Numbered from the whole stretch's first letter, positions 1 to 63,262 are shown. The stretch: 63,262 nucleotides of DNA, filler included, from Reclinomonas americana ATCC 50394 (GCA_048213135.1; 3 parts of 2 records of this genome joined end to end with filler, not necessarily neighbours in it); one strand, 5' to 3'. A program made the numbers and translations. Notes: generated from the sequence alone by a model not told the origin.

Positions 1-37
1 CGTTTCCTTTCCCATGCTCACCCTCACACCGTTGCAG

Positions 38-434
38 TTTTACGACGCCCAGAGCTCGGCGGCCTTTTTGAGTTTCGTGAATCTCCCAAAACTGAAGCCT
101 CCCTCGCCCACTCTTCTCACTTTCCTGACCCTACCTACAGACCGCGTGGCAAGACCACTCCTCATCCTCAACGCTCGTGACGACCCGCTCATCGACCCCA
201 AGCTGTTGCCGATTGATGAGCACCAAGCGAATCCCAATCTCATCTTTGCTGTCACCGAGTGGTGAGCCTGTGTGACTTGCAGTGGTGCTGTTGAGGAGAG
301 AGGAGTTGCTGACACACCACCACCGCCTGCGGAGTGGTGGACACGTGGGCTACCTGCAGGGTTTCAATAACGCGCGAACCTATGTCGACCGTGTGGCTGG
401 CGAGTTTTTCCACGCCGTACTGCAGTGCACATGA
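38..434 (+). CDS. 3' part of an alpha/beta-hydrolase (ABHD1/2/3-YheT-like), spliced, 5'-truncated by window edge
   Basis: Spliced reading FYDAQSSAAFLN|RVARPLLILNARDDPLI...VTEC|GGHVGYLQG...* contains the NAxDDP (catalytic Asp) and GGHVG (catalytic His) motifs of the family; introns 72-140 and 262-334. Confidence 0.85.
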
Positions 435-500
435 GCCACACACACGGTTTTCCCCTCCCGTGAAAAAATGGATTGCTCAGCTGTTGTTTTTAATAACTTA

Positions 501-2266
<1,766 letters not shown>

Positions 2267-2358
2267 TCTCCTCCAACTCGTCTTCTCTCGCCCGACTCTC
2301 CAAATTCACGATTTGATTGGTCGGCTAACGTTCTTGTCTTTGTGTGAGAGCGCGCGCG

Positions 2359-2526
2359 ATGGATCGGTTGGCGGTGCAAGGCCGTCGTCTTGCTGATCGG
2401 TGAGTGCACTGTGTCTATGCCTGTCTGCGCGCCTCCTCTCTCTGTGTGCGCGTTTGTGTGTTTGTGTGTGTTTGAAGATGGCTGTTGTCTGCGGGGCGAG
2501 ATGTCACACACACTTGCTCTCACTTG

Positions 2527-2558
<32 letters not shown>

Positions 2559-3199
2559 CACTTGTCTGTGCACGCGCGTGTCGCTCTCTCTTGTGCTGTC
2601 TTGCGCGTGCGTGTGTGTGTGTGTGGTTTGTGGTTGCGTGCCGTCCGTTGACTTAGGCGCGCTCTCTTGTGTGTGTGTGTGTCTCTCTCTCACTCTCTCT
2701 CTTACACTCACAGAGGAAGCAATGGAGCAGCCGCGGGTCTGACTGTCGATGCAATGGGAATTGTGCCGGCGGCGGTTCCACTTGGCGCACGATCCGCCGA
2801 AGACGTGGATCTGGTGTGATCACACACACACACACACACACACCTCTCTCTCCCCCTCACCCTCTCACTGACTCTCTCTCTCTCTCTCATTCATCGTCAG
2901 CCTGACTTGGAGCTCGCTGCGGAGGATGAAGCAGCGGGCCCTGTGGAGCCTTTTCTGTTGCCTCCGGAGCTTGTCAGTCACATGCTGTCGTTCCTCTCGC
3001 AAGACGAGTGTCTGGCGTCGCCAGTGCGAGTGTGTCGCGAGTGGCAGGCGATTGTGTTGGAGCCGCACTTTTATTCTCGAACCAATTTGCCCTTCAAGCT
3101 GCTGTCGGTGACGGCGTTGGAGAAGATTGTGCAGCATGCGACCGTGCCCATGTCGCGACAGTGTCTCCTCCGATCGTTTGTGGTCTTTGGCAAGGTGCG

Positions 3200-3237
<38 letters not shown>

Positions 3238-5272
3238 TAGGGAGGGAGAGCGGGCGTAGGCGAGCGGCTCAATTGTGCTTGTTTNNNNNNNNNNNNNNNN
3301 NNNNNNNNNNNNNNNNNNNNNNNNNNNNNNNNNNNNNNNNNNNNNNNNNNNNNNNNNNNNNNNNNNNNNNNNNNNNNNNNNNNNNNNNNNNNNNNNNNNN
3401 NNNNNNNNNNNNNNNNNNNNNNNNNNNNNNNNNNNNNNNNNNNNNNNNNNNNNNNNNNNNNNNNNNNNNNNNNNNNNNNNNNNNNNNNNNNNNNNNNNNN
3501 NNNNNNNNNNNNNNNNNNNNNNNNNNNNNNNNNNNNNNNNNNNNNNNNNNNNNNNNNNNNNNNNNNNNNNNNNNNNNNNNNNNNNNNNNNNNNNNNNNNN
3601 NNNNNNNNNNNNNNNNNNNNNNNNNNNNNNNNNNNNNNNNNNNNNNNNNNNNNNNNNNNNNNNNNNNNNNNNNNNNNNNNNNNNNNNNNNNNNNNNNNNN
3701 NNNNNNNNNNNNNNNNNNNNNNNNNNNNNNNNNNNNNNNNNNNNNNNNNNNNNNNNNNNNNNNNNNNNNNNNNNNNNNNNNNNNNNNNNNNNNNNNNNNN
3801 NNNNNNNNNNNNNNNNNNNNNNNNNNNNNNNNNNNNNNNNNNNNNNNNNNNNNNNNNNNNNNNNNNNNNNNNNNNNNNNNNNNNNNNNNNNNNNNNNNNN
3901 NNNNNATTTTTCTTATTCCCGCCCTTTTTCGCCGTCTCCCTCACTGTTTTCCCCCGTTTTTCCACACACACGCAGGCTGGTGAGGCGGGCTACAGAGAGT
4001 TTGCGGATGAGCCGGGGCACAACGGGTCGGGCTCGCGCGTGGATCCTGTGCAAGAGTGGAGCACGTCCTCGTCGGAGGAGGACATGTCGCAGGGTGAGGA
4101 TTTGGATGAGGATGCCGACGAGTTGATGGTGGAAGATGATTCTGCGTCGGAGCCGGGTCGCTGGCAATCACTGCTGGAGGAGCTGCGAGTGTGCATGTGT
4201 GTCAAGCTGCACGACATCACACCGCTGCTGTACTGTGAGAACTTGCACTTTGTGGATCTCGCACACACCTCCATCAACAATGTCGCGGCACTGGCCGCCT
4301 GCACGCGACTGCAGAAGATCTACGTGCGCAACACCGCCGTCACCGATGTGGGACCGCTGCGCAATTGCCCGCTGCTGCGCACAGTCGACATTGCGGGCAC
4401 GGCCGTGATGGACATTAGTCCGCTCGCCTCGTGCCCCGACATTGTCAAGTTTGACCTGTCGTCCACGCGCGTGTCGAGCCTGGAGCCGCTCACGTGCATG
4501 CCCAGAGTGCGCAAGCTGATGCTGAGCAACACTCCCATCACGGTGTGTTTGGCCACATGTCTTTTGGCTGACTCCTTTCATTTTCTATTGGCGCTCACGT
4601 TTCACGCACAGGATTTGAGGCCGCTGCGCTCGTGCCAGAATCTGGCCAAGATCGACGTCAGCCGTACTCGCATCGAGTCACTCGAACCGCTGCACGGTCT
4701 CACCCAGCTGCGCTTTGTGGTGTGCTCCTACACGGTGATTCGCGATGTGCAGCCACTGGTGGGCGCACCCGAGTTGTCGTACGTCGATGTGGGATCGACG
4801 CAGGTGAGCGAGGCATTTATTACTTCACTTGGAAAAAAGCACTGACCTGGTGCTCCAATCGCAGGTCACGGATGTCAACGAGTTGGTGGCCTCGTGTCCA
4901 CGACTGCGCATGATTGATGTGTCGTCGTCTGGCGTGACCAGTGTCGACGTTTCACGAGCCCGACAGAATGTGCGCGTACGAGGAGTGCTGCGCCGCGAGT
5001 GGGGCCGCGAGACGTCGAGCTACGATGCCACGTTGACGCCGACGGCGCGCGCCGAGTACCAGCGTTTGCGCGATATCGGCTGCAGCGAGGAGGCCATCAC
5101 GAGGCGAGTGTGGGAACGACCACAGCACGTCGAAGTCGGCGATTGGCTCGCCGCCAACGTGGCATTCTTCTTTGAGCGCTGCATCTTGCTGTTCCAGTCG
5201 GTGTCGGCTCACTGCCGCGACGACACGTGCCTGCAGATGATGGGCAGTGTGCAGTTTCGTCGGTTGCCTGTT

Positions 5273-5325
<53 letters not shown>

Positions 5326-5794
5326 CCATCTGTGTTTGTAACGCATGTGTCTCCCTATCTTTCTCCTTCTCGGCAGCCACGAGTACTTGTGGAGCGACGG
5401 CAAGAATGTGAAGCGTCCAGTGCGCATGTCGGCACCGGCCTACATCAACTCGCTCTTCACGTGGATCAACAATCAGCTGTGCGATCAGCGCGTGTTTGGC
5501 AACTACGAGAAGAAGCGTTTCTACGATGCGGTCAAGTACATTTTCCGCCGCATGCTGCGCGTGCTGGCGCACATTAACTTTGTGCACATGCAACATCTCG
5601 ACTTGATACAGTTGCGTGGCGTGTGCTTTTTCCCGCCTCTCGCCGGCGAAGAGTCTAATCCTGTGTGCAGGAAGCGACGAGAGTTCCTCTACACGCTGCA
5701 GCACTTTGTGCAGCTGTGTGAGCGCTACAAGTTGATTTCGGATCGCGCCGACTACGACCCGGTACTGGTGCTCGTGCAGCAGTGGCTCTCGTAG
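2359..5794 (+). CDS. F-box + leucine-rich repeat + C-terminal MOB1/phocein domain protein
   Basis: F-box LLPPELVSHMLSFLSQDECLASPVRVCREWQAIV (2955-3060); LRR array (LxxLxLxxTxVxDxxPL repeats, 4180-4950); MOB domain DWLAANVAFFF...HCRDDTCLQM...HEYLWSDG...MSAPAYINSLFTW...IFRRMLRVLAHINFVH. The F-box to LRR link crosses an N gap (3285-3905). Confidence 0.8.
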
Positions 5795-6209
5795 TGGGGT
5801 GGGGAAAGAGGCGGGCGTGTGAAGGAGAACGTGTGGTCAGATGTGTGTGTCCGTGCCGGCAGCAGCCGGCCGTGATCCAGCGACTCTGTTCCTTTTTGTC
5901 TTCCACGTCACGGGAGGGGACAAGCCGCGCGCACGCGCGCGTGCGTGTGCCGTCTCCAAATCTACTCAAAAGTGTTATTATTTCCTTTGTCTCTCGTTTG
6001 TCTGTCTGTGTGTTGTGTGTGTGTGTTTGCATTGTATCTGTGTAATGGTTGGCGAATGTGTTTTTGCGCTGAGTAAAGACAGCGCGACGATGTGCAGAAA
6101 ATGGTACAAGCATTTCTGTTTCACTTGTGGATGAGAGATGCGGGGGAAGGAGGGGAAGGGGGAGGGTGATGTGTGGAGGGGGAGGGAGATGGTGGCGGGT
6201 CAGCCAGTC

Positions 6210-7602
6210 TCAGACTTCCGCGATGAAGTTGCGTATCCGCTCCAGCAGCTCCTGCTTCACTTCCTCAGGCACCGACGCTGCGGCGGAGAAGGGGGGAATG
6301 TGAGAAAGGGGGTGGGGGAAGGGGAAGGGGGAAAGGGGGAAAGGCTGAGGTGCTGTTCGTGGAGGAGTTTATCAAGCAATCTTACAAGCGTGCAACATTG
6401 ACTAGTCTGCGGGTCTTCTCCGACTGCGGCGTATCTCTTCATGGCTGACAAAGGCACTCCGCGACACCCAACGTCTCACACTTTCATCTCTGGCATTCTC
6501 TGTTCATCAAAACAGCGAGGGCACTCTGCATTCCCTTGCGACAGCAACCCCTGCGACATCAACCTCTGGCGTTCTCTGTTCCTGAATCAGGTGACTTGCT
6601 TTCTTCTAATTACTAAAGGCGCAAGAATCAAGGGCATCAAGGCCGCGGCTCAGCAGCATTGCGTAGTCTCTCTCTCTCTGCTCCTGAATGCATCAAACCA
6701 GAAAGGGTGTCTTGCTTTCTCCTTGTTGACAAACAGCGCAAGACTCAAGGGCATCAAGGCCGCGGCTCAGTAGTGCTGCACCTCTCTCTCTCCCTCTCCC
6801 TCTCTCTCACTCTGAGCGTGATTGGCAAGGGTACTCTACTCTCCCTGTTGACCTTGCACATCAATCTTCGGGTTCTGCCCCGCTCTCCGTCTCTGCGTTC
6901 TCTTTTCGCGCACCAGTCGACGCAGCAAGGGCACTCTGCACTCCCCTGGATGGCAAGCAACAGGATGCAACATCAACGTCTCACTCGTTTCGAAACACCT
7001 CTCTCGCGCTCTCATTCTGAATGCATCGATGCAGCAGGGGCACCAAGGCCACNNNNNNNNNNNNNNNNNNNNGGCTCATCTCATTCTCCTCTCAAGCGCA
7101 ACACACGCCCCTGTCACTCCACGCACCCTCTCCCTCCCTCCCAACTCCCTGCTCTCTCTCTCTCTCTCTCTGACAGAGTCGGCACGCAACATCGTCCAAA
7201 CGGCGTGATCTCCGACACCAAATCATCCACCGTCGTCGCCTCCAATCCCTTCGACTTGATCACCTCTGCACACACACGCACACACATCAACACTCACTCA
7301 CTCTCTCTTACACAGACAAAACTCAAGAAAAACAAAACGCAACGTTTGCAATGCTGCTTCAAACTGTCTCTCCATCCACTCTCCCGCAAGCGAACCTCCA
7401 GCAGCTCCTTCAACCTAAACACACACACAAACACACACGCGCGTGAGATCAAAGTGACTTTCAACTCACACTTGCTCTCACTTTTCTCTCCACTCTCTCT
7501 CACACTCACTCACCGATCAAGCTCGCCGGTCTCCGCAAGCTTCTCATAGATCGTTTGCCGCACTTGCTGCTCTCGTTGTTTGCGCTCTCCCAGTGTGTCC
7601 AT
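6210..7602 (-). CDS. ENY2: Transcription/mRNA export factor ENY2/Sus1 (SAGA and TREX-2 subunit), 4 exons
   Basis: Spliced: [100 protein letters not shown], collinear with ENY2. Not assembled in the ORF track. Confidence 0.92.
6440..7050. repeat. Degenerate internal repeats within the ~910-nt third intron of ENY2
   Basis: Recurring tcaagggcatcaaggccgcggctcag (~6628, ~6745), gggcactctgca (~6519, ~6929) and ctgaatgcatc (~6685, ~7017). Confidence 0.7.
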
Positions 7603-7658
7603 GGCCAAAGTCATCGTATCAGTTGATCGCCGATCCACCACCCCTCACTTCAACTCCT

Positions 7659-8665
7659 ATGGCTGAGACGGCGGCGGCGGCGGCTGCGGCTGCGGCTGCG
7701 GCTGTCGACTCGCTGCTCCCGCCACTGGACGCGCCACAGTGGGTGCCCGACAGCGCCGTCATCCACTGCTATGCCTGTCACCGCGAGTTCACCTTTTTCC
7801 GACGCAAGGTCTGCACACACACTCTCTCTCACATACGCACAACAGAGAGAAACAAGCGCGCGCACGATGCACTGAGAAGAAAGGCAGAGGGGCGGGGCGA
7901 GGGAGTTTGTGATGGTCATCTCTCATCACTCACTCACACACACGCACAGCACCACTGTCGCCGCTGTGGCATGATCTTCTGCGGCGACTGCACGCCACAT
8001 CGACTGGTGATCCCGCGTCTTGTCGGCACCGGGTGCGATGTGGCACCCGTGCGCACGTGTGACACATGTCGACGTCGATGTGAGGAGGAGGAGGTGCTCG
8101 AGTCGCAGCATCTGCTCTTCTTGGCCGAGGGCGGCAAGTTGGAGTTGGAGGTCTCGCATGGCTATGTGCCGGCGATGAGAAAGGTGGGGTTGATTGATTG
8201 GTGGGCGCAAGTGCGGAGAGAGAGCTGACTGACTGTGCCATGATAGGTGTATGCGCGTGTCGACTCGTACATGTGCTTGATGTGGACGTCGAACCATGGG
8301 AGTGGAGGCAGTCGCGAGTCGCGAGTACCACTCAACGAAGTCCGCAGTGTGATTGCGGAGGAGAGCGGTGCGTTGATTCCGGATCTTCAATGCATTATTT
8401 GCCTCGGTGTATTCAAATACTTTCGTGCATAGATCGCGAGTTTGTGGTCAACACGATGGGTGGTGAGCGGTTCCACTTCCGTGCCAACTCGGTCGATGAT
8501 GCAGCGCGGTGGGTGTCGGCGTTGCAGTCGGTCTCCAAGTATCTGCGCACGGAGAAGCAGCAAAAGGAGCAGCAGTTGCTGAAGCAGCAGCAACAGCACT
8601 CGGTAGATGATCGGGCCACACATGGTGTGGATGGGGAGGCGACGAGCGATGGTGGGCTCAGATAG
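7659..8665 (+). CDS. FYVE zinc finger + PH-like domain protein
   Basis: WVPDSAVIHCYACHREFTFFRRK|HHCRRCGMIFCGDC...VRTCDTC is a canonical FYVE; downstream FHFRANSVDDAARWVSALQ is the typical PH C-terminal helix; 3 introns. Confidence 0.9.
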
Positions 8666-9219
8666 ACGGTGGGGGAGGTGATGTTTCTGTACAGAGAAAA
8701 CGGGAGAGTGTTTTGTTGCGATTGAAGAGGTATTGGTTTATGTTCTCTGCCTGTGTGCTTGGAGACGACGGTGGCGGTGATCGTGAGTGTCGATGAGCGA
8801 TGATTGGCACAGATAGATTATGACTGAGGTATCTGTACGGAGAGTGCTTTGTTACGATGTATGTTCTCCTTCTGTGCGCTTGGAGACGATAGTCGGCGGT
8901 GATCACCATCGTCGATGAGCGATGATGGGCGTCGTATCCCAGCGCAAGGAAGGAGAGAACAGCAATCTACTGTACCGTTTCAGTTGCGGACACAGTACAG
9001 ATGCATCCATCATCCATCAAAGCCCGCGGCGATCAGGAGTGGCGATGGCGATGACGGACTCCAGTAGACAGTGGAATGTCTGCAATTCAGACGGCATTGA
9101 TTACTAATCTCCTTCTGTGCGCTTGGAGACGACTGCAGCGGTCGACAAGCGACGACGGGCTCAAATAGAAGGCGGTTGTATTGCGATTGATTTCACGATC
9201 TCTCATTTGTGTGTCGTGC

Positions 9220-10248
9220 TCACTTGTCGCGCTTGGAGACAAAGCCGGCAGTCGGCGGCGCAATGTGAATCAGCAGGAACTGCGCCGCCAAGTACGTCAG
9301 CATGACCCACGTGTGCTGGAAGGGAATGGTGGCGGCACCAAAGTTGCCAATGGTCAGCAGCAGATCGGAGACCACAAAGCTGAGGCCACCGAAACGCGAC
9401 AGCGAGCCGACCATGGGCGAGGCCGAGGAGCCCGCATCGAGCGCACGCCAGGCGGTCGTGGTGAGGAACGTCACATAGACAACGCACGGAATGCGGATAT
9501 CCTCCGGCACGTACTCCCACAGCCAGAAGCGGAAAATGCTGTGCGTAATCGCCTCCAACACGAGCAACGTCACCCAATTGCGCGGGTAGCCGCGGCCGCC
9601 AGGTCCACCGAAAGTGAAGGCGTAGAGGTAGCCGAAATGCGCAATGAGGAACGACACCATGCCCAGCATGAAATACAGCATGTCGCCGGGGAAGAGCAGG
9701 AAGGCATCGCCGGCCAGCGAGAACACCGTGGCCAGCAGGCGGCTCCAGCGGAACCATGCCGGCGCCGGCTCTTGCAGGACCTGCACACACACAGAGAGAG
9801 AGAGACAGGTGAGGGAGACAACGAGACTCGAGAGCGTGGTCTTGTCTTGCGCGCAACGTAGATCGAGAGAATCTGCGACGTTCAATCAGCCAATAGCAGC
9901 GCACAAGAAAACGTAAGACATGTGTGACGTACCACAAGCGGCCACAGTTTCTGCATGAGAGAGACAAGAGAGTGCAAGTGTGTGAGACAAGACAACAATC
10001 GGACACGGGTCATTTCTCTCACCGTGAGGAAACCCGGGCCGTGGTTGATCTCATTGAGCAGATGCAGCGCCGAGGCGGCAATATACGACGAGCGCACCAG
10101 TGTCTGCGCGTGTGAGTGTGAGTGAGTGTGACAGACAATGTCCCGAAAAACGCACACGCGCGCATGCAGAACGCTCTGCGGCACTCACACACACTCTCTC
10201 CCTCACACTCACCAGTGAGGCCGAGGCCTGTTTCTTCTCGGAATGCAT
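9220..10248 (-). CDS. Lysoplasmalogenase-like membrane protein (TMEM86/YhhN family)
   Basis: FSLAGDAFL...YFMLGMVSFLIAHFGY...LSFVVSDLLL...VMLTYLAAQFLL are YhhN motifs; upstream micro-exons KLWPLV (9950-9933) and ILSIY (9872-9858). Confidence 0.9.
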
Positions 10249-10545
10249 GATTGATCGGGTTACAGTTTTCATAGTCCGAAATTACATAACAAATCGGTAA
10301 CCTCTTCTAACGCTGCGCTGTGGTCTGTTTTCATCGCCCTCCTTCTCGTCCACACGCCTCTGCACGTAGCTGACCTCACTAGCGCATTGCACTCTCTCAG
10401 TGGTGGCGCTGCGATTCCACTGTCCACTCCATCGACCCACCAGTATTGCGCGGGAAAGTCAGTCGTTCACGCGCGTTGGTGTGTGTGTGCGCGTGTGTGT
10501 GCGCGCGTGTGTGTGAGTGTGTGTGAGCGGGCACACTACACACTC

Positions 10546-10811
10546 ATGGAGAAGCTCACGGCGTTCATGACTGAGGTGCGGCAGTTGACTCACTTGTTTC
10601 TCNNNNNNNNNNNNNNNNNNNNNNNNNNNNNNNNNNNNNNNNNNNNNNNNNNNNNNNNNNNNNNNNNNNNNNNNNNNNNNNNNNNNNNNNNNNNNNNNNN
10701 NNNNNNNNNNNNNNNNNNNNNNNNNNNNNNNNNNNNNNNNNNNNNNNNNNNNNNNNNNNNNNNNNNNNNNNNNNNNNNNNNNNNNNNNNNNNNNNNNNNN
10801 NNNNGACGTCG

Positions 10812-10860
<49 letters not shown>

Positions 10861-10863
10861 TTG

Positions 10864-10898
<35 letters not shown>

Positions 10899-13800
10899 TT
10901 GTATCTCTCTCTGTCATCACTGATGGTTGTCTCTTTTCAGCGTCCTCGGCCTCTGGCGCTCGCCTATCGACGCGCGAACTGGAACGCGAGGCTCTCATTC
11001 GCAAGTACGCTGTGCGCAAGCTCAACCCCAATGAGGCGGCGCGGCGCAAGGTCGCACTCATCCCGCCGCCGTCGCTGCCGAATTTTCTCACCATGACCCG
11101 ACAAGGGAGGCAGGGTCGTCCAAAGACGTTGAGTCCTCCTCCTCCTCTTGTCTCATCAAGTTTTCCTTGTTCTTCATCTGGATCCTCTTCCTCCTCCTCT
11201 CCATATTCTCCTTCTTTTCTTCTTCTTCTCCTCCTTCCTCTTGTTCTTCTCTCTGTTCCTCCTCCGTCTCCTTCTTCTTCTCCTCCTCCTTATTCTCCTT
11301 CTTTTTGTTCTTCTTGTTCTTCTTGTTCTTCTTGTTCTTGTTCTTGTTCTTGTTCTTGTTCTTGTTCTTGTTCTTCTTCTTCTTCTTCTTCTTCTTCTCC
11401 TCCTCCTCCTCCTCCTCCTCCTCCTCCTCCTCCTCCTCCTCCTCCTCCTCCTTCCCCACCCTCTCATTTCCCTTCCACAGTGGCACTGGCCTGTCGATGA
11501 TCTACCCCCCACCCAATCTCATTCACTCGGTACCGCGCTTCCCCGAGCCCATGTATCCACCACGCCCGGGTCTTGGCATGGACATGGCGGCGCACGACGC
11601 AGTCAAGGCCAAGAGCAAGAACCTGCTGCTGGTCAATCGGCTGGTGTATGACTCGATGGAGCATGGCACGGAGGGCGATTTGGTGGGTGATTTCTCTGCA
11701 TGCATGATCTGGATAGGGTGCAGAAGCGGATGTATTCATTCCTGCGTTTGTAGAAATTGTTTGGCAAGCAGGGTATCTACAAGGGTCGTCTGGGCCACGG
11801 TCCCACCAGTGAGGGAGACTCGCCGGCGGCACCGATTGTGTCCAAGTTGCGACTCGCTACTCGGAGGCTTCTCATCTCTCAGTCCCTGTGTACTGGCTCC
11901 TGCTCACTGCAGATCTCTTTCTTGTGACGCACTCATGTTCTTGTGTTGGTCTCGTCTTCACATCGATTTCCGTTGTTGCTGTACTCGCTGGCAGTGTGTA
12001 GTGTATTCACTCTCTCTCCGAGACGCACACCGCTCCTTACTGTTCTTGCTCATGCTGTTATCTATGTCTCGTCCTCACCTTTATGCTGTCTATTCACCTT
12101 GCTCTCTCTCTCTCTCTCTCTGCGATGCACCCGTTTCTGACTCTTCCTTCTTGCATTTGTTAACCTCGCGTTTTTCCCCTTTCTGCTGACTCTACACCTA
12201 ACCTTCTCTCTGTTCCCCTTCCCATTCATCCCGTTTCCCATCATCCCCGTCCCTTTTCCCTTCGTCCCCTTCCCTTTTGCCCTTCCCTTATCCCATCACC
12301 CTCTTCTCCGACATCCTCTTCTTTCACGTCTCTTCCCTTCCACCCCCTTCCCCTTCTCCCCCTTCCCCTTCTCCCCCTTCTCCTTCCACCCCCTTCCCCT
12401 ATATCTCCCTCATTTCCCTTCCACCTCGTAGCCTTGGCGTGGCCGGCTCGATGGCCGGCCGCCACCAAGACGAGGCCGTCGACCTGCCGCCCTACTACAA
12501 GGTGGTGTCGCCGGAGGACACCACCCTGGTGTTTGAGAGTCGATACGAGAGCGGCAATCTGCGGCGGGCGATTCAGATGTTGCGTGTGGCAGCGTCCTTT
12601 CTTTTTGTTTTTCTCGCTTGCTCACGTGACGCTCAGCTACGAATTCGAGTACGAGCTGATTCTCAAGTTCGACGTCAACACTCGCGGCCACACCCAGTGG
12701 TTCTACTTTTCCGTGTCCAACACACGCAAGGACACCAAGTACAAGTTCAACCTCATCAACCTGCTGAAGCCCGACTCGCTGTACAATCACGGAATGCGAC
12801 CGGTGATGTACTCGGTGCACAACTCGCGCACGAAGGGTCTGTTTGTGCATCTTGCTGCGGCGCGACTGGATGAGCACGTCGCTAACGCGTCGTGACGTGC
12901 GCAGGCGAGGGTTGGGTGCGTGGTGGCTTCGACGTGTGCTACTACCAGAACCGCATCAAGCGACAAAAGGGCTTTTACTACTCGGCCACGTTCTCCATCA
13001 AGTTTGATCGTTGCGCGCAGCATCTAGCAAAGCCTGTGCTGTGTGGGAAACTGATGTATGTGTGGGTACGGCACAGACGACTTTGACACGGTCTACTTTG
13101 CCTACTGTTATCCGTACACATACACCGACTTGCAAGAGTTGCGGCAGTCACGCTCTGATGAGATCACTATGAGCTGCGTGCTCATGTCTCTCCCTTCTCT
13201 CAACAGTTATCTGCAAGCACTGGAAGACAATCCCGAGACGCAGTCGAGATTTCGTCGGCGGACTTTGTGCCAGACTCTCGCCGGCAACAAGTTGCGCTCT
13301 CCTTCTTCATCGTGGAACACGCACGCTACGTTCCTGATCTTGTCTCTTCCGAATTGCACAGCTGCGACCTGTTGACCATCACATCGTTCACCTCCGACCC
13401 GGAGTCGCTACGGCGGCGAAAAGGAGTGGTCATTAGCGGTCGGGTACATCCGGGCGAGAGCAACTCCAGCTGGATGATGAAGGTGTGCGCGCGCGCGATG
13501 CAAACCCTTCCGTTAATCATTGTTAATCACCGACCGATCGTCGTGCACGCCGCCGCAGGGTGTCATTGACTTCCTGCTCGGTCCGTCGCTGGACGCCAAA
13601 ATCCTGCGCGACAACTTCATCTTCAAGATCGTGCCGATGCTCAACCCAGATGGTGTCATCAACGGCAACTATCGATGTTCACTGGCTGGTGCGCATTCTT
13701 GGACCGGTGCGCATGTTTTGCACTTCATGTATCTCAACCCCGTGTGTGCCAGGTGTTGATCTCAACCGTCGATGGATGGAGCCGAGCAAGAAGCTGACGC

Positions 13801-16406
13801 CGACCATTTACTCCACCAAGATGGTTCTCCACCCTGCCATTTCTGTCTTCTGTGCTGCTGTCTCACGTCCTTCTCTTGCTGTGCAGATGATCAAGCGATT
13901 CCTCGAGGACCGCGAAGTGGTGCTCTTCTGTGACCTGCACGGGCACAGCAGAAAGCACAACATTTTCATGTACGGTTGCGAGAATCGAGACTCGCCCGAG
14001 GCTCGCCTCAAGGAACGCGTGTTCCCCAAGTTCTGTGTTCTCTTTCATCACCATGTGTGTGTATGTGTGTGTGCACCCCGTGCTCACCATTCAGGATCGC
14101 AGGCTGCTCTCGGAGCTCTCAGACACGTTCTTGTTCCGCGATTGCAGTTTCCGCGTGCAGAAAGCCAAGGAGTCCACTGCTCGAGTTGCGCCATCCATTG
14201 TTGTGTGATTAGCTGGCCTCAGTTAGACCAACATGGCGGCGGCAGGTTGTCGGATGGAGGGAGCTGGGCATCTTGAACAGTTTCACCATGGAGGCCACAT
14301 TTGCCGGTGCGACCGAGGGGCCCTACGCAGGCGAGCATTTCACCACACGGCATCTCGAGGTTGGATGTGGCATCGAAGCTTGTAATATCTGTATTGCTGT
14401 CGCTGATCTTTATTTCCCTCCAGGAAATGGGTCACCAACTGTGCNNNNNNNNNNNNNNNNNNNNNNNNNNNNNNNNNNNNNNNNNNNNNNNNNNNNNNNN
14501 NNNNNNNNNNNNNNNNNNNNNNNNNNNNNNNNNNNNNNNNNNNNNNNNNNNNNNNNNNNNNNNNNNNNNNNNNNNNNNNNNNNNNNNNNNNNNNNNNNTC
14601 TCTCCCTACTTCGATCTTTTGATTCTCGTTTCCCCCTCCGTTTCTTCCCCCTCTCTACCTTCTTCTTTACTTCTCCCCCTTTTCTTATTCGATTGTTGAT
14701 TGCCGTCGCAGGGTCGAATCGCCACGGTTGGAGGAGCTCCAGTCGAAGGAGTACTCATTTGATCTGCTCAATGCTGGTGCGTCGATGTTGATTTCGTGCT
14801 CTCTCTTTGCTTTCTTCTCACCATTTGTGATCCGCACAGGCCAACTTCGACGGTACGCACATTATTTCTGCACCTTTTTCTGTGCATCATCTCTTCTGTT
14901 GTTTTGTTGTGGCGCAAGATACGAGCATACACACTTCTTACCTGCAGTGATGTGCTGATTAGGCGGCGACCTGACGATGCTCGCTTTGCGAGTGGCGTCG
15001 ACAGTGACGGTGGCGTTGGCGTTGATGTTGCGTGGCTTAGAACAACGACAATTATCGTTTACTCTCGTTGGTTCCGTCTCTCACGTCGTGATGGTCACCA
15101 TATGCACAGGGAACACCTCGCGCTCCCTCCAACAGTCGTGTGGTGAGCTGCTCCACCCGAGAATCAGAGTGTTGCGTATTATAATTGTCTCACACTTCGC
15201 CCACCCCACCGCAGCGCCCTGTCAGCGCTGGCTCACCCAGCCGCGGTCATTCGCGACGGTCCTCGACACTCGACGCAGCCGGCGAGTACCGTTGTGTCTC
15301 TCTGCCGGTCGTCGATTGCGGTGTGGAGTTGCTCACGTCGGCCTCCCCGTCGCAGAGTTTGGTCCCGACCAGGAGTACATGATGCGCTACCGCCAGCTGT
15401 ACGAGGAGGCTCTGCGTGGCAATGCATCGTCACGGTGCGCAAATGCGTGTGTATGTGTCTTCATGTCACTATCATGCGCCTCGTATTCATCGCCACCTTT
15501 GCTTGTCAGCGCACGAGCCGAGCAGACCGCGCAACAGCAGCTGCACGATTTGCAAATGTTGCACGAACTGCAGCACTTGCAGAGATTACAGATGATGGCC
15601 ATGGCCGCCGCCACTGATGGAGGTGGACATGCGATGCACGAATCGGCGGCTTCGCGATCACGATCGCCCGCCGTGGTACGCTCTACGGGTCTCATGGCGT
15701 CGGCGGGAATCACCACCACCGGCGCCCTCGCTGTTGACGTCTATCATCCCGGCCGCAGTCAGCCAGGGGCGCCAGTGGGTGGCGCGTCCTCCACGGGTGC
15801 CTTTGCGACGGCTTCGCCTCACGAGCGCAGAGCTCCATCTGTGCAAGGGCAAAGCTCGTCGCCGTTGCGTTTGTGTGTCATCATTCCTCACCACACACCA
15901 ATCGGGGTGTGTGTTTGTGACTCACGAACATCTGTATTGCCGTGCCAGTGCCGTGCCAGCAAATCCCATGTCGACAGCCGCCGCTGTGGCTGCCGCTGTG
16001 GCCGCCAGTGCTGCTGCGGCGACAGCATCGTCTGCACCACCTGCCAGCGGCAGCAGCAGCAGTCGCCCGACCTCAGGCGTCTCGCGACCCGGGTACTATG
16101 CGCTGACGCCGGCTCTGTACCGCTCCGAGATTGCACTGGTGCGTGTGAGTGAGAAGTGAAGAAGATGGACGCCGGAGGCAATGTGACTCACCCACTCTCT
16201 CACATCATCGCAGGATGAGATGATGAACTCACCTGCATCGCCATCGCATCCTGCTCGACCAACTGCCAATGTTGCGTGCGATTGCCGTGTTGTCGAATTT
16301 GTGTGTGGCTCACACTCTGCGTGCACAGTTGCCGAGGCTCGTCTCCAAGGTCAAGTCCGTGAAGTGGCGACCAAAGGACGACAAGTATGATGTGCGGTTA
16401 ACGTGA
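10546..16406 (+). CDS. Cytosolic carboxypeptidase (M14D, CCP/AGBL tubulin deglutamylase family); catalytic region ~12432-14444, flanking exons tentative
   Basis: Spliced motifs [87 protein letters not shown]. Attachment of the 10546-11685 and 14710-16406 exons to this gene is inferred across gaps. Confidence 0.9.
11135..11452. repeat. Pyrimidine-rich triplet/hexamer low-complexity tract ((TTC)n, (TTCTTG)n, (TCC)n), intronic
   Basis: Direct reading; lies between predicted exons of the CCP-region gene. Confidence 0.9.
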
Positions 16407-16729
16407 TGTGATGATGTATGAAGAAGAAGAAAGTGTATGTACAAAACACCGACAATCTCCCCTCCTGGCAGCATGCTGAGATTATGTTGTATACATGTCG
16501 ATTGCGAATGACAACAAACAACTCGGAAGGAGAGAACAAAGACAAGCGAAAAAAAAGAAGGAAAGATAATAGAGAGTAGGGCGAAACAGTTAGTGGGTAG
16601 AGTGGTGAGGATCAACAAGAGAAGAAGAGTACACACTAAAAGACAATTGCTTGTATGCGCCCATCGAGTCCGCGTGGTGGACGCGAGGGTCAATCACTTT
16701 TTCTTGTATCCATCGCGCAACCGTCAGCG

Positions 16730-19700
16730 TCATCTCGGGGTAGGAGGGCCGCTGCGCGATTTTCTGTGTGCGACAGCAACAAGACAGGATCAGCTCATGT
16801 TCGCATACACACACGCACACACTGTTGCATCACCAACCCTTGCGAGGATTTCGTAGGTCTCAAAAACCTGTCCAGACCTGCCGCCGGCGGTGGCATCGCC
16901 GATGGCGCGCCACGTGCCGACATGTTGCCGGCGTTCTCCTTGTTCACCACCGTCGTGCCACGAGGTGTCATCAGCGGCTTCTCGGGCTCTGCAGCACGGG
17001 TTCATGTTAGCGCTGCTGTTGTGGTACATGGATAACCAAAGTGTGCATGGTCTCACCAGTCGACGGCGTGCGCTTGAGATCGGCACTCGATCCAGCCCCA
17101 CCCGGAGCATTGGACAGGCCCTTCAGATTGATGCTCACCACATGTGGAGGCTCTGCATTTCACGATTAGCAACACTCTTCAGGCTTGCGACACAGCAGAT
17201 ACACAGTTAACTCACCATCCTTGCGGTTGCTGTTGCTGCCGGCAGACGACAAAATTTTGTGCTCGCTGTTGGCACGGCGGCGTGCAGACAGCGGCGGGAC
17301 GAGCGACGCTTCCGTGGAGCTTGCAGCACCGTTCTCATCCGCCTTGCCAGCCGCAGCGACGAGTGTTGTCGGCGTGGCCGTGGTGGTCGGCGCAGCGGCA
17401 CCGCGATGCAACAGGAGGCTCTCTCGGCGATTGCGCCGACCAGCCTCTTGTGCTGCTGCTGTTCCGTCTGCTCCAGTCGCCGCCGCTGTCGCTGCAGTCG
17501 TGTCGATCGGCAGCCCGTGACCCACCGACGCGAGCAGCTTCTGCGTGGTGGCAGAGAACTTCTTGAACACCTCGCTGATGGGCTCTGGCGTCGACGGATC
17601 CGAGTTGCGTCGCAGGTTCAGGGTCGGCACCTTGACGCTCGACGATGGCGTGCGCGCCGACAGTGGAGGCGGCAACGAGGGCGAGTCGGGGCTCATCGGG
17701 AAGCTGGCGTCGCTGCCGGGGGAGCCGGACAGGTTGTGAGCTGCGCTGCTGTCGACCGCCGGTGTACCTGCTGCTGCAGCCGCTGCTGTGGTGGCAGTCG
17801 GAAGTGCGAGCGACACGGCCGACAGGGCTGCCTTGATTGGAACGGCCGACGGGGCTGCCACAGACGAAAGATCGGGCGACGACTGGTGTGCGCGCATGTG
17901 CTTGGAGGCCTTGCTGCGCAGGCGGCGAGCCTTGTTGGACGGTGCTCCGTCGGGAGTGCTTGGACCAGTGGCCGAGGCAAAGTTCGGCACCATCGACGAG
18001 CCGGTGGGACTGGCCGGCACACTGCCAGTCTGCGGAGCAGGGGCGATCTTGGCTGTGCTCTTGATCTTGGCCTTGCTGGCCGCCGTCGGCGCCATGAGAC
18101 GCGCCGACAGTGGTGCCGCAGCCGACGGTGCTGCCGGCACGGCAAATACGACACCAGCCGACTCGATGTGCTGCTGACTCTTCATGTGGGCTTGGACCGC
18201 GGGCAGATTGAAGCTGATGGCCGGCACTGTCGACGCTGCCGCAGAGCCAGTCGTCGAAATCGACGACGACTCATCCAGCGGAATGGCCAGCTCCACCAGC
18301 TTGCGTGTGGACTCGGACAGTTCGATCGTACTGCGGCTGTCATCACCCTCCAGTGCCGCCGTCCTCGCCGACATGGTGTTGGACTTGAGCTGCCGTGGTG
18401 GTGAGAAGGCTGGCTTGTTCAGACCGACACTCGATCGCCGCGGGCGACGTGCACCGCGCGAGAGAGTGATGTTTGGCGAGACCTCGCCCGCCTGCGGTGC
18501 AGCAGCCATGGCCGCTGCCACTGCCATTGGAACCGCCTTGCCTGCGTCGGGCTCGGGAGTGGCCCACGCTTGCGACTGCAAGGGAAAACCAGAAAAATGA
18601 GAAGGAGACATCACTATCAGTGGATGTGACACGACAAGCGACGCACCGCCACCGGCAGAATGTCGGGCAGTCGCACCAACGAGCGCGTGATGGAAGGAGT
18701 GGGTTGGGCAAACTCCAGCGGCGAGCGCGGGAACGGCTCGTCCTCGAAGCGGAACGAGACCGACTCGTGCAGACGTGTCTTGAGCGGCGTGACCAGGAAG
18801 GAGGAGATCTCGGTGCAAAAGTTCTTCACGTCATCGTTGACAGTGAGGTATGTGTGTGCTGTAACAGTGATGGTGAGTGAGTGACACAAAAGGTGGCACA
18901 CCAGCAAATGATATGCAAGCAGAAGACTCACCACCAAGCTCCTGCTTGAGGTTCTCGCCAAAGGACGAGTGGAAGAAGCGCAGTGCGACATTGTACTCGA
19001 CATTCATCTCCGCGTCGACCAGGTTGTGATCTGTGGTCGCGCAAGTGAGTCGCTTTTGCTGGTAGTCTCCCAACACATGGCGTGTCGCACTCACCGGACA
19101 AGAGGCGATGCTGAGTGCGCAGCAAGCGCTGTAGGCTCTCCATCTGCTGCGTCATATCCTCGTATGTGCGCTGGTACAGGCTCAGGGTCTTCTCGTAGCG
19201 ATCCTTGCTGCGCTCCAACTCCATGGAACGCATGTCGGCCTGCAACTCTCGCAGCTGTGCGGCGAAAAGTGACCAAAGATGAGCAAATAAACAAAACAGC
19301 AGCAGGCGCCTCCGCGAAAGATACGAANNNNNNNNNNNNNNNNNNNNNNNNNNNNNNNNNNNNNNNNNNNNNNNNNNNNNNNNNNNNNNNNNNNNNNNNN
19401 NNNNNNNNNNNNNNNNNNNNNNNNNNNNNNNNNNNNNNNNNNNNNNNATGTCGTGCTCTGGCTTCCACCTGCCGCCTCTCGGCCTCCTGCTCGGCCTCAA
19501 AGTCTGGCGTTCGCTGGCTCTCGGTCAGTTCCGTGATCTTGCGCTTGAGCTCCTCAATCTCCACACGCTGCTCCTGGATGATGCGGTTGTACTCGCTGAT
19601 GTGGAAGTTGACGTTGAGGACGTTGCGGGAGACGCGCGTCTTGATGTTCTTGGCGCGGTTGGCATACTTCAGGGTGTTGTAGGTGTCTTCGTACGACATG

Positions 19701-20800
19701 CTGGACGGGCTGACATTCGCAATCATGATGGTTCGGCAGTTGCCGCCGAGCGAGTCCTTTAGCAGACGCGTCAGCTTGCTGTCACGGTAGGGCACGTAGG
19801 CGCCCCGCTTGCCCGTGGTCAGAGCGTTGATGCAGTTGCCGAGTGCCAGCAGCGACTTGTTGATGTTGGCGCCCTCCTTCAGTCGAGCGCCCTCGTTCTT
19901 GGTCATGGCGGCACGCTCACTGCCAGCCAGATCGATCAGGGAGAGCTTGCCGATGCGCACGTCGGCCTTAACATCGGCGGTGCGCGGCTGCTGCTCCACG
20001 AGGATCTGCAATCAGGCGGGTAAGAAAATCACTGTGTCGCATGGCTCGCACCGAAGGAGAGCGGCTCACCTGCAGCACGGCGTGCGAGCGACTGGATTCC
20101 TGGTTCGCCTCGGTCGGGTGCTTGGTGCGGTTCGAGTTGCCAAACTGCAACATCTGCAGCACCTCCTCGGCCGTGCTCGGGAAGTACTCGGTGAGGCCGG
20201 CCACGGTCATACCGCGATCCTTGTCCTCGCGCAACTCCAGGTTCTGTCCCTTCCGGCTGTCGTGCGGCAGGAGCAGATCCTTGATCGTCTCGTTGTAGAC
20301 CTCGAGATATTGCATGGAGACGCGGCAGGTCACTTCGTCACGCTTGGCGTCAATGGCCTTGAACAGGTCGCGCATGGTCAGCACCATGACGCCGGGTCCG
20401 CTTTCGTCGGAGCCACTCATCGTGAACGTCTTGCCGGCACCTGCACACTCGCCAGCAGAGTCGGCAACAAGAACGAAGGAGAAGGAGTAAAGCAAGGAGA
20501 CTCACCAGTGGCACCGTACGCAAACACGGTGGCATTGAATCCGTTCATAACACCCGGCAGCAGGAAGCGAGTCGTGTTCTGGTACACCTCCAGCTGCGTG
20601 GTGCGTTCGTCAAAGACGCGATCGAATGCGTATCGAATGTCCTTGGGCTTGCGGCCAAACAGCGGCTTTCCAACACCCGACGGCGTGCACTTGGCCGGCT
20701 CCTCGTCTGACGGATCAAACACCACCACGTTGGTGTCGACGGCGCGCACCAGCCGGTGGAATGGCCCGTTCTTCTCACGCTCATTCTCCGGTCGCAGACT
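16730..20800 (-). CDS. Kinesin-8 family motor (KIF18/KIF19-like) with long low-complexity tail; 5' exon in gap, 3' end approximate
   Basis: [28 protein letters not shown] (P-loop), [70 protein letters not shown]; the last segments are characteristic of kinesin-8. Confidence 0.92.
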
Positions 20801-20879
20801 GCACCGGTGACAAGTGTGAGTTGCCCCGGCTGACGCACTGACTGTCGCTCTGTGCGCGNNNNNNNNNNNNNNNNNNNNG

Positions 20880-21496
20880 TGGTTGCAGGTGCGTCGCGGA
20901 CAAACTGATTCCTGCGCTTCGCGCTTTAGACTCATCCCACAGACACTCTCACACAGAGATTGCTCTCTGCCGACTCGGTGCTCAGTGGTGCGATCTGCAA
21001 CCGCGATGGCCTGCTCCACGCGGCCACTGAGGACATGCAGGTCTCTCCTATCACCCACACGCACGCATACTTTCCTGTTCTCTCTCTCCGCCTCACACGC
21101 CTTGTCGCAGCCGTCGCGATCGGAGCTCGTGACGTTGGTGGATTTCTTTGTGAATCCCGACGGCCATGTTGACGACACGTTCACAGTGGCCGGCCTGCTG
21201 CTCCAGTCCACTGCCACGGGGACCGACGTGCTGATGGCCAGGCAGCCACTGACCGACGAGGAGTCGCAGCAGCAGAAGCGACTCGGATTCGTGTGCATCG
21301 CCACGAACAAGCTGCTAGTCATGGTGACGTACAACTTTCGCACGCAGGCGCCGGGTCTCGTGATCGGTGAGCCCTCTCTTCACGTTACAATCCACGTTTC
21401 ATGTACATTCTTGCTGCTGTTGCTGTTGTTGCTAAAGCACAACACGCAGACGCACTGCAACAGGTGACCGATGCGCTGCGCCATGAATCTCTGTGA
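20880..21496 (+). CDS. Divergent profilin-family protein (start codon in N gap)
   Basis: Spliced ...WLQ|RLLSADSVLSGAICNRDGLLHAATEDMQ|PSRSELVTLVDFF...GFVCIATNKLLVMVTYNFRTQAPGLVI|DALQQVTDALRHESL* follows profilin patterns (AAIxxxDGxxxA; GxxxxxTxxxxxxxxY; C-terminal helix). Confidence 0.7.
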
Positions 21497-21503
21497 GCCT
21501 CAT

Positions 21504-24500
21504 TCATGAGTGCGTGCTCGACGACGCCGTGCGATCGCGCGGCAGCACGGCGCGATCCGTGGCCGCAGTATCGGCGCGGCCGCCGTTGCTGCTATCGTGT
21601 GGCCTTCGATCGAGAAGCGCCACCACTCGTCGCAGCTCATCCTGCATTTTTCACGCGGGTCACAACGACAGTGTGAGTGAGTCGCCCCCCCGGCGGTGCA
21701 CCGGCGTACCTGGCTCACGTGCATCTCGTCGCGCGCCTGTTGCAGCTGCTCTCGCAGCTTTGCGTTCTCCTGGCGCAGCGCGCCCGTCACCTCCGACGCA
21801 AACACTTGCGAATTGCCTGTCTGTGCCGTGATCTGCACCGGAAGAGAGAGTGAGGAGGGAGGGGGGTGTGCACGATCCACTGGGCGGTAGCCACGGGCAT
21901 GTTGCGCGTACCAGCTGCTCCTGCAGACGCTCCACTTCGGCCTCCAAGTCGTACAGACGACGTGCCGCGTTGGCGTCACCCTGTGCAACCATTGATAAGT
22001 AAAATAACAATAACCGAAGATCATCAACACCCACTTCACGGAAGCACACCATGGTGGAGGCCAGCACGTCGTTCCACTTTTCCAGCTCTTCAATGCGTGT
22101 TTCTCTGCAAGGCAGACGACTGTGAGTACCTTGTGTGGGTGTGTATGCCCACCACTGCACACACTCAACTTGCTGGCGACAGCGGCTCGCATCTCGTCAC
22201 GCTCGCGTGCAAACATCTTCATCTTCGAGTCGAGAATGTCCTTGAGAGTGGCCCGCTGCTCCTCTAGCTCCCGCAGTTGCAACGAAAACTGGCGATGCTC
22301 ACTGTGCAAAGCATCACGGTCGGCGGCAAAGAAACACACCACGCCCGTTGCCCCATTTGTGACTGACTGACCTGTCATCCCCGGCGTGAGCGCGCAGCGC
22401 ATCACGCTCTGTCGTCAGCGTCTGAATCAGCTGCTCAGTGATCTCTGCCTCCTGCTCGTAATCGTGGATCTGCTCCTCCAGCCTGCAGAACCAGGCGGTG
22501 AGAAGGTACCGGCGTGGTGACAACAAGGCGACTGAAACGAAACGTGCGCACGGTCTCCGCCAAGTGCAAACGCTCAGCCTCCAACCGCGTCCGCGCAGCC
22601 ATGGCCTCCTCCAACTTGGAATGCAAGAGCTCCTCACGCGCCGAACTGGCCACCAGATGCGCCTCCGCTTGGGCTAATCTCTTCTGCAGTGATTCCACAC
22701 CTCCCGATGCACTGTTCTGCAGTTCCACCAGCCGTTCTTGCAGCTCAGCTGCGCAGGCAAGACGTGAGCGTCGCACGCGAGGTGCATGCCGCCTCGCAAC
22801 GATCACGCACCGTGCTCATTCAGCAGCGCTCGATTCTTCTCACACGCGTGGTCATATTGTACCTTGAGTTCCTTCAGTTGATGGTGGGTGGCCTCTGTGT
22901 GGAAAAGGTAAACAATGAGGAACAAAGTCCAGACGACACGCTGCGCAGTGATGACACGCAACTGGCTTCACTCTCTAATAGATCGGCTCGCTGGTGCGCC
23001 ATCAGCAGCTCCTGAGAGAGCGACGTGGCATCTTGGTCGTGCTTCTCTGCTCGGCCACGAGTGAGTACACGAAATGCGGCGCACAAATGGGACAAGAAGC
23101 GGAAACGAACCAAACAGATCACGCAGTCGCTTGTTCTCCTCGACAAACTGACGCAGTGTATCGGCTTCAGCACGGGCCTGCTTTGCAACCTTGTCCGACT
23201 TTTCTTGCTCGGAGGAAGCTTGATGCACGCGTCGTTGCATCTCCTGCTGCAGCTCATCGCACATTTGTTGCAGGCTTTTGATCGCCAGCCGATGAGCAAG
23301 ATAGGTGCACCGCTCACTTTGATTCTTATCAGGCACAACGTACCGAATTACTTCGGCCTGGTACGTAGTGTTGGCACTGCTCCACTCGTCCATCTGACGC
23401 TCGAGTTTCGCCACGTAGGTATTCATGTTGGTCTGGGTGTGACGAGTGCGCTCCGCCTACAGCGACGAGTCAGTGAGCGTGAATGTCACAAGAGGAAAAC
23501 ACACTGCACACAAACCAAGGTCGCGTACTCGCTGATGAGTGACGTGGCCTGCACACCACACTCGCACACCTCCTCGATCAACATTTCCGCCACCGGCAAC
23601 AGTTCGCCAGCACCTGCCACGATGTGCGTTACTATTATTGCAAGAGCAAGTGCGGCGTTGTAGTGCTTGTCGACGCAACTCATGCGCGAGAGCGGCTGCT
23701 GCAAATCGACGCGACTCGTAATGTGCGCCGGTGGTCGACTCAGTCCCTCTGGCCGACTGCTGGTCAGCGTCTCGGCAAACTGGCGATGCATGCGCTGGAG
23801 TCGCGGAATACTCTGTGTGGTCAAACCCGTCGTCGTCGTTAGCCAGCCACCCGTGATGAACAAGGCAGAGCGAGTGCCACCACCCCTCACAGACCATGTG
23901 CAGCATGCGCTCCAACTGCTCCTTGGTGGCTTCGAGTAGGCGTGAACCCTGCAGAATGGTCGCATTCGCGCGTTCCACTTGCCGCAATTGTTCAGCAGTG
24001 ATGTTGACTTGCGCACGCAATTCGTCGGCCTCGGAGCGAGCGGCAGGTGGCGAACTGAGTACAACGTGATGCTCGCCGCCTCCACTGCCACCACCACTGC
24101 TGGAAGAGCCGCCACTTCGTTTGCTGCTGCAGTGCGATGCGCTTCAGCTCCAGACATCACCAGGCGATACATACAGCACAGGGACGCACCTTGTAACCAG
24201 GTGGCGCAGGTCTTCAATAGATTCCGCCAGCAGCGGGAACTCGCGCACCAGCAGTTCGTCAGTGACACCCATGGGTGCGACGGGCTGTGCGCAGACAACC
24301 AAATAAAATATAAGATTGCTGACAAATGAAGGAATGCAGTGATGTTCGCGAACCGATGGAAGCGACGCCGAGTGCGACGTGGTGGCCAGCGCCTGCAATA
24401 TCACGTTTGTGAACCGAACAGCTGCAAGCTGAACAGACATCACATACAAACCTTCACATGCACAAGTTTCTGAATCACAAAGCGAATAATGGCCTCCAGC

Positions 24501-25770
24501 TTCTCGGCCTGCGAGCAGCACGCCCGTCAGCAACAAAGCGAGATGATTTCATACACAGCAAAAAAAGCACATGCCTTTCGTGTGAACTTGGTGCGTTCCG
24601 CAGCCATAAAGCCATTCTCCGTCATGAGTGCCTGCCGTTGCGCCGTCGCCGCCTCCAAGGCCTGCTCCAGGATGCGCACCTCCTCCGTCGACTCGTTCAA
24701 CTTGGTAGTGCACCTGGTAAGCGCCGCCTTGGCATCCTCTGCAGCTGGTTGTGAGCAAACAGAGTCACAACACACATACACCAGTGAGGCGCAATTACGC
24801 ACCACACTCTCCCTTCACGTGAGCGAGTTTCTCCTCGGCGTGGCGCAGCTTGAGGGAGACATCCTCGAAGGGCTTGGAGAAGCGCTCGGATGCCTCCTGA
24901 ATGAGACGCTGGATGCGCTCGTTGCTCTCGCGCTGCACATTGACTAGACGCTCTTCGTACTCCGACACCACTTTGGTCTCGCGTTGTGCCACTTCGCGCT
25001 CCACACGCTCGCTCTGCGACTGCACCTCGGCCGTCGCCTTGTCGAGTCGGTGCAGCAGATTGGCACGGGACTCATTCAGGGTCGTGCACCGCAGCTCGGT
25101 CTCCTCCAGCTGCTGGAGAATCTCTTCCGCCTGTCGCAGAGTCTCACTGGCAGCCTCGGGCAGTGACTACGTGTCACGATAAGATTCAACACCAACGTGT
25201 GAATGTGAGACTACGACACTACGAACCATCTCCGATGGAGGTCGGCTGTACGTCTCGGCCACGTCACCGGACTCCAGTGGCGAGCGTCGAAGAGCTTTGC
25301 GCCGTCGTGTGTCGAGTCGCACCAAGAAGCGCTCCATACTCTTGCGTGCACTGCGTAATTACGTGCGTGAGTACTTGAGCGACGAACAGAGAAAGATGTC
25401 TGGCGACGCACCTTTCTGTGTCTGCACTCAACACCTCCACTTGCGACTTCAGGCCACCGACACCTGAGTGGATAAGCGAATGAGAAATACGTGGCGAGTG
25501 GACAACAGAGAACGACAATGTCTTTCGCACCGGTGGTGACGGCGAATTTCTCATGCTTCAGTTCCTCGACGGTCAGCGCCAGCGACGCGAGCTGTCGCTC
25601 CTGTTGCACCAGCTGCTCGCGTGTTTCACGCAGTTCCTTGTTGAGCTCCTCGTTCTCCAGTGACTTGGCCTCGCGCACGGTGACGAGCTTGGCAATCCGA
25701 TCCTTGCAGCGCGCCACCTCCTCGTTGAGGAAGACGACACGCTCTTCCATTGCAGCCTTTTCACTGCGTG
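21504..25770 (-). CDS. Large multi-exon coiled-coil protein of unknown function (5' end in gap)
   Basis: Many short exons with heptad-rich E/L/Q/R sequence (e.g. LENEELNKELRETREQLVQQERQL; LEEQIHDYEQEAE; LRQENAKLREQLQQ) joined by GT-AG introns; last exon ends ...SSTHS* at 21506-21504. Confidence 0.7.
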
Positions 25771-25904
25771 GAGGAGAAAGGGGGTGTGAGGTGCGTCAGC
25801 ATGCTGGTGATGCTCGACTGGCCACGCAACACAGCGAGTGCCTGCATGGCAGTGTCCTTTNNNNNNNNNNNNNNNNNNNNNNNNNNNNNNNNNNNNNNNN
25901 NNNN

Positions 25905-25916
25905 TTAATTAATTAA
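25905..25916. other. Artificial scaffold linker TTAATTAATTAA within an N run (second copy at 56012-56023)
   Basis: Identical palindromic all-frame-stop 12-mer centred in ~100-nt N blocks at two places. Confidence 0.9.
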
Positions 25917-26129
25917 NNNNNNNNNNNNNNNNNNNNNNNNNNNNNNNNNNNNNNNNNNNNACCGCATACTCACACGTTCACACACATGCACGCGAGTGTC
26001 AGAGTGAGAGCGAGAGAGAGAGTGTGTGTCATGTCGCGTGCGAGGCCACGCTTTTGTTTTTGTTTGTTTTTCCCCTCGATGAATCTGGCATTCACATGCG
26101 CAAAAAAGGACTTCCCGTTGAACGAGTCC

Positions 26130-26766
26130 ATGTCGAAGATCGAGGTCGATCAGCTGTGGGAGGTACGCGCGCATGTGAGCAGCGATTTTCCGCGCACACT
26201 CGACTCTCAGTATTCACATCTCCCACGCAGGTGTATGACAAGGATAACAGCGGGTTCCTGGATCAAGTCGAGCTGACCAAGGTCGGCCACTGTGTTGTCT
26301 GTGGCCTTGCAGCTTGAGTGTCGCTTGCTCATGCTTGTGTGTTTCCCCCTGCGCAGCTGATTATCGATGTGTTTGACGAGGTGGCGAACTACAAGGGTCT
26401 CAGGTGCGCGCCTCCTTGCAATGCGTGGCTTATGTTCTGTGGCCCTGACACAACTGCAGTGAGGCCAAGAAGCGCAAGGCGCAGAAGCTGCTCGACTGGG
26501 CCCTCTCGCCCGAGTCCACACGAGCGTTTGCCGATCTGCTGCTGGAGTTTGACAAGAACCAGGATGGCAAGATCAGCAAGTTGCGCTTGCGCGTGAAAAG
26601 CAATGCCTGCGGTACCGAGGGAGAAGCTCATTGTGTGTGTGTGTGTGCAGGCAAGAGTTCCGCGATCACTACCAGCAGGTTTGTTGTGCGTGCGCGGTCT
26701 GTTAGCTTCTGTGAACGTGCGTGCTCATGTGTTGCATCGACGCAGCTGCTGGCCGTCTTCTTCTGA
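26130..26766 (+). CDS. Small EF-hand calcium-binding protein (two EF-hands), 6 exons
   Basis: Spliced LWE|VYDKDNSGFLDQVELTK|...FDKNQDGKISK|QEFRDHYQQ|LLAVFF*: two canonical 12-residue EF loops. May extend further 5'. Confidence 0.85.
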
Positions 26767-27028
26767 GCGTGTGGTGGATCCGGCTGAGGAGGAGGCGGAG
26801 GAAGGAGAAGGAAGAGGAAGAGGAGGGTCGCAGCCCGACCACGCTTGCATTCTTCCCACCACTTATTTTTGTCGTCTTTTTTCTTTATTGCCCTCCACGT
26901 CTCTCTCTCTCTCTCCTTTCTCCCTCCTCACTACCGCCACCACCGCCGCCGCCAATAAGGAAGTGTACGATTTCAGCATCCATTTCGACAATCGAATCAT
27001 CGCATCTTTTTTCCCTACGCGCTGAGCA

Positions 27029-29715
27029 ATGCGCATGCTGTTGACTCGCCTGTGCGGTCGCCGCCTCTTCTCGTCCTCGGCGGCTGCGCGCAGTGCCAAT
27101 GTGCCCGCTGTGATGCCGAACAGCAGCACCTCCTCCTCTGACACTCCGCCCGAGGGCCCTCCAAAGCACATCCCCACTGGCAAAGAGGTGGCCGACGCCG
27201 CCTTTGCCACTGCGCGATCGCACGTGCGCACCATGGCGTTTGCGCCACAGCCGATCCTCACCTCGGCGCAGCAGGAGGAGGCCTCGATGCCGCGAGTGCG
27301 ACCGACAGCGTTGCCGTCGTTGCAGTCGCTGCCGGTGACACTGAAGGATGTGCGCAAGGCACACGCGGCCATCAGTTGCGCGCGTGTGTGTGAGCGAGTG
27401 TGTGTGTGGAGTCTGCATTTGGTTGCTGATTGCGTCGTTGATCATCAGAGTCGTCGATTTGCAAGACCGAGCTCAAGTATAGCTTCCACCTGTCGAACTT
27501 GTCGGGTTGCGAGGTGCTGCTCAAGTTGGAGAACACGCAGATGACGGCCTCGTACAAGGAGCGTGGCGCGTTGAATAAGCTGTTGGTGCGAGCGGTGTTG
27601 TACGGATCTTCGTGGATTGTTTTCGAACTCGGCTCATGTTGCTGGCGATGTGGTGTGTGTGCGTAGAGTTTGACTCCGGAGGAGCGTTCGCGTGGTGTCA
27701 TTTGCACGTCTGCCGGCAATCATGCGCAGGTGAGTGTGTGTGTGTTGGTGGAGAGGGAGATCCGTGTTCCGCGGACAGAGATATATCTGCTGTTGTTGGT
27801 TGCAGGCGGTGGCGTACCAGGCCAGCCGGCTCGGAATGAAGGCCACCATTTGCATGCCACGTACCACGCCGTTCACCAAGGTGTGTTTCCCGCGGGAGTG
27901 CGCTGGCATGCTTGTCGGTGACTCACACTTGCAACGGCCCAACAGGTCAGCGGCACCAAGCGATGGGGCGCCAAGATCGTGCTCAAGGGCGATTCGTTTG
28001 ACGAGACCATGCAAGAGAGTCTGCGCATCCAGAAGGAGGAGGGCAGTGTGTTCATCCACGCGTTCAACGATCCTATGGTCGTAGCTGGTGCGTTCGGGAT
28101 GATGATGTCGTGCTTCACGCGCGCACACTCACTGACTTTTTTTGTTGCGCAGGTCAAGGCACTGTGGCGCTGGAGGTGTTGGGTGAGTGACCTACTAGAT
28201 ATACATGTGTTGTGCAACGATGATGATGATGATCGACTCATATCTCGCACCTGGCACAGAGCAAGACCCGTTCATCGACAGGTACTTCTGGTTGGCCATT
28301 ATCTCTCAGGGAGAGTCGCTTTGCGTTCTCACTCGTGCTGCGTAGTATCATTGTCCCCGTCGGTGGTGGTGGTCTAGTGGCTGGCATCCTGGCCGTCGTT
28401 GCGTTCTTGGCTTGCATCGCATTCCGCATGTCTGGTGGACCGCTGATTCTGTGTGATCGTGCAGGTGAAGGCCGTCAATCCGCGCATCAAGGTCGGCGGC
28501 TTGAACACCGTGTCCTCTGCTTCCCTTGCCCATTACTAACTTGGCATCTCTGTGGCAGGTTTACGGAGTCGAGTCGGCGCAAATGGCTGGCATGGTGCGC
28601 AGGATGTGGTGCAAGCGAGCGACGGTTGACCGCTCTCTTTGTCACTCACGCATCACGTTGTGCAGAAACGGAGCATGGCGCGTGGAGAGGTGACTTCTGT
28701 GGCTCCTCGGTGCGTCACCTTCTTGACCATTCGCCGCCAAGATGCATGTGCTCACCGCATACATTTTCTCCTCCCGCAGCAAGACAATCGCCGATGGTAT
28801 CGCCGTCGGAACCGTGGGCAAGGTGCGTGTTTCTGTATCTCATTAAGCCCCGGAGCTGGCACCTCACCGCTGAACTGCCCTCCCAGATTCCTTTTGACAT
28901 TATCTTCCCGTACCTCGACGAGCTGGTGTTGGTCGACGAGAACGACATCAGGTGTGTCATTAAGATTTTGCTTTCTCGCTTCATCTCTGCTCAACTGTCG
29001 TCGCGTGCAGTCTTGCGTTGCTGAAGCTGCTGGAGCTGGAAAAGACTCTGGTGGAGGGCTCGGGTGCGGCCGGTGTCGCTGCGCTGCTGAGTGGTCGCCT
29101 GCCACTGCAACCGGGCGAACGGACCGCCGTCATGTGCACGGGCGGAAGTTGCGTTAGTTTCACATTGCTATGGATCGTCACTCTGTTTTCGCTCACCGCC
29201 ATCATAACCCCCCAGATATCGACATGGCTGTGATTGGCAAGGTGCGTGGGGCACACCTAATGTACCACATTGTGGCGCTCACAGTTCTTATTCGATGCAG
29301 ATTATCGATCGTGGTCTCGTCAAGGTCTCGCACCAACTCACCCTGCAACCACGCACATGTGTTTTCACCTCGCCTCACTTGCTCTTCCTCTCGCACGCAG
29401 GATGGACGCCTCACGCGCTTCATCTTCACTGTGCCCGACGTGCCGGGCTCGCTCGCCAATGTTCTCTTCTTCCTGGCCGACCAGGGTGTCAATGTGCAAG
29501 ATGTTGGTGAGTTTTGCCCATCCGAGCTGTTTCCACGCCGTTGCGTTTGACGACTGAATCGCCACACCCTCGCAGCACACGAACGGTCGTTCTACGACGT
29601 GCCTGTGGGCTTCACGCAGCAGATTGTCACGTGCGAGGTGCGCGGCCACGACCACATTGCCTCAATCCTGGAGGGACTTAAGACCCTCAACATCAAGTAC
29701 GAGGTGGTGCTGTAG
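27029..29715 (+). CDS. Threonine dehydratase/deaminase (PLP-dependent, single C-terminal ACT domain) with mitochondrial-type presequence; 17 introns
   Basis: LKLENTQMTASYKERGA (PLP lysine), SAGNHAQ, VAGQGTVALE, VPVGGGGLVAG, TIADGIAV, VEGSGAAG, TGGNID, ACT domain VPDVPGSLA...HERSF; N-terminus MRMLLTRLCGRRLFSSSA. Confidence 0.95.
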
Positions 29716-30149
29716 TGGGACNNNNNNNNNNNNNNNNNNNNNNNNNNNNNNNNNNNNNNNNNNNNNNNNNNNNNNNNNNNNNNNNNNNNNNNNNNNNNNN
29801 NNNNNNNNNNNNNNNNNNNNNNNNNNNNNNNNNNNNNNNNNNNNNNNNNNNNNNNNNNNNNNNNNNNNNNNNNNNNNNNNNNNNNNNNNNNNNNNNNNNN
29901 NNNNNNNNNNNNNNNNNNNNNNNNNNNNNNNNNNNNNNNNNNNNNNNNNNNNNNNNNNNNNNNNNNNNNNNNNNNNNNNNNNNNNNNNNNNNNNNNNNNN
30001 NNNNNNNNNNNNNNNNNNNNNNNNNNNNNNNNNNNNNNNNNNNNNNNNNNNNNNNNNNNNNNNNNNNNNNNNNNNNNNNNNNNNNNNNNNNNNNNNNNNN
30101 NNNGCACGACACAAAAAACAATGCAAAAAACACGCACGAGACACGCAAC

Positions 30150-31023
30150 TAATGTCCTTGACGACCACCATCTCATCGGCCTCGTCCTCAAACACAGCGT
30201 CGTTCAACACCTCTGCCACCACGGTCAACAATCGCAACAGACACACGCACACACAAACAAAGAGGCGACCACACACCAATCGGATCTTGTTGATAGCCCT
30301 GTGCTCCATACATCAGTCACCGTGGAGAGCAGGCACACACAGAGAGAGAGAGACACACACACATACCTTGGTGAGGAAGCACAGAGCCTTGGCCCAGCGA
30401 TCCGGCGTCTTCAGCAGTCCATCGCGCTTCACATCCTCACCAATCGCCGACAAGATCTTCACACACGTGCACAAATGAGTGACAAGCAAACACGCACACG
30501 CACACACACACACACGCACCTGTTCGCCTGCCTCTCGCAGTGCCTCCAGCTTGGCCTCTGGCACATCGCCCATGGACAGCGAGGGTGCCGCGAGTGAAGG
30601 CGAGCTCTCCTCATCACCCTCGCGACGCATGGCTGCTTGTCGATGCGCGTGGTTGTGCTGACCGTGACGATGTGCAGGCGACGATGAGCTGCTCTGCCCC
30701 GAGCTCTCCTCTGCGTGCGTGCGTGAGAGAGAGAGTGTCAGTGCATGTATGTGTGAGAGAGAGTGTATGTGTGTGCGCGCAGACAAACCGCCGGAGAAGT
30801 CGTCAATGGAGCGCGACTTGGTGAAGGCACTGCGCTGCTGTTGTTGTTGTTGTTGGTGAAGAGGGTGTTGGTTGTGTCGCGGCGCTGGAGGCGACGAGGG
30901 TCCGCGCAGAGGCTGCTCGAGGGGGGAGAGTGGAGATGCAGCAGTGTCGGAGTCGTGGCCGGCGGTGGCCTCGGCCGGTAGTGAGATGCTGTCGCCGAGG
31001 CGAGTGGGTGCGGGGTCGCTCAT
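30150..31023 (-). CDS. GCH1: GTP cyclohydrolase I (5' half; remainder in N gap)
   Basis: ILSAIGEDVKRDGLLKTPDRWAKALCFLTK|G...VLNDAVFEDEADEMVVVKDI is diagnostic of FolE/GCH1. Confidence 0.92.
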
Positions 31024-31154
31024 GGTTGGTGGGGAACGGAGAAGGTCGGAGTGCGCGCGGGGGTCGATGAAGTGTGTTGACTATGCGGACAATTTCACAC
31101 CGGTATCTCTTCGTTCCCGCTAATGCACTTCATTCCTTCTTTGTCGATGCGTGG

Positions 31155-34100
31155 TCACTTGGGCTTGGCCACCGAGTACGTCGGGAACGGTGGCTGCCAG
31201 TCGCCGCCGGGTGCGCGAGCCGCTGTCGTCGGTGGGGCGGATACAGGAAACTGCAGTGGCTGTGACAAGGCCGACGGCGGGGTCACTGCCGATGTCGGCT
31301 GCAGTGATACCGGTGAGCGCTGGTGCGACAGCAGTGTGATTCGGGCAATGCCGAGAGAGGCACAGTAGACGCGGTGATCGCCGTTGGCCCAGTCCTGCTG
31401 CTGGCAGTGGCGACTGCAGTAGCGCGCAACATGGCACCGCGAGCAGCGCTGCAGCACACAATTGCCGCTGCCGCACGACCAGCATAGCCGCTTCCACCGC
31501 GAATTGGCCGATGATCCACTACCGCTTGCAGCTGCTGCAACTGCCGCCGCCGCCGCCGCCGCCGCAGAACCCGACGCCGGCTCCACCTCCGCCTTGCTAA
31601 CATCTGTTGTTGGGACTAGTGTCGTCGACGCAGGTGTCGTTGTTGGTGTTGATGCTGTTGCGGCTGTCGTCGCTGTCGTCGTTGTTGTGGTGGTGGTGGT
31701 GGTAGTGGTGGTGGAAGCGGCCGAGGTCGCAGACGTCTTTGACGACATGCTCAAGCCGGCTGCCGCAGCAAATAGTGCGTACGCTGGCGCCTCGCGTTCA
31801 CGATATCGCTGGCGCTGGGCGGCGCCACTGGAGATGGCCGACATGGCACTCGGTCGGCTCGGGTACGTGCTCGGGTACACGTACAACAGACCTGGGCGAT
31901 GCACGCCGGGGACATGCATCAGCGCCGGCACCCATCGTGGGTCACTGGCAGGCGCCGGCGATGAACCGGGAGAGGCATCCAGGCCCATAGCAGTCACCTC
32001 TGCTGCCGCCGACGGCGGCACCACACGCGACACAATCTGCTCGTACAGCGGATCGGTGTGTGGCAGCGTGTTGGAGCCCTCTGGCACGCGCACGTTGACA
32101 GCCACCGACGGCACATGCGCCTCGCTCGCTAATGGCGGCAGTGTGGGTGACGGCGGTCTCACGGGCGGAAGAGATGCGAGCGCTTGTGCGGAGAGTGAGT
32201 GCGATGCGGGTTTGCTGTGCACGCCGTTGACGGTCGACGAGAGCGTGATGGTGGCGCGCACCGGCTGATCTGATGCACTTGCGACAGCCGGCACCGCTGC
32301 ACACAGAAATAAGGATGAGCGCTCGACAAGAGGTACAGTGGAGACACCAACGCCACCAACCTGCGGCTCCGTTCACCGGGGCCTTGCCCGTCTGGGAGTT
32401 GGAGACGGCAACTGCAGCAGCAGCCATGGCTGCGACCTTGGCCTGCAACGGCATGTTCATGTTCGACGAGTGCCGCAGCACCGCAGACGACACGGCTGCC
32501 ACTGCCGCCACCAGAGCCTCGGATTCTGTTGAATTCCACAATGGCTCCAACTTTTTCAGCGCCGCCGGTGGCAACGAGGCCACCAGCGACATGATGGTCT
32601 CCGAAATCTCCTCATCCGGCAACACAATCGACCCCGGTGTTCCTGCCACAGCGTTTTCGCTGAGTGCATGCACCACGCGATCGGAGCAGACGGGAGAAAC
32701 GAGAAAGAAAAGACAAACCCTCCGCCGCAGCGGCCACTGCCAGCTGCTCAGCACGATCAGTCAGCGTCCGCGTCGCCTGCTCCCAACTCTCCGTGGCTAC
32801 ACGATGATGAAACAGGTGAGCAGCGAGAGAATACTCTTTCAAAACATTTCGACGAACACAAACGCAACGAATGGCATTGATGATTTCGCAAATGGAGGAC
32901 GGTGTGAGCCTCGGTGAGTCCAGCAAACGAATGAATGGCTCTTTCGCGGCCGCCGGTGCGGCTACCTCAACCGGTCCAGCTGCTGCCGGTGGTGGCGAGG
33001 CGACCGGCGGAGTCGGAACGGGTGCAACAGGTGGCGGCCGATTGCCGACGCCGTGCCGAATGATCGAGTCTCGCAGCCAGTCCACCAACGGTTCGCCAAG
33101 TGTCTCAAACTATGTGCATGCGACCACAAAAATGAGCACCGCATGGCGACCCCTTGTCTCTAACTGCCGAAACTCACCACGCCCGTATTGAACACATCCA
33201 CTGGAACTGTTCGCAAACCGAGATCGACAAATGTGTCCACCAGCACACGAAAGTCGGCGTCGGGTCCGTGCGGATGTGATTGCGCAAAGGGATCGCGTTC
33301 ACATCGCTCGCACTTGGCACCGCCAGCTAAACACGTCACCACCGACGACTGTAGCGCGGTGAGGAAGAGCGACTTGAGCACTGGTGGTGAGTAGTCCAGC
33401 TCGCCATCCGTGCCGGCCACGGTGGGTGGCGACGGGTCCAAAAGCAAGAGATCAGGCAACTCCTCAAAGATGGCTCGCATCTGCCGCCAGTACCCTTGCG
33501 TCACACACATTTCTAGTGGCGTGTCAATCGCCTGTGCGCCGCCACCACCACCACAAATTATTTGAGGGACTCCAGCATCGCAAGCATGTGCGCTCTCTGT
33601 CTAGCCACTCACCGCACACGCTGCACGGGAGCGACAATCCACGCAGTTCGAGTCGTCCGAGTCGTGTGGTGGTGGCGTTGGGTGCGAATGTGGATGAGCG
33701 CCAGCACGAATGAGTGCACGAACAATGCTCACATCACGCCCGTAGTAGCACGCCAAGTGCAGCGGCGTGTACTGCGAAGATGGGGAGGAGGTGAGTCGAA
33801 GAGCAGGAGCAAGAGCGGCATGGCGAAGAGCTGCCTCACCCCCGACACATTGGCCAGAGTTGGATCGGCGTTGTTGGCAATCAGCACCGTCACATGTCTA
33901 TAGGTACCGTACATGACTGCCTCGTGCAGTGCATACCATCGACCGGGTTTGATGGGCTGGCTGACCAAAAAGGCGCCCGCCTGTGTGATATGTCTCCGAT
34001 AGTTGTCGAAATCGACCAATTCCCGATCGCCCAGCAACGTCGACTGGCCCAGCACCGACGCCTCGTCTGGTCGAAGATGATACGCGGCACACAGTGTGTG

Positions 34101-34946
34101 ATACGTGAGACGAACCCAGCGCAGTGCATTTGGGAAGATGTCCCACAGTGACGCATGTGAGCTGTGTGTCAACCTCACGCAAGTAAGACACGGTTCCACA
34201 CCACAACAATGACGACAATGACGACGGCCAAGTAACTTGGTGTAGGCCAGCGCCGTCAGCCACGAGTTGGGCGGTCCCAGATGGCGCGGCTCAGGCAGCG
34301 GGCATGAGCCCGCCGGTCGCTGGTGCACCAGTAACCGGAACGTAGGGTGACAGTGGATCATGGCAAACACGCAGGCGCCACGCACAGTGACGACCTTTTC
34401 GAGGATCTCGTCTTGCTCCTGTCCGTGTGTCGTGTGAGCACAAGAAGGGGGAAGCACAACTCACAAGTGCGATGCGCAACAGTGAGGGCAGCCAGCTTCT
34501 GCAGCGACATGCGTGGCGGCACAAACTTGCGCTCCCCATGCAGCACAAAGTCGAGCAGCACCTGATTCCACATCCAGTAGCATTGCGTCTCCGGACGGGC
34601 AAAGAGCGCCGCGTGCGAGCGCATGAACGAGGCCGCCTCCTCAAACTTTCCCAGTCGCATCAGCACCTCCGGCACACTGCAAGCGCACAGTGAGCGAGAA
34701 GAGCACGTACAAGCGCCCACACACGCGTCAGCACGAAACTTGAGACTGTACACGCAGTCTGGCAACCCCAACCCACCCCCCTTGTTGTCAGCACCGACAG
34801 CAACATAACAACAGAACAACAAGAAGAAACGCACCGCTGTCGGTCACACTCATGTACTTGCTCAGCGCATCCTCGTACCGCCCGATGCGACGCAGCGCGT
34901 TGGCCACACAGTGAATGGCGCGCGGGTCACGCGTGTTGCCCAGACG
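31155..34946 (-). CDS. TPR-like + ankyrin repeat + C-terminal MYND zinc-finger protein (5' end in gap)
   Basis: MYND: CWSCGSGNCVLQRCSRCHVARYCSRHCQQQDWANGDHRVYC; ankyrin: ALHEAVMYGTYRHVTVLIANNADP and YTPLHLACYYG; TPR-like helices ANALRRIGRYEDA and LMRLGKFEEA. Confidence 0.8.
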
Positions 34947-35434
34947 GNNNNNNNNNNNNNNNNNNNNNNNNNNNNNNNNNNNNNNNNNNNNNNNNNNNNN
35001 NNNNNNNNNNNNNNNNNNNNNNNNNNNNNNNNNNNNNNNNNNNNNNNNNNNNNNNNNNNNNNNNNNNNNNNNNNNNNNNNNNAATGTGCCGCACAAGCAG
35101 GGGAATGGCATACTGAGAGAGAGAGAGAGGAGGGACGCAACGAGAGAGCACGGCCTCCATTCACAAGTGTGTAGTGTGTGTGATGAAAGTGACGTCATCT
35201 CGTTTGTCCCCATCACAAAATCACACACTAGTCAAGGTGAGCTGCCCGTGCCGCTCTTGGCTCACACAAGCACACCAGGCACTCTACTCCTGCTCTTCCT
35301 CTGCTCCTCTCCCTCTTTCACGCTTGTGGTGCTGTGTCGTGGGTGTGGTTGTGAGGGCGATGTGCATGTCTACATGCGCCTTTGTTTGGCACTCGCTCAC
35401 TCACTCTTTCTCTTTGCGTGTGCGCGCGCAACAG

Positions 35435-36268
35435 ATGCCGAAGGAGATCAAGGATATGAAGAAGTTTGTCCTCCTTGCGAGGAACAACGCCAAGAGTTGG
35501 GCAAGAGTGTTGCTGTGTGTGCGTGTGTGCCGCATGTGTGCGTGATGGCTGCTCACACACTCGTGCACAGCGTGCAAGATCAAGCGCATCAAGGGCAGCG
35601 AGGCCACCAAGTTCAAGGTCAGTCGCTTCTCCGCGTGTAGTTGCTTCTCTTTTCTGTCACTCTTGAGAGAGAGAGAGAGAGAGAATGAGATCCCCTCTTA
35701 ATGGTGACGTTCCTCGCTCCACACTCTTCTGGCACACGCGCACACACACATACACGCACTATATGTGTGTGTATGTGTGGGTGTGAGTGCGTGTGCAATG
35801 CGTGTGGGCCCATGAGGATCGGCAAGGTTTCCGGAGGGGAGAATAAGCAGAGAAGACGCAAGTCTCTCTGGTTCTTTTGCTGTGACGCCCTCGCCCCTGC
35901 GTGCGTCTTCTCTCGTCGTGTTATTGTGGGGAGTAGTTCTGGTGCACGGATCGTGCCCGGGTAGCTCGTGGCATGCACGCAGTAGAAGCGCTTGGCAGAC
36001 CAGAGGCACAGTGGAGATACATGATCACTTAATCAATCGCGCATGTCATGACACTGATGATGATGTGTGTGCGCGTGCAGCTGCGCTGCGGACGGTACCT
36101 GTACACACTGCTGGTGGAGGACCTCAAGAAGGCCGACAAGCTCAAGGGCGTGTTGCCGCCGGGTGAGTCGTCTGCGCTTGCCACCGTCGTCTTGCTCACT
36201 CACTCACCGCGCTGACTGTCGTGTGCGCGTGTGTATTATCAGGCCTGAAGAAGGTCGAGATCAAATAA
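35435..36268 (+). CDS. RPL38: 60S ribosomal protein eL38, 4 coding exons plus a probable 5'-UTR intron ending immediately before ATG
   Basis: Spliced [71 protein letters not shown]. Confidence 0.95.
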
Positions 36269-36610
36269 TCACTTCTGTGGATCATGGTGTTCGTGCTCGG
36301 AGACGGGGATGGAGGAGGAGAGTGAGAGAGAGAGAGAGGAGAAGGGAAGGGAATGAGGGGAAAGGCATGCGTTGTATGCAGCAGGACCAGGGTGGGAGCG
36401 GAGAGGCGACGTTGTTGTTTGCTGGCTCCTCACTGTGGCCTGCGTGTGTGTGCGTGTGAGTGCCTCTCTCTGTGTGTCCTGTCCCTCCTCGCTTTGTATC
36501 TCGCTGCCTTCCTTGTCTTCGTTTCGTGTGGAGTGAAGAAGGCGTCCTGACGGTGTGCAATTGCATGAGAGTGTCCTCTTCATTATTCTACCAACACACA
36601 CTCGCCGGAA

Positions 36611-37881
36611 ATGGGCAGTTGTATGTGCTGTGCCTCGACAGTCAAGGGCGCACCGCTTGTTCCTCCCGTGCCCGCACTGCTGCTGCAGTCGTCGACCGAC
36701 GATCGCCACGTTCTCATTCAACGAAACCTGAGTCCGCGTCGCGCGGGCGGAACCGACGATCGCTCCTCTGCTGCTCACACACCACTGAGCGAACTCGGCA
36801 GCGATGTGCACTTGCAGGCTCCACGGGTGCGTGCGTGTGTGTGTGAGCCACAGAGGAACCAATCCACAACTGAAATCGCATTGATGTACACATGAAGGGG
36901 GCACGAGAGGAGCAGAGTGGAGAGAACGCAAAAGAGGAGGAGGAGGTGATCGAGGGACCGTATGTGCAGGTGACAAACGGTGCCGACGGGCAACGGAGGC
37001 GCATTCCGCTGCGAGGTATGCAAACCACTCTCTCTGTCATTCTGTGCATTGCTGCTGATCGGAGAGTGCCACGCAGAGGGCATGTCGGTGCGCGATCTGA
37101 AGAAGCGCGTGTCGGCGGCGTTTGGGGTACCGCTGGATAGTGAGCGACTGCGATGCGCGCGGAAGGCGCTCTCGGATGACTATCGTCATGTCGAGTCGTG
37201 TTGCGTGCAGCTTGCTCGTGGGAATAGCAGAGGAGTAGCCGACGCTGACATGTGTATTAGATGGAGTGCAGACGCAGGGCGAGGGTCTGGTGTCGGAACT
37301 GACGCTGGTGCGTGCCTTGTTCTCGATATCTCTCGTCGTAATGCTCACTCTCTCCCCACCTGCTGCAGGAGATTGTCGAGACGCACCAAGTGAGTGGAGG
37401 TCACTGGTCTTCGCTGTGCGCCCCCCTTTTTCCCTCACATCTTGAGGCGACGCAGATTGCCATCACCATTGTCACCGGCAGCGGCGATCCGCTGTCCTTG
37501 TTTGTGCGCGGTTCGTGCTGCTGTGGCAGGTTGGTTGTGCGCGGCCGCTCATCGATGCAGCTACACAGGATCCGATACGGTGGACGACATACGATCGCGG
37601 GTCGAGGAAGCAGAAGAGCGCCCGGCCGACACCTTTGACCTGCTGAGCGCGAACAACCAGGTGAATGCGACAATGCCGTGTTTTCTCTCACGCAACTTAC
37701 TGGCTGACTGACTGTCGGTGCACCGGCACAGCTCGAGTACGACCGGAGTCTGCAGGACCAGGGCATTGGCTCTGGCGCCGTGCTGCAACTGGTGGATCGA
37801 CAAGACAGATTATCCGAGTCTGCCGATCTGTCGTCCACGGCATCTGCTCCCGACGATCCGGTGGAGCCACCCGAAGAATGA
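36611..37881 (+). CDS. Protein with N-terminal MGSCMCC acylation motif and two ubiquitin-like domains
   Basis: UBL1: VQVTNGADGQRRRIPLRE|GMSVRDLKKRVSAAFGVPLDSERLRCARKALSDDYRHVESY|GVQ; UBL2: IAITIVTGSGDPLSLFVRG|SDTVDDIRSRVEEAEERPADTFDLLSANNQ|LEYDRSLQDQGIGSGAVLQLV. Confidence 0.75.
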
Positions 37882-37989
37882 AACCACCAGCCGCCTCATC
37901 ATCAGTATCAACGACAACAACAACAACAACAGCAACAACACATCTACGAGTTTATTAGAATTCCTCCCACCTTACCCCCCCTTCCCCCT

Positions 37990-39362
37990 ATGCACGCAGC
38001 GAAAGAGACGCAGCTGTGCCTCTTCGGCGACGAAGCAGCGCAGCACCAATTGCGGAAGTGGTTCGTGCTCATCTGCGACGCGCTCCGTCATCTCACGCAC
38101 GGCCTGCACAGCATTGCGTGCGGCCACCACTTCCAGCTCGAGGTGCCACTGCGCGATCCAGTCGCCTGCGCAGTGGAGCGCACAATGAGTTGGTGATCTT
38201 GTTGTTTTTCATCTTTTTCTGGCACGACTCACCCGGAAGCCACAGTCGCACGGTGCCGTCCTCCGAGCTGCTGATGATACGACCGTCTCGCAGAATGACC
38301 ACCGAGAGCAGCCAGCCAGTGTGGCCACTCAAAATCGCCACGCACTTGCCACTGGCCGCGTGCCACACCCGCATGGTTGCATCTGTCGACACCGAAAATC
38401 AGCACCGGCAATTTTGCAACAGTAGGCGATGCATGTACACACCAAAAGAGCCACTGACGACATGGCGGCCATCGGGGGCAAACGCCACATGATGCACCCG
38501 CTTCTCGTGTCCGCACAGCAGTCGTTCCTCCCTGCGCTGCGTGTCATGCAGTCCGACGGCACAATTCCACAACCCCAATGCCAGCGTGCGATCGTCGGGT
38601 GACAGCGACATGGACCACCAACGCGGCGGTCGCACAGCGTGCATGCATGAGCCGCTCTCCACGTTCCACCAGCGCACCGTTTCGTCGCCGGAGCCACTGA
38701 CGACAAAGCGATCGTCGTGCGTCACGCAAACCGCGTTCACATCGTTCGTGTGGCCCTGCAACACGCGAAGACATCGACCCGTGCGACTGTCCCACACACG
38801 CACCGTGGCGTCCACTGATCCGCTGACGACAAAGCGACCGTTGTGCGACACTGCAATCGCACGGATCGCTCGTCGATGACCAGGCGACGACCAGAGTTGT
38901 CGAGCGACGCCGCCGGGCGCCATCAGATCCCACAATGCCACCGGGCACTCGCGCGAGTCATCCATGTACGTGCCTGCAGCACAGGCCAGCAGCGATCCGT
39001 CGACGGGCGAGAAGGCGACGCGAACGCACGGGAGTCCGCTGTCGACCGAGTGCAGCAGAGCGGCATTCTCGGCCACAAAGATTTGCACGTTGCGATCGCC
39101 AGTGGCCATTGCCAGCAGCTGTGCGAGTGTGTGTGTGAGAGAGAGAGATAGAAGGGGAAGGGGAAGGGGGGAGGGCAAGAAAAGGCGTGTGAACCTGTGG
39201 TGTGCCGACAGAGAGGGCTAAAAATGGGACCGAGTTGAGCGCGGAGAAGAGTGTGATCGACTTGCTCTGCAACTGCGGTGCATCGTGATACGACAGTCGG
39301 CATCGCCGACCGTCTTCGTCGGTGAGCTCAAGTGCCTCCTCGACTCCACCATCGTCGGTCAT
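37990..39362 (-). CDS. WD40-repeat protein (ends approximate)
   Basis: Repeats GHRRAIRAIAVSHNGRFVVSGSVDATVRVWD, GHTNDVNAVCVTHDDRFVVSGSGDETVRWWN, GHEKRVHHVAFAPDGRHVVSGSFDATMRVWH, GHTGWLLSVVILRDGRIISSSEDGTVRLW. Confidence 0.9.
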
Positions 39363-41268
39363 TTATTGGTGATCATGAGTTGTCGATGAACTTTCGTCAT
39401 GATTGCGATCGTCGGCGTCTCCTTCCGGTTTCGAGAACGCACTGCGCATAGGCATCTCTGCCTTTTCTTCGATAACCTTGTGACAGCTGCTCCTCCGTCT
39501 CCTGTCACTTGGTCTCCTGCATCTCCCACTCGCGGCGCCCGCTACGAAAGAAGGCACCAGTGTCATTGAAATTATCCCCATCATCGTCGTCGTCGTCGTC
39601 GTCTTCGGCGTCGTCAAAGGCGAAGCGCCGCTCATTGTCGGCTGACCAGTCACCGCCGGCCGCGTCCATACGACGCGAGTGCAGGCGCATGCTGCCCGGC
39701 GCGTGATCCACGGGTGGAGCACCATACGATTCGGCATACAGGGCGGCGAATCGATGAGCCGCCATGTACAACAGTGCGTCTGTGAAAAACATGTGAACAG
39801 AGAGGGAGAGAGAAGGGGCGAGCGAAGACTGCCCACTGTGCGCATACCGAGCACCCAGATGCCATTCGAGAGCACATTCAGCAGATCGCACAGTTGCTGG
39901 CCGGAGGCCGGAAAGCGGAAAGCCACCCAGTTGCAGAGCGTGGCCAGCTGCGAAAAGATCACCGAGCCCAACACGTACAGCAAGTCGGCCCAAAATGTGC
40001 AGTCGGGCAAGTACTGCGCACCAGCAGCCACAATGAGCGCACGAGCAAGGCGGCGGCGGTGAGACAGAGTGGGTCACACAACAATCAGCTGTCGCCGACG
40101 CAGCAGCTTCGGATCAGCGACTTCGCGACGAATCTCCTCGAGAGTTGGTGGCGGCCGTGATGGTCTCAGACTGCGCGAAAGAATCGTGTGTCAGCGAGAC
40201 GACGATCGGTGAAGGCAGGTACGTGGTTCGTTCGCCACACCGAAAGATCTCGAATCGCACAGGGCAGCCGAGCTGCACTTCGGCTCGATGATTGATGGCC
40301 CAATGAATGAGGCAGCACAACGACACCGGCACGAAAAAGTACGACATGGCCATGTTGAGCGAGTTGTAAAACTCCCTGCATGAGCAGTGTGAAATGACGA
40401 TCGCACAAGTGTGTGGGACACGGAACCGTGCGCAACATCGAGTACCCCGGACGCAGCGACACCAGTGCCAAGTACGTGTAAAACAATTGCGCCACAAAGA
40501 ACCCCAGTGCCGACAGGCCGTACTGCAGCGAGGAGGAGAGATGAGCGGACAGTGGGGAAGGAGTGAGAGAGAGAGAGAGAGATGCACGCAACCCAGTTGA
40601 TGCTCTCCAGCACACGCATGAGCACACTGCTACCTGTGCCACCGCCATACATGGGCCACGGGGCCATTCGCTGCGCCTGCACCGTCTCCAGCAGATACAA
40701 CAGCGTATCCTGTACACGCAATGAGTACGAGCAGCGTAATCCACACTGCGCATGGCCGCACACACCGTCTGGTACACCAGAGTCGCCCAGAAGCTGATGC
40801 CAAGCGACGCAGAGACGCACTGATTCGACCCATCGACACCGCCACCACCACACGCCCAACTGCGCAGGCCACGTTAAACAACAACGAACCACTGAGAGAA
40901 TCGACAGATCGCGCACTTCAACAACGCCGCCAGCGCGCCAAAGCTCGCCGCCACCAGGAACACCACATTGGCCCACCACGACCAGGCAACGCGATCAAAA
41001 AACGACAACTGTGTTGGTGTCAACACGCTCTCTCTCAACTAGAACCATTTTGTGTGGTTGTCAACACACCTGCTCGTCTGCCGAGTGGTGCGCAGGTGGT
41101 GAGGTGGCGTCAAACAGCACCTCCTCGTCGTCGCCACCATTGTCGGCGTCGGGGTCGTCGAGGACGTGCAACGCGTGTGCCGCGCGCAGTGGTGTTGCAG
41201 AGGCGGTCGATCGCTTGGAGTGGGATCGTGGTCGCCAGATGGTGGTGCTGCAGCGTGTGCGCGTCATG
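39363..41268 (-). CDS. Multi-pass membrane protein, possibly YrhK-like repeat family
   Basis: Several hydrophobic exons (YGLSALGFFVAQLFYTY; FWADLLYVLGSVIF; LLNVLSNGIWVLDALLY) joined by plausible GT-AG introns; family assignment is by pattern resemblance only. Confidence 0.55.
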
Positions 41269-41528
41269 CCGACGTAGCGAACCACTTGCGGCTGCAGGGG
41301 CGCTGTGTGTGTGTGAGAAACAGAAGGGAGTGTGTGAGTGTGAGTGAGCACACGCAACCAGGTGACGCCGCATGGGCAAAGGGTGTCGCATGCATGCGTG
41401 TGCTCTTGTCTCCTCTCCTCTTCTGTCGTCGTGGTTGTGGCCACGCGGCGAAAAACGCGAGTTTTTGTGTTCGCGCCCTTTCCGCGGCGGTCATTCGACG
41501 CCCCGTTGTTTGCGGAGAGGATAGTCGA

Positions 41529-41604
41529 AGAGCGGTGGCGAAGCTCGGTCTAACGCACCAGATTAAGGTTCTGGCATTCGCGGGTTCAAATCCCGTCCGC
41601 TCTA
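41529..41604 (+). tRNA. tRNA-Leu(AAG), intronless, with an atypically short (5-nt) variable region
   Basis: AGAGCGG/CCGCTCT acceptor stem + A73; GCG/CGC D-stem; CCAGA-TTAAGGT-TCTGG anticodon arm; CATTC; GCGGG-TTCAAAT-CCCGT T-arm; followed by an oligo-T Pol III terminator. Confidence 0.9.
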
Positions 41605-41608
41605 CTTC

Positions 41609-41614
41609 TTTTTT
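41609..41614 (+). terminator. RNA polymerase III oligo(dT) terminator of the tRNA
   Basis: T-run a few nucleotides after the discriminator base, followed by further T-runs. Confidence 0.75.
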
Positions 41615-42267
41615 GATTTTTATTTCCTTTTTTTCTTTTTCTGACACTGAGTGAGTGAGACGTGCGCAGGCAGAGTGGCTTTTGATTATTNNNNNNNNNN
41701 NNNNNNNNNNNNNNNNNNNNNNNNNNNNNNNNNNNNNNNNNNNNNNNNNNNNNNNNNNNNNNNNNNNNNNNNNNNNNNNNNNNNNNNNNNNNNNNNNNNN
41801 NNNNNNNNNNNNNNNNNNNNNNNNNNNNNNNNNNNNNNNNNNNNNNNNNNNNNNNNNNNNNNNNNNNNNNNNNNNNNNNNNNNNNNNNNNNNNNNNNNNN
41901 NNNNNNNNNNNNNNNNNNNNNNNNNNNNNNNNNNNNNNNNNNNNNNNNNNNNNNNNNNNNNNNNNNNNNNNNNNNNNNNNNNNNNNNNNNNNNNNNNNNN
42001 NNNNNNNNNNNNNNNNNNNNNNNNNNNNNNNNNNNNNNNNNNNNNNNNNNNNNNNNNNNNNNNNNNNNNNNNNNNNNNNNNNNNNNNNNNNNNNNNNNNN
42101 NNNNNNNNNNNNNNNNNNNNNNNNNNNNNNNNNNNNNNNNNNNNNNNNNNNNNNNNNNNNNNNNNNNNNNNNNNNNNNNNNNNNNNNNNNNNNNNNNNNN
42201 NNNNNNNNNNNNNNNNNNNNNNNNNNNNNNNNNNNNNNNNNNNNNNNNNNNNNNNNNNNNNNNNACA

Positions 42268-42342
<75 letters not shown>

Positions 42343-42345
<3 letters not shown>

Positions 42346-44355
42346 GGCGGGCCATCCTCGTCCATGGCCTCATCCTGCACATGCAGTCAGCACTCTCCTC
42401 GCGCGCACTACACACCCTAAGACACCACCACACACACCTCATCGTCCTCGTCTTCCTCGTCCTCCTCTGCTTCGCGTTTCCTCTGCTCCTCCGCAGCTTG
42501 CGTATCGAGGTACGTGGCGTACCGCTCCGTGCACAATGTCCGCAGCCGGGTCGAGAATCGCGCCTGGTTCTGCTTCACGTACAACAGCAGATCCTGAATG
42601 CCAATGGGCACGCGCTCCACGGCCGCAGCTGCTGCCGCGTCGTCCTGCAGCACATTATTTGTCAAAACACCGTGCTGCCCTCTCCCACACACAGAGACGC
42701 ATGCACACCTCGGCTTCGTCCTTCTTTTTCTGCGCCACCGGTGCCGCCAGCAAGTTGGCTCGCGCGCCCAGCGCCGCCTGCAACGCCGACACCGCACCTG
42801 CAGCTTCCTCCTGCCGTGCCAACTCGTCTTTCTCCTGCTTTTTCTTCGCCTCCTCCTGCACATGAATCAACGAATGAGCACACCACTTGCTGAATCCAAA
42901 CAGCAAATCGCTTGTGGCACGCACCTCCGGGTCCTTCTTCTTCTTCTTTTTCTTTGGTCGATCGGCTGCACCGGTGTCAGCATGCACCTCACAATACAAG
43001 CACACAAAACAGCCTCTGCATAAAGCACGAACCCACTGGCAACGACTCCACATGCCTGTCGTAGGCCTCCGCCACCGCCCTCGATCGTTTTCTCAACACC
43101 AATCCCACACGCGCCTCTCTAATTTGGTCCGGATACACATCGGCTCGGTGAGCACACGCGTCGGCCTGCAGTGCCTCTTGTGTGAGTGCGCATTACAACA
43201 ACAACAACAACAAGAGGAGCGCGAGAATGACGCACCAGTCCTTGCAACACATCCTTCAGTCTCTCCTGCAACGCCAGCGACAGGTACTTGACAGTGACAT
43301 CGGGGATGCTCACCACTGAGGGTGCCTCGCGCTTCGCCGTCTCGCGCATGCGATGCAGAATCACCGCACGCGCTTGCGGCGGCAATCCGTCCCCAGTCGT
43401 GTCCACATCACTCACATCAAACGCCGTCCGCCGTGACGCCTGCATTCGCTCCTCCTCCGCCTGCACCATTGATCTCCACGTGAGGACACCACAGCGGATG
43501 GACGCGGCGAAACCAAACACACACACACACACACACACACCTGCACCAACTTGGCATCGACCTCGTACAGCCCACCGTCGTCGTCACTCACCACATCGTC
43601 ATCACCACCGGCTTTCTTCGCCGCCGCACCTGGCGCAGCCGCAGCAGCCGCCGCCGCCGCAGCTGCAGCCGGACCCGCAAACCGTCCCGCCAGCGCCTGC
43701 TTGTACTGCCGAGTCTGCGCCACCAGCTGCTCCGCCAGCGCCGAATGCCCCGAGCTCCTCAGCGTCGCCGCGTACTGGTTCATCGCCTCCTCCGACTGCG
43801 CGAAGCGGTACAAGTGCTCATGCTGCGCGGACACACACAGTCAGCGTTGAAGGGAGAAGCGGATCGCGCGCGAGTGCGACCCACCGTCCACGGCACAGCT
43901 CCCGCTGCTCCCTGCTGCTGCTGCTGCTGCTGCTGCTGTGCTGCAGTCTGTGATCGTGCGGCGGCAAGTGCAGCGGCCGCAGCGGCAGCTGCAGTGGCGG
44001 CTTGTTGCTGCTGCTGCTGCTGCCTCTGTGCCGCGACTGCCGCCGAAGCCGCCGCCACAGCCGCAGAGTTCTGCGCTGCTGACGTGGATGACGTTGTTGC
44101 TGTCGTCGTTGTTGCTGTGGCCTGCTGCTGTTGATGTGTCTTCAGCCACTCGACAATGTACTGTTGTTGTCTCGGCGCCGGCCATGCAAAGTAATTCTGC
44201 GTGCGAGAGATAGTCAGCAGGCGTGCATGTGTGCGTGTGTCAGTGAGGTGAGAAAGACGCACTGGATCGACGGATCCCGGCTGCTGTGCAGCGTACTGCT
44301 GCAAGTACTGAGTCCACCTGGCCAGCCACGCCATGTCCACCCCCGTTGACGCCAT
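42343..44355 (-). CDS. TAF4: TFIID subunit TAF4-like protein (3' end in gap)
   Basis: Histone fold ILHRMRETAKRE...IPDVTVKYLSLALQERLKDVLQGLVRHSR, then ANLLAAPVAQKKK and RVPIGIQDLLLYVKQN resembling the TAF4 conserved C-terminal region; Q/A-rich N-terminus. Confidence 0.7.
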
Positions 44356-44797
44356 TTTGTCGTTCTCCTGTGCGTGCTGCTTGCTCTCTCACACACACAC
44401 ACGCGCGCGCGAACCAGCACACTCGCCACTCGCGATATGCCGCACACTGGGTACGCACGCTCTCTCAAGGCGGCAAAATATAAAACACAAGTGAGGACAG
44501 AGCGTGTCGTGCTCGCACAGTCCACTGTCCATCGTCATTTTTCTCATCTCGTGTGGCTGCGCGTTGGAGGTTTATTGCTGCAAGACAAGAGGTGTGTTGC
44601 CTCTGTGTGTGAACGTTGAGAGAGCGCGCAAGACTCATGTTGCTTCCTGCTGGTTTGCAGTTGTCCTTCACATCCCACACACACACACAGAATGTCATTC
44701 CTCGAGCGAGCGGCCAAGTTGCGCCACACACACACACACACGTACACTCACGCACCTACATGCACGCACGCCTGCAAGATCCGTCTCTGTCTCCGCC

Positions 44798-46571
44798 ATG
44801 TGGCTGAAGTGAATTTGGGCGGGATGTGGGGGTGTTTAGTGCGTTTCTCCCGGCGGCGGTGATCAACCCGATGGAGAGTGAGCGGCTCATTCAAGAGCTG
44901 CGGCAGTTCGAGCTGAAGGACGTGGGCACACCACGGTTTCGTACCTCTTCTTGTGTGTCTTTCCTCGCGCAGCAGCAGCAGCAGTTTGACGCGATGCACA
45001 GTTTCGTGATGCAACTGGAGTGGGTGTCGAAGCTGAATCTGCAGGCGCACCACTCGGCCGCCGTCATGGAGGACGAGTTTGTGGTGGAGCAGCTCATCTC
45101 GCATGACAAGGTGAGTCGGCGACGTGGGGGGGAGGCAGTGAGTGATCCAGGCGCGCGTGGCTGACACGCACACCGNNNNNNNNNNNNNNNNNNNNNNNNN
45201 NNNNNNNNNNNNNNNNNNNNNNNNNNNNNNNNNNNNNNNNNNNNNNNNNNNNNNNNNNNNNNNNNNNNNNNNNNNNNNNNNNNNNNNNNNNNNNNNNNNN
45301 NNNNNNNNNNNNNNNNNNNNNNNNNNNNNNNNNNNNNNNNNNNNNNNNNNNNNNNNNNNNNNNNNNNNNNNNNNNNNNNNNNNNNNNNNNNNNNNNNNNN
45401 NNNNNNNNNNNNNNNNNNNNNNNNNNNNNNNNNNNNNNNNNNNNNNNNNNNNNNNNNNNNNNNNNNNNNNNNNNNNNNNNNNNNNNNNNNNNNNNNNNNN
45501 NNNNNNNNNNNNNNNNNNNNNNNNNNNNNNNNNNNNNNNNNNNNNNNNNNNNNNNNNNNNNNNNNNNNNNNNNNNNNNNNNNNNNNNNNNNNNNNNNNNN
45601 NNNNNNNNNNNNNNNNNNNNNNNNNNNNNNNNNNNNNNNNNNNNNNNNNTGTTTTCTCACTGGAACGGTGCAGATGTTGGAGGAGCAGGAGCAGACGCTG
45701 CGCTTCTCGCTGTGCATGACAGCCATCAATCTCTTGCGGTTCATCACCGACTTTGCGGGCGCGCACGGCTCACTATCGGTGGTACATCGCATGTTGGATA
45801 CGCACGACTTCCCGGTACTGGTCAGCTACCTGCTTGAGGAGCGGCCATGGATGCGACGTGACAATGGCCTGCTGAAGAAGTGGGTGGATGGCGACTGGAA
45901 GAGTGTGGCCGCCGACGACTCTCTGCGTGTGTGCGGCACCGAGGTGCAGGTGCGCTGCAGGGCAATCGGTTGTGGGGAGCTCGTGTGCGCCGCCATGCAT
46001 CCGACTGACCCGATTCTCTCGCAGGTGTGGTTGGCCTTCAACAATCTCATTGTCGATCGAGCCTACAGCAGCAAGTACAAGTACGAACCACCGAAAGCAG
46101 TGTATCACACGGGCACGCAAGTGGATCAACGAAGTGCTGGTGGACCAGATCCCCGTTCTCGTCGACCTGCAGCGAGCGCTGGAGGAGCTGCTGATTATGG
46201 ATCCGGGCATTGGCGACAACTCGAGGCTGATGATGGTGCAACAGGTACGGTGTCGCATCACAAAGAGAGACTCGCACACAACAGTGCTGTCGCTTGTCTT
46301 GTGCGCGTCCAACTCACTGCACGCTCGCGCACAGGTGCCGGAGGTGCGCGATGGATTCATGAAGGTCAACTTCCGCGCCTTTATCGACGAGTACCGAGCG
46401 TGGTTGGCGCGTCTGTCGCCGGACGACAAGCAGCGCGTGTTTACCAGTTTGGCCGACATGTTTGGTGCGTTTGATGTGGACGAGAGTGGTGGTGCTGGTG
46501 CTGGTGAGGCCAAGGGCGGAGCGTCGTCCTCGTCGAAGCCCGGCAAGCAACCGCTGGTGCAGGCGCTGTAA
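44798..46571 (+). CDS. ZMYND10: ZMYND10/BLU-like axonemal dynein assembly factor (internal gap; apparent frameshift near 46088; no MYND finger seen)
   Basis: ESERLIQELRQFELKDVGT...SKLNLQAHH...DEFVVEQLISHDK; LRFITD...HRMLDTHDFPVLVSYLLEERPW; EVQVWLAFNNL; INEVLVDQIPVLVDLQRALEEL match ZMYND10. Start codon uncertain. Confidence 0.85.
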
Positions 46572-46633
46572 TTTGATGGCATGCTGAAAATAGACGGGAT
46601 AGTTCTCACGTACCCATTCCAAGCTACAATTCA

Positions 46634-47680
46634 TTATTCGCCTCCCACCATTAGCAACCGAGGCACCGGGACAGGCAGCATAACATTCGCCGACGCACTC
46701 CGCGGCTGCGATCTCTGGCTGTGCTGCGCGGGAGGCGGTGGTGCTTGTTGCTGGTCAGCAGCAGCTGCTGCTGCTGCTGCTGCAGCTTGCTTGCGTCGAC
46801 GGGTAAGGGGCCCCTTGCTGGCGGTCGGTGGTGTCTCCAGATTCACCGAGGGATCCCACCTTACGCGCTTCGGCGGCGATTCCGATTGAGATCGCCGCAG
46901 CATGCATTTTTCCTCGGCGGCGACAACAGTGACCGGGACGGATCCTGGATCGTAGCCCAGGTGGCGCACCTGCCGGGCCGATTCGGGGGTGACAGTCGGC
47001 TGTGCCACGCCCTCAAACAGGAATTTGCGCGATTGCAGCGTTCGTGGTGGTGGTGGCATGGGAGTTGAAGGCTTGAAGGAGTTTGCGGCGGCAGCGTCGA
47101 CAAACAGGCGACTGCAGCAGGCGCAATTGCGGTGCCGAATGCGGGGTGTGTCGGTGCCAGCGCCGGCGCACGTGTGCTCCTGCGATGGAGGTGGTGGTGG
47201 TGGTGGTGGCGGCACGCTGTCGGCCATTGATTCCAGCGTGATTTGCAGGGGGGTGCCGGCGAGTGTCACGTCCTGCAGCGAGGCGGCATTCATGGCCGCG
47301 TCGTACTCCTGTGAGGTGGAAAGAGGAGGAGGAGCAGGCACGGTCAGACACGAGCGTGTGGGAAGGGGGGAAGGGGGGAAGGGAAAGGGAGAGGGAGCTT
47401 GACCTTGAACACGCAGACAGCATGGCGGAGGCTCTCGCCAGTGGCCGGATCTCTCTTGACGCTGATGGTGTTCGTCAATCCTTCTGCTCAACACAGACAC
47501 GCGTACTTTACACATGGACGCAACAAAAGCTTGTCAATGGTGCCAAACGGTGACAGGATCGCGTAGAAATCAGCCTATAAAAATGCGGATCACATTCAGC
47601 GATGAGTGGCCATGTGATGGTGGAGACGAGCACGCATCGACTCACCTCGGTCAGTGTCTCGCAGGGATGTCTTACTGTGA
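46634..47680 (-). CDS. RRM-domain protein with low-complexity C-terminus (5' exons uncertain)
   Basis: Spliced ISVKRDPATGESLRHAVCVFK|EYDAAMNAASLQDVTLAGTPLQITL resembles the RNP1-containing half of an RRM. Confidence 0.6.
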
Positions 47681-50198
47681 GAATGGAGCATGTCTCTGAG
47701 CAAACAAGAGCGTGTGTGTGTGTGTGTGTGTGGAGAAGAAGAGCGACGCATACCAATCACTCGTCCTCGCATGCGGTTTCTCTACAAAGTGACTCTTTCT
47801 TTCTCTCGCTCTCGTTCTGGTCTACTCTATGGTGGGTGAGGACGTCCGCCCTCTCGCTTTCTGTGTGAGGCCTCTCTTTTGCTCTCGGCACAGGCAATGA
47901 AAACGGGAAGGAACCGGCTCTGTCGCGTTCGAATTCTTCCGTCGCGATTGGTTTCTCCGGGCAGCCAAGTGAGCGCGACCGACAGTTGGGGCTGGTGCTC
48001 TGCGGTCTTTAATGTGCGATCAAAGAAGGCTGTCTGCGTGGACGTCGTGTGCCCAAAGGTGGCGAGAATGAAGCGGTAGCGATGGAGGAGCTTGAGGAAA
48101 CGACAACGAGTGACATGTACATGGTCAATGCGTGTCCGCATTCAAATATCGAAGTCGTGGTGAGGGCGCACCGGCGGTGTGCTTGGTAGTTAAGCGGCGA
48201 ATTGGCAGGCATCGCAGGCAACAGAGGTGTCACGCAGCCAGCGAATCACTCGGCGACTTCACCATCGACGGCTTTGCTTGCCTGATTTGAAACCTCTCAA
48301 ATGCATCTCAGTTCCTTCCCGGACTTGCTTGCACGTTGCCTGGCTTCGTTGGTTTTCCCNNNNNNNNNNNNNNNNNNNNNNNNNNNNNNNNNNNNNNNNN
48401 NNNNNNNNNNNNNNNNNNNNNNNNNNNNNNNNNNNNNNNNNNNNNNNNNNNNNNNNNNNNNNNNNNNNNNNNNNNNNNNNNNNNNNNNNNNNNNNNNNNN
48501 NNNNNNNNNNNNNNNNNNNNNNNNNNNNNNNNNNNNNNNNNNNNNNNNNNNNNNNNNNNNNNNNNNNNNNNNNNNNNNNNNNNNNNNNNNNNNNNNNNNN
48601 NNNNNNNNNNNNNNNNNNNNNNNNNNNNNNNNNNNNNNNNNNNNNNNNNNNNNNNNNNNNNNNNNNNNNNNNNNNNNNNNNNNNNNNNNNNNNNNNNNNN
48701 NNNNNNNNNNNNNNNNNNNNNNNNNNNNNNNNNNNNNNNNNNNNNNNNNNNNNNNNNNNNNNNNNNNNNNNNNNNNNNNNNNNNNNNNNNNNNNNNNNNN
48801 NNNNNNNNNNNNNNNNNNNNNNNNNNNNNNNNNNNNNNNNNNNNNNNNNNNNNNNNNNNNNNNNNNNNNNNNNNNNNNNNNNNNNNNNNNNNNNNNNNNN
48901 NNNNNNNNNNNNNNNNNNNNNNNNNNNNNNNNNNNNNNNNNNNNNNNNNNNNNNNNNNNNNNNNNNNNNNNNNNNNNNNNNNNNNNNNNNNNNNNNNNNN
49001 NNNNNNNNNNNNNNNNNNNNNNNNNNNNNNNNNNNNNNNNNNNNNNNNNNNNNNNNNNNNNNNNNNNNNNNNNNNNNNNNNNNNNNGGATTAGTTAAGTT
49101 GTTGTTGATTGGATCTGCCTTGTCTGATCGCAGCATGCGCCACGCGTCAAGGCAAGGACGCCATATCCACTGGTTAACTACGCTGGGACGCGATGCCGAT
49201 CGCAGTTCTCGACTTGTTCGAAGCTCCGATCGCAAACACAAAATCGAGAAATTTACCAATAACACTGTCTTCGAGACTGGTGTTTATGTTGAGGGTTTGG
49301 GTATGGTTGGCCATGGACTTGGTCATTGTTGTCGGAATTGTGTGTTGCTCAGCAGCTGTACCGGTACCAGCATTCGCGAGTTGCATCTCGAGCTTCCACA
49401 GAATTCGACGGAAACACGCCAATACACACACACGCTACAGCATGCGACTCGTGGGCGACTATGTCATCAACGACAGCGAAACTCCCTGCACATGCATCCA
49501 CGCTCTCCCTCTCACCGACTCCCCACTCGGTACCATCTCTCACTCTCCACGCACAACACACAAACGCACACACTCACGTTCTCATCACTTCGCAGGTGCC
49601 TCATTTGTGTGCGCCGACCTCGACGGCCGTCTCGTCTCTGCTCCTCTCGCGCCTCCACAGTTGCAACACACACGCACACACACTCACTCTCTTGATCTCC
49701 ACCAACATGTCGTTCACAGTGATGATGATGATGATGATGATGGCGATGAGACAATGGAGGTCGACCACTCGCCATCCGCTGCGCCGCCGCACCGCACCNN
49801 NNNNNNNNNNNNNNNNNNNNNNNNNNNNNNNNNNNNNNNNNNNNNNNNNNNNNNNNNNNNNNNNNNNNNNNNNNNNNNNNNNNNNNNNNNNNNNNNNNNN
49901 NNNNNNNNNNNNNNNNNNNNNNNNNNNNNNNNNNNNNNNNNNNNNNNNNNNNNNNNNNNNNNNNNNNNNNNNNNNNNNNNNNNNNNNNNNNNNNNNNNNN
50001 NNNNNNNNNNNNNNNNNNNNNNNNNNNNNNNNNNNNNNNNNNNNNNNNNNNNNNNNNNNNNNNNNNNNNNNNNNNNNNNNNNNNNNNNNNNNNNNNNNNN
50101 NNNNNNNNNNNNNNNNNNNNNNNNNNNNNNNNNNNNNNNNNNNNNNNNNNNNNNNNNTCACGCTCCCTTTCTCCACGCTGACATGCATGCACCACAGC

Positions 50199-51243
50199 GG
50201 GCGACGTGGCACTATTGCACGACCTGAGTGCGGGCGATCACATCAACGACATTGTGTTGCGACCGACGCACACACCTCTGCGCGTGCACTGCTTTGTGGC
50301 CACACAAAATCGCTCTGTTGAACTGCTGTCACTGCTCTCCGAGCCGGTGTGTGTGTGTGTGTGCATGTCACTGTGCATTGCCGTCCACCGTCTTGCTTGC
50401 TTCTCATACTCATCAATTCCCCGCTAATGGCAAAGGACTGTGACGATCCGTCGCCAGTAGCGCGCGTCAGCTCCTTCTCCGGCCACTTTGATCATGTGCG
50501 GGCCATTGATGTGTCGCCGGCGAGTGCGCTGCTGGCCAGCGGCAGCGACGATGCATGTGTGCGGTTGTGGGATGTGGCCACGGGTCAATGCACGGCGGAG
50601 CTGGCCGAGGATGGCGGCGGCCATCACAGCAACGTGCTGGCGTGCAAGTTCCTGTTGTCGGGAGAGGCGGCTGCTGATGCTCCACCGCTGATGGTGAGTG
50701 GCGGGCGCGACCTGCGGTTCCTCATGTGGGATCCACGACGCGGCAAGTCCAAGGTCCACTCGATGGTCTTCACCAGCAGTGTCACCTCGGTAATGGTACG
50801 TCGGAAGCAAGAAGAAAGTTCTCCTTCTTTGTCTCTGCCTCTCCTCTCTCTCACGCCTCTTGTGCTCTCCCAACCAGCCACTCAACAACGCCTCCTCCAC
50901 GGTGGCTGTCGGGTGTGGAGACGGCCTGGTGGCGCTCGTCGATGTGCGCAAGTGGGGAGAGATGGTGGATTCACAGCATGTGGGAAAGCTGTTGGAGTCG
51001 ACGAGTGCGCAGAGTGCGGCCGGCAACGGTGACGCGTCGGCTGTGGGTGGCTTTGCAGTTCGCGCGTTGGTGAGTCCAACACTCACAGGCCAAGCACGTG
51101 CGTGTGTGTATTGCTCACGAGTGCGCGCAGAATGTGGTACCTGGCGACGAGTCGTCCTGCGGCTTGCTGGTGGCGCTCTCCAATGGCCACATATTACACA
51201 TGCAGACCGCAAGTGCAGTGTCCAAGATGGCCGAGTAGAATAA
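50199..51243 (+). CDS. WD40-repeat protein (5' part upstream/in gap)
   Basis: SGHFDHVRAIDVSPASALLASGSDDACVRLWD; HHSNVLACKF...MVSGGRDLRFLMWD; VAVGCGDGLVALVD. Confidence 0.85.
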
Positions 51244-51572
51244 TCCTAGATTAATGAAGAAATGTCAAACGTAGAGGAAAGAAAAATGTGCGTCTGTGCG
51301 TTGCGCGCTTAAACAAGTGTGAACACACTGCTATATTATCGTCACCAACTCGTACGATCATCGCAACAAAAAGGCGTCCACCAACGCGCAACAAGAGAGA
51401 CACACAGTACAAAAGAAATCACTGAACCGAGCAGCTGGCCTCACGGGCACTCGGACGTGGCGAGTGCTCTCCACTCACCAAGCCGAGGCGCACCGGCCCT
51501 GTCGACAGGATTGGCACACATTACACAATAGAGACAGAGAGGAAACATGGAGAGTTATAGGCGCACGGTCCA

Positions 51573-53315
51573 TCACAGCAGTAGTGGCGCCGGCAGCTTG
51601 TTCGGCGAGCGCGGCGAACCTGACAGCGCCGCACTCCCGCTGCCTCTGGCCACTGGTGACGACGGAGTGCACAGATCGTCGTGTCCCGTCATGTGGCCAC
51701 CGACGCCGCCACCGGCTTCGCATGGCAGCGTAGACGAGGACAGCACCGACGACGATGCCACGGAGGCCGTCGCGTGGTGATAGGAACGTGGATACGGAAC
51801 CGCACGATGCTGCACCGACGTGGACGACGACGCGTGTGGTGGTGAGCTGGGCCCCGACAACGGGACCGACTTGACGGGCGACACGGGTTGCGGAGATGCT
51901 GCCGTCTGCGCCGGTAGTCTGATCTCAAACGTCATTTGCTGCTGCAGTTGCTGTTGCAGTTGTTGTGCGTGGCTCTGGTGGCCAGGTCGGTACGGAAGGT
52001 GAGAGTTGCTGCGGTGACCATTCTGCGGATGATGTCCGCCCGCCAAGAACGATGACAGATCGCGCTCCCACGGTAATACACGTCGTTCGGCTGCTGCGGC
52101 AGCGGCAGCGGCGTGCGAGGCAGCAGCGGTGCTGCTGGTGGTGAGCGACTGCAACCATGACTGGTCGTCAAAGGGCGCAGACGAGTCGCCGGATGCGGTC
52201 GCAGGCGTCGATGGTGCTGGTGGCGCGACGGGCGTTGATCCGGGTGGTTGCGGGACTGCGGCACTGGCCATCAGCGCCTCGCGCAGTCGACTGGCCAGCG
52301 CACCACTATCCCGCGACCGAGCAATGGTGAACGGTGGGCCACCAGCTCCCATGCCCGACGTTCCCCCACTCATCGGAAGTGCACCGACACTGCTGCTGCC
52401 GGTCAGATTTGGTGCACCATTCAGTCCCGTGGGCGCACCAGAGCAACCTCCAGTGCTACTGGGCACAGAGGCCGCTGTCGTGACTGTGCCCGCGGACAGT
52501 GCAGCAGTCATCGGAGTCCCAGCCACGGCAGTTGCCGCTGACGCGGCGATGGCTGTCGTCGATCCACTCGACGCTGGCGCTGTCGCCGCCGCCGCCGACG
52601 GTGGTGCCATGGAAGACGGACCGGCAAGTGGGGCCCCGAGGTACCACAGTTCCCTCTCCGCGCTCTGATCCTTCAGCTCCTCCAGCCACATTTCTACGCG
52701 CTCTGTCGACGACAGCCGTCCAAGAGTACGCAACAGCGCCTTGGTCAGACGGCCACTGGGACGAGCCTGTGGAGGCACAGAGAAGGATTTGTCAGCCAAA
52801 TGCATGCCCAACTGGGTAGCAGACAGGGGGAAATGGTTGCCAAACCTCTTCACCCGCTCGAGTTGGCGATATTCTTGGCGCACCAATGCCAACTGCACCG
52901 AGACCAGCCACCAGACCGAAAGTGGGTGAGGTGCCGAGAGCGGCGCTGCTCTGCATCACATGACCGGGGCCAGCGACCAGCGAGCGCGCCACCACACCGC
53001 CATCGGCACCCTGACTGGCAAAGCCGGCCACCAGGTCCAATCCACTGCTGCCACCACCGATGCTGCCGCTGCCAGCGTGGTGCAAGCCTCCGCTGACTCC
53101 AATGATCATGCCGCCACCGTGGAGGCCGCCGACACCGTGCGCTCGCTCTCCAGCACCCGGTGCACTGCCCGATCCAACGGTTCCAGCACCGTGCACAGCC
53201 AGCACCACCACACCACCCTGCGATGACGACTGCACAAAGTCGTGCACTCCACCGCCGTCGCTGTGGAGTTCCAGATCTCTCACCGACGGGTGCGTGGCAG
53301 CCGACGATGCCGCTG
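51573..53315 (-). CDS. Ser/Ala/Gly/Pro-rich protein of unknown function; may continue upstream into His/Gln-rich exons at ~54690-55810
   Basis: Long open frame (441 aa ORF plus upstream in-frame extension) with coding-like composition; no recognisable domain. Confidence 0.55.
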
Positions 53316-56300
53316 CGGAGAGAGAGAAAGAGACAGAAAGGTGAGTCAGCGGCACGAAAAGGCAAGAACAAGTGCGGATTCGGGAGGCAGGCGTCTGAAA
53401 GACAGCGAGACGGATGCAAGCAGGTGCAGTCGAAACTCTGAAAGGAATCGATGACGACAGCAGGAGAAGGGCGAGGAAACGAATGGATGCCGCACACCAA
53501 ACAAGCGAGGAGAATGTGGAGCGCAAAAAGTGGCATGTGAAAGTGTGCGCGCAAAAGGTTGCGTGGCAGTAACGAGGTGTATCCGCATAGCCAACATCCG
53601 ACACACTCGACGACGAGAAAACGCCGCTCGAACTACACATAAAATAATGGAAGGCACAACCCCACCGCTCCCCCGATGATTCGCTTCTCTGTGCAACGTC
53701 TGAAAGACTTCAAGAGGATCGCACAAAAAACATGGCGCAAAAGAGAGAATCGTGCATGCGCGAGAAATGGGAAACAATCCGCAGAGAGGAACTCACTCCA
53801 ATTCCGAACGAGACGACTGGTGATGTAATTGCAACAGCCCCGAACACCAATCCATCGAGAAACAAATTGTGCGGGGGAGCAGTGGACAGGGGAGAGAGGG
53901 GGTTTTTTGGTCAAGGGTCGAGGCAAGCAACATTTTGAAGCTGCTTTCCTGCAATTCCTCTCACCACTTGCCACTAACTATTCAACACCCTTGCACTCAC
54001 ACCCATGCCATACACAAGAGCACACACATGCACAATGCAGAGTGTGCAGTACGGAGGAGGCACACACGGGAAGAGGGAAAAAGGAGATTCAACAACGTGA
54101 ACACCATGCCACTCCAATTACGATTTGAAACGCTACCTGTTGCAATTCCCTCCGCCAGCCGCCACTCACTGCTAACTGTCAAAATACTCTCATGCTTTCT
54201 CTCCCTCCCACATACACACTTTGCACAGAAGAACGGGAGAGTGCACTGACGCTGAAAAGCGCGACAACAAAGAAAAAAGGGAATCAAAATCCACAACTGC
54301 CCCCGCCACACAAGCAACGAGGAGAACAAAGCCGCACACCGACACACTCTCACAGCAGCAGTGCACAGCGAGAGAGAGACAGAGAGAGAGAGAAACACAG
54401 CAACACTTTATGCTTGCACCCGCCAAGTGAACATTCGACTGCGACAGTGCACATTCTGCGAATGCAACTACCACGCGACTCTCTCTTCCCGTGTCGAGAA
54501 CGCGCATGCACACATACACACGCATAGAGACACATAACGGCACACGTACGCCCAGAGAGACAACCGGCAACCATGTGTTTCGCGCCAACAAAAACTCACA
54601 CTGCTGCAGTCATCACACCCCATGACCCCCCCCCGCGCGCGCGCGCGCTCTCTCTCTCTCTCTCTCTCCTACCAACCACACGCGCACTCACCAGCACCAG
54701 TGCGCGTCGAGTTGGCCTTGCCTGGTGACGCACGCCGCCTTCTATGATGGTGATGACCTCTGTGATGGTGATGCCGCTTGTCACCGCGCTGATGATGATG
54801 GTGATGGTGGTGATGGTGATGCGCGTTGCCTCCACTAACAGTACCAGCAGCAGCAGAGGACGNNNNNNNNNNNNNNNNNNNNNNNNNNNNNNNNNNNNNN
54901 NNNNNNNNNNNNNNNNNNNNNNNNNNNNNNNNNNNNNNNNNNNNNNNNNNNNNNNNNNNNNNNNNNNNNNNNNNNNNNNNNNNNNNNNNNNNNNNNNNNN
55001 NNNNNNNNNNNNNNNNNNNNNNNNNNNNNNNNNNNNNNNNNNNNNNNNNNNNNNNNNNNNNNNNNNNNNNNNNNNNNNNNNNNNNNNNNNNNNNNNNNNN
55101 NNNNNNNNNNNNNNNNNNNNNNNNNNNNNNNNNNNNNNNNNNNNNNNNNNNNNNNNNNNNNNNNNNNNNNNNNNNNNNNNNNNNNNNNNNNNNNNNNNNN
55201 NNNNNNNNNNNNNNNNNNNNNNNNNNNNNNNNNNNNNNNNNNNNNNNNNNNNNNNNNNNNNNNNNNNNNNNNNNNNNNNNNNNNNNNNNNNNNNNNNNNN
55301 NNNNNNNNNNNNNNNNNNNNNNNNNNNNNNNNNNNNNNNNNNNNNNNNNNNNNNNNNNNNNNNNNNNNNNNNNNNNNNNNNNNNNNNNNNNNNNNNNNNN
55401 NNNNNNNNNNNNNNNNNNNNNNNNNNNNNNNNNNNNNNNNNNNNNNNNNNNNNNNNNNNNNNNNNNNNNNNNNNNNNNNNNNNNNNNNNNNNNNNNNNNN
55501 NNNNNNNNNNNNNNNNNNNNNNNNNNNNNNNNNNNNNNNNNNNNNNNNNNNNNNNNAGTTGGGCGCAGGTGGTGGCGGTGGAGGCATGGACGAGGCCAAC
55601 AACAAGTGTGACTTGCCCACAACGCCACCGCCGCCTACCGCGTGCGCGCTGTTGCCAGTGGCAGAGAGCGGGTAGTGGAGTCGTTGTTGTTGTTGTTGCT
55701 GTTGTTGTTGGTGACGGTGGTGGTGAGGGAAGGCATGGCGCTCGGCATCACCCTGGTTCTCCTTGCTCTCCACGCCGCCGGTCTCGTGAGAGTATGACGC
55801 GCCCATCATATACCTCGAGAGGAAACACACCTAAACACACACGCACTCACTCGCTCGCACCAAACACACAGAAAAAGATGCCTATGTTCTCTTGTGTTTT
55901 GCGAGAGAAGGCCAAATTGAAACGGTCGCGTGTTTCGCGCGCTTTTGGTGCGTCCGCTTTGTGAACGNNNNNNNNNNNNNNNNNNNNNNNNNNNNNNNNN
56001 NNNNNNNNNNNTTAATTAATTAANNNNNNNNNNNNNNNNNNNNNNNNNNNNNNNNNNNNNNNNNNNNCAAAATACAAGGTCAGCACACTTTTCACAAACG
56101 AGATGCAGGGTATCTTGGTGAATCCAGGCACAGAGAGTAGAGCAGATAGGGAGAGAGAAAGGGGAGAGGCGAAGAAACAAGGCGGCGACAAGTGCGTGAC
56201 GAGAAACGGGTTGCCAACGCGCGGGACATTAGACATGGCGCGCACACACACACAAACGAGAAAGCAAGCACGCAACAAGACACGCACACCGCGAGAAGAT

Positions 56301-58836
56301 GCACAAAAGATGGCGACGAACGAAAATGAAGAGAGAAAGGCGAGCGAGTGCGAGAAGCGGGAGTCGGTGAAAAGGGGGAGTTATAAAGTGCACGACACAC
56401 GAACCAATCAACACGCGCACACGCAGGCACACAAGAGAGAGCCACCATCACGGAACAGAGGATGGTGGTGAGCAACAAAAGAGACTAAAGAAAAAGGAGA
56501 GCAAGAGTTGCACGGCTTGGGCGTTTTCATGCTGCATGGCGCCGAATCAAACATGCATCACACCACGCACGACCACTGAGGCACAGGCGCACAGAGGAAG
56601 TGAAAGGTAGCGCGGAGAGAGCGCAAAGGGGAAAAGAGGGGAGCGAGAGGGAGAGAGTGAAAAGAAAAACGGCAGGGGAGTTGGGATGAAATGTCACATG
56701 TCCATGGCCAAGAAAAATCAAACACCACAATGCACAGCAAAGAAAGGAGAGGCTGGGGGGAAGGGAGGAGAAGAGGGTGCGTGGTGGGGGCAAGCGAGTG
56801 GATGGAAAACAAACCATTGTAAAATAAAGAAGTGGCTTCCGCGCTTGCGAGTTGCAAAAAAAGGAGACGAGGTGGCGATCGATTGGCTGGACAGGTGGAA
56901 TCTCGCCACCTCAAATTTGGAGCGGACATGAGAACCCGGCGCACTGTGCCGCATGTGATGCGCCTTCACCTCTGCATACCAGCCGCGCTCTTCTTTTCAT
57001 CCGTGTATGGTCGAAAGCGCGAGAAAAAATCAAAGTTTTCGCGTGCAAGATTCGACCGTTTGTCTAGAAACAAAAGGCCAATCAATAATTTGGCGCGCGC
57101 ACGCCGCTTTCCCACTTCCTGCGCCGCAACTGCGGTGCGCTGCGGTGCATTGCACGTCTGCACCTCGGCAAAACTGAGCAACGCGCAGGTATTCTCCGGC
57201 AAACCGACACGTGAAACGCCTCCAAGCCGGCCAAGTCGAACAACGGCCGGCTGCTCGCGGCAAGAGTGCCGTTGCGGCCGCGCGTTGTTTGTTCCAATTT
57301 TTTTACACATTCTGTGAGCCATGGTTGGTGCTGATCGAACTGCTTCTTTTCCGCGTGTCTTCTCCTCTCTTGTTTCAAATCCACTCCAGTATCTCGCTTG
57401 ATCTCCCTGTTGTCGCGTGGTGCATGCACTTTTTGTGTGTGCAACATGTGCGCGCGCGTTTATGTTTGTGTCTTTCTTCTCTCCCCACTCAGCGCCTCTC
57501 ATCCCTCGTTCGCCCCCACCATCTTTTGCANNNNNNNNNNNNNNNNNNNNNNNNNNNNNNNNNNNNNNNNNNNNNNNNNNNNNNNNNNNNNNNNNNNNNN
57601 NNNNNNNNNNNNNNNNNNNNNNNNNNNNNNNNNNNNNNNNNNNNNNNNNNNNNNNNNNNNNNNNNNNNNNNNNNNNNNNNNNNNNNNNNNNNNNNNNNNN
57701 NNNNNNNNNNNNNNNNNNNNNNNNNNNNNNNNNNNNNNNNNNNNNNNNNNNNNNNNNNNNNNNNNNNNNNNNNNNNNNNNNNNNNNNNNNNNNNNNNNNN
57801 NNNNNNNNNNNNNNNNNNNNNNNNNNNNNNNNNNNNNNNNNNNNNNNNNNNNNNNNNNNNNNNNNNNNNNNNNNNNNNNNNNNNNNNNNNNNNNNNNNNN
57901 NNNNNNNNNNNNNNNNNNNNNNNNNNNNNNNNNNNNNNNNNNNNNNNNNNNNNNNNNNNNNNNNNNNNNNNNNNNNNNNNNNNNNNNNNNNNNNNNNNNN
58001 NNNNNNNNNNNNNNNNNNNNNNNNNNNNNNNNNNNNNNNNNNNNNNNNNNNNNNNNNNNNNNNNNNNNNNNNNNNNNNNNNNNNNNNNNNNNNNNNNNNN
58101 NNNNNNNNNNNNNNNNNNNNNNNNNNNNNNNNNNNNNNNNNNNNNNNNNNNNNNNNNNNNNNNNNNNNNNNNNNNNNNNNNNNNNNNNNNNNNNNNNNNN
58201 NNNNNNNNNNNNNNNNNNNNNNNNNNNNNNNNNNNNNNNNNNNNNNNNNNNNNNNNNNNNNNNNNNNNNNNNNNNNNNNNNNNNNNNNNNNNNNNNNNNN
58301 NNNNNNNNNNNNNNNNNNNNNNNNNNNNNNNNNNNNNNNNNNNNNNNNNNNNNNNNNNNNNNNNNNNNNNNNNNNNNNNNNNNNNNNNNNNNNNNNNNNN
58401 NNNNNNNNNNNNNNNNNNNNNNNNNNNNNNNNNNNNNNNNNNNNNNNNNNNNNNNNNNNNNNNNNNNNNNNNNNNNNNNNNNNNNNNNNNNNNNNNNNNN
58501 NNNNNNNNNNNNNNNNNNNNNNNNNNNTTTGAGTTTTGTGGGAGTGGTGAAGGATTTGTACTCTGTGTGTTTAGTTGTGGTCTCTGAGGCTGTGTCGGTC
58601 TTCGGCTCGGCTGCGTGTTTGTGCCAACGTGTTCAGTGTGAAGGAGTGAGGCAGTCGATTTTTTTGACTGCTGCTTTTTTCGTGTACGTTTGTTTGTGCA
58701 AGCGTGTGGAGGGAAATGAAATCGAGACGAATCCTCGGGAAACTCTTCCTCCTCCCATGTCTCCAACGTTTGATTTACGCAATGCCCCACCCACACATAC
58801 AACAAACAAACAAATTGCTCCTCCTCCTCCTGCTCC

Positions 58837-61243
58837 TTAGCCGCACACTTGCTTCAGGGCCTTCTCGAAAATTTCGAGTCCCTCGTCGATCTCGGCACGG
58901 GTGACGACCAGCGGCGGCACCCAGCGGTACACGTTGCCGTCTGCGCGCAGTGACGCACAATAATAGTGTGAGTGCGACAGTGCAGAGAAAAACCGGGAGC
59001 AATATCGTGTGCGTGATTTTCGCAACAGAGTCCGCAGACGAGCAGCAGCAGGCGGTTGTGGATCAGGTGAGGCTTCATTGCCGTCACAGTGTTGGCGTCG
59101 GGCTTGCCGTCCTTGGTGGTGAACTCCACACCCACCATGAGTCCGCGGCCGCGGACGTCGCCAATCACCGGGTACTTGCGCTGCGCACACGCACACACAC
59201 AACCACCTGAGTGCCACGCGACTTTTCTCTCGCGGACTGCAGGAGCACGGACGCACCTGCAATTCGCGCAGTCGCTGCATGAGGTACTCGCCCTGCACGC
59301 GAGCGTTCTCAATGAGGCCCTCCGACTGGATCACGTCAATGGTGGCCGACGCCGCAGCAATGGCCACGGCGTTGTTGCCTGCGAAATCAACGGTAAGGAT
59401 CACACAGCGAAAAGACCAGCAAGCACAGCGCACGCCCGTCACCATTATAGGTGCCGCCGACACTGCCCTTGACCAGCTTGTCGTGGAACGAACGCGGAGC
59501 AGCAATGGCGGCAAGCGGCATGCCCGACGCAATACCCTTGGCCATGACAATCATGTCCACCTCGATGCCACTCTCCTCGTGCGCCCACATGCTATGTGTC
59601 TGACGTGAGAGAAGGCACCAATAGAGTNNNNNNNNNNNNNNNNNNNNNNNNNNNNNNNNNNNNNNNNNNNNNNNNNNNNNNNNNNNNNNNNNNNNNNNNN
59701 NNNNNNNNNNNNNNNNNNNNNNNNNNNNNNNNNNNNNNNNNNNNNNNNNNNNNNNNNNNNNNNNNNNNNNNNNNNNNNNNNNNNNNNNNNNNNNNNNNNN
59801 NNNNNNNNNNNNNNNNNNNNNNNNNNNNNNNNNNNNNNNNNNNNNNNNNNNNNNNNNNNNNNNNNNNNNNNNNNNNNNNNNNNNNNNNNNNNNNNNNNNN
59901 NNNNNNNNNNNNNNNNNNNNNNNNNNNNNNNNNNNNNNNNNNNNNNNNNNNNNNNNNNNNNNNNNNNNNNNNNNNNNNNNNNNNNNNNNNNNNNNNNNNN
60001 NNNNNNNNNNNNNNNNNNNNNNNNNNNNNNNNNNNNNNNGCATTACACACACGAAAACACGAACCGTCCCGAACGCGCAAAGCCACTCTGCACCTCGTCG
60101 GCAATCAGCAGGATGCCGTGCTTGTCGCAAATCTTGCGCAGTCCCTGCAGGTAGCTCGGCGGGCACGGAATGTAGCCACCTGCGCTCGTTCATTGTCAGT
60201 CACCACACACACACACACACAGCAAGACATAGCCGCACAGCACGAACCCTCGCCCTGAATCGGCTCAATCACAATCGCAGCCGTCTCCTCCGGCGGGCAC
60301 CGCGTGTGCAAAATAAACTCCAACTGGTTGAGGCACATCTTGACCGTCTGCTCCTCGCTCATTCCCTGCTCCGTCTTGTAGCGATACGAGTACGGGAACG
60401 GCGCAAAGTCAATGCCACCCGGCAACTGACCAAACCGCTGGCGGTAATACAAGCGACTCAGCGTCATGGCCATGCCTGCATGCTCGGTGAGTGACACGGA
60501 ACAAAACAACGTCAAGCACTCAATGCCCAGCGCAACTCATGTACAATCGTCCATGGAAAGCGCCCTCGTAGCAGATAATGTAGTTGCGCCCGGTGGCCGC
60601 ACGTGCCAACTTGACAGCGTTCTCCACGGCCTCAGAGCCCGAGTTGGCTACACAAGGCGGAGGTCAGCTGTGAAGAACAACAGTATGCAACGCAAAGGAC
60701 GCAACTAAAGATGAGCGAGTCGAGCTTGCGCGGCACCAACGCCAGCAGCTTCTCCGTCAGCTTGAGCGTCGGCGCACCCAGGTAGCAGCTGGCCTGCGTC
60801 AGAAGCACCTGCGCAGCCTGATCCTGAATCGCCTTGACCACCGTCGGGTGGCAGTGACCCGTGCTCGTCACACCTGCAACCCCACCCCGAGTGAGTCTCT
60901 TGTATGTGCATGTGTGTATGTGTGTGTTTCTCTCTGTGTCTCTCACCAATACCACTGGTGAAATCGAGATAGCCGCGAGAGTCGCCACCGACAGTGTAGA
61001 CGCGGCATCCGCTGCCCTTCTCCACCACCAGTGTCTCTGCAAAGCGACCAATGGCGGGGCTCATGTTCTGCGCGAGGCGGTCGTAGGGCGCAGGAATGGG
61101 CGGCAACTGCGGGGCAGTCGACGCGGAGAACGCGCGACGAAGAGTCTGTGTGTGTGGAGAGAGGAGAGAGAGTGAGATGTGTGTGCATGTGAGTTGTGTG
61201 TGTGTGTGTGTGTGCGGAATGCAACTGTGAGAAGTGGTCGCAT
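58837..61243 (-). CDS. Class-III PLP aminotransferase, 4-aminobutyrate aminotransferase (GabT/PuuE)-like, with mitochondrial-type presequence
   Basis: [108 protein letters not shown]-terminus [15 protein letters not shown]. Confidence 0.92.
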
Positions 61244-62263
61244 CACGCGTGCTGGTAGTGTTTCGGGGATGGATGGCTCTTTCGCGCGGATGAATATTCG
61301 AATCAGTGAATCGGAATTTGTGTAAGCGCGTCAAAGAAGAACTGCGATTTTAATAGCAACACACAGAGAGATGCAGGCACCACCGGGCGACACACATATT
61401 TCGTCGGGGGTTGATTAAGAGGGAAGACGATGTCGCTCCCTGGCGGGCCCGCGCATACACAACACATTGTACACACACACACACACATATGTAGAGAGGG
61501 GAAGATAGAGACGGAGAGCAACAACAGCAACGACCAAAACACTCACATAAGAACAACAAAAACAAAACAAACTCAGAACTGATTCTCTTTTTTTNNNNNN
61601 NNNNNNNNNNNNNNNNNNNNNNNNNNNNNNNNNNNNNNNNNNNNNNNNNNNNNNNNNNNNNNNNNNNNNNNNNNNNNNNNNNNNNNNNNNNNNNNNNNNN
61701 NNNNNNNNNNNNNNNNNNNNNNNNNNNNNNNNNNNNNNNNNNNNNNNNNNNNNNNNNNNNNNNNNNNNNNNNNNNNNNNNNNNNNNNNNNNNNNNNNNNN
61801 NNNNNNNNNNNNNNNNNNNNNNNNNNNNNNNNNNNNNNNNNNNNNNNNNNNNNNNNNNNNNNNNNNNNNNNNNNNNNNNNNNNNNNNNNNNNNNNNNNNN
61901 NNNNNNNNNNNNNNNNNNNNNNNNNNNNNNNNNNNNNNNNNNNNNNNNNNNNNNNNNNNNNNNNNNNNNNNNNNNNNNNNNNNNNNNNNNNNNNNNNNNN
62001 NNNNNNNNNNNNNNNNNNNNNNNNNNNNNNNNNNNNNNNNNNNNNNNNNNNNNNNNNNNNNNNNNNNNNNNNNNNNNNNNNNNNNNNNNNNNNNNNNNNN
62101 NNNNNNNNNNNNNNNNNNNNNNNNNNNNNNNNNNNNNNNNNNNNNNNNNNNNNNNNNNNNNNNNNNNNNNNNNNNNNNNNNNNNNNNNNNNNNNNNNNNN
62201 NNNNNNNNNNNNNNNNNNNNNNNNNNNNNNCTCGTAATTTTTTCTGTTTCCCACCCGACCAGC

Positions 62264-63262
62264 TCACCCGGGGCGCAGCAGCTCGGGATGGGTGGCACTC
62301 TCGGCGCGCACCTCAAAGTTGGGCCCCGAGAAGAGCTCATTCAGCAGCATCTTCCAGCACGGATGGGTGCGCTTCCAGCACTCCTTCGTCGGCAAGCTGA
62401 GCACGTGCTGACAAATGTGGCGACGCAGTGGATCGAGGGCGAGGCGCGTCTGGCCGCGATGCAGCGTAATGTTGGCGTGGAACCAGGTGATGGCGGTGGC
62501 CAGCTGCTCACGCTCCACGTCGGATAGCGGGCGCGCCGGATCCAGGCGCTTGCGCCGCTTGGAGCCGGCTGGAGAGCCAGCGGCTGCGCGCGAGCTGCGA
62601 CGGCCACGACCGGCCTTGCGAGACGACGGCGACGATTTCATTGCCTCGTCGCCGCCGTACTCGTCCTCGTCGTCGTCATCGTCGTCCGCGCCACCGTCAT
62701 CCACATCGTCGCCCTCATAGTCGCCCTCGTCCGACGACAGCTCGTGGTGTGCACGTCGGCGCGACGACGAGCCGTGCGATGACGAGGCCGAGGAGATGGA
62801 CGAGTGGCGACGGCGGTTGGCCGCCATGGCAGCAGCCACCTGCGCCGGCGACGGCGGCAACGACTGCACCGACTCGGGCGGCGACGCAAAGCCGCTGCCA
62901 TACACACCGCTGGGCAGGTAGTCGGCAGGTTCCACCGATGCCGCTCGACGGTACGTGCCGCTGCCAGTGGTCGCGCGGCGCGCACGGTACGGCGACTGCG
63001 GCGGTGAGTTGAGCGGCGACAGATTCGGCGACACGAGGTCGCCGTCCAGTGGCGGCAACGGCGGCAAGCCCGGGAACGGAGGAGCGGCAGTCGACGACGG
63101 CGACGTGGCGGTTGTGGCGTTGGTCGGCACGGCGGCTCCACCGAGACGCGCCGGCGGCTTGGGTTGCCGCGTGCGCGTGCGCGACGGGCGCGAAATGACC
63201 TCGATCTCCGGGTTGTCGCTGCCGTCGTCGCCAGAGTCCTCCGAGTGGTGGCCGCGCCCCGC
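62264..63262 (-). CDS. Partial low-complexity (S/P/D/R-rich) protein with basic NLS-like KRRKR motif; unknown function
   Basis: Open frame of more than 288 aa running off the window end; ends at a probable G|GTGAGC donor near 62268. Confidence 0.55.
   Translation of the reverse strand, partial: AGRGHHSEDSGDDGSDNPEIEVISRPSRTRTRQPKPPARLGGAAVPTNATTATSPSSTAAPPFPGLPPLPPLDGDLVSPNLSPLNSPPQSPYRARRATTGSGTYRRAASVEPADYLPSGVYGSGFASPPESVQSLPPSPAQVAAAMAANRRRHSSISSASSSHGSSSRRRAHHELSSDEGDYEGDDVDDGGADDDDDDEDEYGGDEAMKSSPSSRKAGRGRRSSRAAAGSPAGSKRRKRLDPARPLSDVEREQLATAITWFHANITLHRGQTRLALDPLRRHICQHVLSLPTKECWKRTHPCWKMLLNELFSGPNFEVRAESATHPELLRPG

Follow-up and report, generated by a model that had tools for sequence, protein, structure and literature searches.

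A second, common class of 5′ splice sites (GTTGCG-type) in a 63 kb window of an intron-dense genome

Genes and introns of the window

The window, that is the whole stretch of DNA analysed (63 kb from one genome; 63,262 nucleotides, filler included), holds 27 predicted genes, among them those for a cytosolic carboxypeptidase (CCP), a threonine-dehydratase-like PALP/ACT protein, a class-III aminotransferase, ENY2, an LRR-Mob1 protein, an EF-hand protein, a kinesin and eL38 (RPL38). Introns are very dense, at about one per 170 coding bases, with a median length of ~68 nt and a CTCAC-like branch site ~19 nt upstream of a CAG acceptor. Their donors fall into class 1, mostly GUGCG, GUGAG or GUGUG, and class 2, the GTTGCG type (Table 1).

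Forty introns in seven genes were fixed by spliced alignment and Pfam coordinates. The protein-to-DNA aligner, restricted to GT/GC..AG, was applied to the carboxypeptidase (34 homologues), the aminotransferase (30) and the PALP gene (18); Pfam coordinate arithmetic fixed junctions in ENY2, Mob1 and kinesin, and the EF-hand loop fixed one further gene. These genes were picked because an earlier sequence-only reading had pointed to them, so the class-2 share among their introns (15/40) is inflated, while the association with the preceding base is unaffected. Further introns come from a gene finder, used both in a donor-blind parse (given GT..AG only) and in a register-neutral refined parse that never used the −1 base; it missed 2 of 18 validated donors, including 13291.

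The sequence-only reading had listed 34 donor motifs (21 GTTGCG, 8 related and 5 exceptions), and motif and preceding base are correct at every coordinate. Thirteen of the 21 GTTGCG sites are fixed by homology with no donor model involved (marked fixed in Table 1), one is favoured, five (9857, 22962, 34480, 37200 and 40436) have the gene finder as their sole basis, and none is refuted. The related sites 14030 and 5254 were confirmed, and the gene finder is the basis for 35496, 22543 and 44936, the first of which is compatible with both registers discussed below, having G at +5 and +6. Site 72 (GTTTCG) is weak, and 22169, 34739 and 33732 were not picked by the gene finder. The donor proposed at 61225 (GTTGCA) was used in 0/30 aminotransferase homologue alignments.

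Table 1. Introns and donor motifs of the window. A slash marks the exon-intron boundary; minus-strand donors lie at the higher coordinate. "Not listed", outside the sites of the sequence-only reading.
Donor and status	Coordinates	Strand	Gene	Basis
A/GTTTCG, class 2, fixed	5254..5376	+	LRR-Mob1	Mob1 profile contiguous (58+1+1, then 61) with this donor only
A/GTTGCG, class-2 candidate	5611..5670	+	Mob1	Gene finder; homology does not discriminate between it and in-frame donor 5623
T/GTTGCG, class 2, fixed	6278..7190	−	ENY2	913 nt including N run; EnY2 arithmetic as in next row
C/GTTGCG, class 2, fixed	7266..7343	−	ENY2	EnY2 profile stretches 17-39 and 66-83 joined exactly, without a gap, by 1+24+1 residues
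C/GTTGCG, class-2 candidate	9781..9857	−	YhhN family	Gene finder rounds 2 and 3
A/GTTGCG, class-2 candidate	11846..11994	+		Gene finder; not listed
T/GTTGCG, class 2, fixed	12579..12636	+	CCP	34/34 homologues, 33 gap-free ±6 aa
G/GTCTGT, class-1 example	12837..12904	+	CCP	27/34 homologues
C/GTTGCG, class 2, fixed	13010..13076	+	CCP	33/34 homologues, 33 gap-free
A/GTTGCG, class 2, fixed	13138..13206	+	CCP	33/34 homologues, 32 gap-free
A/GTTGCG, class 2, fixed	13291..13361	+	CCP	33/34 homologues; 82% identity in ±6 aa window; missed by gene finder
A/GTTCTG, class 2, fixed	14030..14102	+	CCP	30/34 homologues
A/GTTGCG, class 2, fixed	14185..14245	+	CCP	33/34 homologues
T/GTTGCG, class-2 candidate	15027..15225	+		Gene finder round 3 only; not listed
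C/GTTGTG, class-2 candidate	15291..15355	+		Gene finder round 3
T/GTTGCG, class-2 candidate	16271..16328	+		Gene finder round 3; not listed
G/GTTGCG, candidate (exception type)	16650..16721	−		Gene finder round 3
C/GTTTCG, class-2 candidate	22483..22543	−	Coiled-coil	Gene finder
A/GTTGCG, class-2 candidate	22895..22962	−	Coiled-coil	Gene finder
C/GTTGTG, class-2 candidate	23247..23339	−		Gene finder round 3
A/GTTGCG, class-2 candidate	23614..23679	−		Gene finder; not listed
T/GTTGAG, class-2 candidate	25351..25432	−		Gene finder
T/GTTGCG, class-2 candidate	25764..25830	−		Gene finder round 3; not listed
A/GTTGCG, class 2, fixed	26580..26650	+	EF-hand	Splicing yields exact 12-residue EF-hand loop; profile 4-18 stops at exon end
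A/GTTGCG, class 2, fixed	27375..27448	+	PALP/ACT	13/18 homologues, 13/13 gap-free
C/GTTGCG, class 2, favoured	28398..28464	+	PALP/ACT	8/18 vs 8/18 for tandem GT at 28395; gap-free 8/8 vs 0/8
A/GTTGCG, class 2, fixed	29148..29215	+	PALP/ACT	16/18 homologues
A/GTTGCG, motif	30144..30149	−	GTP cyclohydrolase I	Follows exon matching GCH1 to here; intron enters N block
C/GTTGCG, class-2 candidate	32797..32868	−	Ank/zf-MYND	Gene finder; not listed
T/GTTGCG, class-2 candidate	34419..34480	−	Ank/zf-MYND	Gene finder
A/GTTGGG, candidate	35496..35570	+	eL38 (RPL38)	Gene finder; exon 1 matches eL38
T/GTTGCG, class-2 candidate	37200..37260	+		Gene finder
T/GTTGTG, class-2 candidate	40014..40082	−		Gene finder
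C/GTTGTG, class-2 candidate	40273..40321	−		Gene finder round 3
T/GTTGCG, class-2 candidate	40376..40436	−		Gene finder
G/GTTGCG, listed exception	40523..40592	−		Gene finder
G/GTTGCG, candidate	41303..41358	−		Gene finder round 3
G/GTTTCG, listed exception	44936..45001	+		Gene finder
T/GTTGCG, class-2 candidate	47462..47524	−		Gene finder round 3; not listed
T/GTTGCG, class 2, fixed	58941..59026	−	Aminotransferase	29/30 homologues, 28 gap-free
G/GTGCGT, class-1 example	59181..59256	−	Aminotransferase	30/30 homologues
A/GTTGCG, class 2, fixed	60476..60536	−	Aminotransferase	30/30 homologues; Pfam 132/135 contiguous
A/GTTGCG, class 2, fixed	60648..60705	−	Aminotransferase	30/30 bacterial homologues, all gap-free; Pfam 88/92 contiguous

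A genuine and frequent second donor class

The central claim of the sequence-only reading, an abundant class of GTTGCG-type donors, is confirmed. GTTGCG is the commonest donor hexamer of the donor-blind parse (19/135, or 14%, against 0.93% among all GT hexamers; binomial p=6e-17) and accounts for 28/162 donors in the refined parse, where class 2 in total reaches 37/162 (~23%), roughly a quarter of introns. These are intermixed with class-1 introns and occur in 17 of the 27 predicted genes. The hexamer itself is not enriched window-wide, with 70 occurrences on both strands versus 58.7 expected from dinucleotides, and as a control class 2 was seen in 0/106 gaps or introns inferred by the aligner at 18 unrelated metagenome loci. 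Literature searches returned no earlier description of a GTTGCG donor class; should the window be typical, introns in the hundreds to thousands would have class 2 as their usual, in-frame donor.

Donor class is linked to the last exonic base. Among validated introns, all 15 donors after A, C or T are GTT-type (13 GTTGCG, one GTTCTG and one GTTTCG) versus 0/25 after G (p=2.5e-11). The same split appears in the proportion of donors with G at −1, for class 1 and class 2 respectively, in the donor-blind parse (65/79 vs 2/23; p=1e-10) and in the full register-neutral parse (90/114 vs 4/37; p=1e-13), and it persists inside every intron phase. Class 2 and exon ends other than G thus go together, as the sequence-only reading held, although −1 G is not depleted in this class: the 4/37 is background level when set against 6/43 before non-donor GTTGCG, so that G is simply not selected there, as a shifted register predicts. 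The class-2 −1 base also resembles the class-1 −2 base. Donors of the N/GTGCG type, which would retain all pairs of the bulged model considered below, make up 0/15 of the validated non-G donors, suggesting a requirement for G two positions ahead of the U that pairs. The validated class-1 donors with −1 G tolerate highly degenerate intron parts (GTTCTC, GTACTT, GTCTCG, GTGACG). The full parse also contains 4 class-2 donors after G and 24 class-1 donors after non-G; several of the latter are visible slips in GT repeats, and some others may be real exceptions. One such call, at 27736, is ruled out by the PALP-gene homologue alignment.

The proposed match of /GTTGCG with G/GTGCG was borne out and reaches further than claimed: it includes +7/+8 (T or C followed by G) as well as the minor variants. 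Base by base, /GTTGCGTG mirrors G/GTGCGTG: class 2 (n=37) has G in 33 at +4, C in 31 at +5, T in 22 or C in 12 at +7 and G in 16 at +8, and the corresponding class-1 figures (n=114) are G in 70 at +3, C in 45 at +4, T in 67 or C in 30 at +6 and G in 46 at +7. Each minor class-2 variant has its class-1 twin one base out of step, GTTTCG pairing off with G/GTTCG, GTTGAG with G/GTGAG, GTTCTG with G/GTCTG and GTTGTG with G/GTGTG. Introns of the two classes are otherwise equal in length, GC content, branch motif and acceptor, and beyond the first 7–8 bases class-2 introns have no extra common sequence relative to class 1 (10-mers shared by 14/630 class-2 pairs and 140/6555 class-1 pairs).

A proposed single recognition element in two registers

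The descriptive core of the sequence-only reading is therefore supported, and its interpretation as a whole partly so, the causes it suggested (altered U1, U6, U5 or Prp8, or variant snRNAs) being possibilities. The best fit to the sequence pattern is probably two donor forms of one 5′ element, with class 2 read one nucleotide out of register. Spliceosomal GT-AG introns would use a single recognition element, G-K-U-N-N-G-U. Where K is G, the GU would lie at element positions 2–3 and the cut would fall after the first G, giving the ordinary G/GUNNGU; where K is U, the only GU would lie at positions 1–2 and the cut would fall before the first G, giving H/GUU(G)(C)G followed by U or C, a form that is overwhelmingly GUUGCG. 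In class 2, whose conserved G lies at +6, intron G+1 would replace the exon-end G and leave the actual −1 base unconstrained. The U1 snRNA 5′ end, and later U6, would read the class-2 element one nucleotide off-register, as at the rare mammalian GUUAAGU sites. At the U1 position that usually faces exon −1, a G partner would be almost obligatory, and the near-invariant GCG would compensate for the U mismatch at the adjacent position. It counts against this reading that catalysis would call for a shifted or bulged U6 contact as well.

No snRNA genes lie in the window, and pairing was calculated with a canonical U1 5′ end. With it, mean energies are −1.3 kcal/mol for class 2 versus −5.9 for class 1; the class-2 model consensus folds in the shifted register at only −1.5 kcal/mol, and N/GUGCGU reaches −3.9 kcal/mol, better than class 2, yet that pattern is not seen. 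Class-2 sites pair weakly with this U1 whatever the register, so simple shifted pairing with an ordinary U1 is insufficient as an explanation. Nor does a canonical U1 offer anything for the strongly preferred C at +5 to pair with.

This weakness and the unpaired C speak for an altered U1 in the lineage, either with a 5′ end fully matching GUUGCGU (class 2 perfect, class 1 bulged and rescued by the exon-end G) or as two variants, one per class. Class 2 is also more uniform (G 33/37 at +4, C 31/37 at +5) than class 1 (70/114 and 45/114 at +3 and +4), and class 1 accepts its degenerate intron parts in the presence of −1 G. We nevertheless regard this as unlikely: the one-base parallel is more simply read as a single reader in two registers, and the U1 5′ end is among the most conserved eukaryotic RNA sequences. 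Less credible again is a normal register at G+1/U+2 in which the additional U, at +3 or +2, is bulged and nothing is shifted, the known bulge +2/+3 register. Its downstream pairs are identical to those of the shifted register, nearest-neighbour rules prefer a stacked G:C/U:A pair with a bulge to a lone G:C beside a mismatch, and bulged U1 registers are validated in human cells, according to PMC4856993. However, a −1 G would add a pair and be favoured, in conflict with its background level, and N/GUGCGU would form the same helix unbulged and better, although none of the validated non-G donors uses it.

Two further accounts are less likely still. The class could be a historical by-product devoid of mechanistic meaning, its introns derived from mobile introns (introners) or from an insertional process that brings GTTGCG along, which would suit the extreme intron density and the class-2 identity of 3/7 introns in the bacterial-like aminotransferase gene; if that gene was transferred, such introns were gained in this lineage. 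Yet class-2 introns share 10-mers no more often than class 1 does, match class 1 in length as well as in branch site and acceptor, and are mixed with it across genes, which makes this very improbable. Gene-modelling artefacts, with the true junctions nearby, could be suspected from the gene finder's missed donors and from the 5/21 sites that depend on it. This reading is largely refuted and scarcely credible, given 13 GTTGCG junctions fixed by gap-free alignment (18–34 homologues each) or exact profile coordinates, and the excess of GTTGCG among donor-blind predictions over its share of GT hexamers.

Comparison with known splice-site registers

Donors lacking −1 G elsewhere carry a stronger intron part, but in the same register (+5 G), whereas here the entire intron motif moves by one base. 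Shifted-register mammalian GUUAAGU sites were reportedly described by Roca and Krainer in 2009, and bulged and asymmetric-loop U1 registers by Roca et al. in 2012; in C. elegans unc-73(e936), a G-to-U change at intron +1 is said to create a −1 cryptic donor. The mammalian GUUAAGU sites resemble class 2 in the cut at GU, the U at +3 and the G at +6, with U1 pairs moved by one position and G+1 in the usual place of exon −1, as described in PMC4856993. They are rare, all validated human noncanonical registers combined making up 1.5% of 201,541 sites according to that source, whereas here GTT-type donors are standard after exons that do not end in G. The consensus also differs (GUUGCG here, GUUAAG in mammals). 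Bulged and asymmetric-loop registers, as outlined by Tan et al. (2016; PMC4856993), likewise place one extra nucleotide between the GU and the U1-paired downstream G; class 2 shows neither the favoured −1 G nor the at least equal N/GUGCGU that a bulge predicts.

In unc-73(e936), as in class 2, the change from G/GU to /GUU shifts the cut one base upstream, but that site is mutant, cryptic, out of frame and inefficient, and class 2 is normal and in frame. PMC6140464 reports that SNRP-27, acting at the U1-to-U6/Prp8 hand-off, sets the choice between adjacent sites in C. elegans and that many promoted sites carry G at +6. A lineage-specific rewriting of donor rules is also described for the tunicate Fritillaria borealis, whose non-canonical splicing is lineage-wide and for which a shifted U1 register is raised as a possibility (PMC13326754); it drops the GT/AG rule and shows snRNA modification changes, whereas GT-AG is retained here.

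Donor classes at junctions fixed by homology

Two kinds of 5' splice site are distinguished here: class 1, the ordinary G|GTNNGT donors (mostly GTGCG, GTGAG or GTGTG, with a conserved G at +5), and class 2, H|GTTGCG and its kin, with T at +3 and G at +6. Removal of GT..AG introns restored the frames of conserved proteins at 40 introns placed by homologue alignment or profile coordinates (the validated set). Our spliced protein-to-DNA aligner (BLOSUM62, flat intron penalty) knew of the donor only its GT (or GC), and so did our gene finder, which joined a three-periodic coding model to a 3' term (branch motif, acceptor and length) and superseded an earlier one on codon usage alone that was too noisy. 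As a control we applied the aligner to 18 unrelated metagenome loci, where it opened 106 gaps or introns, none of class 2. The validated genes were chosen since the sequence-only reading had flagged them, which inflates the class-2 share of the set and leaves the association with the preceding base unaffected.

In the cytosolic carboxypeptidase gene (CCP), 11 introns were placed against 34 homologues, several of them transcriptome-derived. Beyond the tabulated donors, the remaining five all follow G (GTCTGT, GTGTGC, GTGCGC, GTTCTC and GTTGGA); the junctions are gap-free over six residues on each side in nearly all homologues, with identity of up to 82%. All seven introns of the aminotransferase gene were placed by 29–30 of 30 bacterial, intron-free homologues, giving three GTTGCG donors (after A, A and T) and four donors after G. 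The related GTTGCA donor proposed at 61225 gained no support from this comparison, being chosen by 0/30 alignments. Seventeen introns of the PALP/ACT gene (threonine-dehydratase-like, PALP in the table) were placed with 18 distant homologues. Its tandem donors three bases apart at 28395–28403 on the + strand (GTCGTTGCG) are both in frame and may constitute a one-codon alternative 5' splice site.

Donors placed in two genes by homologue alignment, and the tRNA gene, with positions along the window
Feature	Position	Strand	Support
CCP T|GTTGCG	12579	+	34/34 homologues
CCP C|GTTGCG	13010	+	33/34 homologues
CCP A|GTTGCG	13138	+	33/34 homologues
CCP A|GTTGCG	13291	+	33/34 homologues
CCP A|GTTCTG	14030	+	30/34 homologues
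CCP A|GTTGCG	14185	+	33/34 homologues
PALP A|GTTGCG	27375	+	13/18 homologues
PALP C|GTTGCG	28398	+	ties 8:8 with a GT 3 bases upstream; gap-free 8/8 vs 0/8
PALP A|GTTGCG	29148	+	16/18 homologues
tRNA-Leu (AAG)	41529–41605	+	Rfam; lone, between protein-coding genes

Profile coordinates fixed further junctions. In the ENY2 gene, the EnY2 profile covers positions 17–39 in exon 2 and 66–83 in exon 4, leaving exactly 1+24+1 positions, and this gap is filled by exon 3 and two split codons if the donors are C|GTTGCG at 7343 and T|GTTGCG at 7190. The third ENY2 intron (6278–7190, − strand) is 913 nt long, more than 10 times the median, and holds an N block and dispersed copies of a GC-rich motif of roughly 35 nt; because of this intron the gene finder lost the entire gene. 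Profile coordinates in Mob1 agree with A|GTTTCG at 5254, against the initial donor of the gene finder. Splicing at A|GTTGCG 26580 yields an exact EF-hand loop, and two G|GTGAG donors of the kinesin gene are contiguous in the kinesin profile.

Dependence on the last exonic base

Within the validated set, donors after A, C or T all belong to the GTT..G class (15/15), as opposed to 0/25 after G (Fisher p = 2.5e-11), which bears out the proposal that GTTGCG donors are real and tied to exons not ending in G. The motif itself is not unusual in the whole window, with 70 copies on both strands vs 58.7 expected. The donor-blind gene finder nevertheless returned GTTGCG as the commonest donor hexamer, at 19/135 vs 0.93% of GT hexamers (p = 6e-17), with G at −1 in 65/79 class-1 and 2/23 class-2 donors; 13291, 5254 and 5611 were among the junctions it missed or displaced. 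A refined parse, whose added donor term scores G at +5 and T at +3/G at +6 equally and ignores −1, predicted 162 introns and recovered 16/18 of the junctions validated by then. GTTGCG stands at 28 of these 162 donors, and G at −1 was found in 90/114 class-1 and 4/37 class-2 donors (p = 1e-13).

This split persists inside every intron phase. Many of the 24 predicted class-1 donors after non-G are slips within GT repeats, so the true rule is probably sharper; one gene-finder prediction of this type, at 27736, is contradicted by 18/18 homologues. Class 1 strongly selects the exonic G (79% vs about 20% background), whereas its frequency before class-2 donors equals the 6/43 seen before non-donor copies of GTTGCG, meaning that an exon-end G is unselected there and not avoided. 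The claim that this donor class serves exons without a final G stands as to usage, with the correction that G at −1 is not depleted. Validated donors after G can carry scant intron consensus (GTTCTC at 13824, GTACTT at 28282, GTCTCG at 29325 and GTGACG at 59442), and the class-1 signal, judged from these motifs, seems to be carried mostly by the exon-end G plus GT.

All 34 sites listed in the sequence-only reading bear the motif and preceding base that it gave them, and the observation is confirmed in a stronger form than it was made, with at least 11 further class-2 donors within the window. A few individual sites fared less clearly. Those at 22169, 34739 and 33732 were passed over by the gene finder, and the gene model around site 72, on the very edge of the window, is weak. 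The Mob1 donor at 5611 competes with an in-frame GT at 5623, loop length favouring neither, and the last Mob1 exon matches nothing in Pfam or the PDB. At 30149, in the GTP cyclohydrolase I gene, the next exon is masked and the read-through piece matches only weakly and ambiguously; at 35496, in the eL38 gene, exon 2 is too short for scoring.

Apart from the donor, introns of both classes look alike. Class 2 has a median length of 67 nt and class 1 one of 69 nt, both have a GC content of 54%, and a yUnAy branch motif, commonly CTCAC or CTCAT in either class, lies at a median of 18–19 nt from the 3' end in 33/36 class-2 and 109/115 class-1 introns. The acceptor is CAG, with C at −3 in 32/36 and 98/115, respectively. 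By their termini, frame, branch and acceptor, class-2 introns are U2-type GT-AG spliceosomal introns. Minor-spliceosome (U12-type) identity, with an RTATCCTT donor and a TCCTTAAC-like branch, was rejected on the GTTGCG donor and a branch of the class-1 types. A family of introners or mobile introns was likewise rejected: beyond base 8, 10-mers are shared by 14/630 class-2 pairs vs 140/6555 class-1 pairs, so that class-2 introns are no more alike mutually than class-1 introns. They occur in 17/27 predicted genes, intermixed with class 1. Phases 0/1/2 are 8/13/15 for class 2 and 61/39/15 for class 1, a difference expected if class 2 permits introns at codon positions that are seldom G.

Register of the donor and its possible readers

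The consensus tables, G|GT-[G]-[C/T/A]-G-[T/C]-[G] for class 1 and H|GTT-[G]-[C]-G-[T/C]-[G] for class 2, lie one base apart, and every minor class-2 form pairs with a class-1 twin one base shorter, in agreement with the proposed alignment of |GTTGCG with G|GTGCG. Several sequence marks of the shifted U1 register described by Roca and Krainer are present: U at +3, G at +6, downstream bases that are the ordinary consensus moved by one, and loss of selection for G at −1. The description as a shift is well supported by the sequence statistics, and the absence of N|GTGCG among validated donors after non-G argues for a G required two bases before the downstream-pairing U, whether that G is exonic or intron +1. 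At the two variable positions class 2 also varies far less than class 1, which would be expected were a mismatch to carry a cost.

One reader working in two registers is the explanation we rank first and consider probable. A changed or second U1, ranked next, appears unlikely. With a canonical U1 5' end, which may not be that of the host, duplex energy averages −1.3 kcal/mol for class 2 and −5.9 kcal/mol for class 1, the idealised class-2 consensus folds in the shifted register at −1.5 kcal/mol, most of the 37 class-2 sites adopt other weak pairings, and unshifted N|GUGCGU pairs more strongly at −3.9 kcal/mol. With pairing this weak, either the host U1 differs, or U1 snRNP proteins or later steps impose the rule, or both; candidates for the later steps would be U6, U5, Prp8 and SNRNP27-like factors. 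The Rfam scan, which covered the window only, matched a single tRNA and no snRNA gene. A U1 register with a bulged U at +2/+3 comes third and is improbable, as it predicts that G at −1 stays favoured through canonical pairing of −1, +1 and +2, whereas that G is at background. It would moreover make the unbulged N|GTGCG a better donor than GTTGCG, but donors of that type account for 0 of the 15 validated sites after non-G, which argues against the bulge.

We tentatively propose, at somewhat under even likelihood, that the spliceosome of this lineage routinely reads 5' sites in two registers through altered early recognition and a tolerant U6. The near-universal preference for an exon-final G would be satisfied by a G from the exon at some sites and by the G at intron +1 at others; introns could thus be placed after any base, which may have aided extreme intron density. 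Early recognition might have changed through a U1 whose 5' end has become able to pair with GCG, by G/C replacing the two pseudouridines or by an extra base, for instance, or alternatively through altered U1-C/Luc7 or Prp8 contacts, and the accompanying U6 contact would accommodate an additional nucleotide in the catalytic centre.

The shifted U1 register was defined on rare mammalian sites. Shifted and bulged registers are rare oddities in mammals; here such a register would serve about one donor in four, set near-deterministically by the last base of the exon. All validated noncanonical U1 registers together make up 1.5% of human donors (PMC4856993). In Caenorhabditis elegans, the +1 G-to-U change of unc-73(e936) unmasks neighbouring cryptic sites, and which of two adjacent donors is used, many of them with G at +6, is adjusted by tri-snRNP factors (PMC6140464). 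For a rewrite across a whole lineage, the closest parallel is a tunicate with wholesale non-canonical splicing (PMC13326754). Among the matches listed in a literature search that covered few subscription journals, a GTTGCG/GUUGCG donor class was described in no organism. A genome of this kind would be a natural experiment on cut-site choice when U1, U6 and GU disagree by one nucleotide, and it bears on why an exon-final G is preferred and whether that preference restricts intron placement. Gene finders trained on a single kind of donor will get about one junction in four wrong in this DNA.

Gene content and relatives of the window

The 63,262 bases include 6,723 N across 21 blocks, with GC between 33% and 59%, and are nuclear DNA from an intron-dense eukaryote. 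A Pfam scan of single exons named LRR-Mob1, FYVE/PH, YhhN-family, CCP, kinesin, long coiled-coil and EF-hand genes, as well as the PALP+ACT enzyme, GTP cyclohydrolase I, ankyrin/zf-MYND, WD40 genes, a class-III aminotransferase, ENY2 and eL38. LRR_4 repeats and a Mob1/phocein domain apparently share a single gene model at 4084–5791 (+ strand), an unusual combination, and the YhhN-family model at 9858–9950 (− strand) includes a pair of predicted micro-exons (18 and 15 nt) flanked by short introns. Relatives of the aminotransferase (58840–61064, − strand) are exclusively bacterial among 44 matches, the best at 60% identity and with Chloroflexi-type names. Its spliceosomal introns nevertheless number at least seven, of which three belong to class 2, and by its relatives it may be a transferred gene whose introns were gained within this lineage.

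The protein collections searched contained nothing identical to the window's own exons and no close relatives, and the protein search brought up no relatives for a lineage-specific exon of 453 aa. Atlas look-ups gave generic kinesin and WD40 clusters only, and the best named relatives of a CCP exon are scattered (Percolomonas, Acrasis, Stylonychia and Guillardia). Runs of (TG)n and (GA)n abound throughout, and the stretch from 45000 to 62300 is AT-richer (GC down to 33%), heavily N-masked and gene-poor, in contrast to the dense genes leftward. Metagenome searches retained 80 loci with identity of at most 78% in the most conserved exon, hence no close relative, and the loci were used solely for the negative control. 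Two of these loci with a CCP homologue (L002 and L003) have introns of 31–33 nt, all after A, with GTAAGG, GTACGT or GTATGT donors, and belong to a different, tiny-intron organism.
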